Shown here: positions 1 to 64,000 of the stretch, piece by piece
Numbering within the stretch: the stretch's first letter is position 1
How the letters are laid out: each line of letters begins with the position of its first letter
Assembly (NCBI RefSeq): GCF_006345805.1
Contig: NC_042997.1
Coordinates: 140,554,001-140,618,000 of the forward strand
DNA from: Octopus sinensis
Taxonomy: Eukaryota
Direction of reading: 5' to 3'
DNA: 64,000 nt
Translations under genes and position numbers: made by a program
The notes under the pieces: generated by a model
What the model saw: only the letters and a program-made list of their open reading frames with translations
What the model was told of the DNA's origin: nothing
The model's database searches: none

Positions 1-819
1 GTGCATATATAAATACATATATGTAAATAAGAGGCAGAGTTCAGACATTGATGATGCAAACAGTGACGTGCACTTCCTTGCACCCCCTCCACCACCATGC
101 CCTGGCTTACCCATCATTAATGCCACCCTGCCGCTAATATATATATATATATGCACATACACAGACACACAGAATAATACCTTGCTTTGGTACTATCAAT
201 TTTTTTTGTGCTTATCTGTTGTTGCACTCTTTTTTTTTTTTTGTTGTTGGCGATAATATATTCAGTCAGACAGAACTACATTATTAAAATAATTGTATGT
301 CAACATGTTAGAAACTATGACACTAACTCGAGCATACTCCCACATACATCCAAATTGTTCCTGCTATACTTTCTTTCTTTTCATTCATCATGTGCAGAAC
401 ACCCTGTGTAACACCAAATTTTGAATCTCCATTGAAGCTGCTCTGGAAAAGCACCACATCATCATTTAATGTCTGTTGTCCATGCTGGCATGGGTTGGAT
501 GATTTAACCAGATCTGGCAGGCTGGGGAGCTGCACCAGACTCCAGTCTGATTTGACATGATTTCTATGGCTTGATGCCCTTCCAAATGCCAACCACTTCA
601 CAGAGTGTGCTAGGTGCTTTTGTGTAGTTCCACACATGCACTTTTATATGGTGCTGCACGGGCACTTTTACATGGCATCACATAGACACTTTTATGTGAC
701 AGCACATGGGTGATTTTATGTGGTACTGCATAAGTGCTTTTCTGATTGTAAAACTGCTGTTGCTGAGGGAGTTGGCAGAGAACAAATGTCGGGCATGTGT
801 GGGAAATTTTTAAAGACCT

Positions 820-1198
820 ATTGAGTCAAGTATGTCAACACCCACATCAAAATAAAAATCAAATGGAAATTGTAGTTATGGTACCCGTGCCAGTGGCACG
901 TAAAAAGCACCATCCGAACATGGCTGATGCCAGCGACACCTGACTGGCATCTGTGTTGATGACACGTAAAAAGCACCAACTGATCGTGGCTGTTTGCCAG
1001 CCTCCTTTGGCCCCTGTGCCAGTGGCACATAAAAAGCATCCACTACACTCACGGAGTGGTTGGTGGTAGGAAGGGCATCCAGCTGTACTGCCAGATCAGA
1101 CTGGAGCCTGGTGCAGCCTCCTGGCTTCCCAGACCCCAGTCGAACCATCCAACCCATGCTAGCATGGAAAACGGATGTTAAACGATGATGATGATGAT
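820..1198 (+). repeat. RTE-LINE 3' UTR repeat (representative). Other copies: ~457-620(-), 2834-3120(-), 9712-9980(+), 28612-28735(-), 28905-29097(+), 36615-36850(+), 40455-40683(+), 48808-49270(-), 63480-63590(+)
   Basis: Shared ggaagggcatccagctgtag...aacccatgc(t/c)agcatggaaa..gacgttaaa(tga)n, the same as the UTR attached to the RTE ORF at 47237-48097. Confidence 0.85.
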
Positions 1199-1504
1199 AG
1201 ACAAACCAGCAATTAAAATAGAATCATCAGGAAAAATGGAGAAGTAAATATTTGGGACAAACAGAAAACATCGTTGCTATATGGGTAGAGGCTGAATGTA
1301 AATATAGCTTACCATGTAGCTAACATATCTTTCATTTTTTACTTATTTCAGTCATTAGACTGTGGCCATGCTGGAGCACCACCTTGAAGAATTTTTAGTC
1401 GAATGAATTGACCCCACTACTTATTGTTTTTAAGCCTGGTACTTATTCTGTTGATCTCTTTTGCTGAACTGCTAAGTTACAGGGACATACATGCACCAAT
1501 ATTA

Positions 1505-1846
1505 CAGTTCTATATTTAAGAGATGAGGAATTATGTACATTATTTACATTTGACAGATATTTGTCCTCATCTTGGGGTTAGTAGCCCGCGCTCTTAACCA
1601 CTACGCCATATGCCCATGGGCAATTATGGAGTGAATTTTAGGGCTTATAAATCTAATATTTTTCTATCCTTCCTTAATACCGGTTCCCATTTGCTGCTCA
1701 TATCTGCACTCAGACTGCCTTGTAAAATGTAACATTTACCCAAGACACCTGAAGAGGATTGGAGGGTATATCAGCCGAAATGTTGTGTCAACAACAAAAA
1801 AGATAAGGACAAATATCTGTCAAATGTAAATAATGGAAATAATGTA
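1505..1846. mobile_element. Small non-autonomous Penelope-like insertion with hammerhead, nested in a SINE
   Basis: Direct repeat caccaatatta at 1494-1504 and 1847-1857; inverted segments ~1534-1574 / ~1800-1848; motif gacac-CTGAAGA-...-GAAA-tgtt-gtgtc at 1744-1789. Confidence 0.7.
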
Positions 1847-4163
1847 CACCAATATTAGTTGTCAATCAGTGGTGGTGAATAAACATGGACACAAAGACAC
1901 ACTCACTCACACACACACACACACACACACACGATGAGCTTCTTTTGGTTTCTGTCTACTAGATCCACTCACAAGGCTTTGGTTGGCCTGACACTACTGT
2001 AGAAGACACTTCCCCAATGTACCATGTAGTGGGACTGAACCATAACAATGTGGTTGAGAAACAAACTTCTTACTACACATCCATGCCTGATGGGGAAAAA
2101 AACTAAACATTTTGGGATGAGAAGGAGATAATTCAGAAGTATCCACATTTAGCAGAGGTCATGTTGCCTTGAATGAATGAATACATCAAAAGGAGTGATG
2201 CCTTTTTAATATTACAGTTTACAAGGCAACCTCAATGATGATAGTGCTATGACAAAATGCCCTTAGTACATCCTAGAATGTGCTTGGCAAATGAAAAGAG
2301 TTAACGTGGGACTGAGAGGACCCTTTATACTTGTCAAGGGCATGGCAACTTCTCTAGTGCTGAGGTCACATTTAAATTAAATGTTGCCAGTACACTCTGT
2401 AAAGTGGTTGGTGATAGAAAGGGCATCCAGTTATGGAACAAATGAATAAGATACAGCCCTCTAACCTGTCCAGGAGAGTAGCTCTGCATAAGAACTGACT
2501 CAGATTTTAACAAGCTGATCTATATCAACATAAAAAGTGGCTGTAAAATGATGATGATGATGATGACAGTGACGATGACAACGATGATAAATACATACAC
2601 ATGCATATTTATGAAAATATGTACACATGTATACTTTTGCTGGAGGTGAAACAACAAACTTACAGCTCATCCATGGTGTGTGTGTGTGCATTTGTGAGGA
2701 GAGTGTCTCAAACATGAAGATAGCTATGGTAAATTCTATCTTTTTCTCTAAAAGAAAAATTTGTAGGGGGTCCCTTTATTGAGAAGAGTTGTGGGCAACA
2801 TTAAAAAAACAAACAAACCAAACTGGACAAGACATCATCATCATCATTGTTTAATGTCTGTTTTCCACACTCGCATGGGTTGGATGGTTTAACTGGGGAC
2901 TCATAAGCCTGTAGGCTGCACCAGGCTCCAATCTGATCTGGCAAGGTTTCTACAGTGGGATGCCCTTCCTAACACCAACCACTCCGAGAGTGTAGTGGGT
3001 GCTGTTTACGTGCTACCAGCATGGGAGCCAGTCAGGCGGCACTGACATCGACCACATTCAGATGGTGCTTTTTACGTTCCGCTGGCATGTGGAGCCAAGT
3101 AGGCAGCACTGACATCCACCCATGTTTGAAAACAACGTTCGTATTTTGCACTTTTGGTGTGGTTTAAGATATGTTTTACGTAATACATAACACAATTAGA
3201 TTATTGACATCAATCAGTGGTTGCATATTTTGGCATTCCAACAAAAAAACATAAAGGGATTTATCCTGCAAGGTTGAACTGCAATCAAAGGTATACGTGA
3301 AGAGAAATTTAACACATGATATTGCCAAGAATGTAGATAAAGTAAGCGAATGCAAATATTCATTCTTCAGTGATGTGACAATACTAATAATGATGTATAT
3401 ATATAATATGTACTGCTATTGTTATTTATACGTTGACATTAAGAGAGAAGAAACATATAAAGTGTAGATTTTATCCTGAAATATTTCTTGGGGAAGTCAG
3501 TTGAGTGGTAGAAACCTGAGTGCCACTCAAAAATGTCCTGCTTCGTTTAGATATTGCTTTGTATGTTTTAAGTTCAGATCTTTGTCTTTTTTTCTTTTTA
3601 GGATTGATGAAATAGACACCAGTTGTATATTGAAGGTGTTTTAATAAAATATGCACTCTTAGCCACAAAGAAGACTGTTTATAAGAAGCAAACTTACTTT
3701 TCATGTATCTTTATGAAGTGAATACGTAGCCTCATCCTCATGAGTAAGTCTTTAAAAAAATATGTGTACCATGCAACCATGTTGTTGTGTACCTGAGCAG
3801 CATATACAATAAGCTGAGTATTATTACAAATTTGTATAGGGCAGCGAGCTGGCAGAATTGTTAGCGCCCTTGGCAAAATGCTTAGTAGCATTTTGACTAT
3901 ATTCTGAGTTCAAATTTCACTGAGGTTGACTTTGCTTTTCTTCCTTTCGGGTTCGATGAAAGAAGTATCAGTTGAGCACTGGGGTCAATGTAATCAACTT
4001 ATCCCCTCCTCTGAAATTGCTGGCCTTATGGCAAAATTTGAAATCATAAGTACAAGTTTATATTTAATGCAAATGACATGGAAATTTAAACCACAATAAT
4101 TCTTCAGTTTTCTATTTCTTCAAAAGCTCCTAGTAAATATAAAAGGACACTGGAATTAACACA

Positions 4164-4360
4164 CTATATTTTAACATGTATAAGGAACCTTCATGTATAA
4201 AGAACCCTCTTGTATAAGGACACCCTAATTTTGGGGCTTAAAATTTGGAAAAAAAAAGTTTTGTAAGGGATTATAATACTAGCTTTGTATAAGAAACTCC
4301 CATATTTTTTTAACTTAATTTTTTGACAAAATAGGGTCCCTTATACATGTTAAAATACAG
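4164..4360. mobile_element. Tc1/mariner-pogo-like MITE
   Basis: TIR ctatattttaacatgtataagg / ccttatacatgttaaaatacag, followed by TA on the right. Confidence 0.65.
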
Positions 4361-5299
4361 TAATTTGGCTGATGCTGGATTAAATTTATAATTTGGAGAA
4401 ATGTTTTTATTGATATATCTGTAGAAAGTTGTACAATGAAATGACTGACAGAGAAGGAAAAAACTATGAGAGAACTCTATCTCTTTGTGAATTAAAACTA
4501 ATCTTCCATTTTGATAAAAAATATAATAAAATTAGAATTAAAAAAAATTTTCTAGACTATGTAAACTCAAATTATTGCTTTCTTAGTAAAATATACATAC
4601 ACCTTTTATAGTGCATATCATTAAGTACTGAAATACTCCCACTACTGAAGGTAGCTAGGAAAAACACACCATTTGCAGCATATGGCAGACTTCAACTTTT
4701 GTTGAGCTCTACTCATTATTGCATATAGTTGCTGTTTATCTGAACTGACTACACATAGACTGTGAGACCAATCTCTCATTCCTTCAAACATAATACTTCT
4801 TTTGCTATAAAGCTGCATGTCATGTGATTATTATATAGTTAGGACATTGATTTTTTTTTTTACATCGTTACAGTGATTTTTTTTTCCTTGTGCTGTCTTG
4901 CTGGCTTTGTGAGTCATCTACAGCAGTATCTGTAATTGCAATGACGTTGGCAGAATGCCATTTCTGTGACACGCAATTTGGTGTCCAAGTTCACTTGGTC
5001 ATTTGATGGGCATGGCCACTTTTAAAGATGGCATCGCTCATCAGCAAAACAGTCATGTTTTAGAATATATTTCCCTGTAAAAATATTTAATTGTTGTTTA
5101 GAACATATTTAAATTTCAAACCTCCACACTAATACACCTGCACTTGTTTTGTCTGTGTGTGTATGAGTGTATATATATGTATGTGACTGAACAAGATATA
5201 GCTATCTTCTATGTAGGAAAGGTCACACTATTTCACTGTATTTTTCACACTCAAGATAAATGTAGTGTTATTGAACAATAAACTTATAAACTTAAGAGT

Positions 5300-5336
<37 letters not shown>

Positions 5337-5967
5337 GACTGCAAGCAGTTATTGTCTTAATGTTGATGGTGTTTAATGTTGTTTACGCAATATATACATC
5401 ACTTGTAACAACAAAGTCATAGAGATTTCTTATGCTGGCACAACTTCAAACATTTTGGGAAGGCACGTCGCAGAAAATTATTTGGGAGGCCTTTCTATCT
5501 TCCACTCTAGTAATAGTAATGATAATAATAATAATAATCCTTTTTACCTTAGGCACAGGGCCTGAAATTTTGTAGGAAGTGGATAGTCAATTACATCAGC
5601 CCCAGTACTTAACTGGTTCTTATTTTATTGACTCTGAAAGGGTGAAAGGCAAAGTTCACCTCTGACCTCTGTGGAATTTGAACTCAGAATGTAATAGTAA
5701 CAACAATAACAACAACAACAATAATAATAGTAATAATAATAATAATAATAACCCTTTCTACTATAAGCATACAAACTGAAATTTTGGTGGGAAGAGGTTA
5801 AGCTGATTACATCAATCGCAGTACTCAACTGGTATTTAATTTATCAATCCTGAAAGAATGGAAGACGAAGTTGACCTCAGTGGAATTTAAACTCAGAACG
5901 CAAAGACAGAAGAAATGAAAGCATTTTGCCCGGCATGCTAACAATTCTGCCAGCTTGCTGCCTTCAA

Positions 5968-6122
5968 TATAATAATAATAATAATAATGATAATAATAAT
6001 GATAATTATAATAATAATAATAATGATAATAATAATCATAATAATGATAATAATAATCATAATAATGATGATGTTAATAATGATAATAATTATAATGAGA
6101 ATAACAACAACAATAATAATGA
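5968..6122. repeat. Interrupted (AAT)n microsatellite
   Basis: Directly visible; source of the poly-Asn ORF 5926-6189. Confidence 0.95.
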
Positions 6123-6277
6123 TTTCAAATTTTGGTATAAAGTCAGCAATTTTTTAGGGGAAGTTGAATACATTGACCCCTGTACTTGACTGATACTTAT
6201 TTTATTTACCCTGAAAGGCAAGTTGGCCTCAGTGGAATTTGAACTCAAAACATAATAGTAATAAGAATAATAATAAT

Positions 6278-6855
6278 AGACAAGATGAAGAGCGCGATGT
6301 AATAACAATAGATATTTTTTTGGTTGAACAATATTTCAACAGCAAGCCTGTCTTTGGTCGAGTTCAAAATAGAAAGTAATAAAAATTCAAATCTAAAGTA
6401 TGAATGAGAGCAACCAGTGTCCACACATTGATGGAATGACATCATCAGTCTTTAAGTTTCAATTTTATAACAGGCGTAAAGAAAAAGACAGAAAAAAGAG
6501 GAAAGGAAAAAGAATATTTAATCAAACAGTTTTGTGTAAATTTGATCAAATATTCTTTTTTTCTTTCCTCTCTTTTTTTTTGTCTTTTTTCTATCTTTTT
6601 CTTTTCGCCTGTTATAAAATTGAAACTTAAAGACTGATGATGTTATTCCGTCAATGCATGGATGCTGGTTGCGCTTATTCATACTTTAAATTCGAATTTC
6701 TATAATTTTGAATTTTTATCATTTTCTATTTTGAACTTGACAAAGATAGGCTTGCTGTTGAAATATCATTCAACCAATAAAATATTGCTATTGCATCATG
6801 CTCTTTGTCTTGTCTGTTTACCTTTGTGAAGAGTTATTTCAATCCTTTTAAAATA
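6278..6855. repeat. ~540-bp imperfect palindrome plus short tail, between (AAT)n tracts
   Basis: 6278-~6520 is the diverged reverse complement of ~6548-6815 (e.g. catcatcagtctttaagtttcaattttataacaggcg / cgcctgttataaaattgaaacttaaagactgatgatg). Confidence 0.85.
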
Positions 6856-9261
6856 TAAAATAATAATAATAATGGTTTTTGATTTTAGTGCAAGGCCAGT
6901 GAATTTTGAGGAGAAGGGTTTAGTCAATACCATCAACTAGTACTTGACTGATATTTTATTCTATTGACCCCAAAAAGATGAAAGATATAGAGTTGGCCTT
7001 TGTGGGATTTGAACACAGAACATTTTTACAATTCTGTCGCTCCATCACCCTGCAGTGGTACTTTTCTTGTTTAGCAATCCCAAAAGAATGAAAGGTAAAA
7101 TTGACTGCAGTGAGATTTGAACTCATGGCACAGAGAGTCAGAACTAATACTATATAGTGAGCTGTCCAACACCCTTTGGTTCTGCTAATTCATTGCCATA
7201 ACAAAATTGTTAGTTGAGTGACCCACTATGCAGGCTGGCATGGAGTTCTCTCCGTGCTGAGCTGCAAGCCTACATACACATACTCTGATTAATACATCCT
7301 CTTGTTACCATTCTGTATTCCTTTGGAATGTTTACATTTTGTAATTATCATAAAATGACTATGTTAGAAATTTTGGTCTCTGTGTTGGCTACCAAATTCA
7401 AATCTAAATCCAGAGTTTGTTGAGCAAGTCACCTTGCTTCCAGGTCACATGCATTTATGGAATAAACATTTAGTATATAGCTTTGTCGGGTAGAGAGAAA
7501 GTGAGAGAGGTTATGTAGTTGGATTTTGCAAAGCAGGTAATCTGGTTTTCTTGACAAGAAGGCTTTCTCAAAATCATCATCATTGTTGTTTTAACATCCA
7601 CTTTTCATGTTTGCACGGGTCAGACAGAATTTGTTGAGGCTAGTTTTCTACTTCTGGATACTCTTCCTGTCATCAACCCTCACCAGTTTCCATATAAGGT
7701 AGTATTTCCCCATTGCCAAACATAGATTTCATGGTAGTCTGGAAACAAACAACTTATATGACAGCGATGCTTGTTTACAACTGCTCTATTTCAGAAAATT
7801 CTTGTATCAAATATGAAACCTTGTCTCAAGGTCACATACATTTCTGATAATACTTCCAGCAAGAATCTATTTGAGTTGTTAGGGTGATTATCATATCAAC
7901 GCTTACCCTTTTATATGCATTTTTCTGCATGTTTTTTGTCACGTATTCCATCAAACTATTGCTGTTTTTATTTACAACAACGTAATTAACGAGGAGTTAT
8001 TTGTGTGGGATGCTGTTGTCTTCCATGTTTCTTTTGATCTTTCTGTGCAGTTGCTGTGTTAGTGTATTTTTCTGTTGTTGATTTAGTTGTTTATACAGTG
8101 GGAGTGGTAGTGGTAATTGTTGTTGTTGTTGTTGTTGTTTTCACAGATTTTTTTTTTTTTGGTTGTGTTTCTGCGGTTGTAGGTTTAGTCTTTGTTTATG
8201 TTGTAGTCAAGAAGTTATAGTGCCAAAATGATACCAGAAAAATTGTGTAGCTTATGTTACCTTTATATATGTATTCAGTTTGGTAGTATCTTTGAATCTT
8301 CCTTGCGAGTTATCATAACATTCTAGCAAAAATAAATAAATAAATAAATAAACAAAGCAAAACAAAATAAAAGACTCCCCTTCCACATCCTTCAAAGCCT
8401 CACTATTGATACATCTCCTATAATTGAACATGTCTAGGAATTTCAGAATCTTTAAAGAATACAACAGTACTTTTAAAGGATACAAACAGTATAATTATAG
8501 GAAAACACGATTGGAGAGTAAATCTACAGATTAAACATAAGTCTATATTTAAAACTTTGGATATATTTAAAACTTTAGCTTCATGCAACATTAGAATTCT
8601 GTCTTGTCTTATGTTCTTTGAAAAATATATTTGTCCAAAACATAAGATGTGAACTGTGTTAGTACAGATGTACCTGAAAAGCAAATTTTCAGAAAATTGT
8701 GTTTATTGTTGGCAAATAGTTTTTTTTTTGTGGTAGTAAGGGTTAGACAGAGATACTTGAAGCAGGATCTTTACAGCCAGATGGATGCTTTTCCTGTCAC
8801 CAACCATTACTTGTTTTTCAAGTAAGGAAATTTTTATTTCAGAAGAACGAGAAAGTGCAGAGCTAGTGAATGGTTTGTTGATAGGAAATGTCAACATCTG
8901 TCACTGGTTCCAGCTCAGCGACAAATGGTGATACCTGCATCTGTAGCATAGCTCACTGTAAATTGTAAGCATTCACTCATGTACACACACACACACTCCT
9001 TTCAGTTTCTGCCTACCAAAGGCTTAGATGTAAAGTGAATTCATTTCACTTTACATATTGTGGCTGTGCAGTTAGGAAGCTTGCTTCCCATTCACTTTGT
9101 TCAAGGTTCAGTTCCACTATGCAACACCTTGGACAAGTGTTTTCTACTATTGTCCCTGTCTGACCAAAGCCTTGTATGTGGACTTCATAGATGGAAGCTG
9201 AAAGAAGGCCATTATGTGTGTATGCCCCCTCCTCTCTCTCTCTATATATATATATACACAC

Positions 9262-9667
9262 ACACAAATATGAGAGAGAATCCACTATGTGGACGCCCTT
9301 ACGCTAAAGAGAGATCCGCATGAGTCTCAACCACTAAAAATTGTTTTCAATAAAAATTGAAAATGAAAAATAACAAAAAAATATAGATTAACCCCATGGG
9401 GTTAATCAATATTTTTGTTATTTTTCATTTGTCCTGCTTGCTTACGTTCATAGTGTGCTAAATTTTTCTTGAGAACAATTCTTAGTGGTTGAGACTCATG
9501 CGGACCTCTCTTTAGTGTAAGGGCGTCCACATAATGGATTCTCTCTCATATTTGTGTATTAATAATATTTACTGAATCTCAGTTTTTTATGTGCCAAACC
9601 ACTGGTGTTAAATTGATGTTATTAAATTAACATCCAATTTTTTCACCCTCATTTTGATTTTAATTCT
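9262..9667. repeat. Palindromic insertion plus tail, between TA/CA tracts, interrupting a SINE
   Basis: 9262-~9360 is inverted relative to ~9460-9557; centre gattaaccccatggggttaatc (9386-9407); tail 9558-9667 then (TA)n. Confidence 0.85.
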
Positions 9668-9676
9668 ATATATATA

Positions 9677-9708
<32 letters not shown>

Positions 9709-12700
9709 TTACATACCAGTGCCGCTGGACTGGCTCCTGTGCAGGTGGCACATAAAAGGCACCATTTGAGCATTGTCGTTGCCAGTACTGCCTGACTGGC
9801 CCTCATGCCGTCAGCATGTAAAAGCACCCACTACACTGATGGAGTGGTTGGCATTCAGCTGCAGAAACTCTGCCAGATCAGATTGGAGTCTGGTGCAGCC
9901 ATCTGGTTTGCCAGACCTCAGTCAAATCGTCCAACCCATGCTAGCATGGAAAGCAGACGTTAAACGGTGATGATGATGATATATATATATATGTGTGTGT
10001 GTGTGTTGGTGTTTCCCTGTCTTGACATAGTGTATTTGTTGTAAACAAATGTCACTGTCATATAAAGTGTTCTTCTTTTCCAAACATCTGTGAAAATATG
10101 TTCAGTCATGGGGAAATATCACCTTACTTGGAAACAAATGAGTGTTGGTGATAGGAAGAGTATCTACCTGGCTGTATGAAATTTGCCTCAACAAATTCCA
10201 TTCAATCAGTGTGAACCAGTTTGAACACAGAAAAGTGGATGTTAAATGATTATAATAATGATGATGATGGCAACAGAATATGCAAAGAAGAGTGAAAAAC
10301 TGGGTGGTGCAATACTTAATCAGTTGGAAATTTACAGACTGTCTAATGAAAAAAGATGAATGAGAGAACTGTGGGCTTTGGTCAAAGAACATACGTTCTA
10401 GAGTGCAGCTTTTTGGGTTTTTTTTTCTCTAGGCTTGAATTCAATGCTGCAGTCAACTGAAACACTCTGCATAGTGTTACCATTCTTTGCAATCGTGATT
10501 TGTATCTGTCTGCTGCTAATTGCTCAATTACAGTTATTAGAAAATGCAGGGTGTGTAATGGAGCCAGACAAAGTAATCAAGATTAAGATGATGACACCAC
10601 CACCACATAGTGATAAAGCCTGGTCAACCCTGCTTAAGCAGGAGACAGATGTTCAAACATAAATATTTAACAGGCATTTCATGCTTTGTCCAGCCTTATG
10701 TCTTTTTGAAGAACATGCAGAGCAAAAGCAATGTTATCACTTGTTACAGTTCCTATTTTAAGGATGGTTTGGGAGTTTATCCAAAGAAGATTAATTAAGC
10801 TGCCACTCTAAACAGGTTGAGTGACTAAAATAGAATCTCCCATGCTGCTTTCTCTCTACACATATGTAACTATATAACTTATTTCATTGTTAGACAACTA
10901 TGTTGTAGTGGGTGGCTTTTATCTTTTTATTTTACTTTTTGTTAATGGCTCAGTCAGAGGAGGAAGGACAGTTCACATGGTTTTTTTCAGAGCCTTAGTG
11001 ACCAGTGGGTAAAAGTTATCCTTACATTAGAGGCGTGACATGATTGCTTGCAACAAAATGGACTCTGTTAAAGGCTGCCAAGGACCAGGTAGTGGTGGTA
11101 GTGTTGAATCAGGTAAACAGACCTGACTACTCAGAATTAAGTGCTTTGTTTCAGGACACACCAGCATCACAGTAATACTGATGGTAACTGGATACGAACT
11201 GAGAAATCTCCAGTTCAAAAAGTTGAATGCATTTCAACACTCAGCTAATTTTAGTGAATGTCCTTCCGTTTTCCATAATTGAAATAGTTGTACAAGAACT
11301 GTCACTATTTCAACTACTCCAGTTTCTGCAATAATGATGGGAAGAACTAATAGCAGCAACAGAATGCAGCTATTCATAGCTGTTTATTTTATGTGCATGA
11401 TGGTGGTGGCTGTCTGGCTGGATGAAAGCAACAAGAAGGTTTGTAATGGTGGTGATAGCGATGGTGGTTGTAGTAATAACTCGCTGTAGTGACTGTGGTG
11501 CTTGTAATGGTGGTAGCAGTCCTAGTGGTTGTATTATGAACATATTAGTGATAACGGTAGTGAAGTGGAGGAAAACATGGGGACGGTAGTAGAGGGCAGG
11601 GATAAGTGGGGTGGTTTTAGTGTTTCGTGCCAATTGATGATATTAATGTTGGTGATGGTGATGGAGTGTCAAATTAATTAACCGAAAAATAATCTCGTCC
11701 AGTCTTTTTGTAATCTCGTGGGAACTGAAAACTATTGTGATATTTTCTTTGAAAGTTTCGAGGAATCTACTTCCCGCCATTATAGAGACATTATTGGGAC
11801 ATCCTGTACCTGTTTTTGTTTCCTCTTTTTTTTATAGTTTTTATACATACTTTTTTCTGCTCAGAAATCATGTGAAACCTAACTGCAATTGGCAGTCAGT
11901 AAACACCCATCCGTGCTGATTCACTTGGATGAGCATATTCACAGGAGTTTTAGGAAGGAATGCACACCATTCTCATAGAGAATTTAATGCCCTAGATAGA
12001 CCCTGTGTGATCAAGAATAATTCATCAGTAGATGACCATCCCTATTGAATTTTTTTCCTGTAGCTTTGCGCATACTCCTGACTGTTTAATATGTTCATGC
12101 CCAACCCTGCAAATTCATTTCTGATTAATTTGTCGTTAGAGGACACGCAGTATCTTTGATTTTTGCAAGCTTTTCCAGAATGGTAGAATCGATTCTTGTG
12201 TGAGTTGACATCTATATGGAAAATAAGGGACAGTGAGGAAATTCTTGCAGATTGTAAGGCCTGTGAAGGAACAAGTGATGAAACGTATAGTTATTTTGGG
12301 AGAAAGATGGGTACATTGCTTCCTAGTTCAAGGGAGCAAAAGTCTTCATAGTAAGTTCAGGGGCTATGTAAGAGAGATGCCAATAAGGTACATTGCCTAA
12401 GCTGGAGGCTGTAACTTGGTAGTTAGAATGTAGAGAATTTGTTTATTATTCTTTTAAGATCAATAAAAAGAGGTATAAATCATGCGAGGGTTGATTTCAG
12501 TGATATTCCTTACAAATGTGTTCTTGCTTCAATGCGACACATCAATATTTAGTGAGAGTTGTCAGATGGTTTAGTAATTAAAAGAAGAAAACAAATATTG
12601 CGAAACAAAGCAGTTCCAGTGGAAGCTGTTTTCAAAGAAGCAGAAGTGTTTAATACAGGTTCAGGTAGTGTATGATAACATATTGAGACATTGAGAGGAA

Positions 12701-13332
12701 GAAATGGAGATCTAAGTAGGAGGAGTCTGGAAATTCAGCGAAATACAAGCTGTTGTAAGTGCTATTAAAAGAAGACAAAGCTCAATGACTTTCATACAGT
12801 AATAGTGTTTGTGAATGGAGTATTGCCAATAAAACGGAAAGGGCTTATTTTGGATACTGCATAAAGTGTGTGTGTGTGTTGTGCACTGTTATAGATGTAT
12901 AAGCTTTCACCACACAGAAAGAAAATGGGGTGAAGAACTTTTCTTTTTTTTTTTTTGGCAATGTACTCGTAGCTTATATCAGGAAATCACCGTAGGCAAT
13001 GTTCTGTGAAATATTTGCTTGAAATAATTCCACTTGTTTCTTCAGGAGCTTGAGATGTGATTGATTCATCAAACAGAAAAACATTTGAGTTTATTACTAT
13101 TACCATTACAGTTTTTAGTTACCACACTTTATGTTCTGTGTTCAAATCTCACAGGGGCTTGACTTTGTTAATCATCTTCCCAGGTTCAATAAAATGGCTG
13201 CCAATCAGGGCCTGAAATCCATTTAATTGATTGTGCTATCCCTCCAAACATGTAGTTTTGTATCAAAGAAATTGTAACAGAAACTAGGGACTTACATTAG
13301 TTTATTGAGACAGTCAGTACTACTCACTCGCA

Positions 13333-13733
13333 AAGGCAATGAGCTGGCAGAAACGTTAGCATGCCGGGTGAAATGCTTAGCGGTATTTCGTCTGCCACTA
13401 TGTTCTGAGTTCAAATTCCGCCCAGGTCGACTTTGCCTTTCATCCTTTCAGGGTCGATAAATTAAGTATCAGTTATGCACTGGGATCTATGTAATCAACT
13501 TAATCCGTTTGTCTGTCCTTGTTTGTCTCCTCTATGTTTAGCCCCTTGTGGGTAATAAAGAAATAGGTATTTCGTCTATCTTTACGTTCTGAGTTCAAAT
13601 TCTGCCGAGGTTGACTTTGCCTTTCATCCTTTTGGGGTATCGATAAATTAAGTACCAGTTGTGTACTGGAGTCGCTCTAATCAACTTCCCCACTCCCCCA
13701 AAATTTCGGGCCTTGTGCCTAGAGTAGAAAAGA
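13333..13733 (+). mobile_element. SINE family B with duplicated central domain. Other copies: ~3838-4045(+), 5535-5965(-), 19083-19215(-), 29360-29748(+), 36470-36610(-), 41580-41980(-), 45640-45770(+), 52400-52590(-), 57310-57490(-)
   Basis: Head gagctggcagaa..gttagc, B box gagttcaaattcc, and ccgaggtcgactttgcctttcatcctttcggggtcgataaattaagtaccag, which resembles the Nin/Deu-type conserved SINE domain (recalled, not searched). Confidence 0.8.
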
Positions 13734-14073
13734 ATACTACTCACTTACAAGATTGTATTCAGTGACAGATGTATCTATTAACAATGGGAAATCAGAAGTA
13801 TAGTGATCTGGTTACAGTGAAAATATAAAATATGTAAGCAGATGCAGGTGCTAGAATAAAAGTGAAATTGTCTCACACAGTGCACATTAGCTTTAGTGGG
13901 AGGCATTTTATAATGGTAATCACATTTGCCTGTACTGGAGGGCTTAATCCTGTTATGTAATATTTTCATAGTTACTAATTATTACTGTCTTAAATATGTT
14001 AAATAATTTCAAATGATTTTCTTTTTTAACAGAATATATGTATGAAACGATGCCTGAGATATTGGCTTTTTAA

Positions 14074-14322
14074 CACATAAAGCACGACGGGCCATGATTG
14101 TGGCCGTCAGGCACAGATCGACAGGCCACGATCATGGCCTAGATAGATGCATTTAATTTATGGCCATTTGTTGGGGTCTAATGTCACTCAAACACTCCGA
14201 TATCCCACTGAATGCAAGAGGACTAATAGATCAGCTAATGGCTTTGTGCATAATAGTCTCATTTTCATAAAATGTACTCAGCAGTCCATGCTATGTAAGT
14301 GCAAATCCTAATGCTTTATAGG
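14074..14322. mobile_element. Possible piggyBac-like MITE
   Basis: TTAA on both sides; imperfect TIR cacataaagca / tgctttatagg. Confidence 0.45.
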
Positions 14323-14385
14323 TTAAATAACGTTTTATTTCCATTAATTTTCCAAGTAGATCACAGTAGCTCCAAGATAAAATAA

Positions 14386-14889
14386 GGCAAGACTTCCTTT
14401 TGTACCCCCACCAAAAACCCTCTTTTTTAATTTTTTTTCTATACATATTCGGCTACGGAGAATATGAATCTGCAAAAAATTTGCAAAAATCGGCATTTTG
14501 AAATTACCCTCTCCTAATTTCTTTTACTTTTTTCAGAATTTTTTTTTTTCAAAATATGCGCAAAAATATGGAGATTGTGATTCTGAAAAATTTCAAAAAA
14601 AATTTAGTAAAATTTCAAAATAAAAAATAAAAAATTACACCTCCCCCTCCCCTTGCAATGTATGGCTACTTTTTTCAGAAATTTTTTTTCTAAATGATTC
14701 TAAAAAAATTTTCCAAAAATGTTTGTAGTTAGGGCTAAGGGTGTTAGAGTTAGGGGGAAAAGAAAAAAAAATGAAGAAATTAGAGGGGAGGGGGCGAAAT
14801 TTTAAAAAAACTATTTTTGGCAATTTACCGGAATCTCCGTATCCGAAAACGGGTGTTTTTGTGGGGGAAAAATGGGAGGAAGTCTTTCC
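14386..14889. mobile_element. Merlin-like MITE (GG...CC ends, 8-bp TSD)
   Basis: TIR ggcaagacttcc / ggaagtctttcc; perfect TSD taaaataa at 14378-14385 and 14890-14897. Confidence 0.75.
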
Positions 14890-15523
14890 TAAAATAATCA
14901 AAATGAATCACAGTAAAAAAGACGAACACTCAAGATAAACTAGCATTTCACATTGTGATGATATAAAACAAAATGATTTAGGTGTTGTTCGTAATTAAAA
15001 TGAATGTATCAATATGACAACAGGTGTACGAGAACCGTTTTGTCACAATACGTACATATCTACATAAATGTCTCTCTTCTACGTAATATACGAGAGTATG
15101 TAAGGGTCAAAGCTCACTGGTTGTGACGGCAGCCTGGCTTAATTAAATTTGCAGCACGAAGTTTTCTGTTGTCACAGCTTACGTCTTTTCTCCAACTTCT
15201 GCTCCCCACCCCGAAAATTCCGTTGTCATGAATGCGCTTGGCGTTGATTACACCCGTTATCCTTGTTGCAGTTACGGTGATAAGTTACATAGAAGTAAAT
15301 AAAAAATTGTTAAATGTAAATTTATTTAAAATATCAATATCTTCCACTTGTTCCAGATGTTTATTCATTGTGTAATTTGGTTGTTTACGTTTTGTCGGCA
15401 ATATGGAGCTTTTTTATTTATTAATCTGTACTGTTTTACATATGGAAACAAATTAATGAAAGAAAACATAAGAACTTCATGTCATTGTTATGTGTGTATA
15501 TATATATATATATTATAACTAGA

Positions 15524-16004
15524 GGATCTTTTCCTTTTGAACGGCACTTTTCAACACAATTTCTAGTTAACTAAACACTTTTAAACTTCGTATAACTAGT
15601 AGAATGTGTTTATAAAACATCATTTTTTCTTGGCTTTATTGAGAAAATTTCTATAGGTTGTAAGATATTTCGTCTGAAATTTCGAGCATTTCGGCAATTT
15701 TAACCAATCGCTGGAGTCCATTTAGGTTAACAGCATTCCGTGCTGTATGAATATGTCCCTCCATTAAGAAACAGATTAGGTTTATTTACATTTGTGAAGG
15801 AAAAAGATACCCTTCCCCTAACCCTAACTAACCCTTGGTTAAAATTGCCGAAATGCTCGAAATATCTTACAACCTATAGAATTTTCTCAATAAAGCCAAG
15901 AAAAAATGAAGTTTTATAAACACATTCTACCAGAAAACGAAGTTTAAAAGTGTTCAGTTAACTAGAAATTATGTTACAAAGTGCCGTTCAAAAGGAAAAG
16001 ATCC
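15524..16004. mobile_element. Merlin-like foldback MITE
   Basis: GGATCTTTTCC...GGAAAAGATCC with ~170-185-bp inverted arms; perfect 8-bp TSD taactaga at 15516-15523 and 16005-16012. Confidence 0.85.
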
Positions 16005-16482
16005 TAACTAGATAGATTTAGAGACTGCCTCAACGTCAGTAACTGGATCTGCAAATCTGAGATAGGTCTGAATTCCTACAGAGGACGACACAGTAAGACG
16101 TAAAACTAAGAACATTGTGCAGCTGTATTCTTAATCCTCATTTGGCGAAGCGACGAGAGAGAGTCCAACAACATGCATGCATGTATCAGTTAATCAATTG
16201 ATCAACCGGTCATAAAATGCGGACGAGTTTGCCTCTCCAGAGCTGACTTCACAAATCACATATGTAAACACGATAAAAAGCCTAAGGTTGAATTCACCCA
16301 GTTTCCAGCAGTTAATCCTTTACGCAAATTATGTAGTAGAGAATTGTCCGGCCGATCTGGAGCCACAAACCTTAAAAGTACGCAAGGTGCTATACAGAAC
16401 GAGTACCTGATCGCAACACATAAATATGAGCGTCACACCTGCAGCAAAAAGTTAAGTTGCCTGCTGGCTTTAAAAGCCATTG

Positions 16483-16893
16483 GGATCTTTTCGGTTTGAC
16501 CGGCAGTTTTTTTGAAATAATCTCCACGTAACTAAACACTTTAAAACTTCGTATACTGGTAGAATGTGTTTATAAAACATCCTTTTCCCTTGGCTTTATT
16601 GAGAAAATTCGATGGTTTGTAAGATACTTGTTGTTTTTTTCTTCAATTTCTGCATTTTCAACCAATCAATGACGTCTATTGAGGTGAAAACATTCTGTGC
16701 CGTATGAATATGTCCCTCATTTAAGAAACAGATTGGGTTTATTTACATTTCTGAAGAAAAAAAAGATACCCTTCCCCCACCCCTAACCTTAAAACAGATT
16801 GAAATGCAATAGATCGATACTAGGGTCATAATTATGGGTGACAATTTCATATGACACCGCTAGAACAAACTGCCGTTCAAACCGAAAAGATCC
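16483..16893. mobile_element. Merlin-like MITE, same family as 15524-16004 but with short TIRs
   Basis: TIR ggatcttttcggtttga.cggcagttt / aaactgccgttcaaaccgaaaagatcc; degenerate TSD agccattg / agtcgttg; internal sequence homologous to 15524-15830. Confidence 0.8.
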
Positions 16894-17345
16894 AGTCGTT
16901 GTAAATCCCAGGTTCATTAAGAAAAAAAGAAAAGAAAAATAAATCCAGAAACATGATAACTTGTGAAGGTCATGCTCGCCTAACAAGTTTACAGCTATCA
17001 TCGTAAAAATACATTAAAAAAATCTTTTTTTTACTCAAGGAATGTGAAACAAAATAAATAAATGAGAGAGAGAGAGCGATTCAGTTTATTTCATTCATTT
17101 AGTTACATTTTCAAATACAGATTAACCTCTCCCAGTTTGTAAACATTGCTTACAAGAACTATGCTGGGTGGTAACGAAAAAGTAACTTCGAACACTTTTA
17201 TATTCTAGGCATTTTTGTTTTATCTTGCAGTCACTCAAGTGTAACAGATATTGCAGCTCCAATGTAGCATATGCTGCGACAAATATATAATAACGCAAAT
17301 TAAAAATGGAGAAATTCAAATTTTCTACTGTTTCTTATGATAAAA

Positions 17346-17853
17346 CTAGCAGTATCGCCCGGCGTTGCTCGGCTTGTAAGGGAAATAACTATATAAGCAT
17401 TTTTAGATAGTTACTTCCCTTATAGATGCCAATTCGGGCTTTCTTAGCCATTTCTGTTTTGGTGTCTTCAAGCCATGAAGTCGTTGTTCTAAAAGAACGC
17501 TGGTTTCCTTCACAACGCATTACGACGTTGATTTCTTTACACTCCCTTCCCCACAGCTTCACGAGGGAGGGAAGGGGGAGAAGCAAACAGGTGCAGCTGT
17601 GAGCGTGGACGCCAACTCCGCCGCCATCGACACACGATGCATTTTATGCATTAAAATGGAATAAAAAATGTTAAATTATTTTTAAAATCGTAGACTCATC
17701 GTTGACGCGCGCTAATAGTCAGACGGGCTCGATATTAATCACGACTATAAGATACCCGAATTTGGTTAAAATGCACCGCAAAATGTGGGAGGAGTTAGGA
17801 ATCTAAATCGAAGGGGACAGACACTCACACAACTAGAGTTTTATATATATAGA
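17346..17853 (-). mobile_element. Non-autonomous Helitron
   Basis: Minus strand starts A|TCTATATATATAAAA and ends with GC hairpin ccgagcaacgccgg then ...tactgCTAG|T: TC...CTAG termini, inserted between A and T, no TSD. Confidence 0.88.
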
Positions 17854-17879
17854 TGTGCTAAATAAGAAATTATATTCAA

Positions 17880-19080
17880 ATAGAAATGCACTCGGAGAGC
17901 GCAGACCTCCGCCAAGCAGCTCATTTCCACCCATATACACGCTTGCTGAAAATCGCCCAATTTCCCAAACCAACGCCGGCAAAAACATAACCCACTCCCA
18001 TACTTCTCTCGACTATCGTCATCATCAACACTGTCTCTGCTTTCACCACAATCACCGTCAAAACTACGATCACCACAATCAGTTTCTTTACAAAGTTGAA
18101 AATTCATTATCCGATACTCATGGGGCCGAGATTGTTGCAGATTTTTGATTTTTCTAATTTCGGAGTGCTTTATTTAAAAGAAAAATAAATGCATCTACAA
18201 AACGGAACAGTTTGAGGATAGAAACCAGGTCTAAACACAATAGCTTATAGACATACTCTGAATGTAGTTCTATATAAATCTTTAATAATTTTTTAATACT
18301 TAAGACCATCGGAAATGTTAAGATATCAACCTCTACCCACGTTGTCATGCTTTGATTAAAAGGTTACAGCATAGATTAGATTAGATTACCTAGATAAGTT
18401 GACTCAGGCCATGTCTAATTTAATAGCACCATCTGGAAGAGATACACAGTCAGCTCTGGGGAATCGTAGCCCATTCAAGCAGAGGGTTATTGTTTTCAGA
18501 GACATGTTTGGGTGTGGGTGGTTTATCTGGTTTTTGTTGGGGGTAATCATCTAGGGATCGTTTGAATGCCGTGAAGTCACTTTCCTCCTTTATGTGTGTC
18601 TGGCATGATGTTGAAGAGAGCAGGGCTAATTGAGGTGAAATAGTTCTGTCATAGTGTTGTGATACGACACGAACATTTCTGTAGTGGACGGGTAGCACGG
18701 GGGCCAAGCCTCGGACGAATTTTAAAGATGGGCAATGTTGATGGAATATTTTCCACATCATACAAATGATATAGAGTTCACAGCGGCGGTGGAGGAAGCA
18801 AAGCCTGAGCTTTTTGAGTCAATTCCAATAGTCAAGGCTTGTCATGTCATCTTCCGCAGACCTCCGCCAGATACGCGAGTAAAATTACCAATAGAGAAAC
18901 GAAAATAAACTTTGGAAACAGCAACACCACTAGGTTACGTGCAAATCTATTCCTTGTGTCATTACCAACTTTTCCTGCGAATTTCATCAAATACCGTTCT
19001 CAACCTTTTGAGTTATTTTGTACACAGACGGACAAACCAACGCTGATGAAAACATAACCTCCTTCCTTGGCGGGGGTAAC
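17880..19080 (+). mobile_element. Helentron-associated (HINE/DINE-like) non-autonomous element, interrupted by a LINE fragment
   Basis: Subterminal inverted repeat acctccgccaag (17905-17916) / cttggcgggggt (19066-19077); terminal aaacataacctcc hairpin arm; acagacggacaaac tract; gcagacctccgcca repeated at 18856. Confidence 0.55.
18450..18845 (-). mobile_element. Decayed 3' end of a CR1/L2-like LINE ORF2
   Basis: LDYWN.LKKLRLCFLHRRCELYIICMMWKI...FKRSLDDY...PDKPPTP...NNNPLLEW, frameshifted. Confidence 0.7.
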
Positions 19081-19769
19081 AATTCTTTCTACTAGAGGCA
19101 CAAAACCTGAAATTTGGGGGGAAGGGGGATAGCCGCTTACATCGACTCCAGTGCTTGACTGGTACTTGTTTCATCGACTCTGAAAAGATGAAGGGAAAGT
19201 CGACCTTTGCCGAACGGTATATTCAATAATGGAAGCATGTTGTACAACTTAGCGTATTCTTTTTTAGAAAGGTAAAATCGTAATTAATTGGGTTTACTGA
19301 AAAGAAAGAAAAAATATATAAAAGAAACAAAGCCATGGCATGATTATGTCGTTAAGAATCTCGCTTAGCGATCATGTGGTTTCAGGTTCAATCCTACTTC
19401 GCGGTACTTTGGGAAAATGTCTTCTACAATATCTCTGGGCTGGTCAACGCCTTGTGAGTGAATATGGTAAACGGAAACTGTAGAATGCTACACGCACGCG
19501 CGCATATGTGTGCGTTTGTCTCCCCCCACCCGTTTGTCAACCGATGTTGGCTTATTTACATCCCCGTAAAGTAGCGATTCGGCAGAAGAACCGATAGAAT
19601 AAAGTACCAGACTTAAGAAATAAAGCACGAAGTTCGATTAAAGTTTAATTATTAGACCTTTCAATGCCGTCGCAGTCCAAGGACTGAAAACAAGAGAATG
19701 GCTAAAATGGTAATTGATTTGACTTATTGACAAAAATAATAATTTTGTTCAAAAGAAATTTACAACGGT

Positions 19770-20060
19770 ATAATCGTAATTAATTTGGTTTAATGAAAAA
19801 TAAATAAAGTAAAATCAAAATTAATTAGGGTTTACTGAAAAACAACTGTCAATGTTTTTAAATTAAATTTAGATTTACTGAAGAATAAAATTGTCGATGT
19901 TGTTTCTTAAATGTTATTTAGGTTTACTGAAAAAGAAATTGTCAACGTTGTTTTAAAATTTAATTTAGGCTTAATGATGAAATAAAAAACCAATTATCAA
20001 TATGTTTTTTAATTTAATTTAGGCTTATTGAAAAAATAATTGTCAACGTGTTCTTAAATA
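19770..20060. repeat. Diverged ~55-60-bp tandem repeat
   Basis: About five units of aatttaggtttactgaaaaa...ttgtcaa(c/t)gtt. Confidence 0.7.
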
Positions 20061-21606
20061 TAATTTGTATGAACCGCCCTTTCAAAGTATTTTACTAACC
20101 GAAGCAACTGGAGGTGGGAGAACTGCTTAAATATATATTATACGTGAAGAGAAAGGTTGTTGAACGAACACTCGCTGCCATAAAAGGCCTCTCACATGGC
20201 TGAGACAGAGGAGAAAAAAACAAAATGTTAAAACACCCAGGGCATGGGTTGTAGTGTTGCTTTTTTTTACGTTATTTTTTCCAAGCTATTTTTACCTTCG
20301 TTTCGTGTGTGTCCCCCACCACCGCACACAGTTACACACACATATATAGGTGTTATACTCTCTTACTGAGGGTACTTAAAATATGACTAACTCTTAAGTG
20401 TTCACCCTATAAATAATGTATATTATTTATGATTGTATTCTTTTAACGTGGAAGTGAATTTAAAAGATAACGAAAGGGTTCCGTTATACTCGTATCATTT
20501 TCCTTCCACCATATTTTCTTTCTGTACTCAAGTGTAGTAAATGTGAGAGTTTATGTAATATCAATTAACTTCTATGTCAATATTGCATATTATAATATAG
20601 TGCTACGATAAAACAAGTGGAAGATTTGCTGTAGATAATAACGTCACTCGTTTCCTTGAAGTGAGAACAAAAAACATCTTTAAATGTGGTTTCTAACTTT
20701 AGCACGAAGTGTCATGTTTCTAGAGGTGAAAAAATAGTTGATTGAATGAATGGTGAACGGAAATAAAATCATTGAGGAAGGGGAATAGACGGCGTATTCC
20801 ATTACAATGTTGTATGTAGACAATAGTTAGAAATAATTAAGTCGCTTATTAATTAACAGACAATACACGACGCGTGCAGAATGAAGAATTATGTAATGGG
20901 AAAATAATTACATTTTATGTAATATAATATATAAAATGAAAAGAAGAAAACCCATTAATTCTGATTTTATTGGAGTTCAATACCTTTTTAGGCGCACTGG
21001 GCAGTTACTTTGTTCCGAGGGCTCTGCGGGTTTAGGGGACTAGAGCTAATTCGAGTATAAGATGATATTCTTGTAGGCTGATTATGAAGGGTACCTCAGT
21101 ACATTACTTTGTATGGGGAGTTGGGTCACAATACTGCAGGATGGCTCTGAGTCTAACATTTTTCTTGCGTTTTTTTTTTTCTTCCAGGTTAGATTAACTA
21201 CCCAGTTCCCCATTAAGTGACTGGTTCGTTATTTTATCAGCCCCCGCATGAAAAGCTAAATCAATTCCAGCACTACTTTAACTGAGAACGAAGTCAAAAT
21301 ATTTACTTTTGCATTCCTATTATATGCTACATCGCCCATCCTAGCTGTATGAAAGTCCTGTTATTTCTACTTGGTCACATTTATGACATGTAAATAAAAA
21401 CGTGCGACATTACAAGGCCATTTTACCGGATACGTCAGCCTTTGTGCGATCGTTCGGTTTGGCAAAAATAGCAGCTAAATCTTCTTCATTTTGCGCTTTA
21501 TCTTCTGACTCTGATTATAGATTTGTTTATTCAAGGATGATCTGCAGCTAAACATGTTAAGCCGTTGTTGTTTAGTCCCAGTTCAAACCTGATGGAACAG
21601 ATAGAC

Positions 21607-22235
21607 CAGTGGTTCTCTACCGGGGTCCATGTAAGATTTTTGGGGATCCACGCAACAAAATAGTAAATTGGGGATCCACAATATTATAAAAACCCTTGAA
21701 AAGATTTAGCTTTAGATGTATGTATTGCAAGAAACAGCTGGGTTTCTTTCTCTGACATTTTACATAGTTCAACCTACACAAGTGAATGTGTGAAAAACAA
21801 AACAGGAATTTTGAAAGAAGTTTCTAAAAAATTAGTTTTTAAACATCAAATGGCTATGAGGTCCACTAGAATAAAATAGTTAACAGAAGGGGTCCATGCT
21901 TTGAAAAACAGTAAATTTGGGATCCACAATGGTATTATAAGAGGACCTGGAATGATTTTGCTTTAGATGTATGTATTGGTATGTATTGCAAGAAACAGCT
22001 GGGTTTCTTTCTCAAACATTTTACATAGTTCAGCCTATATGATGTGTGAAAAACAAAATAGGAATTTTGAATGAAACCAGTAGTTCTCAACCAGAGTCTA
22101 CATGACACTTAGGGGTCCACATAAGACAGGAGTTAACCAAAGGGGGTCCGAGGGACTTCCTAGGGCTTGGCAAGGAATTACAGGGGGTCGATGATAGCCA
22201 AAGGGTCGAATGGGGGTCAGTGTGCGAAAGACCAG
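21607..22235. mobile_element. Nested hAT-like MITE remnants with internal duplication
   Basis: Two CAGTRGTTCTC.ACC starts (21607, 22078); ~21660-21820 repeated at ~21910-22070; matching right TIRs not clear. Confidence 0.5.
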
Positions 22236-23540
22236 CTCACCCAGAAGTGCTTGGTTCCATGAGTTGTGTATAAAACAGTGGAAAGAAATACAAGAAAACG
22301 AGTTTTCAATGAACTGCAATACTTTATTTATCTGCTAAATGAATTTGTACAGTGACCCAGTTGGATACATCATGAAGATAACACTCTGTAGAAAACATTC
22401 ATAGTCTGCTTCTCAACTCGGTTGAAACTTGGCAAACAGAAACAAAATGACATAACATAGCTCACTGAAAATTCTCACCTTGCTGGCGAAAACAGGAAAA
22501 ATTCTTTTATTTATTGATGATTAGAGGCTTAAAACAGCATTTGATTTTCCTGTGCTGCTTGGTCTATCACACAACACATTTGAATACAAAACTGTACCCC
22601 ACATAAAACTAAACCAATCCAAGAAATAGACTCAGTCAAGTATTACACCATTACATGACTGGTTTATGTGACCAATCGTTAGGAACATGCAGGATGAGCC
22701 GATTTCCAACTATTTTCATTCTTTAAGCCTAAACAATCTGACAATTAACAGTCTCGCTACACTTCTACAATGCACAAGATGTTTTAAGAATATTTTAATA
22801 CAGATCCAAGTTATATTTAATTATAAAAATAAAATAAGGTATTTTGAAACTTCAAATGGCTATGGGTGTCCAGTAGAATAAAATAGGAATTAAAGTAAAA
22901 AATAGAACAAACATTTGAATATGTGTGTGTATGTATATGTATATGCGTGAAATGGTCATGATAGAAAGTAATTGAATCTCTAAAAATTTTCTGTATGATG
23001 TGTGAGCCCAGGGTAAAAGACCAGCACACAGACTAAAGTTAAGATATAAGTACTTTATCAAGAATACACCGAAGGTCAAAATCTTGGAAACTAGATGGAA
23101 AAAATCTTATGCAGGAAAGCAATGCTTGATGGCTGGAGGGAATTGGAACAAAGTTGCATCAAGCATTCACTGCTCAAAAGAGATGGTTTGTAAGGGTCTT
23201 GATGTGAATTGCCTGAGTATGTTAGCGCAGAGCCCAGTTTAAGCTGTAACAATAATACACAATTATATTTGATGTAGAGGCACATACCTTAGTGGTTAGG
23301 GTGTTGAACTCCCGATCATAAGATTGTGGTTTTGATTTCTGGACTGGGTAATGTATTGTGTTCTTGAGTAAGACACTTCGTTTCACATTACTCCAGTCCC
23401 TTCAGTTTGTAAAATGAGTAATCCTGTTTAATCTAGGTGTACCTGTTGATGAAGACTTCGCCGAGCAAATTATTTTATTTGCTAAAAAAAAGTCTGACAC
23501 CATGGTATCAGGAGATAGATGGTAAATGTTTTTATTTTTC

Positions 23541-24155
23541 ATTCCCTTTGAGTTTTTATCCCTAATAGTGGTTTGGACTTTAGCTGTTCCTTCTAGCGTG
23601 AAAGGAAACCTATGATGGATACCTCTTATGTTTAAATGTACACTGTATTTATATGAATAATATATAGTCTATTGGCTTATTTTTCTACACACTAGGCCGC
23701 AGGCAGTAAACATTTCTAAAATCTTTATTACCCTGATATTGATTATATATGTATAGTTAAAATTTATAGAAAAACAAAAGTCGAAGACAGGTGTATGAAA
23801 AAGCCTGTAGATTTTGCAGTCAAGCATGGGGAATATATATATATATATATATTCCCTTTGAGTTTTTATCCCTAATAGTGGTTTGGACTTTAGCTGTTCC
23901 TTCTAGCGTGAAAGGAAACCTATGATGGATACCTCTTATGTTTAAATGTACACTGTATTTATATGAATAATATATAGTCTATTGACTAATTTTTCTACAC
24001 ACTAGGCCGCAGGCAGTAAACATTTCTAAAATCTTTATTACCCTGATATTGATTATATATGTATAGTTAAAATTTATAGAAAAACAAAAATCGAAGACAC
24101 GTGTATGAAAAAAACCTGTAGATTTTGCAGTTAAGCATGGGGAATATATATATAT
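23541..24155. repeat. Tandem duplication, 2 x ~310 bp
   Basis: Units begin attccctttgagttt at 23541 and 23851 and end in (AT)n; a handful of substitutions. Confidence 0.95.
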
Positions 24156-25189
24156 GTAGTTCAAATTTACAGTAAACAATAGATGAAGACAGGTGAGGGA
24201 AAAACAAGCAGGTGTATTAGTTTGAAGATCAGGAAGAATGGAAAAGTCTTTGATGTTTTGGGTGTATGTTCTTAACAGAGAGGGTTGAGAGGGGAAAAAA
24301 TGGAGAGAGAATGAAAAAGTGGAGAGAGAAAAACATGTGTTGGGATTAATGGTTCAACACGATAAGTTGTGTGTGTGTGTAAAGTGTTATTGGTAAAGGA
24401 TTATAAATCCAGATCAAATACTTGGCAAGCTCTCTGTTATTACAAATACACTAGACTAACAGAATGTTTTCAGATTGGTATAGAACTCCAGGAAATCCTA
24501 TGATAAGGTCCAAAGTTGATGTCCATCACCAGTTGATTTTTGTGAATCCATAGTTTTACTCCCCAGTTAAACTGGTCTTTTTCACAGAGTGACATACAAG
24601 AAAAGGTATAATTAATTGTCTTTGAATAATTCTTTATTTGTGCATCTAGATGCACCAATAAAGAAAACTCATATATATTTGTGTGTGTGTGTGTACATAT
24701 ATATTATGTATGTGTGTATGTATATGTAGGTGTGTATATGTATGTATGCTACAACTATTTTGTTAAGCGTGTCTCAGTATCAGTCATTTGCATTAAAAAA
24801 AAATAATTAAAAAATCTCAGATGAGAGTGCACATCAACAAAACAATAGCAAGTAGGCAGCTGTAAAATACATTAACTGCAGCATTTTTCTAAACAAGTCA
24901 TTATCAAAATATTGCATGAAAACCTTTTCAGGTTTGAAAAAACTACTAAGTCCTGTAAAGTAGCTGTTAATTGGAATGCTATTATTGAGCTGCACACTTT
25001 TTAAAGGTTAAAAGGAAACACAAACTTTCGAAAAAGCATGAAAACTTTTTGAATATATTTTTTTAATTGTTTATTCCTGTGAATTGTTCTGCAAACTTTT
25101 GATGAAGGAACACTTTGAGTGACCCCTAATCTAAAAGGGGAAAAAAAATCATGTCACCTATTTACTTGGTTTATTAAAGTTACAATGAA

Positions 25190-25520
25190 GGCACATGGCA
25201 CAGTGGTTAGAGCATCGAGCTTATGATCATGAGGCTGTGAGTTCAATTCCCAGACTGGGCTGTGTGTTGTATTCTTGAGCAAGACACTTTATTTCATGTT
25301 TCTCCAGTTAACTCAGCTGTAGAAATGAGTTGTGACATCACTGCTGCCAAGCTGTATCAGCCTTTGCATTTCCCTTGGATACCATCAGTGGTGTGGCGAG
25401 GGGAGACTGGTATGCATGGGCGACTGCTGGCCTTCCATAAACAACCTTGCCCAGACTTGTGCCTCAGAGCGTAACTTTCTAGGTGCAATCCCATGGTCAT
25501 TCATGACTGAAGGGGGTCTC
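25190..25520 (+). mobile_element. tRNA-derived SINE family D (Meta-domain-like). Partial copies: ~23278-23425(+), 54153-54432(+), 27900-28025(-)
   Basis: Head ggcacatggc..agtggttag, B box gagttcaattcc, body gttgt.ttcttgagcaagacacttt...cagctgtagaaatgagt. Confidence 0.75.
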
Positions 25521-25985
25521 CTCCTCTCTAAAGTTACAATATAATGACCCTGTAATCCCACAGTTTTGACATATATCTGGTTTCCAGTTTGTTTAGCTAA
25601 ATCTTTTCAAGCACAGTTGCAATTCAGTAAATGCAACCAGTAAAAGGTAAAATATATGCCTACCTGATCTCACTTGACCTAGGGTTAAACACAAGTAAAG
25701 ATCATATAAAAAGAAAGGCACATATCATATTAGAAGTCGCAATCAAAGCACATCCACTAACTACTAACTGAAACCAATGTAATGGGCATGGTTTGTAAAT
25801 GTAGCAGTCTCTGCCTTGACATGTTCAACTATCCATAATCATGTAGACATATGCACAACATAATAGAATACAACTGCAACACAATCCATGCTTATATGGG
25901 CCAGACACAATTCATTGAGACAGATTTTTTATGACCAGATGCTCTTCCTGTTGCCAACTCTGTTTTTAAACTAGTGTTTCATTAA

Positions 25986-26207
25986 CCCTTTCGTTACTGC
26001 ATTTATTTTGAGATGCTCTGTGTTTCTTTTAATCATTTCAAATATAACAAAGAATTTAGTAAAATAACTTAGTTATCATTAAGCTAGTGTTAGGAACATA
26101 AATTGTGACTAAGGTTTGGTGGAAGATTTTTAATTCAAAACTTATGAAAACAAGACATTTGTACTACAGAGCCAGAGCCGGTTTCAGCCGGGTTGATAAT
26201 AAAAGGG
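25986..26207. mobile_element. piggyBac-like MITE
   Basis: TTAA-CCCTTT...AAAGGG-TTAA; reverse-oriented homologues at 58255-58471 and ~27293-27828. Confidence 0.8.
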
Positions 26208-26519
26208 TTAAAGCTAGACATGTTTTAACAGAAGATTGAAAACATAAAACTGCATTTTTATGGTGACACCCATTTAAAACTCCTGTGTGATGTCAAGGCA
26301 GGGAGACACACACACACACACGTGTGCATATGCAGTATACTTCTTTCAGCTTTCATCTAAGTTCACTTTCAAGGCTTTGGTCAGCCTGGTGCTATAGTAG
26401 AAGACTCTTGCCCAAGATGCCATGCAATGGTACTGAACCCAAAATCACTTAGTTGGGAAGGAAACTTCTTAAACACACCAATGCCTGTAACTACAACCAC
26501 ATCAGACAAGAATGTTAGC

Positions 26520-26912
26520 AGCATAGGAGTGGCTGTGTGGTAAGTAGCTTGCTTATGAGCCACATGGTTCCAGGTTCAGTCCCACTGTGTGGCACCTTGG
26601 GCAAGTGTCTTCTGCTATAGCCTTGGGCCGACCAAAGCCTCGTGAGTGGATTTGGTAGACAGAAACTGAAAGAAGCCCGTTGTATATATGTATGTGTGTG
26701 TATATGTTTGTGTGTCTGTGTTTGTCCCCTCCCCAACATCGCTTGACAACTGATGCTGATGTGTTTACGTCCCCCGTAACTTAGTGGTTCAACAGAAGAA
26801 ACCGATAGAATAAGTACTAGGCTTACAAAGAATAAGTCCTGGGGTCGAGTTGCTCGACTAAAGGTGGTGCTCCAGTATGGCCACAGCCACATGACTGAAA
26901 CAAATAAAAGAG
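26520..26912 (+). mobile_element. Full-length tRNA-derived SINE, family A. Other copies: ~1330-2090(-), 9055-9210(+), 19335-19697(+), 31237-31395(+), 37045-37208(-), 37332-37685(+), 43870-44025(-), 46655-46815(+), 51730-51890(-), 53470-53620(+), 59455-59700(-), 60580-60830(-)
   Basis: A-box-like tggctgtgtggt, B-box-like ggttcagtccc, ccttgggcaagtgtcttc body, central TA/TG microsatellite, tail ...atgactgaaacaa.taaaagag. Confidence 0.85.
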
Positions 26913-28533
26913 TAGAGAGTGCATAACGTTCAACTAACTCTACTGTTATGTCATAACTTTGCTTGATCAAAGTTGATCTGGGCCTAAACCTGACTAAAGT
27001 TGCTTAACAATAACATTTCTGTATGCGTGTGTGCGTGAATATTTAAGCTAATTTTCTATTTTTACTTTTATATTCTGCTACAAGTTTCAATCACTGAAGT
27101 GTAGTCATGCAGAGGCACTGCCTTGAAAAGTTTTAGTCAATTATATCAACCTCAATAGTTTGTCTGGTTCTCTTTCCATCATTCTCATAGGATATGAAGT
27201 GCAAAGTGAACTCTGACTGAAGGTGAAATGAGTAAGTCCAGCATAAGTACTGCTAGACATTTCTGTCCCAGTCTACCATTTGTCACTCTTAACCGTTTTC
27301 TTACCAACCCGGATGAAACCAGCTGTTGCTCTGAGTACAAATGTCTTGTTTACATAAGTTTTGAATTAAAATCTTCTACCAAGCCTTAGTCATAATTTAT
27401 GTTCCTAACACTAGATGAATGATAACAAAGTTATTTTACAAAATTCTTTGTTATATTTAAAGTAATTGAAAGAAACACAGAGCATCTCAAAATAAATACA
27501 GTAATGAAAGGGATTTTTTAATTTATTTATGCGCCCTCTTCAAGGCTAGCCAGGCTCATGGTACCAGTTTCCTGGTTTCTGTGGCATATGTGTTCCCCCC
27601 AGCTGGATGGGATGCCAGTCTATCGCAGCGTTACTCAAGAAACAGGAAGAAAGAGTGAGAGAAAGTTGGCGAAAGAGTACAACAGGGGGTCGCCATCACC
27701 CCTTGCCAGAGCCTCATGGAGCTTTAGGTGTTTTCGCTCAATAAACACACACAACACCCAGTCTGGGAATCGAAACCACGATCCTCCGACCGCGAGTCCT
27801 CTGGGCCATTGCGCCTCCAACGAAAGGGTTAAGGGTCAAATAAATAGAGTTGTATCATTAGCATGTGGCTAGTTCTGTGCAGTGGTGATGTGATCTTAAT
27901 GAATCACCTGCACAGCATGAGATAATATGCCTTGCTCAAGGACACACCATGCTCTTCGGTCTGAGTATTGAACCAATGACCTTTACTTATGGTTGCCAGT
28001 CCAACACATTACCCATTAAGCCACACATCATTACATGATTTATTACTAAAGTAGGAGGAAAAAAAGAAAGAAAAATTTGGTTTGTGTTTCTAAGAACCTA
28101 GCTACACGTAATGGAGAGTATTACAAAGGAATTTACTAACGTTATTGCTCAGAATGTGTCCAAAGAGCCAGTCTTATCTGGAGTAACAATATTAATAAAA
28201 TAATAAGAAATAACTCACATTACAATTACTAACATGGAGTTCGCTCACTTCATTGCTTATCTATTAATTAGTAAAAAGGAATGTAAACGGCATAACATTC
28301 TACTGCTTTAATTAGGTTCACTTTCTAAGGTCTGTTTTCCATTAATTGTAAAGCATCGAAGAAACTATAAATTACTTTCTTTCCTATAGGTATATTCTCC
28401 AGATTTTGGTTTTGATTCTGTTATGTACAAAGAGGAGAAGCATAGCTGTTTGGGTAACAAGTTTGCTTTGTAGCCAGGTAATCTTGGTTCTGATTCCAAT
28501 GCATTATTTGGCATTGTTTTCTATTAGGGTGAT

Positions 28534-28596
<63 letters not shown>

Positions 28597-30829
28597 TATA
28601 TATCCTCCTCCTCATCATCATTTAATGTGCATTGTCCATGCTGGCATGGGTTGGATAGTTTGACCAGGGCTGGCAAGCTGAAGGTTGCACCAGATTCTAG
28701 TCTGATTTGGCATGGTTTCTATAGCTGGATGCCTTATATGTGTGTGGTGTGTGTGTGAAGGTGTATGGCTTTGTGGTTAGGCTGTTGCACTCATGATTGC
28801 TAGATTGTGGGTTTGATTTTGTCTAGCATTCTAACAATTGTCAGTTCACTGCTTCATGCTACAATTTGGGTGGCCAAACATATACATCTATCCTTGTTTA
28901 CCTTTTGTGCCAGTGGGACATAAACAGCACCCATTGCACTCCTGGAGTGGTTGGCATTAGGAAGGGCATCCCGTTGTAGAAACCACGCCAAATCGGACTG
29001 GGGTCTGGTGCAGCCCTCCTGCTTACCATTTCCAGTCAAACTGTCCAACCCATGCCAGTATGAAAAGCAGACACTAAATGATGATGATGATGATGATGGT
29101 GACAACACATGGGACGAACAAGGCCTGAAATAATACTGCACACCTTACAGTGCATTGAATCATATGGTACCGGGCTTATTGTAGGATAATGGGAGAATGG
29201 CAAAAAATTAATAGTGAAATGTATGTGACAGCTTTGGCAGTATGGTTACATGTTCATTTCTGTGGCAAGAAGTTGAATGCTTAAATTAATTTAAGGTTCC
29301 TAAACTAAAAGTAATTTTTTTTTACAATAATTTTTTTCTTACAATATCATCATAATTTAAAGCGGTGACCTGGCAGAAATGTTAGCACGCCAGACGAAAT
29401 GCTTAGCTGTATTTCGTCTGCTGTTATGGTCTGAGTTCAAATTCTGCTGAGGTCGACTTTGCCTTTCATCCTTTCGGGGTCGATAAATTAAGTACCAGTT
29501 ATGCACTGGGGTCGATGTAATTGACTTAATCCCTTTGTTCTTGTTTGTCCACTCTATGTTTAGCCCCTTGTGGGTAGTAAAGAAATAGGTATTTCGTCTG
29601 CTGTTACACTCTGAGTTCAAATTCTGCCGAGGTCAACTTTGCCTTTCATTTTTTGGGGTTGATAAATTAAGTACCAGTTACATACTAGTGTCAATCTGAT
29701 CGACTGGCCCCCTCCCCCAAAATTTTGGGCCTTGTGCCTAGAGTAGAATTTGTTTGCAAAATCTGTTTTCAAAATTAATGATACACTTTTAGAAGTCAGA
29801 AACAAAACTTAGTCATGTACGATGAGCTTATCAAACAGTTTACATCTCAAAGAAGAAGAATAGAACTTAAATATAAGTAATTTAAATAAATAAAATTATA
29901 TGATCTCTTATTTTTCAGCATGTGTGCATAAGAAAATTATGGCTTATTTTAGAATGCTTACGATTTATAGGGTATTATTAATTAGGTTTAATTTAGTGCC
30001 ATATATCTGTATCCAACTGAATTAAGTTTACATTATTTACATTTTGGATCCCACATTTTGAATTGAAATACACAATTTGTATACCTAATTTGAGTAATAT
30101 TAATGGTAGTCATAGTATGGTCAGTGTGGCAACACACCCAATGACAACAATTACCATACACCACAGATGTGTGTGTGTGTTTGTGTGTCTGTCTTCTACG
30201 ACTGCTTGACAACTGGTGTTGGTGTGTTTACAACCTTGTAACTTAGCAGTTCAGCAAAAGAGACTAATAGAATAAATACCAGGCTTTAAAAAAAAATAAT
30301 ACTGGGGTCCATTCTTTTGACCAAAGGGTCTTCAAAGTGGTGTCCCAGCATGGCCACAGTCTAATGACTGGAGCTAGTAAAAGGTAAAAGATATTTAGTA
30401 AAATAACTTTCTCATTATTAAACTGGAATCAGGAACAATTTAACAGAAAATTATGATGGAAGATTATGATTTAGACCACTTTAAAACTGTAAAGATTATG
30501 TCATAGAATTAGAGGCAGTCTCAGGTGAGCTGGTATCAAACGAGTTATAGTGTTATTATTAGCATTGATTTATTAATTCTCATGTGACCTATATTTAACT
30601 ATAATTAAACCACTTAGAAGAAGAAAATTGGTGTTTTAATTATTTCCCTGAAGCTGGGACATGGGGAAAACATTACAAATTACAGGTGCCAAATAGCTCA
30701 ATCAATCATATATCTTAAAATCGCACCAGATGTAATTAAAATTCTATAATTTGCTTTGCTAGAGTATTTTTAAGGTTTAATATTTGTCCTTATTTTTTGT
30801 CAACAACAGTTAGTCATTGACTTACAGGA

Positions 30830-31210
30830 TTACACTTACAAGAAGCCAAGCATATTCCTCATGAATACTTGAACTTCTGACTCACTGTTGTGCAGTCTCT
30901 TCTCTGCCTTTCCTATTACTTCTATAATGGCCTCTGTTTCTCAGACCTGACTAATCTGATACCTCGTCTACTTGGACACTCCTTGCCACTTGTCTCTCCT
31001 TCTGTTTATCATTCTTGTTAAGTCCAAAATCCCCCCCCCCCGGCCCAGGTCCCATATCAATTACTTTCCTCATTCCTTCTACCTCAGAATACTATCCTTC
31101 TGGAATCTCCACCCTGATCATGTTTTTGTTGTGGGTGTTGACTTTCAACAGCTTCAACAAGAAACATCAACATCTTCAGTATTACTCATTTTTGAGGTCC
31201 TGCAAAGGTC
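30830..31210 (+). mobile_element. Decayed CR1/Jockey-like LINE 3' end
   Basis: SLLCLSYYFYNGLCFSDLTNLIPRL and HSFYLRILSFWNLHPDHVF resemble the ORF2 C-terminal SFF.R....WN.LP motif. Confidence 0.55.
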
Positions 31211-31610
31211 ATGAGCACTTCCTTTCCCTCCAAATCCAGTGGCTGTGTGGTAAGAAGCTTGTTTCCCCCCACCTCGTGGTTCTGGGTTTGGTCCCACTGA
31301 ATGGCACCATGGACAAATGTCTTCTACTATAGACTCGGGACCAACCAAAACCTCGTGAGTGAATTTGGTAGATGGAAACTGAAAGAACCCTGTCATGTTT
31401 GTATGTATGTATATATATATATATATACTACAAAATTAGAGAATGGAGAAACATACTTAAATCAATAAAACATCAACTATCCGATGATACCCAATCAATA
31501 CTTTAATACACCATTACATATGAGTAAAGGCATTATATAAAATGAGATATACAGTAATAGTAAAAAGATAAAGAGATATAAGTAAAAAATTTTCAAATAT
31601 AATATGCAAT

Positions 31611-31736
31611 TAAATCAAAACTGACAGCTGTTTCGGCAGTGAGGGCAGTCATACCTCATTTAACCTCTTAGCCATAAAGGCAGGTATAAATGAGGCATTA
31701 ACAAGGATGCCCCACGGCCTCTTCAGAGAATTAAAT
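31611..31736 (-). ncRNA. Hammerhead ribozyme copy in the inverted 5' pseudo-LTR
   Basis: Reverse complement of 34975-35100. Confidence 0.8.
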
Positions 31737-31845
31737 TAAATTTGTTATAATTGTGAAAAATATAATATAACCATATACATATAAATATAAAAATAATATT
31801 GATATAGTTAGATATAACAATGACAGTGGTAAGAATAGTAATCCT

Positions 31846-32865
31846 ATGGGTTGGTCTAGGAATAGGATTTTTACAAATAACAATAATTCTATAGGCAATC
31901 CTATTTCTGATAAGGATACACTATGGTTGATTATCCCATATGCAATGCAGATTAAAACAAACATAGTGAGAGCTTTGCATAATGTTATATTTAGGCATTT
32001 TGGTAAGGATAAGAATAAATTTAGTCCTTTAATTAACAACAGTACTGTTAGAGTGGGATATAGCATTACCCATAATCTAGCCACCATTATCTCCTCTTTT
32101 AATAACAGGAAACTGGATCACTTCTATAAGGATAGAAAATTGAATTTAGACCAGGGAAATGTGCCCCTCTTTAATAATAATAGGAACAGAAACTTTCTTA
32201 GAACGAATGTGAACAACCCCCTTACTAATAATGAGTGCACCGTACCTGTCAGAGATAATATAAATGTAATAGATCATACTACTACTACCAATACTAGTAC
32301 TAGTGATAGGAATATAGCCGATAATGTGAAATTAACTCATTCGTTGATTTTGGGTTTGGATGATGATAACAATTGTAACACTTATAATGTGAATGGTAGT
32401 ATAGGGGTGGAGACCAATCTTAGATTTCCTCATTCTGTTAATCTTTGTAATTGCAGAAACAAAAATAAATGTGTATTTGATAATCAATGCCTCAGGAAGG
32501 AGGTAGTTTACCAATGCACTGTAGATACACAATTGAGTAGTAGGGTGTATATCGGGGCAACTATGAATAGCATAAAACAAAGATTGAATTATCACAGATA
32601 TACTTTTAGAAATAAAAATATAATGTACTCTACAGGGCTAAGTGCTTACATTTGGGAACTTAAAAGTAAGAACTTAGATTTTAGATTAAACTGGAAAATA
32701 CTAACTTCAGCACCTGTGTATAATGGAAAAAATAAAAAATGCTCTCTATGTATTAATGAAATTTTTTTCATTATTAAAGCGGGTCGGCAAATTATTAACA
32801 ACATTAATGAAAAAAACTTCTTTTGCATTCATAGGCTACCGTTCACCTTTTCTAGATTCAAATAG
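31846..32865 (+). CDS. Penelope/Naiad ORF remnant: RT-thumb/linker plus GIY-YIG endonuclease, RT core absent
   Basis: 339 aa without stops. WLIIPYAMQIKTNI...RHF...TVRVGYS..NL..IISSFN resembles the PLE thumb. CNCx5Cx5C, VVYQ...YIG, KQR..H, L..YIW.LK, WKIL, CxLCxxE and CxH are Naiad-type endonuclease motifs. The frame stays open upstream to the inversion junction at ~31795. Confidence 0.9.
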   Translation: MGWSRNRIFTNNNNSIGNPISDKDTLWLIIPYAMQIKTNIVRALHNVIFRHFGKDKNKFSPLINNSTVRVGYSITHNLATIISSFNNRKLDHFYKDRKLNLDQGNVPLFNNNRNRNFLRTNVNNPLTNNECTVPVRDNINVIDHTTTTNTSTSDRNIADNVKLTHSLILGLDDDNNCNTYNVNGSIGVETNLRFPHSVNLCNCRNKNKCVFDNQCLRKEVVYQCTVDTQLSSRVYIGATMNSIKQRLNYHRYTFRNKNIMYSTGLSAYIWELKSKNLDFRLNWKILTSAPVYNGKNKKCSLCINEIFFIIKAGRQIINNINEKNFFCIHRLPFTFSRFK

Positions 32866-34974
32866 AACTTAGCACTTCCACTATTATTTTTAACTCCCTT
32901 CTTTAACTAACTATACCTGTGGTCTTCTATAATTCTTAAGTATACAAATTATAAATTTATAATTTTATAATTTTATAATTTTTATAGCTACATTTGTATA
33001 ATAATAATAGATGTGTCTAGTATTATTTGTTTCTTGTTTTTTGTATGTGGGTTTTTGTTTGTTTTTTAAGGGAAATGCAATATGACACGATATAACATAT
33101 TCACTTTGGTATTTGCCTTGTAATATGTGATTTTTGAAGTTTTCTAATATTGCATAGTATATTGCATAGTATATATGTATATCTTGGTTAGATACCTAGC
33201 TCTAGATAATGTAAGGATATTGTATAATATGTAATATATGAGAGCCTTTTATAAGTTTGGTGTGTTTAGGTAGAGAATATAGGTTTTTTGTATGTGTTTT
33301 TTGGAAGGTTTTTATTGTATATTTGGTCTTTCTTTGTACTCACCTTAATTTGTATCTTATGCTACTCACTAATAAACCTTTTTCATTTTTTTCATTTTTT
33401 TCATTTTCTCATTTACATACATTTGGCTTTATAAATATTACCAGCCTTATATATTTAGTTTATATCTATAGTCCTCTGGATCTGTACTTTAAATTATCCT
33501 TCCATACATATTTACTTTCAACAATATAACATATATTCACTTTATTTATTTTTTATTTTTATTTTATTTTATTTTATTGTAATGTTATCAATCTCTGCAT
33601 TTAGTCTTCTAATTATTTATTTATTTGCCTATTTAAGTGTAGATGTTTACATACATATCAAGTCTTCTAATTTGTTATCTATTTATTTTTTACTTATTTA
33701 CTTATACTAGGGTAGTTTTATATATACATATCTATCATTTATTTTTATTTAATTTTAATAATATATGAATACATATATACTGGTTTGTACTTATAATATG
33801 TGTATAACCGTATTTATTCCTTAGTTTTTATTCCTTCTTATTTATCTTTTCACATTTTACCTTAAGTATTTATAATATAAATTTTTTAAAAATTTCTGTG
33901 ATGTTCTCATAAGCGTTTACATTAGTACTTCCCCTTCTATTTTTTAATGCCTAAACTGGTATATTATGGCATTAAATTTATTAAGTAAATAAGTGATTTA
34001 TTTATAATATATAAATTAATATATATTTTATATTTTATAATTTAGCGTACTTGGAATCATAACAAACTTACGATAAACCTAACAACCGTATGTTTACTAT
34101 GCAACAAACCGGTGTTATAAATTTTAAGTTACCCATGAAATAATTTTCTGACTTAGTAACATATTGATATTTAAAAATATATTTATATCTAAATTAAATA
34201 TTTTATGAAAGGCATGGGTGGTTCTTTTTTCGTTATTTGAAGCACAGTTATAATTTTGAAGGACTAAATGGTAGCATAGCTGCTTCCCTTTTTGTTTATC
34301 TATGTTGCTTGTGATTATGTATGTGTATATGTTGCTTGTGATTATGTATGTGTATAAGTGTATGTATATACATATAACTATGTGTGTATGTGCGATTGAT
34401 CTGTAGATGCGTGTGTGAATATTGGCGTTCCGTGACTAACCAACCGTATAATTTTCTTTTGTGATTTAAATTTCAAACCAATAGCCAATCGAATTAATCT
34501 AAATTTTCTTTACCTAGTGATCAGCATTTCTAAAACTCATAGTTATTTCGATCTTGAAAGGATGGACTTGGTGCTAACTTAACTGTATCTATTATTATTA
34601 TTATTATTTTTATTATTATTATTATTATTAATATTAATAGTAATTTTTATTAACTTTCATAGCTTTAGAATTTTATGAACTGAACCATGGTTTTAATTAT
34701 TATTTTTCATCTCCCTATGTTTTAGTTTTTTTTAAAAAAACTATTAGCCAAATATGTATAATATCGGTACTTATTAATATTAGTATATACACTGATATAT
34801 ATTTTGTTTTATTTTGTTCTGTTTACCTTCCTTTATTGTACCAATAAGTATTATATTATATAAGTGTAGCATTATGATGTATAAGTTTTTATATTTTTTA
34901 TATTTTACATTTTTATATTTTTATATTTATATGTATATGGTTATATTATATTTTTCACAATTATAACAAATTTA

Positions 34975-35100
34975 ATTTAATTCTCTGAAGAGGCCGTGGG
35001 GCATCCTTGTTAATGCCTCATTTATACCTGCCTTTATGGCTAAGAGGTTAAATGAGGTATGACTGCCCTCACTGCCGAAACAGCTGTCAGTTTTGATTTA
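34975..35100 (+). ncRNA. Type I hammerhead ribozyme in the Penelope 3' pseudo-LTR
   Basis: CTGAAGA (34985-34991), long stem II, GAAA (35077-35080), palindromic ACAGCTGT stem III, GTC triplet (predicted cut after 35088). Stem I is imperfect. Confidence 0.8.
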
Positions 35101-35446
35101 ATTGCATATTATATTTGAAAATTTTTTACTTATATCTCTTTATCTTTTTACTATTACTGTATATCTCATTTTATATAATGCCTTTACTCATATGTAATGG
35201 TGTATTAAAGTATTGATTGGGTATCATCGGATAGTTGATGTTTTATTGATTTAAGTATGTTTCTCCATTCTCTAATTTTGTAGTATTAATTTACGGTAAT
35301 ATTATTACCTTTACCCATATAATACAATGGATGAACTGATTGTTTGACAATTTTTAACATCTATGTATTAATCTTGTTGGGTACCTATCTGGCAGTATAT
35401 TGGATATATATTATCCCATGGTGGGTTGAATTTTCAACCCCTATCT

Positions 35447-35490
<44 letters not shown>

Positions 35491-38400
35491 ACAGTTAATG
35501 CATGACAAGGAAACAGTCCCCGCCTGAAATCAGCAAGTAAAATAAACAGGCCTGGACAGTAGTAGTTATGTATTGAGAAATATGGTAAAAATTTACAATA
35601 ATGGCAGTACAGAGTTGTTACAACATAACTGAGTCAATAGCCAAATATTGGTCAAGGTAAAATAGTCACCAAGAGTCATGAGTTCAAGAAGTATAAATTG
35701 AAGATGTGAGTTCTTAATGACAGAGTTCATCATCATCATTTATTATCTGTTCTCCATGCTACCATGAGTTGGATGGTTTGACATGTGTGTGTCTTTGTGT
35801 CTCTGTTTGTCCCTTACCATCTCTTGATAACTGGTGCTGGCATGTTTATGTCCCCATAACTTAGTGGTTTGGCAAAGAGATCGATAGAATAAGTACTAAG
35901 CTTTTTTTTTTTTAATTCTTCAAAGTGGTGGTCCAGCATGGCTGCAATCTAATAACTGAAACAAGTAAAAAGTAAATATATGATGTAATAATATCATCAT
36001 AAACTGGTAGCCATCATAATTTTTCCCAGTAATAATAACACTCCTTAAATGGCTTGCACAGTTAATTGTCCTCCATTTTGTCAGGTATTTAAAGACTATG
36101 TAAACACCTGATAAATATAAGTAAGGAGGGGTCTTCATTACCCCCCACTGTTGTCTAGTCAGACTATCCCATCATTTTTTTTTTATTCAAGAAGAGCAAA
36201 TCCAGGACAGCATATAAAATGTGCCCATCCTTTAGATACCAACCTACCTGTGGTTCTATAACACCACCTTCCTCTTTTAAAGTGATATAATTTAATATAT
36301 GCCATAAAAATTTCATATTAATAATTTGTTTTGAACTTCAGTTTAATAACAAAGTTATTTTGCTAATTTTTTCATTATTTTCAAAATCAATTAAAACAAA
36401 GACAGTGTACTTCAACAGAAATATGGTAACAAAATGCTTATGTGATAAAGAAATTTGGTTATTATTAGTTTGAAATTTTGGCACAAGGCCAGCAATTTTG
36501 GGGGAGGGGTAAGTTGATTGCATTGACCCCAGTGCTCAACTAGTACTTATTTTATTGACCCCGAAAGGATGAACAAAGTCAACCTCGCCGGAATTTGAAC
36601 TCAGTATGTTGAGATGTAAAAAGCACCCCTTGTGCCACGTAAAAAGCACTACTCACCTCACCTGTGCTTGTGCCATGTAAAAAGCACTATGTCTACTCTG
36701 CTGAGTAGTTGGTGTTAGAAAGGGCATCCAGCTGTAAACATCCTGCCAAAACAGTCACAGAGGTCTGGTGCAGGCTTTGGTCTGGCCAGCTCTTGTGGTA
36801 CCGTCTCACCCATGCTAGCATGGAAGATGGATGTTAAACGATGATGATGATGTTGATGATGGATGTTAAAATAGACAAAATGCTGGTAATGATTCGGTCC
36901 AGCACAGTAATAATTCAGTCAGCTTGCCACCTTATAAATTTGGTTATTATTGCAAGCAAGCTTGGTGACTGTCTGCCAAATCCACCTCCACGGAACCCCC
37001 GAGACACACAAACACACATACGCATATATATATATACATATATATGACAGGCTTCTTTCAGTTTCCGTCTACCAAATCCACTCACAAGGCTTTGGTCGGC
37101 CCGAGGCTATAGTAGAAGACACTTGCCCAAGGTGCCACGCAGTGGGACTAAACTTGGAATCATGTTGTTGGTAAGCAAGCTACTTACCACACAGCCACTC
37201 CTGCGCCTATTAGTTATGTGCTTTTAAACATTTTAAGTTTGAGTCTCATCAGATCTAATTGCTTGTTGTCTTTCAAAATTGATCATCTTGCTGCATGTCT
37301 AAATCAAATTTTAATTAATTAAAATTTCTCAGGCATGGCAGTATGGTAAGAAGCTTACTTACTAACCACATGGTTCTGGGTTCAGTCCTACTGTGTGGCA
37401 CTTTGTGCAAGTGTCTTCTACTACAACCTCAGCCCAACCAAAGCCTTATGAGTGGATTTGGTAAATGGAAACTGAAAGAAGCCCGTTGTATATTAGTATG
37501 TGTCTTTGTGTCTGTGTTTGTCCCCCTCACCACCACTTGACAACCAGTGTTGGTGTGTTTACATCCCTGTAACTTAGCAGTTTGGCAAAAAGAGACCGAT
37601 AGAATAAGTAACTATCAGGGTTGATAATTCAGTGCCTCAGCATGGCCACAGTCTAATAACTGGACAAGTAAAAGATAAAAGATAAGAAAACGATAGTAGT
37701 CATCTCTTTATCACGACCAGATTTGATTTACATTTTAGTCATTCAGGCTATGATCACCTTTCGCACTGCAATTAACACACTTAATTAACTGAAATTTGTT
37801 TTGCTCACATTATTACATATGTTATCACTCTGTTAACCACCAGTTATATGCACAGCTTGATTACACTCCTGTTCTCCCATAAGTTTTTAGCCTTATAAGA
37901 ATCTTTATTACCCAGGAGGACATGTGGAAATTTCATAGTGTAAGTCAGCATATGTGAATATCTACTCTCCCTTCTATTGATATATGTATATATCTATCTG
38001 TCTGCTCACAATACTGATAAGCATTTAAGCCAAATAAAAAGAAAAAGAATAATGACAGTGCCCCAGTATGGCCGCAGTGTTTGGTTTGGAACATATAAAA
38101 GATAAAAGTGAAACATCCATTCCTATTTTGCTAAGGTTATTTCACTTTGATCTAACTATCTATTGATATATCTTTTATGGCATAAGTGTGTAGATCTACA
38201 TGATATTGTTTCATTATGTTATACAATTTGACTGTGCCCGAGATTTGAACACACATATGCAGAATAATATAAACCTAGTCCCTCTGTCTCTCTCTCACTC
38301 TCTCTTTCACTTGTGTTTTCTCTTTCTATTTTTTATTGATTTCACTTTTTCTGTTTCTCTCTTTGTCTCTCCTTTGCCTTCTCTTTCTATATATATCTTT

Positions 38401-38702
38401 TCTCATTTGAGTTATTGCCTCCCTTGATGTAACACATGGCCAAAACAGCCAAGCCTTAGGGACATCAAGAATTATAGCATAATTCTATTCAAATTAGCAA
38501 CTCTCTCTCCCTGCCACCTGCTCTTGATGTAAATGTATTTGCTGTAACAGTTCTTTAAATTTGCTCCAACTGTATTTCTCTGTACAACTGTCTGTAATGA
38601 CAAAATTTCTTAAATATCATATAGCATTTTAACCTAACTTTCAAACAACAAATATCATAAATTACAGTTTTATTTACTTTAGATATTTTGTTTCATTTTC
38701 AG

Positions 38703-38828
38703 CATTCATAGTCTTCATCAACTGTGCAAACGTAAGGTGGGCTGCCAGGGTGCAAGGAATTTTCACAGCAACCAAAATATTTGCTTTACTTATTGTTGTT
38801 GTTGTTGGATTTTATACATTAATATCAG
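38703..38828 (+). CDS. Internal exon of an SLC7/LAT-type heteromeric amino-acid transporter light chain (about TM4-TM5)
   Basis: Acceptor tttcattttcAG and donor G|GTAAGT; 126 bp, phase 1-1. Translates to FIVFINCANVRWAARVQGIFTATKIFALLIVVVVGFYTLIS(G), matching the INC..V.WA.RVQ..FT..K pattern of LAT/y+LAT/b(0,+)AT proteins. Paralogue cannot be assigned. Confidence 0.93.
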
Positions 38829-38879
38829 GTAAGTGTTCTACATTCACTCCTCCTTTTTTTTTTATATATAATAATCTGC

Positions 38880-39440
38880 TTATGTTACCTACCAAGACCT
38901 CCTCTTGTCTCGTGTTATCAACTTACTTTTAACTGCCTTCGTGCCATATTATCCAAGTTATGAACTTACCCAAAACTACACATTATCTATGTTACCACCC
39001 CACCCAAAACTGATCCTGATCCCATGTTACCAATCTATCTAAAACTACCTTTGGCCCCTTATTAATCCATTCACAACTACCTGTTGCCTTGTTTTGCCAA
39101 CCCACAAAAGGCTACCATTTATCCCTTGTTGCCAACCCAAACAAAACTGATCCTGGCCCCATGTACCAACACATCTAAAACAAACTACCTTTGGCCCTTT
39201 ATTAATTCATTCATGACTACTTGTTGTTCAGTGTTACCAACCCACAAAAGGCTATCCTTTATCCCATGTCACTAACCCACCCAAGATCATACCTTTAGCC
39301 TCGTACTACCATGCCCCTCCCCATCTCCCAAACTCACCCTTCATCCAATCAAGACTCCTAATGTTATGTTACCAATCTCTGCAGTACTGGGGCATGTCAC
39401 ATGTTACCAAATCCACCTAAGAATTCGTTACCAAGCTGCC
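38880..39440. repeat. Diverged C-rich minisatellite just downstream of the SLC7 exon
   Basis: Recurrent tgttaccaaccca..caaaact motif with ~35-40-bp monomers and a ~120-bp higher-order repeat (aactacctttggcccctt.attaat at ~39043 and ~39184). Confidence 0.7.
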
Positions 39441-39649
39441 CCAAACTGTTCACTTTAAGGTGTCCATAATTAAATAAAAATTTTGATTGAAATTTTGTTA
39501 TTACATGAATAACAATTCAAGATTTCAGTATCTAAAATATCTATCATGGTCATATGTCAATTCTCTGTGCCAAAATTGAACCTCTCACATTATTATTACT
39601 ATTTTAATGTCATTTGTGAGATATATGGATGTATTAGATTGGTCTGTGT

Positions 39650-39900
39650 TATGGTCTCTTATTCATTATGGCCTCTTGTATCATATCATTCACGGAGTCT
39701 AATGTCTAGTGATCTGACCTCACCTCTTCTTCCCGTCTTCTTGGCTTTCTTCTTTTGCTCTGAGGACTTTCCACTGTTGATACACGGCACATTTCTATCC
39801 AGTATTTTATTTCTATTCACTTATATTCATATGAGTGCTATCATTTCTGCTGCATATATCAGCTGTATCCTTAATTCCCGACCACATCTTGGAGTCATTT
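39650..39900 (-). mobile_element. Highly decayed RTE-like 3' ORF fragment
   Basis: Minus-strand aagaagaaagccaagaagacgggaagaagaggtgaggtcagatc resembles the coding sequence for RGRPKKTWEEVV..DL. Confidence 0.35.
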
Positions 39901-42900
39901 GTACTCAGCTTCACATACAAGATAAGATTAGAGTTAAGCAAAAAGAAAAAAAAGAAAGAAAAAGAAAGGGAGTCCTTTATTAATTGGATAACTAAAGGGA
40001 ATGTCCATGAATTGTGCAGGCCCTTCCACATTGGACCCTGGTCTCCTGCTGAGTCATCAGAGTGGTGTTAGGATAAACAGCATGTCTTGTTTTGGATGTT
40101 TTAAACTTGGCAGAACCCATCCCTTTCCAGGTAGGGGCACAGCTAATTTTTTTCGCAAAGTACTGGACCGGTAATTTATTTATTGATCCCAGAAAGTCAG
40201 AAAGCAAAGTTGATCATGGTGGGACTTGAACTCAGTGTGCAAAAGCTGGAATGAACACCACAAAATATTCTGTCCAGTGCTTTAATGAGTCTGCCAATTT
40301 GCCAGCTTGACACTGATGAGATTGTTGTGGGTGATGTTTAGTTGCAACATTTGTTGATCAATGGCTGTAGTCAGAATATAGTGGGGAAGAAATTTCAGAG
40401 GGTTGTAAGTTCTAGAGAAGAAAGAGTGGATAAATGTTTCATTTCAAGGTCTAAAAAGCACCCATACTGTCACAACATAAAAAGCACCTGTGCTGGCACC
40501 ATATAAAAAGCACTCAATACACTGTAAAGTGGTTGGCATTAGGAAGAGCATCCAGATCCAGCCATAGAAACCATGCCAAAACAGACAATTGGAACCTTCT
40601 GCCTGCCAGCTCCTGTCAAACTGTCCAACCCAAGCCAGTATGGAAAACAGACATTAAATGATGATGATGATGATGATGATGATAGTGATGAGAAGACTAG
40701 ATACAATAAAAATGCTGAAAAGAGGTGATACTGGATAGGGCAGGTGATGCTAGGTAGAGAGAGCAACCAGCTAGCTTAGTGGGAAAAGTAGAGACCATTG
40801 TGGTAACAACAGAAGAGGCAAAGAGAGGAAACCATGTGCTTGTGAATTTGTGGTTGTAGTATTTTGTGGAATGATTCATTGCCATTTAGTTGGATGGTCC
40901 CTTAGATGTGGTCCAGGATGTTGGTGTGACTGCAATAGGATTTTACCACAGCTGAGAGCTGTAGTCCAATATGGGTGTTTTAGAGGTCAATTATGGGATC
41001 ATGAATTAGTGCCCTATTTCAAGAGCAATCATGACAAACCACCCCACTTCCTTCAGTGGAACTATCAGGTAATTGGCTACAATAAAAGTCTGGAAGAATT
41101 ACATTAAAAAAACTTGTCAGCCTTACACAGAATCTCTAGGTCCTAGAAAACTGATAAAGGCACTAAATATTTCCCATGAGGCTGACAATTTAAAACTTTT
41201 TAAACAATTTAAAACTTTTTACTCTAGTCAGTTGCTTGTGCTCATGCTGGGGATAGATGGGTAGTTGCTGCCCTGATTGCACCTGACATAAGCACTAAAC
41301 CTTGTTTCCAAAATTCAGATTGATGTCCTACCAATTGAGCTAAACAGGAAGATAACCAGTATCAATGAAAATAAATGCATCACAAAATCTGGCTTGAAAA
41401 TTCCTTCTTGATGTTAATATATTTCTGAAAGACTTAATAGGGGTCAGTGGTTCTCCAAGTGGACAGACCCTACTCATTGAAAATTTTATATCAGAACCAA
41501 GTACAAAGGTGGCAGTAAGGAAGGTGTGTGATGGTTGCATTGTACATTTTGTTTCAGCCTTTGACTCCTACTTGAATATTGCTTTCATATTTTGGCACAA
41601 CGCCAGCAATTTTGAAGGAGAGGGTAAGCTGAATACATCAACTCCAGTGCCCAACTAGTATGTATTTTATTGACCCTGAAAAGATGAAAGGTAAAGTTGA
41701 ACTTGGCAGAATTTGAACTCAGAATGGATGAAATGTTGCTAAGTATCTTGTCTGGTGTGCTAACAATTCTGCCAGCTTGCTGCCTTAAATTTATTCATAA
41801 TAAATAATAATAATAGATTTATTCATAATATTGCTGTCAAGTTTTGGTGCAAGGCCAGCATTTTTGAGGGCATGGGTAAGCTGATTAAATTGTCTTCCCA
41901 CTGTCCAACGGGTCCCTTATTTTATCAACCTTGAAAGGATGAAAGGCCAAGTCAACTTAGGCAGAATTTGAACTCAGTATACAATAGTAGTACAATCTAG
42001 TATACAATATGTAATAGTATATAGTATTATTGATCCATTTTGGCTGATTTTAACATTCATTTTCACACAGGAATTAGGTAATTAGGTGATTACATAATCC
42101 CTGCACAAATGCTATATATTAAGATTAATATACCCACTCTATTGACAAATATATGACTGCCTGGCTCTCCTGACTAATGGATTCTTACACACACACACAC
42201 ACATGTACATGCTTAAATATTATCAATTCTAGCTATGTGTTTCATCTTTTAATCTCATAATCTGCCTACATGCATAAAAAAAGACATGTGTAAACTTGGA
42301 TGTGGGAAATGAAATGTGTGTGTGAATATATATATATATATATTTTTATATATATATATATGTATGTATGTATGTATATATCTATGTATATATGCATTTA
42401 TATATTTATATTATTATGTATATATATATAATAATATAAATAATATATATATATATGCATATGTGGGTACAGATGTCACCAAATGTAAACAATATGAAAT
42501 ACGATAACAACATGAAATACAAAGACAACTTTTTTTTTGCAAACAATGAGAGAAACAAATGGGAAACAAGACAAGTAACATATAAAAACGCCCCTTCATC
42601 AGTTGTCGGCTGTTTATCTACTCCACATTTCAAGAAATTCACGACTATATATGTGTGTGTGTCTGTGTGTGAATATAGAAAGAATATGACTATAAATTAG
42701 GATATAAAGATAACTTCCAACTGCTAGCTATGGCGGGAAGGTGTATGAAACACAAAGAATATATACTTGAGATCAGCCAAAGGCCTGTGCTAACTAGGGT
42801 GAAGCAGAAATTCATTAAATGTTTCACTTTGAGTAGGGTGTTGTCTCAGTTAGCAGTCACTCAAGTGAAACTCATGCCCAGAACTAAGTCACCCTGACTT

Positions 42901-43320
42901 AATAATACTTGAAAGTACATTAAAAAGGATGTGTATGTGAGAGGTGCAGGAGCGGGGGGGGGGGGCTGGGTCATTGATTTGTTGCTGTAAGGCATTGGAA
43001 AAGTGTAAAAAAGAGGAAAATGGGTGTAGTTAATAAAAGTCTGAGAAGAACTGGAGTAAAAGAACTAAAGGAAAGCATGTGTGTATTCCATATATGTATT
43101 GTTTAACTGAAGATTTAATATGTTTGTGAGTCCTGAGGTGAGTTGCCATTACAGACTATCACTAGTTACCATTGATTTTTAAGTTGGCTGTGATGGTCAT
43201 GGTGGGAATAAAGTTAAATAATAATTTGTTGTAAAGCACAAACCCATAAGTTTTCATGTGGAGTAGGGAACAATCGTGTTGATCCCTGCCACCACCACCA
43301 CCACCACCACCACTACCACC

Positions 43321-43365
43321 ACACAACGTTTCGGCTGATATACCCTCCAGCCTTCATCAGGTGTC
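43321..43365 (-). ncRNA. Minimal type I hammerhead ribozyme with intact core
   Basis: Minus strand reads gacac CTGATGA aggctg gagggtatat cagcc GAAAC GTT gtgt; stems I and II pair. Confidence 0.8.
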
Positions 43366-43619
43366 TTGGGAAAATTCCGAACCTGGGATCTCATTCCTAA
43401 GGTATTTTTTGTCGTTGTTGTTGTTGATCAGCTATACCCAATTTATCAATATCTCCTCGTGTCACAGCTTTGCGATGTTCGTCTACCCTTATTTTGAGGG
43501 GGTGGCATGTTTCACCTTTGTATAATCTACCACAGCTTTTGTATAACCTACCACACGCAGTCTTTGGTCATATTCTCTTCTGTTGGTGGTTTTACTTGAA
43601 GGAGATATTTGCAAAGTAT

Positions 43620-43720
43620 GACACTTGATGAAGGCTGGAGGGTATATCGGCCGAAACGTGTTAACAGCAAACAAGATGAGGAGAAATATCCATCAAATGT
43701 AAATAATGTAAATAATGTGG
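43620..43720 (+). mobile_element. Inverted partner copy of the same hammerhead family (core variant TTGATGA) with pLTR-like tail
   Basis: gacacTTGATGAaggctggagggtatatcggccGAAACgtgttaac..., followed by the aagatgagga..aatat..tcaaatgtaaataatg tail also seen at 1800-1848. Confidence 0.7.
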
Positions 43721-44171
43721 ATATAGACAATATCGAACACATGTACACAAGTTATGTGCTTTGCTAGTTCTTGGGTAGGCTGTGCTTATGGGTGTAAGAG
43801 AATATATTCTTATCAATTTACCTGGTGTTAAAGCACACACATACACACAACACACATACACACACTCATATGTGATGGGCTTCCATAGTTTCCATCAATG
43901 AAATTCACTCATAAGGCATTGGTTAGCCTGGAGGTACAGTAGAATACACTTGCCCATGCTGCCTTGCTATGGGACTGAACCCAAAAGCTCTTGGTTACAA
44001 AGTGAGCTCATCAGCCACACACTACTATTTCATAGTTATCTTCTTTTACCCATTTTGTCTCTATGTTTTTGTAATTCACATTTATGAAATTGCTTTGTAA
44101 ATCACACTTATAAAATGGTTTATGAACACAGTTTTTGTTTTTTACTCTTGCTATTTTTACCATTATTTCAG

Positions 44172-44271
44172 GGAAAAGTGAGACATGGAAACATCCATTT
44201 GAAAATACAAACAAAGATATTGGACACATAGCACTCTCATTTTATGCTGGCTTGTATTCCTACTCAGGGTG
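44172..44271 (+). CDS. Next internal exon of the SLC7/LAT-type transporter (TM6)
   Basis: Acceptor attatttcAG and donor TG|GTAAGT; phase 1 start joins the previous exon. Translates to GKSETWKHPFENTNKDIGHIALSFYAGLYSYSG(W), containing the conserved G.IAL.FY.GL.(S/A)Y.GW motif. Confidence 0.93.
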
Positions 44272-44432
44272 GTAAGTAACGACACTCTTGTTTGAAGTTA
44301 GCAATTACAGACATGCATTTAGGAAAACGAATATGAAAACTGCTTAGTTTATTCCTCTGCACCTATATATCTACATGTGTGTGAGAGCACTCATGTGAGT
44401 GTGTATATATGTTTGTTTACAATATATTACTG

Positions 44433-44688
44433 GCAGAAGCAGATCTTAGCTATCACTCCAATGCGCAGGTGCACATGGCTGACGTGAGCCTACTAGCTCG
44501 AAACCGGTCAGTCCCACAATCCTGTCAGCTATTGGAGAGTAATAGGGGTTCAATCTCCCTGCTAGCGATGTATTGTATATAAGGGTGTGGAGCTTGCACC
44601 AAAAACCAGCTGGTGGAGAATCCACCTGGGGTTAAACTAGTAGTAACATTCATCTGCCACTTAGATATGGCTACTTGCTTTACTGTTT

Positions 44689-44690
<2 letters not shown>
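44433..44690 (+). mobile_element. Probable Penelope pLTR remnant with a variant hammerhead, ending in (TA)n
   Basis: CTGACGT-GAGC ctacta GCTC-GAAAC CG GTC at 44479-44509, with palindromic ACCGGT stem III; stem I is poor; abuts (TA)n at 44691. Confidence 0.5.
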
Positions 44691-44723
<33 letters not shown>

Positions 44724-45774
44724 GACAGGAAAAAGTTGCAAGATCGCCCAGAGGAATTTAACCTTGCTATAGTGTAAACTGTATGGTCTTGCTAACCACT
44801 TTATTAAAGCAACATCTAAATTAGATTACACACACACACACATCATTGTCTAAGTATCCCTAAGTCAGAAAAAATTCAGTGTTATCAATCAACTGCTCTC
44901 AGAGAGCAGTTACCATTTTTTCCATACCACCCATCTCTAATGAGTGCAGTTATTAGATAATCTGATTACCTTATATCCTGCACAAAACAGTTTGATAAAA
45001 TCAATGGTTTTGGATCTATAATACTGTATATTTTGATTAATATATACCTGCATATATTTGTGGGCACAAGCAAAGAAATTTTCTTCACAATCCTATGAAT
45101 CTGGGCTCAATTCCAATGTGCAATACATTTTGTCTGCTACCACACCTTTGGTTTGATTGAAGCATCATGAAATAAATTTGGTAGATGGAAACTGTAGCAG
45201 CCTATTGGAGACTGTAGCTGTTTTTTCAGGGTATGCCTAAACAGACTTTCAGTTTAACACCACCATCTGACCCTTAGGTGTCTTTAGTGAAGTCCACTTT
45301 ACTGTAACCATTTGGCTTAGGCCAATGTACTAAAGATATCTTGGTATCTTAAAGTCCTGCTTCTTATTACAGGCAACAACCTATAAGTTGCTTGGTTAAA
45401 ATTTATTGAGTCAATTAATAGACATGTATCTATAATTTGAAAGTAATATGATATCAATATCAGCTTGTTGTTTTTATACAATATACATTTATAATGATGA
45501 TTGTAATCTACAATGATGCAAGTTCTCAAATTTCTCATGCTGAATGTTAAGTTAGCATTATTATGAAGATGAGACACCATACTATTACTGATAGTATGGT
45601 GTCTTATCTTTGCAATAATTGGTCAGACAGAGTTTTACTGAGGTAGATTTTCTGTAGATTTTGCCTTTCATCCTTTCGGGGTTGATAAATTAAGTACCTG
45701 TTGCGTACTGGGGTCGATCTAATCAACTGGCCCCCTCCCCAAAAATTTTGGGCCTTGTGCCTAGAGGAGAAATG

Positions 45775-45816
<42 letters not shown>

Positions 45817-45820
<4 letters not shown>

Positions 45821-45975
45821 GAATTTACAAAAAAAACGAAAGATGAAGACGGGTGTGTAAAGAACAAACAGATGTATTAGTTTAATGCTTGGGAAGTGAG
45901 AAAGTCTTTTACGTTTCGAGCCTATGCTCTTCAGTAGAAAGGAACACAAAAATAAACAGAGAGAGAAGATAGAAA
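45817..45975 (-). mobile_element. Probable pLTR remnant with a decayed hammerhead; related copies at ~24156-24300, ~23752-23800 and ~24062-24110
   Basis: Minus strand: cttt CTACTGA a gagc atag gctc GAAAC GTA aaag. All copies start next to a TA run with ...aatttac/ta...gaagac(a/g)ggtg. Confidence 0.5.
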
Positions 45976-47236
45976 AAGGTTTAGGGGCTAACAATCTATC
46001 ATTCTTTTGGTTTCTGTCTACCAAATCTGTTCACAAGACTCAGTCAGATCGCTTGGAGCTATAACAGAGGACACTTGCCCAAAATGCTTTGCTGTTGGAC
46101 TGAACCCAGAACCATGTGTCTGGGAAGCAAACATCTTACCACACAGTTATGTCTACACCTACTATTATTAATAATAATACTAATATTTATATAAATTCAA
46201 TCCAGTGGTGATCCAAAAGTTAGGTCTGCATTTAAAGGATTTCAACAACAAAAAGCAAAATAGCAGCATATGGTAAATAAATTTACATGATAAGGAAGGA
46301 AGCAGAAGGGAGTTAATTTTTGTTGGTAGTTCTTTGTTAAGAGAAATCAGAAATAAAAAAAAACAATGTCATGACCAAGAGAATTGAAACGATAAGCTAC
46401 AGGTCAAAGTGATTCAGTATTGTTACATCAGACACTTAAATGACGCTGTGTAAAATGGTTTACCTATCTCCAACCAGTTTCTCTCATGTACAATAAACCA
46501 CAAAGTTGACTTCTAATACACTCCGAAAGAGAGAGAGGGAAAAACTACCTCGCTTGGCAACAGGTGGGGGTTGGCGTCAGGATGGGCATCCGGCTGTAGA
46601 AAGCTTGCCACATGCTTAGCGCTGCGTATATCTGCATACATTTTTATGTAGGTGCAGGCATGGGTAGGTGCGGACATGGCTGTGTGGTTAGGGAGCTTGC
46701 TTCCTAGCTATATGGTTTCGGGTTCAGTCCCACTGCGTGGCACTTTGGGTAGGTGTTTTCTGCTATAGCCCTGAGTTGACCGAAGCTTTGTGATTGAATT
46801 CAGCAGGCGGAAGTTACTGCCGTGTATGTATATGTGCGTGTAGGTGCTTGTGCCTCTCCGAAAGAGAGAGAGGGAATGTTATTGGTGGTACTGGAGAAAT
46901 GGTCTGTAATGTAGAAGAAAGGATGAAGCCTATGTAGGATGGCGGTGTTCTGTACAAAGAGGCAGGTATTGCATTGGGATCTGTTGAGTGTGTATGAAAG
47001 AACTCTGGATCAGAACATTGTAAAGGTTGTGGTTGCATCTGATAAGAGGGAGAAGGAATTCTGAAAAGACATGGGAAGTAGTAATAAATGTGCTTGTGTG
47101 TTAAGATGTATGTATAGGTTTAGATGTGTGTGTTGATATGAAGGAAGGATAAATGTGTGTGGGTATCAATATGTGATATGTAGGTATGTATAAGTATTGA
47201 TGTGTGTGTGTGTGTTGATATGGAAGCTTCTTGTGT

Positions 47237-48097
47237 CATCATCATCATCATCATCATTTAGCGTCCGTTTTCCATGCTAGCATGGGTTGGACGGTTCTAC
47301 TGGGGTCTGTGAAGCCAGAAGGCTTCATCAGGCCCAGTCAAATCTGGCAGTGTTTCTACGGCTGGATGCCCTTCCTAACGCCAACCACTCCGTGAGTGTA
47401 GTGGGTGCTTTTTACGTGCCACCCGCACTGGTGCCAGACAGAGCTGGCAAACGGCCACGAACGGATGGTGCTTTTTATGTGCCACCGGCACGAGGGCCAG
47501 GCGAGGCTGGCAATGGACACGAAACGGGGCGGTGCTGGCAACGGTCGCGAAACGGAAAGTTCTCTTACATGCCACCGGCACTGGTAACACATCTGCAATT
47601 TCCATTGATCGATTTCCATTGATCGATTTCGATTCTGATCCTCACTTGCCTCAATGGGTCTTCACAAGCAGAGTTTCGACATGCCACCGGCACTGGTAGC
47701 ACATCCGCAATTTCCATTGATAGATTTCGATTCTGATCCTCACTTGCCTCAACACGTCTTCACAAGTAGAGTTTTGTGTCCCAAGAAGGGAAGGTATGCA
47801 TACGTAGGCTGGCTCCATCCCATGTAGAAGGCCACGGGTTGTGGACTCACTTGTCCTGCCGGGTCTTCTCGCGCACAGCACACTTCCAGAGGTCTCGGTC
47901 TCTAGTCATTTCCTCAGTGAGACCTAAAGTTTGAAGGTCGTGCTTCACCACCTCGTCCCAGGTTTTCCTGGGTCTGCCTCTTCCACAGGTTCCCTCAACC
48001 GCTAGGGTGTGGCACTTTTTCACACAACTATCTTCATCCATTCTCGCCACATGACCATAACAGCGCAAACGTCTCTCTTGCACACCACAACTGATGC
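47237..48097 (-). mobile_element. 3' end of an RTE-clade LINE (ORF C-terminus, 3' UTR, (ATG)n tail)
   Basis: QERRLRCYGHVARMDEDSCVKKC...GRGRPRKTWDEVVKHDL..LGL...RDRDLW; UTR has repeated gtgccggtggcacgtaaaaagcacc motifs and ends taaa(tga)n. Confidence 0.9.
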
Positions 48098-48808
48098 TTA
48101 TATATATATATATGAATGTAGACGTCCTCTCTCAATGTCATTTTTTTCTAGATCTTTAACTTTATTGTTAACTCTTCCTATTGCAGTCCTTGCTTTGAAT
48201 ATAAAACAACAGCCTCAATAGTAAAATGGATGTGATTGGTCTGATCTACAAGCTGCACTCACTCAATCATCACTTGTTAGAGTGTGCAATATTGCTTCTG
48301 ACAAAAGTCTACAGTTTTAATTACAATCATGACAAAGACCAAAATACCATTTACTGTTTAGTACCAGAGAGAATGAAACTTCAATTCCATCTCGGAAATG
48401 ATCTTTATCTTGGTCTATGTGTAAGAAAGGCTTTCGCAAGAACACAGCATTGTGTGTTCAGTGCAAACATTAAATAAGTACATTGAGATCTCTAACAAAG
48501 TAATTGACAATTAATATTTTATGTATCTGATACAAAAGTAATGGTCTAAAAATTACTCAAGCGGGTCATTTGCTGATGTTGACAGCTGCTGTTACTTACA
48601 TGACCTAATTAGTGTCGGTGGGGTGTAGTGAAATTGTAGTAATTAGAGCAAGAAAACTGGAAGATGCAGTATTTTTACTCTAAGTCAGCACTGATCAAGT
48701 AGACCTATGAACAAGATATTTGAGCTATAATATTCACATTTATAGTTTTGTGTTGTGTGAATGTTTTTAGGTGTAGTATTATATGTTAGAGCTTATTATC
48801 CAATGTTG

Positions 48809-48842
<34 letters not shown>

Positions 48843-49799
48843 TTAGCATCTATTTCTATGCTGGCATGGGCTGGATGGTTTGTCAGAAGCTAACCAGCTG
48901 AAGAGCTGTTCAGGATCCATATCTGTTTTGGCATGGTTTCTATGGCTGGATGCCTGGCCTAATACCAACCTCTTTACAGAGTGTTTTGGATGCTTTTACA
49001 CAGCACCAGTATGGGTGCGTTTTACATGGCACTAGCACTTATGAGTCTGCAAGATTAGGGATACTCAGCTAGAGAGGGTTACAAGAAACAAGCCTGTATG
49101 CAAGGGCAACCATGCTTTTACTTAGCTTGATGTGTCTTTTCAAGTGCAACAAACTGCCAGGAGTCCTGGTTGCTTGTATTCCCCCTGTGAGTCCCAATGT
49201 TTGTAGATCCTTTTTCATCACTTTGTCTCACATCTTCCTGGGTCAACCCCTTCCACGTGTTCCTGTCACATTTAATTAAGTGAACTAAATGCATAATCTT
49301 TTATTTTTAAAGATTGTAGGGTATTATTTGAGGGAGATTTGGTCGCTGTTTTTTGCAAGTTGAGTGACCTTGCAGTTGCCTCTTCATTGGTTTAACAACA
49401 AAGGGTTTCTCTCTGTTCATGCAAAATGTAAACTGTATATAGTATAAAGTATATCTTAGGCTGACTTCAATTCTTTGTTGGTGTATATAGTTTAGAGTGA
49501 AAGATTTACTTCACCAACATGCTCAACATGATCACAGAATCTTCAGTAGTGCTTCTTTGCTATGTGATATCTTCTGAAATCTGTGTGATATCTTCAATGA
49601 AGTGTGGCCTTTTCTTGAATTCTGATGCACAAAAATATCAACTGCACTGGTATATGTATATATGTGCAGAAGATTGTTGTATGCTCAATAAGAAACAGCT
49701 GTGCTGGAAGTAAAAGTAGAGAGCTTTTAAAAAGATTATAGAATTTAGTAAATAAGGAGAACCAATCTCTAACTGTACAGGGAGCCTATGGGTGAGATA

Positions 49800-50172
49800 G
49801 ACTCATGGGATGAGGTGGTGAAGCATGATCTTCAAATGTTGGGCCTCATGGAGGTAATGACAAGTGACTGAGACCTTTGGCGGTATGCTATGCTTGAGAA
49901 GACTCGTCAAGCCAAGTGGTATCATAATCATGGCCGATGCCAGCATCATGTAACTGGCACCCATGCCAGTGGCACATAAAAGTGGCTGTGCTAGTGGCAT
50001 GAAAAAAACACCCATTACACTCTTGGACTGATTGGCATTAGGAAGGGCATCCAGCTGTAGAAACCATGCCAGATCAAACTGGAACCTGGTGCTGCTCTCC
50101 AGCTTATCAGTTCCAGACAAACTATCTAACCCATGCCAGCATGGAAAGCAGACACTAAATGATGGTGATGAT
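49800..50172 (+). mobile_element. RTE LINE 3' fragment
   Basis: WDEVVKHDLQMLGLMEVMTSD followed by the same UTR and tail as 47237-48097. Confidence 0.8.
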
Positions 50173-50479
50173 AGAATTTAGTAAATAGTGTCTTTTGGAT
50201 GAGATTGCAAACTCAAGAACTTTTGGAAATATTGATTTTATGTCGGTGACATTAATAAACGATGATAGCCCAAATTTTCAGCATATATGGCTACCAGCTC
50301 TTTAGCATTCAGATTATTCTGCCAAATTTGATGCTATTTATTCACATTGTTTTGAATTAATCATGTTCTATCTTATAGCTTCAAGATTTCAATGATGTGA
50401 TTGTTTATCTTTAGAAGGACATTGTTAGATAGGTGTGAGAGACTGGATATGGCCAGTTTAAATGTTAAAGAGTCAAACT

Positions 50480-51001
50480 TCTGTCTTCTTCTTTGACCCC
50501 CTTCGGTCATGAATGACCATGGGATTGCACCTAGAAAGTTACCCTCTGAGGCACAAGTCTGGGCAAGGTTGTTTATGGAAGACCAGCAGTCGCCCATACA
50601 TACCAGCCTCCCCTCTCCATGCCACTAATATTATCCAAGGGAAAGGCAAAGGCTGATACAGCTTGGCACCAGTGATGTCGGAGCTCATTTATTAACGTGC
50701 AAGTGGCTGAGCACTCCACAGACATGTGTACCCTTGACGTAGTTCTCAGGGGGATACAGCATGACACAAAGTGACAAGGCTGGCCCTTTGAAATACAGGT
50801 ACAACAGAAACAGGAAGAAAGAGTAAGAGAAAGTTGTGGTGAAAGAATACAGCAGGGTTCACCAACATTCCCTGCCGGAGCCTTGTGGAGCTTTAGGTGT
50901 TTTCGCTCAATAAACACTCACAATGCCCGGTCTGGGAATCGAAACCACGATCCTACAACTTTGAGTCTGCTGCCCTAACCACTGGACCATTGTGCCTCCA
51001 A
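50480..51001 (-). mobile_element. tRNA-derived SINE family C, full length with TSD. Other copies: 27513-27818(-), 59033-59355(+)
   Basis: Head gaggcgcaatggcccagtggttag...ggtttcgattccc; TSD taaagagt(c/t)aaact at 50466-50479 and 51002-51015. Confidence 0.85.
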
Positions 51002-53159
51002 TAAAGAGTTAAACTACTGCTCCCTAAATGATAGAGGAACAGCAACTGTTTCACATTAACCAAATTAATTTCATCCATTTCTATTATGGTCACCACAAAA
51101 ATCTACTGGAATTTTAAGGTAGTCTTTATGTGTTCACTCAATTAACAGCCAAAATCTTTCTCAAATGTCAACCTATCATCTTAAAACAGAAGGGCATATT
51201 AGATAAAGTAGACCTAGGCATAGTGTGTTTGAAAATAAGATGGGATGGTCACATCTGAAACATCTTGGATCAAAGGATTACTCAACCAGGGCTGGCCTGG
51301 GATGAAACAACAAGAACAAATATGCAGTATTAGACTACATGTCCGAATTATAGCATTTCTCCTGCTCTCCTCATACAGTTAATTACTGTGTGCTGGGAGT
51401 GTGTTGTATGGTCCTCAGTGGGACAAATGCTCAAAGTACACCACCGCCGCCGCTGCCACCACCATCACCACCACCACCACCGTTATCATCATCATCATCG
51501 TTTTGATGTTGACTTTATCATGCCTGCATGAGTCATATGGAATTTGTTGAAGCAGATTTTCTTTAACTGGATGTCTTTCCTGTCATCCACCCTCTCCTGT
51601 TTACAAGCAAAATTATTTTTCTCTACAAATGATATTGTATGATTGTAACACTCGTTCACAACTATCACATGATGTTAAAAGGTGACATAAGCACACACTC
51701 TCATGTGCACAAATACACACACACACATACATGATAGGCTTCTTTCAGTTTCCATCTACCAAATCCACTCACAAAGCATTGGTTGGTCCAGGGCTACAAC
51801 GGAAAACACTTGCCATAGATGTCACACAGTAGGAACGAACCTGAAGCAGTGAAGTTAGGAAGCAAATTCTTCAGCTCATAGCCATTCCTACATCTAATCT
51901 CTTATGCTTTGTAAGTGGAACAGTATATTTTATGGTTACATCTAGTATTTCTATGATCTGTGTCATAGAATCTGCTTGATCAGAACTGATGTGGGGTTAC
52001 ATATCAAAAATTACAGTAACTACTTAATCTTGATGAGGAGAAGGAAGAAGAAGATAACGATGATAATGGTAGTGATGATGGTGGCATTGATGGGGATGGT
52101 GGCAAGAAGAGTTATGTAACTTTATTGTTATTGTTGTTAGTTTTTAGCTGCAGGTCAGTCCTGAAATCAAGCAAACATGATCAAAATTGAAGATATTCCA
52201 GCCATGATTACCTCAACTTGATTTCTGGCAGGGTGTCCTGGGTTACATTTTTCAAGGTTTTTCTTTGAGCGATGGACCTATTTACATGGACCTCTGATCA
52301 AATTTATCCTATCCATGGCCATCACTAAGAACAAGACCACTATGTCAATTTGAAGTGTCTAGGTCTAGGAGAACATTATTATTTTAAATATTTTGTTTTT
52401 CTTTCTACTATATGCATAACATATGAAATTTTTGGGGAGTGAGCTAGTTATTACATCAACCCCAGTGCTTAACTGGTACTTATTTTATCAACCCTGTAAA
52501 GAAAAGAAGCAGAGTCAATCTAGACATAATTTGAACTCAGAATGTAAAGGTAGAAGTAATTGTGGCATGCTAATTATTCTGCCAGCTCACAACTTTTGCT
52601 GGGGGCTACCTTATATAATGTGTTTTATCTTTATTGTGTAACACAGCCAGGGAGGTGGATGATATCTGACTGCTATTTTTAGCACATCAAGCAATCACAG
52701 AGAGAGCCCTTCCTTAGCTTTTCCTTCATCTTGGTGTAAACGCTCTTGTGAAGAAGAATTTCATGAAAACTGATCTCTATCAATGGGAATAAGGTTAGGG
52801 AGTATATATATTTTTAGCACCTACTTATCAATCCAACTACAATAATACTTGTTGAAATGACAGAGAGCTTGACAACTGAAGAGACTACTTTGTTATGTAA
52901 ACATTTTCTTCAATATAAAAAGTTTGTTTACACATCAATTCCTTACTTTATCTTCGTTAAAACAGGATCTCTAGCTGACCATCTTACGTCATTCTTCTCT
53001 ATATTTTTTCTTATGTATTTGGCTCTCTGCTTGACACAATTTGTGTGTGTTTGTGTGTGTATGTGTGTGTGTGAAGGAGAGAGAGTACCTTGATGCCTTT
53101 ACTCTGGCATGTGTGTGTGTGTGTGCGTGCTTGCGTTTATCTGTCTGTGTATGCCTGTG

Positions 53160-53196
<37 letters not shown>

Positions 53197-53275
53197 AGCT
53201 CACTGTTTTCTGCTGCATGTATATGCGTGTGTAAGAGTTAGTACCTCCCTGACTATTCTGGTGTCTGTACATATG

Positions 53276-53319
<44 letters not shown>

Positions 53320-54658
53320 CTTCAGTGGCTTTACTCAGCTATGTGTGTATGCACATATACATAAAAACACAGACTCACACAAACATATACATATCCATAT
53401 TTAGGTTTGTATATTTATCCTTTATTTTTACATGTATAAGTATGTATCTGGCAGTCTTTACACAGTCTCCCTCTGTGGTTGAGCACATTGCTTCTCAACC
53501 ACATGGTCTTGAGTTCAGTCCCACTGTGTGGCGCCTTGGACAAGTGTCTTCTACTATAGCCTCAGACTAACCAAAGCTTTGTGAGTGGATTTGATAAATG
53601 GAAACTGAGAGAAGCCTATCAAGTACACACACACACACACACATGCCTCTGCCACGTACAAACATCACATTCTGTCAGCCTGCCTGTCATTACACTACAT
53701 TTCTTATGTATCTATAGCTTACCTTAGGTTCAGTAGACACACACACACAGGTGTATATGTTTATGCATTTATATGTGTGTGTGTTCGTATGTATATATAT
53801 GTATATGTATGTATGAAATTATGCTCATAGTATATTAGTGCAAATTTAATGCACAAATTTATAATTTAATTAATTATTCAGTATTAATGGAAATAAATGG
53901 CTGTAAGAAGTAAAGCTTACTAATTTGGTAATAATGAATAATTATTAACCTTGTGTTTTCCATTTTCTTTTTTTCATTTAATTGGATATGAACTATATGC
54001 TTAAAATATACCAATTGTTTTAAGGGAATTTGATTCCCCAATAATACTAGGTATCAAACCAGTATTCCCTTGGATGTAACCATCCCTTTTATGAGGTTAA
54101 CATGCCCTCTAAATAAATCTATACATATTTATATGTATTTGTGTGTGTGTGAGGGCACATGGCCTCATGGTTTGGGATGTTGTACTCATGATCATGAGAT
54201 CATGATTTCAATTCCTAGACCAGGTGGTGTATTGTGTTCTTGAGCAAAACACTTCATCTCACATTGCTCTGTGTTCACTTTGATTCCTGATGCCTGGTTA
54301 CACAGTGTATCACTTATGGCAACAGCGATTTGATGAAGAGAGTGAGCTAATGTGCAGCACGAAACAAATTATTTGTGCAGGTCATTTGGCAAGCTGAACA
54401 CTCGTACATCATCTTCGACGGGAGAGTCCGTCATATATTGAGAAATAGGGAGAGAGATAATGATGCAGATAAACACAATTAGGTTTGACATTAGGCAGCA
54501 TCACTATCTCCACATCAGTTCACCTGAATTTCTCTTATAGTCACCCTTGACTTTGTGGACTGAGACCTGGATAAAGTATTCAGCGTTTTGAGTTCAGTTT
54601 ATTTGAGCACGACAATGTTTTTTCCTGTACTGAGCATATCTAGCTGTTTACTGTCGTC

Positions 54659-54694
<36 letters not shown>

Positions 54695-55087
54695 GGGTGA
54701 AGTGGAGGTGTTGCTGTCTCCTTGCTTTGACTTTGTGTGGTAGTTGTAAGCAAGTATAATCGTCATTCGAATGGCATCCTTTATGTCCAGTCTTCTGTGA
54801 ATGATATGTCTGGTCATGGGGAAATATTGCCTTATTTGGAAACAGGTGAGAGTTGGTGACAGGAAGTGCATCCAGTTGTAGAAAATCTACCTCAATAAAT
54901 TCCATCCAGCCCATGCAAGCTTGGTAAAGAGGACATTAAAATGATGATGGTGGTCATGTTCATATGTATGTATCTGGCAGTCTTGTTTATGGGAAACATT
55001 TTGAATATGCAAAAGAAGCTCCTATTCTATTATGCCAGCTACAGTCTAGTGATATTGACTAGTGAACCAGTTTTGGGGGTTGCATTA

Positions 55088-55120
<33 letters not shown>

Positions 55121-55125
<5 letters not shown>

Positions 55126-55625
55126 ATAAAAAGGGGTTTGTGTAATTGTGTATAGAGGGATATATATAATTCAAAGAAATTCCAACTCTGTTTTTTATGT
55201 TTTATTTATATTCTTTATAATATTAATGTAGAATATAGAATATATAGTATAAATAATATATATATATAGTAAAATGAAATGAAGTATTGATTGTCTTATT
55301 GAAAAGATGAAATATTGAATATAAAATATTAAGGGACTAGTATACTTTCATGCGTTATAGCAGTCTTCAAGGTGACAGGAGTGTTTCAACTGGTATATAC
55401 CAGAGTAAACACATAAATGTGAAACAAGGTGGAAAAAATAGTACTTGGATCCAGAGGTAGAGGAATATGCTTTATAAAAAAGCAGCAAAAATGTCACAAA
55501 AACTGTTACTCAGTTTCATGTTCCTGTTCATCAGACAGTTTTGTTTAGAAACAAAACTTTCTGACAAGTGGGAATGTGAAACTCTGAGTAAAATTTTGTG
55601 ATATTTTTGCTGCTTTTTAATAAAG

Positions 55626-55659
<34 letters not shown>

Positions 55660-56165
55660 GTATCAATAAAAAGGGGTTTGTGTAATTGTGTATAGAGGGA
55701 TATATATAATTCAAAGAAATTCCAACTCTGTTTTTTATGTTTTTTTATATTCTTTATAATATTAATGTAGAATATAGAATATATAGTATAAATAATATAT
55801 ATATATAGTAAAATGAAATGAAGTATTGATTGTCTTATTGAAAAGATGAAATATTGAATATAAAATATTAAGGGACTAGTATACTTTCATGCGTTATAGC
55901 AGTCTTCAAGGTGACAGGAGTGTTTCAACTGGTATATACCAGAGTAAACACATAAATGTGAAACAAGGTGGAAAAAATAGTACTTGGATCCAGAGGTAGA
56001 GGAATATGCTTTATAAAAAAGCAGCAAAAATGTCACAAAAACTGTTACTCAGTTTCATGTTCCTGTTCATCAGACAGTTTTGTTTAGAAACAAAACTTTC
56101 TGACAAGTGGGAATGTGAAACTCTGAGTAAAATTTTGTGATATTTTTGCTGCTTTTTAATAAAGT
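55121..56165. repeat. Tandem duplication, 2 x ~540 bp
   Basis: Units begin tatcaataaaaaggggtttg at 55121 and 55661; bounded by (TA)n; near-identical. Confidence 0.95.
55470..55625. repeat. Imperfect palindrome with a decayed hammerhead in each arm
   Basis: Minus 55498-55542: aaaactgt CTGATGA acaggaacat GAAAC tga GTA acagtttt. Plus 55552-55598: caaaacttt CTGACAA gtgggaatgt GAAAC tctga GTA aaattttg. Repeated at 56009-56165. Confidence 0.7.
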
Positions 56166-56893
56166 ATATATATATATATAATATATATATATATATATGT
56201 ATGTATGTATGTATGATGTATGCATGTATGTATGTATGTATGTATGTATGTATGTATGTATGTGTATATACATATATATATATATGTACAAATATATAAG
56301 GGTGAGTCAGAAAGTATTACTGCATTACTTCCTGACTTACCTTTGTGTGTATATATGTATGTGTGTGTGTGAGTGGAGAGCAGAACTGTGAACGGTGTAG
56401 GTTAGAGCTATGAATAGTGTGAGAGCTGCTAAGAGTGGAGATCAGATGCAGGAGCTTTGTTGAGTTGTTTCCAGCTTTGGCTGTGGTTTGATATGAGGTG
56501 GAAGAGTGGTGAGGTAGATTTGTTGAGCAGCAGTGGTTGCTACATGTTGGATTGCAAACAGAGTTTGCAAGCAACAACATAGGAGGAAGTGCAGAACAGG
56601 GAATCTTGATGCTATATTATGTAGCCACGCAGATTTGTACAATTACTTAAGCAGCTAAAACATCGATGGCTTGGCTGTTAATACTTTTACTAGGTATCAT
56701 CTAATGTCTTTTCAATTGGCAGATTGTCATATTATTAACTCAGGCAGCTGTAACTGTCTTTAAAAAGGAAAATAAAACTGTTCAAATGTACAAAATAAAT
56801 GGATTGAAATAGAAAAAAAAAAGAAGAATCAAAACTATGAAGAGGTGGGGGGAGAAGGTAAATATAACATTTTTTCTTTATTTTTAATTCCAG

Positions 56894-56938
56894 GAACTTC
56901 CTTAATTTTGTAACAGAAGAACTGAAAGACCCATATAA
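56894..56938 (+). CDS. 45-bp exon of the SLC7/LAT-type transporter (too short for the ORF track)
   Basis: Acceptor tttttaattccAG and donor AA|GTAAGT. Completes the split TG|G Trp codon and reads (W)NFLNFVTEELKDPY(K/N), the canonical GWN.LN.VTEE..(D/N)P signature. Confidence 0.93.
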
Positions 56939-58254
56939 GTAAGTTTGGCTTTTCATTTGTAATTTCTTTTTCTTTTTTTTTGTCATTTCTTTATTCATAT
57001 CTACCTGTATATTTGTTTTGTCTGTGAAGTGTCCTTCGGCTGGAAGTTCAACATGTAAAAAAAAAAATACCTAATGTTTTCTAAGATATTCATATGCTTG
57101 AAGCATATTTAGTTGTGTCTTGGGAGAGTCATTCACTTTTAGTGCTTTATTATTTAACACACTCACCGGCACCAAAAGAGAATGACTCTCCCCAGACACA
57201 ATAAAATATGCTTCAACACACAAACTCACATAAAGAATCTTGCAAACCAAATCCAAAAACAAAGTGAAGCATATTTAGTTTTGCAGTATAATAAAAAAAA
57301 TGATCTCAAATTTTGGCAGAAGGTCACCAAGTCTAGGGCAGTGGACTAGTTGATTATATCAACCCCAGTACTCAACTGGTACTTATTTTATTGACCGTGA
57401 AAGGAAGAGAGGCAAAGTCAACCTTGGTAGAGTTTGAACTCAGAACGTGAAGACAGACGAAATGCTGCTAAGCCTTTTGTCCAATTGTACCAGTGATCAT
57501 TGGAGCTTTGGGAATAATACCAGGCTACTCATAAGTTTCAGAATGACAAAACATTGCTCTCTTGGGTACTGCCCACATTCTCAGAACACTGTAAACCTGA
57601 GAATATCTGAATCTTTTAAACTTTCAAAATTGCAGATATCACAATAAACTTTTAATGAAATACTAATTCTCAGTATTTGGTCTCCTTTCTCTACAACGTA
57701 TCATTGCTACTCAAAAATAACACAGTAAAGCATTTAACTTACTATCATTTGTGGTCATGGGGTGAAACTTGGAGCATAAAGCAATGTAATATCAATACTG
57801 ATGTTGCAAATAGCAACATATATGGAAGGGTCTCTCCCGGTTAATAACACAGTATTCAGTGTTCTAACAAGACACCCATGTTAAGTTGGATATAAAGATT
57901 ACCTTTTGGTATTAATATTGCTTCTGTTGTAAATAATTAATTTTTAATAAACCCATTGGCTATTTGTGACACCAGTGTCTGAAAAGATGCTGATATACTA
58001 TATATCACACCAGAGAGATTCAGTTGAAGCATACAACTTCTGCTCAAATACTTTTATGAGCATCAAAGTACAAGAGGAATGGTTTCTTATATTAACAAAG
58101 CTGTGATATGCCTGACTAATAATCTCAACCCTACAAATGAGGACAGGAAATACCCTAAATAACAACAATTAAAGACTGGACTAGCCTATACTACCTACAT
58201 TCTTCTGTGAAAAAAAGTTGACAAACCCAATTACTAAGGGCATTAGTAATTTAA

Positions 58255-58471
58255 CCCTTTCATTACCAACCCAGCTGAAACCATCTCTGGCTCTGTAGTA
58301 TAAATGTCTTGTTTTCATAACTTTTGAATTAAAATCTCCCACCAAACCTTAGTCACAATTAATGCTCCTAACACTAGCTGAATGACAATTAAGTCATTTT
58401 ACTAAATTCTTTGTTATATTTAAAGTAATTGAAAAAAACACAGAGCATCTCAAAATACAGTAACGAAAGGG
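58255..58471. mobile_element. piggyBac-like MITE, second copy; followed by a related MITE (58476-58661) homologous to ~50297-50475
   Basis: TTAA-CCCTTTC...GAAAGGG-TTAA; reverse complement of 25986-26207. Confidence 0.8.
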
Positions 58472-59411
58472 TTAAACCAGTCACATCTGGCTGAAACTGG
58501 CCAGATCTGGCTCCTCTCACATTTACCCTACAATGTTATTCTAAATATAAACAATCACATCATTGAAATCTTGAAGTTACAAGATAATGCATGATTAATT
58601 CAAAACAATATGAATAAATAAGGATTACATTTCAGAGAGTAATCCAAAAGCTAAAGGGTTAAATATAGGACTCTGTATCTTTGACATTTATTTTGTCAGA
58701 GCAAAAGGATTAAATCCAATAATATCAAAAGCAACAAAATTACTGTCAGACCTTGTGCTTACCTAAGGAAAAGAGAAACTCCTACAGGCATGTTTCACTA
58801 AGTTCTACATGTATGAACAAATTCTAAACAATAGCAATAACTCCAAATTTAATCAATAAAAGATTTTTCAAAAACACTTTCTCATAAAAGCCTAATTACC
58901 ACTCCACTTAAACCCACACACCCAAAGAAGATTGCATGGCTTAGCTGTCCAAAACTTTTAAGTCACTGTCAACGACATTCTTATATAAGACCAATTACTA
59001 AATGTGTGTGTGTGTATATATATATATATAAGAGACGCAATGGCCCACTCGTTAGAGCTGTGAACTCGCAGTTGTAGGATCGTGGTTTCGATTCCCAGAC
59101 CGAGCATTGTGAGTTTTTATTGAGCAAAATCACCTGAAGCTCCACAAGGCTCCGGCAGCGGATGGTGGCAAACCCTGCTGTATTCTTTCACCACAACTTT
59201 CTCTCACTCTTTTTTCCTGTTTCTGTTGTATCTGTATTTCAAAGGGCTAGCCTTGTCACACTCTGTATCATGCTGAATCTCCCCGAGAACTACACTAAGG
59301 GTACACGTGTCTGTGGAGTGCATAGCCATTGGCACATTAATTCCACAAGCAAGTGGAGAGCTGTAGACATATATATATATATATATATATATATAACATC
59401 ATCATCATCAT

Positions 59412-59419
<8 letters not shown>

Positions 59420-59455
<36 letters not shown>

Positions 59456-61690
59456 TCTTTTATTCTTTTACTTGTTTCAGTCTTTGACTGCAGCCATGCT
59501 GGAGCACTGCCTTTAGTCGAACAAATCAACCCCAGGGCTTTTTCTTTGTAAGCCTGGTACTTATTTTATCGATCTCATTTGCCGAACTGGTAAGTTACGA
59601 GGACGTAAACACACCAACATCGGTTGTCAAGTGATGGTGGGGGGACCAACACAGACACACAAATATATATGCATATATATATATGACGGGCTTCTTTCAA
59701 AGGGCATCAAGCTGTAGAAAATCTGCCTTAATGAATTCTGTTCAATACATACAAGCAAGGAAAAGTTGATGTTAAAATGATGATGATTATGATGATGATG
59801 GTGTATGTGTACGTGTGTGAAAGAGACTATGTTAATTTTACCATTTCCTGTTATCATTGTTTGAATGAACTGGTGGTAGTGTTGACATCCTTTGTTGACA
59901 ATATGACTGGTAGTTCTGCACTTTCGAAGATCCCTGAAAGGAAAACGTCCTTCACTATAAAACAAGTAAGGCTTGCCAGCATAATGTACACCAGACCATA
60001 AGGTCCTGCCTTAAAATATCTCCCTAGTCTAAACACATGCTAGCATGGAACAAAATTTCCAAAACAGATGTTATACACACAAATATATATTTAGCAGACC
60101 TACACCTGTAAAAGTACAATCTATTTACTAGTAGCTCTGCTTACTTGTAAACCCAACAAAGTACCACTGAAATTCCTGAAACTGGTAATTCTATTACCAG
60201 TCATGTGAATTGCTGGAAAATACTTGAGGGATATTAACCCTAAAGTTATTGTACTTTTCTATAGCGTAGTAGATAAAGACGTTGGTTAATGCAATGCAGT
60301 CACATAGAAGTTCTGAGTTCAGTCCCAGGCATGGCACTAAGGTAATTCACAAAAAATAAACTGAAGCAAAAAAATGTCATGAAATGCAGAGAACGGACTG
60401 AGAACACTGTACCTCCTTGGATGAAATAAAGAATTAGGTTTGAAATTCTAATACAACAGCTGAGTTCATCAGAAGACACCTAAAAGACGTTGGAGTGTAC
60501 AATAGTCAAATATATATATATGTGTGTATGTATGTGTGTGTATATATATATATATAATATATATATATATGTATATATGTATTCTTTTATTCTTTTACTT
60601 GTTTCAGTCTTTGACTGCAGCCATGCTGGAGCACTGCCTTTAGTCGAACAAATCAACCCCAGGGCTTTTTCTTTGTAAGCCTGGTACTTATTTTATCGAT
60701 CTCATTTGCCGAACTGGTAAGTTACGAGGACGTAAACACACCAACATCGGTTGTCAAGTGATGGTGGGGGGACCAAACACAGACACACAAATATATATGC
60801 ATATATATATATGACGGGCTTCTTTCAAAGGGCATCAAGCTGTAGAAAATCTGCCTTAATGAATTCTGTTCAATACATACAAGCAAGGAAAAGTTGATGT
60901 TAAAATGATGATGATTATGATGATGATGGTGTATGTGTACGTGTGTGAAAGAGACTATGTTAATTTTACCATTTCCTGTTATCATTGTTTGAATGAACTG
61001 GTGGTAGTGTTGACATCCTTTGTTGACAATATGACTGGTAGTTCTGCACTTTCGAAGATCCCTGAAAGGAAAACGTCCTTCACTATAAAACAAGTAAGGC
61101 TTGCCAGCATAATGTACACCAGACCATAAGGTCCTGCCTTAAAATATCTCCCTAGTCTAAACACATGCTAGCATGGAACAAAATTTCCAAAACAGATGTT
61201 ATACACACAAATATATATTTAGCAGACCTACACCTGTAAAAGTACAATCTATTTACTAGTAGCTCTGCTTACTTGTAAACCCAACAAAGTACCACTGAAA
61301 TTCCTGAAACTGGTAATTCTATTACCAGTCATGTGAATTGCTGGAAAATACTTGAGGGATATTAACCCTAAAGTTATTGTACTTTTCTATAGCGTAGTAG
61401 ATAAAGACGTTGGTTAATGCAATGCAGTCACATAGAAGTTCTGAGTTCAGTCCCAGGCATGGCACTAAGGTAATTCACAAAAAATAAACTGAAGCAAAAA
61501 AATGTCATGAAATGCAGAGAACGGACTGAGAACACTGTACCTCCTTGGATGAAATAAAGAATTAGGTTTGAAATTCTAATACAACAGCTGAGTTCATCAG
61601 AAGACACCTAAAAGACGTTGGAGTGTACAATAGTCAAATATATATATATGTGTGTATGTATGTGTGTGTATATATATATATATTATATAT
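59420..61690. repeat. Tandem duplication, 2 x ~1128 bp
   Basis: Identical spurious ORFs recur at +1128 (59777/60905, 59854/60982); bounded by (TA)n; I saw only a 1-bp indel. Confidence 0.95.
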
Positions 61691-61859
61691 ATATATATAT
61701 ATATACATACATACATATATACATATATCTGCATGTGTGTATCTTTGTGTATGTGTTTGTTTGTCCCCTACTACCTCTTGACAACCAGTGTTGGTGTGTT
61801 TATGTCCCTGTAACTTAGCAGTTCAGCATAAGAGGCTGATAGAATAAGTATTGGGTTCC

Positions 61860-62990
61860 GTGTCTGTTTTGGCATGGTTTCTATGGCTGGATGCCTTTCC
61901 TAATGCCAACAACTTTACTGGGTATACTGGGTGCTGTTAATGCAGCACTGGCACAGGTGCATTTATGTGGTACCACTATAGGTTCTTTTTATGTGGCACC
62001 AGTACAGGTGCTCTTTATGTGGCACCAGCACTGCAAGATTAGGAATGCGCAGATGGAGAGGGATGCAGGGTACATACTTGTATGCAAGGACAACCACGCT
62101 TTTATTTAGCTTGACGTGTCTGCTTGTGGGTAACAAACCACCAGGAGTTTCAGTTTCCTGTCATAACCTCTGTGAGTCCCATCATCATCATCATCATCCA
62201 GTGTTTTAAATCCAGGTTTTATCCCAATTAACAGGGGTGGCCTGATCTACCTCAATGCCATCGCAACTGCCCTCACACCATCTGGCTTGGTTTTGGGCAT
62301 CCTCTATTTTCAAACCAATCCTCCCAATCTCCTCCTCCACATGTCCCCTTCGCCTTTTCCTCTGTCTATCCCACTTTTGTGCTCCGTTTATGTCAAATGC
62401 AGTCACCTTCCTCAAAACATGCTCTTCATCCCTCCTCAAAACATGCCCATACCACCTCACTCCATTCACCCTTGCCAACCGTTCCACTGATTCCTCCAAC
62501 CTCAGCATTCTCATCAAATCCTCAGTCCTCCTTTGTAAATCTTTCTCACCACTTCATCCCACATCTTCTTGGGTCTTACTCCTTCCACGTATTCCCTCCA
62601 CAATTAGAGATTAGCACCTCTTGATGCAACTGTCTTCATTTATATGCATTACATGACCATACCAGCACAGTCTCTCTCCTCTCTCTCTCTCTCGCTCTCT
62701 CACTACATCTGATGCCTCGTATACCCAGTTTTTCTCTCAAATCACTTACATTCTGTTGTATATGCACACTGACATTACCCATTCAGTGAAGCATATTGGC
62801 TTCATTTCTTTCAAGCCTTTGCATATCCTCAGTAGTTGCATCCCATGTCTCACTGCTATGTAGCATAGCTATTTGTACACAGGCACTAAACAATCTGCCC
62901 TTCACTCTGAGGAAGAGGCCCTTTGTTACTAATAGAGGTAGTAGCTCTCTGAACTTTGCCCAGCTTATTCTTATTCAAGCAGCTATGCTA
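61860..62990 (-). mobile_element. Cluster of decayed RTE LINE fragments
   Basis: 62206-62517 reads LARVNGVRWYGHVLRRDEEHVLRK...IGLKIEDAQNQARW; 62640-62990 carries KFRELLPLLVTKGLFLRVKGRLFSACVQIAMLHSSETW; UTR remnant at 61860-62180. Confidence 0.8.
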
Positions 62991-63002
62991 GGATAAGAAT
63001 AT

Positions 63003-63037
<35 letters not shown>

Positions 63038-63324
63038 CAAAAGGATGTGTTATAACACTATTCCACATATAAAAAAAACAGCCATACCAACAATTCAACA
63101 TACCTATATCATCAGCTGCCCCATGGATATCATTATGGTTTCGACACCTGGGCAGTACCATTCAATCTGACAGTGTTAGTAGCACTAAAAGAAGTGCTGT
63201 TTGGGAAAAAGCTTATAAAAAATCAAAACACACAACTTTCAAACACATTTATTCTATGTACAACAGCATTCAATCAAATATATATATAAATATATATATT
63301 TTTTCTAACTAATGTTCTGCTTTG

Positions 63325-63372
<48 letters not shown>

Positions 63373-64000
63373 TTATATATATATAGGAATTTGTGCCTGT
63401 GTTTGTCCCCCACCTCCACTTGACAACTGGTGTTGGTGTGTTTACATCCCTGTAACTTAGTAAAATCTATGTCAGAACAGAACAGTAGCCTGGTGTAGTT
63501 TGTTACCTGACCAGCTTTTGTCAAACTGTCCAACCCATGCCAGCATGGAAAACAGACGTTAAATGATGATGATGATGATGATGATGATGAAATATTTTTA
63601 AACAAAATTCCACAGTGACCTGATGGGTTTTTTGACTCTTTAGAAAGTAAACAAAAAGTGACATGAAAGAGTTTCAGTTTCACAAGCATAGATTCCTAGA
63701 TTTTCAAACGTCTTGTTAAGATTATTTGAAGAATAATTGTTGTATATAATATATAGGCCAACACTGATCTTATCTTATTTTCCTGTAACTTCATTTTGAA
63801 TTAAAGAAACAGGCTTTGTTGTAATAGTTATTACCATTCATATTGTTAGGTTGTTGTTGGCCTACAAGTGAGAATAATCAATTATTTTATATTCTGGTTT
63901 CACTGTAACTATAACACAGAGCCATAACTCTAAAGATAGTGAATTAGCTGATTTGTTCGACTTTCAGGTTGAATACCTCCCAAAATTTCGTCTGGATACA

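What the first reader, a model, noticed from the sequence alone, without database searches (positions are those of the whole stretch)
1505..56165. A population of small, non-coding palindromic retro-insertions with hammerheads, mostly at microsatellites
Seen: the layout 'inverted partial copy + direct copy + extra tail' recurs with mostly unrelated sequences at 1505-1846, 6278-6855, 9262-9667, 43321-43720 and 55470-55625, and at full scale in 31425-35452. Most abut (TA)n, (AAT)n or (ACC)n. Hammerhead or decayed hammerhead cores occur at ~1749, 31623-31726, 34985, 43321, 43624, 44479, ~45910, 55498 and 55552, from at least five sequence families. Inference: these are retrozyme-like non-autonomous Penelope derivatives mobilised in trans, targeting simple repeats and seeding dsRNA hairpins and self-cleaving motifs in introns. 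This is my best candidate for an under-described system in the window.
Basis: partly seen in the sequence, partly recalled or inferred. Interest (0 to 1): 0.8.

Follow-up and report, generated by a model that had tools for sequence, protein, structure and literature searches.

The report
Penelope debris hiding a SINE-headed element
These hammerhead-bearing palindromes are insertion scars of several Penelope-like retrotransposon families, a known phenomenon, but one family carries a tRNA-type SINE head in its 3' UTR and its copies begin at that head far more often than elsewhere, so it likely spawned a SINE-like element copied by the Penelope enzyme.

Summary
The palindromes and hammerheads (HH) are real: 19 descriptor hits in 664 kb against 0 in each of 20 shuffles. 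They are not one non-coding population.

Three families are 5'-truncated, 5'-inverted copies of coding Penelope-like elements (PLEs): A (1505, 43321; Poseidon-type), B (31425; young Hydra-clade, 960-aa ORF elsewhere) and C (6278; Neptune-type). 43425-43628 is GIY-YIG coding sequence. D (9262) is a true 530-nt tandem retrozyme with a covarying HH and PLE-type ends; G looks similar; E and F have no parent found. Microsatellite targeting holds for B-F, not for A or G. All this is a known kind.

What is new is in family A. A tRNA-type head, homologous to an abundant local SINE head, lies about 40 nt after the ORF stop in 18 of 20 coding copies. Of 72 unselected arms, 55 begin at that head (3.8% per nt, against 0.6 inside the head and 0.4 upstream), then run through HH and tail. 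Best reading: Pol III transcripts from the captured head were retrotransposed by the PLE protein, giving a Penelope-mobilised SINE. A hairpin-caused stop is the rival. No RNA evidence was obtained.

The parts
1505..1718 (-). Family A copy 1, direct arm: end of GIY-YIG ORF and 3' UTR (1718-1616), tRNA-type head +1..+47 (1615-1569), internal deletion, then pLTR end and tail (1574-1505)
1569..1615 (-). 5' part of the tRNA/SINE-type head (A box; the B box is deleted in this copy)
1734..1846 (+). Family A copy 1, inverted pLTR arm with decayed minimal HH (core at 1749)
1494..1504 (+). Target-site duplication, left copy; the right copy is 1847-1857 (11 bp)
   Evidence: printout; read from sequence
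6275..6855 (+). Family C (Neptune-type coding PLE): inverted arm 6275-6546, direct 3' UTR/pLTR from about 6541, 37-nt tail 6819-6855, in (TAA)n
6731..6773 (+). Family C minimal HH of the U3-A8 core variant, slightly decayed; mirror copy starts at 6367 on the minus strand
   Evidence: 18 arms; variant described in PMC4209133
9262..9666 (+). Family D (530-nt tandem non-coding retrozyme): inverted arm 9262-9396, direct arm 9397-9666 starting at the predicted HH cleavage site, then (TA)n
31425..31795 (-). Family B inverted pLTR arm, 100% identical to 34916-35286; HH core at 31726; (TA)n to its left
31795..32865 (+). Family B 5'-truncated ORF: residues 605-960 of the 960-aa Hydra-clade RT/GIY-YIG protein
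32866..35451 (+). Family B 2-kb AT-rich 3' UTR, pLTR 34916-35286 with type I HH (core 34985, about 90-nt stem II), 166-nt tail, then (TA)n
43321..43409 (-). Family A copy 2, pLTR with intact minimal HH (core 43360); 3' end cut 4 nt past the cleavage site, against (ACC)n
43425..43628 (-). Family A copy 2, GIY-YIG endonuclease coding remnant (head and 3' UTR deleted in this copy)
43620..43718 (+). Family A copy 2, inverted pLTR arm (HH core with C3U at 43625)
44412..44688 (+). Family G, probable tandem non-coding unit of about 350 nt with decayed HH (core 44479)
   Evidence: unit length read by eye
45816..45975 (-). Family F, abundant 5'-truncated (TA)n-inserted element with a minimal HH variant (U at core position 6 in most copies); no inverted arm here; decayed relative at 24144-24273
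55394..55630 (-). Family E short palindrome plus 71-nt tail; HH cores 55534(-) and 55561(+); duplicated at 55933-56169
25186..25304 (+). Copy of the abundant SINE family whose head is homologous to the family A head (others at 23279 and 54150)

Best explanation
The palindromes are insertions of at least seven hammerhead-bearing families with Penelope-type anatomy, three of them truncated copies of coding elements, and family A carries a SINE-type head in its 3' UTR from which short RNAs were likely made by RNA polymerase III and copied into the genome by the Penelope protein. Shown: inverted 5' arms of variable length, two fixed 3' ends separated by a tail, RT/GIY-YIG ORFs attached to A, B and C, no ORF attached to the D copies examined, the head in 18 of 20 coding A copies, and a 6- to 10-fold excess of 5' ends at the head. 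Inferred from PLE literature: the protein nicks both strands of AT-rich or microsatellite DNA and starts reverse transcription at two internal RNA sites, giving two cDNAs (direct arm and inverted arm) that join at their truncated ends. Inferred here: an ancestral A element captured a SINE head; Pol III then transcribed head, (TAA)n, HH and tail as a 250-330 nt RNA that kept the sites the PLE protein uses; the small palindrome at the head's 5' end let cDNA ends pair. D is a self-propagating tandem retrozyme, likely mobilised in trans by a (TA)n-targeting PLE such as a Hydra-clade element.
For: PLE identity: relatives carry RVT_1; GIY-YIG/RVT_1 clusters; Hydra motifs DKT, CxCX5C and (TA)n target match PMC8557442 section 11. 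Head: A box and B box at tRNA spacing, with T8 in 66 of 72 and G53-C61 invariants in 51-68 of 72 arms outside the search anchor; a profile of 35 local SINE heads scores 57 of 72 A heads at >=10 bits, reversed controls 0 of 72; that SINE's conservation begins at -2 in head coordinates (24 copies). 5' ends: 55 of 72 arms at +13..-21; 3.76% per nt there, 0.62 inside the head (31 arms), 0.37 upstream; by eye about 24 of 100 listed matches run upstream and 25 of 100 end inside the head. Short copies continue into HH and tail in most of the rows displayed (output partly cut) and 33 of 55 have an inverted match directly upstream (no control run). TTTT, the Pol III stop, is present in only 7 of 46 copies. 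The (TAA)n tract is longer in short copies (median 46 against 26 nt, p=0.001). D: 523-530 nt units, arms longer than one unit, compensatory changes in HH stems I and II.
Against: No RNA start was observed. The head's 5' end overlaps the strongest cDNA hairpin of the region (-5.4 kcal/mol), which could stop or fold back reverse transcription on the long RNA. Family E also has a fixed 5' junction at a small palindrome without any tRNA head. Short and long A copies show no diagnostic differences and the same age (7.9% and 7.2%), so no separate SINE master lineage is shown. In the contiguous 664-kb census none of 4 A copies began at the head (3 long, 1 ending at +53), though 5 of 7 incidental copies elsewhere did. 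ARAGORN at default and Rfam do not call the head a tRNA; ARAGORN does so only at a relaxed threshold. No intact A ORF was found (best 83% aa, most with stops). D shows no significant similarity to the pLTR of A, B or C, so its partner is unidentified.
Confidence: 0.62

Rival explanations
1. All A copies come from the long Pol II RNA of the coding element. The pile-up of 5' ends is caused by the hairpin at -19..+12, where cDNA folds back or is trimmed; the captured SINE head is a passenger and never acted as a promoter.
For: Strongest DNA hairpin of the region lies there. Many junctions are fold-backs centred on it. No diagnostic sites separate short from long copies. Family E has a similar fixed junction without a head.
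Against: 22 of 55 short arms have no inverted match upstream yet still end there. The fold-backs read as the exact complement of the head, not the native bulged stem. The wall at -6..-2 coincides with the 5' end of the homologous SINE. An RNA-hairpin stall would place ends near +10, not at -6..+2.
Confidence: 0.27
2. The long RNA is cut at the tRNA-like element by RNase P or a similar nuclease, and the 3' piece is the template for the short copies.
For: tRNA invariant positions are kept; several 5' ends fall at 0..+2.
Against: The head cannot form an acceptor stem (2 of 7 pairs, read from sequence). Many copies keep 2-6 templated bases upstream of +1. ARAGORN default finds no tRNA.
Confidence: 0.06
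3. One reading: all the small palindromes are one class of non-coding, non-autonomous retrozyme-like elements that target simple repeats.
For: True of D and probably G; E and F have no ORF link among copies examined.
Against: A, B and C extend into RT/EN ORFs; A and G ends are rarely at microsatellites; no shared sequence between most families.
Confidence: 0.04
4. The palindromes are DNA-transposon MITEs or chance hairpins.
For: Family E is uniform in size, and its two arms are only slightly more alike within a copy than between copies (0.90 against 0.88-0.89).
Against: Arms vary from 331 to 3756 bp in B, tails are one-sided, ORFs are RT/GIY-YIG, D is tandem, HH stems covary, and HH density is far above shuffles.
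Confidence: 0.01

Closest known systems
5'-truncated, 5'-inverted insertions of EN+ Penelope-like elements (Penelope/Poseidon, Neptune, Hydra clades; PMC8557442, PMC4209133, PMC11167929)
   Same: Inverted truncated copy at the 5' end, one-sided tail, two fixed 3' ends, minimal type I HH in the pLTR, (TA)n bias of Hydra. A, B and C are members.
   Different: B has a 2-kb 3' UTR, a 166-nt tail (30-40 nt is the quoted norm) and an HH with about 90 nt in stem II. A carries a SINE-type head in its 3' UTR, which I found in none of the papers read.
Metazoan non-LTR retrozymes (PMC7229834; bioRxiv 10.64898/2026.07.22.740005)
   Same: D: non-coding tandem units, each with a type I HH with palindromic stem III; proposed to be moved by PLEs.
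   Different: D's unit (530 nt) is longer than the 170-400 nt expressed RNAs reported in 2020. D copies are dispersed and carry PLE insertion signatures (inverted arm, tail, (TA)n). The parts of the preprint I read argue from co-occurrence and pLTR similarity, not from insertion anatomy.
Schistosoma Sm-alpha / Sj-alpha SINE-like elements (as reviewed in PMC6765202; original paper not held)
   Same: A Pol III-type promoter followed by a hammerhead in a short repeated element.
   Different: Sm-alpha is described as tandem, and the passages read name no mobilising enzyme. A-short is dispersed, has a minimal HH and PLE tail, and its coding parent still carries the same head.
TRIMp3 elements Cassandra, Helenus, Ajax (PMC10886601)
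   Same: A non-autonomous retroelement with a small-RNA-derived Pol III promoter, proposed to arise by SINE insertion into a terminal repeat.
   Different: Those depend on LTR retrotransposons (PBS, PPT, fixed TSD); A-short would be the Penelope counterpart.

Membership tests
EN+ Penelope-like elements (A, B, C) | Single ORF with RT and GIY-YIG endonuclease | tested here: met
   B 960-aa frame; A RT end plus EN, relatives with RVT_1; C RT and EN motifs in translated copies. Direct Pfam scan of A and B gave no hit at E<=0.01.
EN+ Penelope-like elements (A, B, C) | pLTR with type I hammerhead | tested here: met
   A, B; C, U3-A8 variant
EN+ Penelope-like elements (A, B, C) | 5' truncation with inverted copy and one-sided tail | tested here: met
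Hydra clade (B) | DKT motif, RWK-like motif, CxCX5C linker, C-terminal EN, (TA)n target | tested here: met
   Motifs read (RWR for RWK) against PMC8557442 section 11; no tree built
Poseidon clade (A) and Neptune clade (C) | RT phylogeny and linker type | not tested
   Assigned from recalled motifs: no Zn-finger linker in A, CxxC linker in C
Non-LTR retrozymes (D) | Non-coding head-to-tail repeats, one type I HH per unit | tested here: met
   no contiguous PLE ORF in D loci L086-L110 and L136-L205
Non-LTR retrozymes (D) | Self-cleavage and circular RNA in vivo | not testable with these tools
tRNA-derived SINE (short A copies) | 5' head with A and B boxes homologous to tRNA/SINE heads | tested here: met
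   default ARAGORN and Rfam negative
tRNA-derived SINE (short A copies) | Copies begin at the head | tested here: met
   55 of 72 arms; 5 of 9 incidental non-window copies
tRNA-derived SINE (short A copies) | Transcription by RNA polymerase III | not testable with these tools
   Inferred from boxes, start position and lack of TTTT
tRNA-derived SINE (short A copies) | Own master lineage distinct from the autonomous partner | tested here: inconclusive
   No diagnostic sites in 87 aligned arms; longer (TAA)n in short copies
tRNA-derived SINE (short A copies) | 3' end shared with a LINE partner | tested here: not met
   The shared 3' end is that of a PLE, not a LINE; it works like a SINE but is not a classical LINE-dependent one
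MITE | Symmetric terminal inverted repeats, fixed length, fixed TSD | tested here: not met
   Variable arms and one-sided tails; E is uniform but asymmetric

The most novel reading that the evidence does not exclude
Family A-short is a Penelope-mobilised SINE: a PLE captured a SINE's Pol III head in its 3' UTR and thereby produced thousands of 250-330 nt head-hammerhead-tail insertions, showing a direct route from an autonomous PLE to Sm-alpha-like Pol III ribozyme elements. Family D adds insertion-site evidence that tandem retrozymes are copied by a PLE enzyme from uncleaved or circular templates.
Probability: 0.6. Interest if true: 0.7.

Novelty: new variant of a known kind. Interest (0 to 1): 0.5.

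Why it matters
SINEs are described as depending on LINEs, and Pol III-driven TRIMs on LTR elements. A Pol III-driven dependant of a Penelope element would fill the third slot and suggest how Sm-alpha-like promoter-plus-hammerhead repeats arise. A 260-nt natural substrate with two mapped 3' ends also makes the minimal cis requirements of PLE retrotransposition testable in the published in vitro system. Family D gives genomic signatures for the so far indirect claim that PLEs move retrozymes. Family B is a very young Hydra-clade element (arms 100% identical, intact 960-aa frames) suited to biochemical work. The rest of the finding is ordinary PLE debris.

Tried and rejected
1. HH cleavage sets the 5' end of insertions. 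The window copy of D folds back exactly at the cleavage site, and 4 more of 64 arms end at u0-2 (two re-read by eye). But only 1 of the 100 listed of 277 unselected matches did, and about 85 read through the site (counted by eye). Not supported as a rule; a small excess is not excluded. This agrees with PMC11167929 (HH not needed in vitro).
2. B as a Naiad: rejected, the EN is C-terminal.
3. Autonomous partner for D, E, F, G: none found. tblastn/tblastx hits in D and E loci lay outside the elements by coordinates, with L140 checked by eye. Cross-family alignment gave only C-F and C-H above all 100 mononucleotide shuffles, probably compositional.
4. Apparent EN hits at 23256, 25179 and 54150 are a SINE, not PLE ORF.
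5. Rfam: no HH or tRNA model hit. Pfam: no RT/EN hit on A or B directly.
6. RNA: no RNA holder listed on record. Four runs of guessed RNA, contigs only, were laid on one A copy; contigs cannot show starts or levels, so this is not used as evidence.
7. Single-strand folding of short HH regions was not significant except for B (z -4.2) and the E palindrome.
8. Earlier findings: two look-ups returned nothing.
9. PMC5785218 and PMC108972 are not held. Repbase/Dfam could not be searched, so A-short may be catalogued there under another label. No supplementary files were read; the family lists in the supplements of PMC8557442, PMC4209133 and PMC13282606 may include these families.


Full report
Setting. 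The window is G000:C1:140554001-140618000 of a 2.7-Gb animal genome. About half of it matches other fetched loci. One probable amino-acid permease exon lies at about 38683-38828 (E 1e-4, below the Pfam cut-off; splice sites read), so the window may be intronic. The repeat landscape looks octopus-like; that is recalled, not tested.

Observation. Self-comparison confirms every palindrome listed. A strict type I hammerhead descriptor finds 3 hits in the window against a mean of 0.15 in 40 shuffles. A second descriptor finds 19 hits in 664 kb of contiguous genome against 0 in each of 20 shuffles. Rfam finds none. I then searched the genome family by family.

Family B (31425-35452). The ORF remnant matches a young family: 152 matches listed, with 960-aa open frames at two loci. 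[quoted passage not shown] In 10 fetched loci, inverted arms start at the same inner end and run 331-3756 bp in 7; one is a partial tandem. This is the textbook truncated and inverted PLE insertion.

Family C (6278-6855). Copies extend upstream into RT and EN coding sequence (3 shown, 2 translated). Its hammerhead is a minimal U3-A8 variant, seen in 18 arms. The outer end is at (TAA)n in 16 of 18.

Family D (9262-9667). Copies are head-to-tail units of 523-530 nt, one HH per unit, with two fixed 3' ends (about u162-175 and u261-280), variable 5' ends and inverted arms (38 distinct loci; 64 arms). Outer ends are at microsatellites in 58 of 65. Across 52 pattern matches, a few of them from other families, HH stem I pairs switch between C-G and T-A and stem II changes on both sides; these are a few inherited subfamily changes, not independent events. 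No PLE ORF adjoins D. D fits a non-LTR retrozyme and bears PLE insertion marks. Arms longer than one unit, and about 85 of 100 arms reading through the cleavage site (by eye), point to uncleaved multimeric or circular templates (inference).

Families E, F, G. E is a 240-bp palindrome with a 71-nt tail; 24 copies share a junction about 15 nt upstream of the HH. F is abundant (9 loci in 664 kb) and (TA)n-targeted (13 of 15). G appears tandem (by eye) and is not microsatellite-bound (3 of 25). No parent was found for these.

Family A (1505-1846, 43321-43720). The middle of 43321-43720 is GIY-YIG coding sequence of a high-copy, now broken family. Both window copies are truncated coding copies with internal deletions; 1505-1846 has an 11-bp target duplication. 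Outer ends are at microsatellites in only 10 of 78, against about 7% background.

The unexpected part. About 40 nt after the stop codon, 18 of 20 ORF-bearing loci carry a 75-nt segment with A and B boxes at tRNA spacing (two pairs of these loci share flanks and may be duplicates). Outside the search anchor, T8 is kept in 66 of 72 arms and G53-C61 positions in 51-68 of 72. Default ARAGORN and Rfam do not call it. A profile of 35 heads of an abundant local SINE scores 57 of 72 heads at 10 bits or more, and 0 of 72 reversed ones; the reverse search found one weak SINE hit. That SINE's conserved sequence begins at -2 in head coordinates.

A 26-nt pattern in the head has 3792 exact matches. In the first 70 loci fetched of the 100 listed, 55 of 72 arms begin between +13 and -21 and 17 run further upstream. 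The rate of ends is 3.76% per nt there, 0.37 upstream, and 0.62 inside the head in a second set of 31 arms from 30 loci, a few shared with the first set. Apparent ends at -7..-21 are mostly fold-backs. Most short copies displayed continue through (TAA)n, the minimal HH and the tail (output partly cut), and 33 of 55 have an inverted match directly upstream. Of 115 arms, 87 could be aligned (28 dropped because the pLTR start was not found): no diagnostic sites, the same age, and a longer (TAA)n in short copies. Incidental copies give 5 of 7 starting at the head but 0 of 4 in the contiguous census.

Mechanism. From PMC11167929 (parts 1-2 of 4 read): a Poseidon protein nicks both strands of AT-rich DNA and starts reverse transcription at two internal sites that define the tail; the HH is not required in vitro. 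This accounts for the two 3' ends and the inverted arm in all families (inference). For A, I infer that a captured SINE head gave Pol III RNAs starting near -5..-2 that kept the HH and both initiation sites, and that the A protein copied them (0.62). The main rival is a hairpin-caused stop on the long RNA (0.27), since the region's strongest cDNA hairpin lies at the same place and E shows a fixed junction without a head.

Comparison with print. PMC4209133 (parts 1-2 of 4) already notes paired minimal HHs 100-700 bp apart on opposite strands and attributes most single motifs to truncated PLEs. PMC8557442 (passages and section 11) describes the anatomy and microsatellite bias. PMC7229834 and PMC7761336 (passages) name PLEs as likely mobilisers of retrozymes. 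bioRxiv 10.64898/2026.07.22.740005 (parts 1-3 of 5) derives vertebrate retrozymes from pLTRs. PMC6765202 and PMC8490949 (passages) describe Sm-alpha as a promoter-plus-HH SINE-like repeat. PMC10886601 (passages) describes Pol III TRIMs. PMC13282606 and PMC6962438 (passages) report PLEs and SINEs in cephalopods; the passages returned show no such link. 10.1101/596502 (passages) mentions short non-autonomous Penelope elements without detail. Ten full-text searches returned no paper that, from listings and the passages read, describes a tRNA-headed, PLE-mobilised element. The library omits most subscription journals and Repbase, and no supplements were read.

Verdict. The SINE-headed family A is a new variant of a known kind, supported by junction statistics and not yet by RNA data. 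Interest 0.5.

Noticed in passing
window 38683-38828 (+): Probable exon of an APC/SLC7 amino-acid permease (Pfam AA_permease_2, E 1e-4, below cut-off) ending at a GT donor; the only exon candidate among 100 frames scanned of 199.
   Followed up: partly
window 55088-56202, 59416-61705, 23541-24158: Three near-identical tandem duplications (97-99.7%); two are clearly bounded by (TA)n runs. Recent local duplication or assembly artefact.
   Followed up: no
window about 55330-55372 (-): A further decayed hammerhead-like motif of another family, apparently cut on its 5' side next to the family E insertion.
   Followed up: no
window 57098-57265: Family H: short palindrome plus tail, 5 loci in 664 kb, other copies ending at (TA)n; no hammerhead seen in the part present.
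   Followed up: partly
window 34985-35100: Family B hammerhead folds with about 90 nt in stem II (z -4.2), too long for usual descriptors; such motifs may be undercounted.
   Followed up: partly
L056 2189-9853; L059; L053: Family B forms palindromes with arms of 2.4-3.8 kb at 98.7-99.7% identity.
   Followed up: no
L111-L135 (family E): Commonest HH core is CCGACGA (13 of 31 matched arms); CTGATGA and CTGACGA forms may be CpG decay products, so a U4C core could be ancestral.
   Followed up: partly
664-kb census around the window: Several further HH families occur, including two close pairs, one on opposite strands; the window is denser in these families than its neighbours.
   Followed up: no
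window 15523-16005 and 16483-16787: Another repeated element with a partial inverted duplication next to (TA)n; not classified.
   Followed up: no
L135 1886-2242; L269: A diverged sister of the family A pLTR (74-83%); whether it carries the head is unknown.
   Followed up: no
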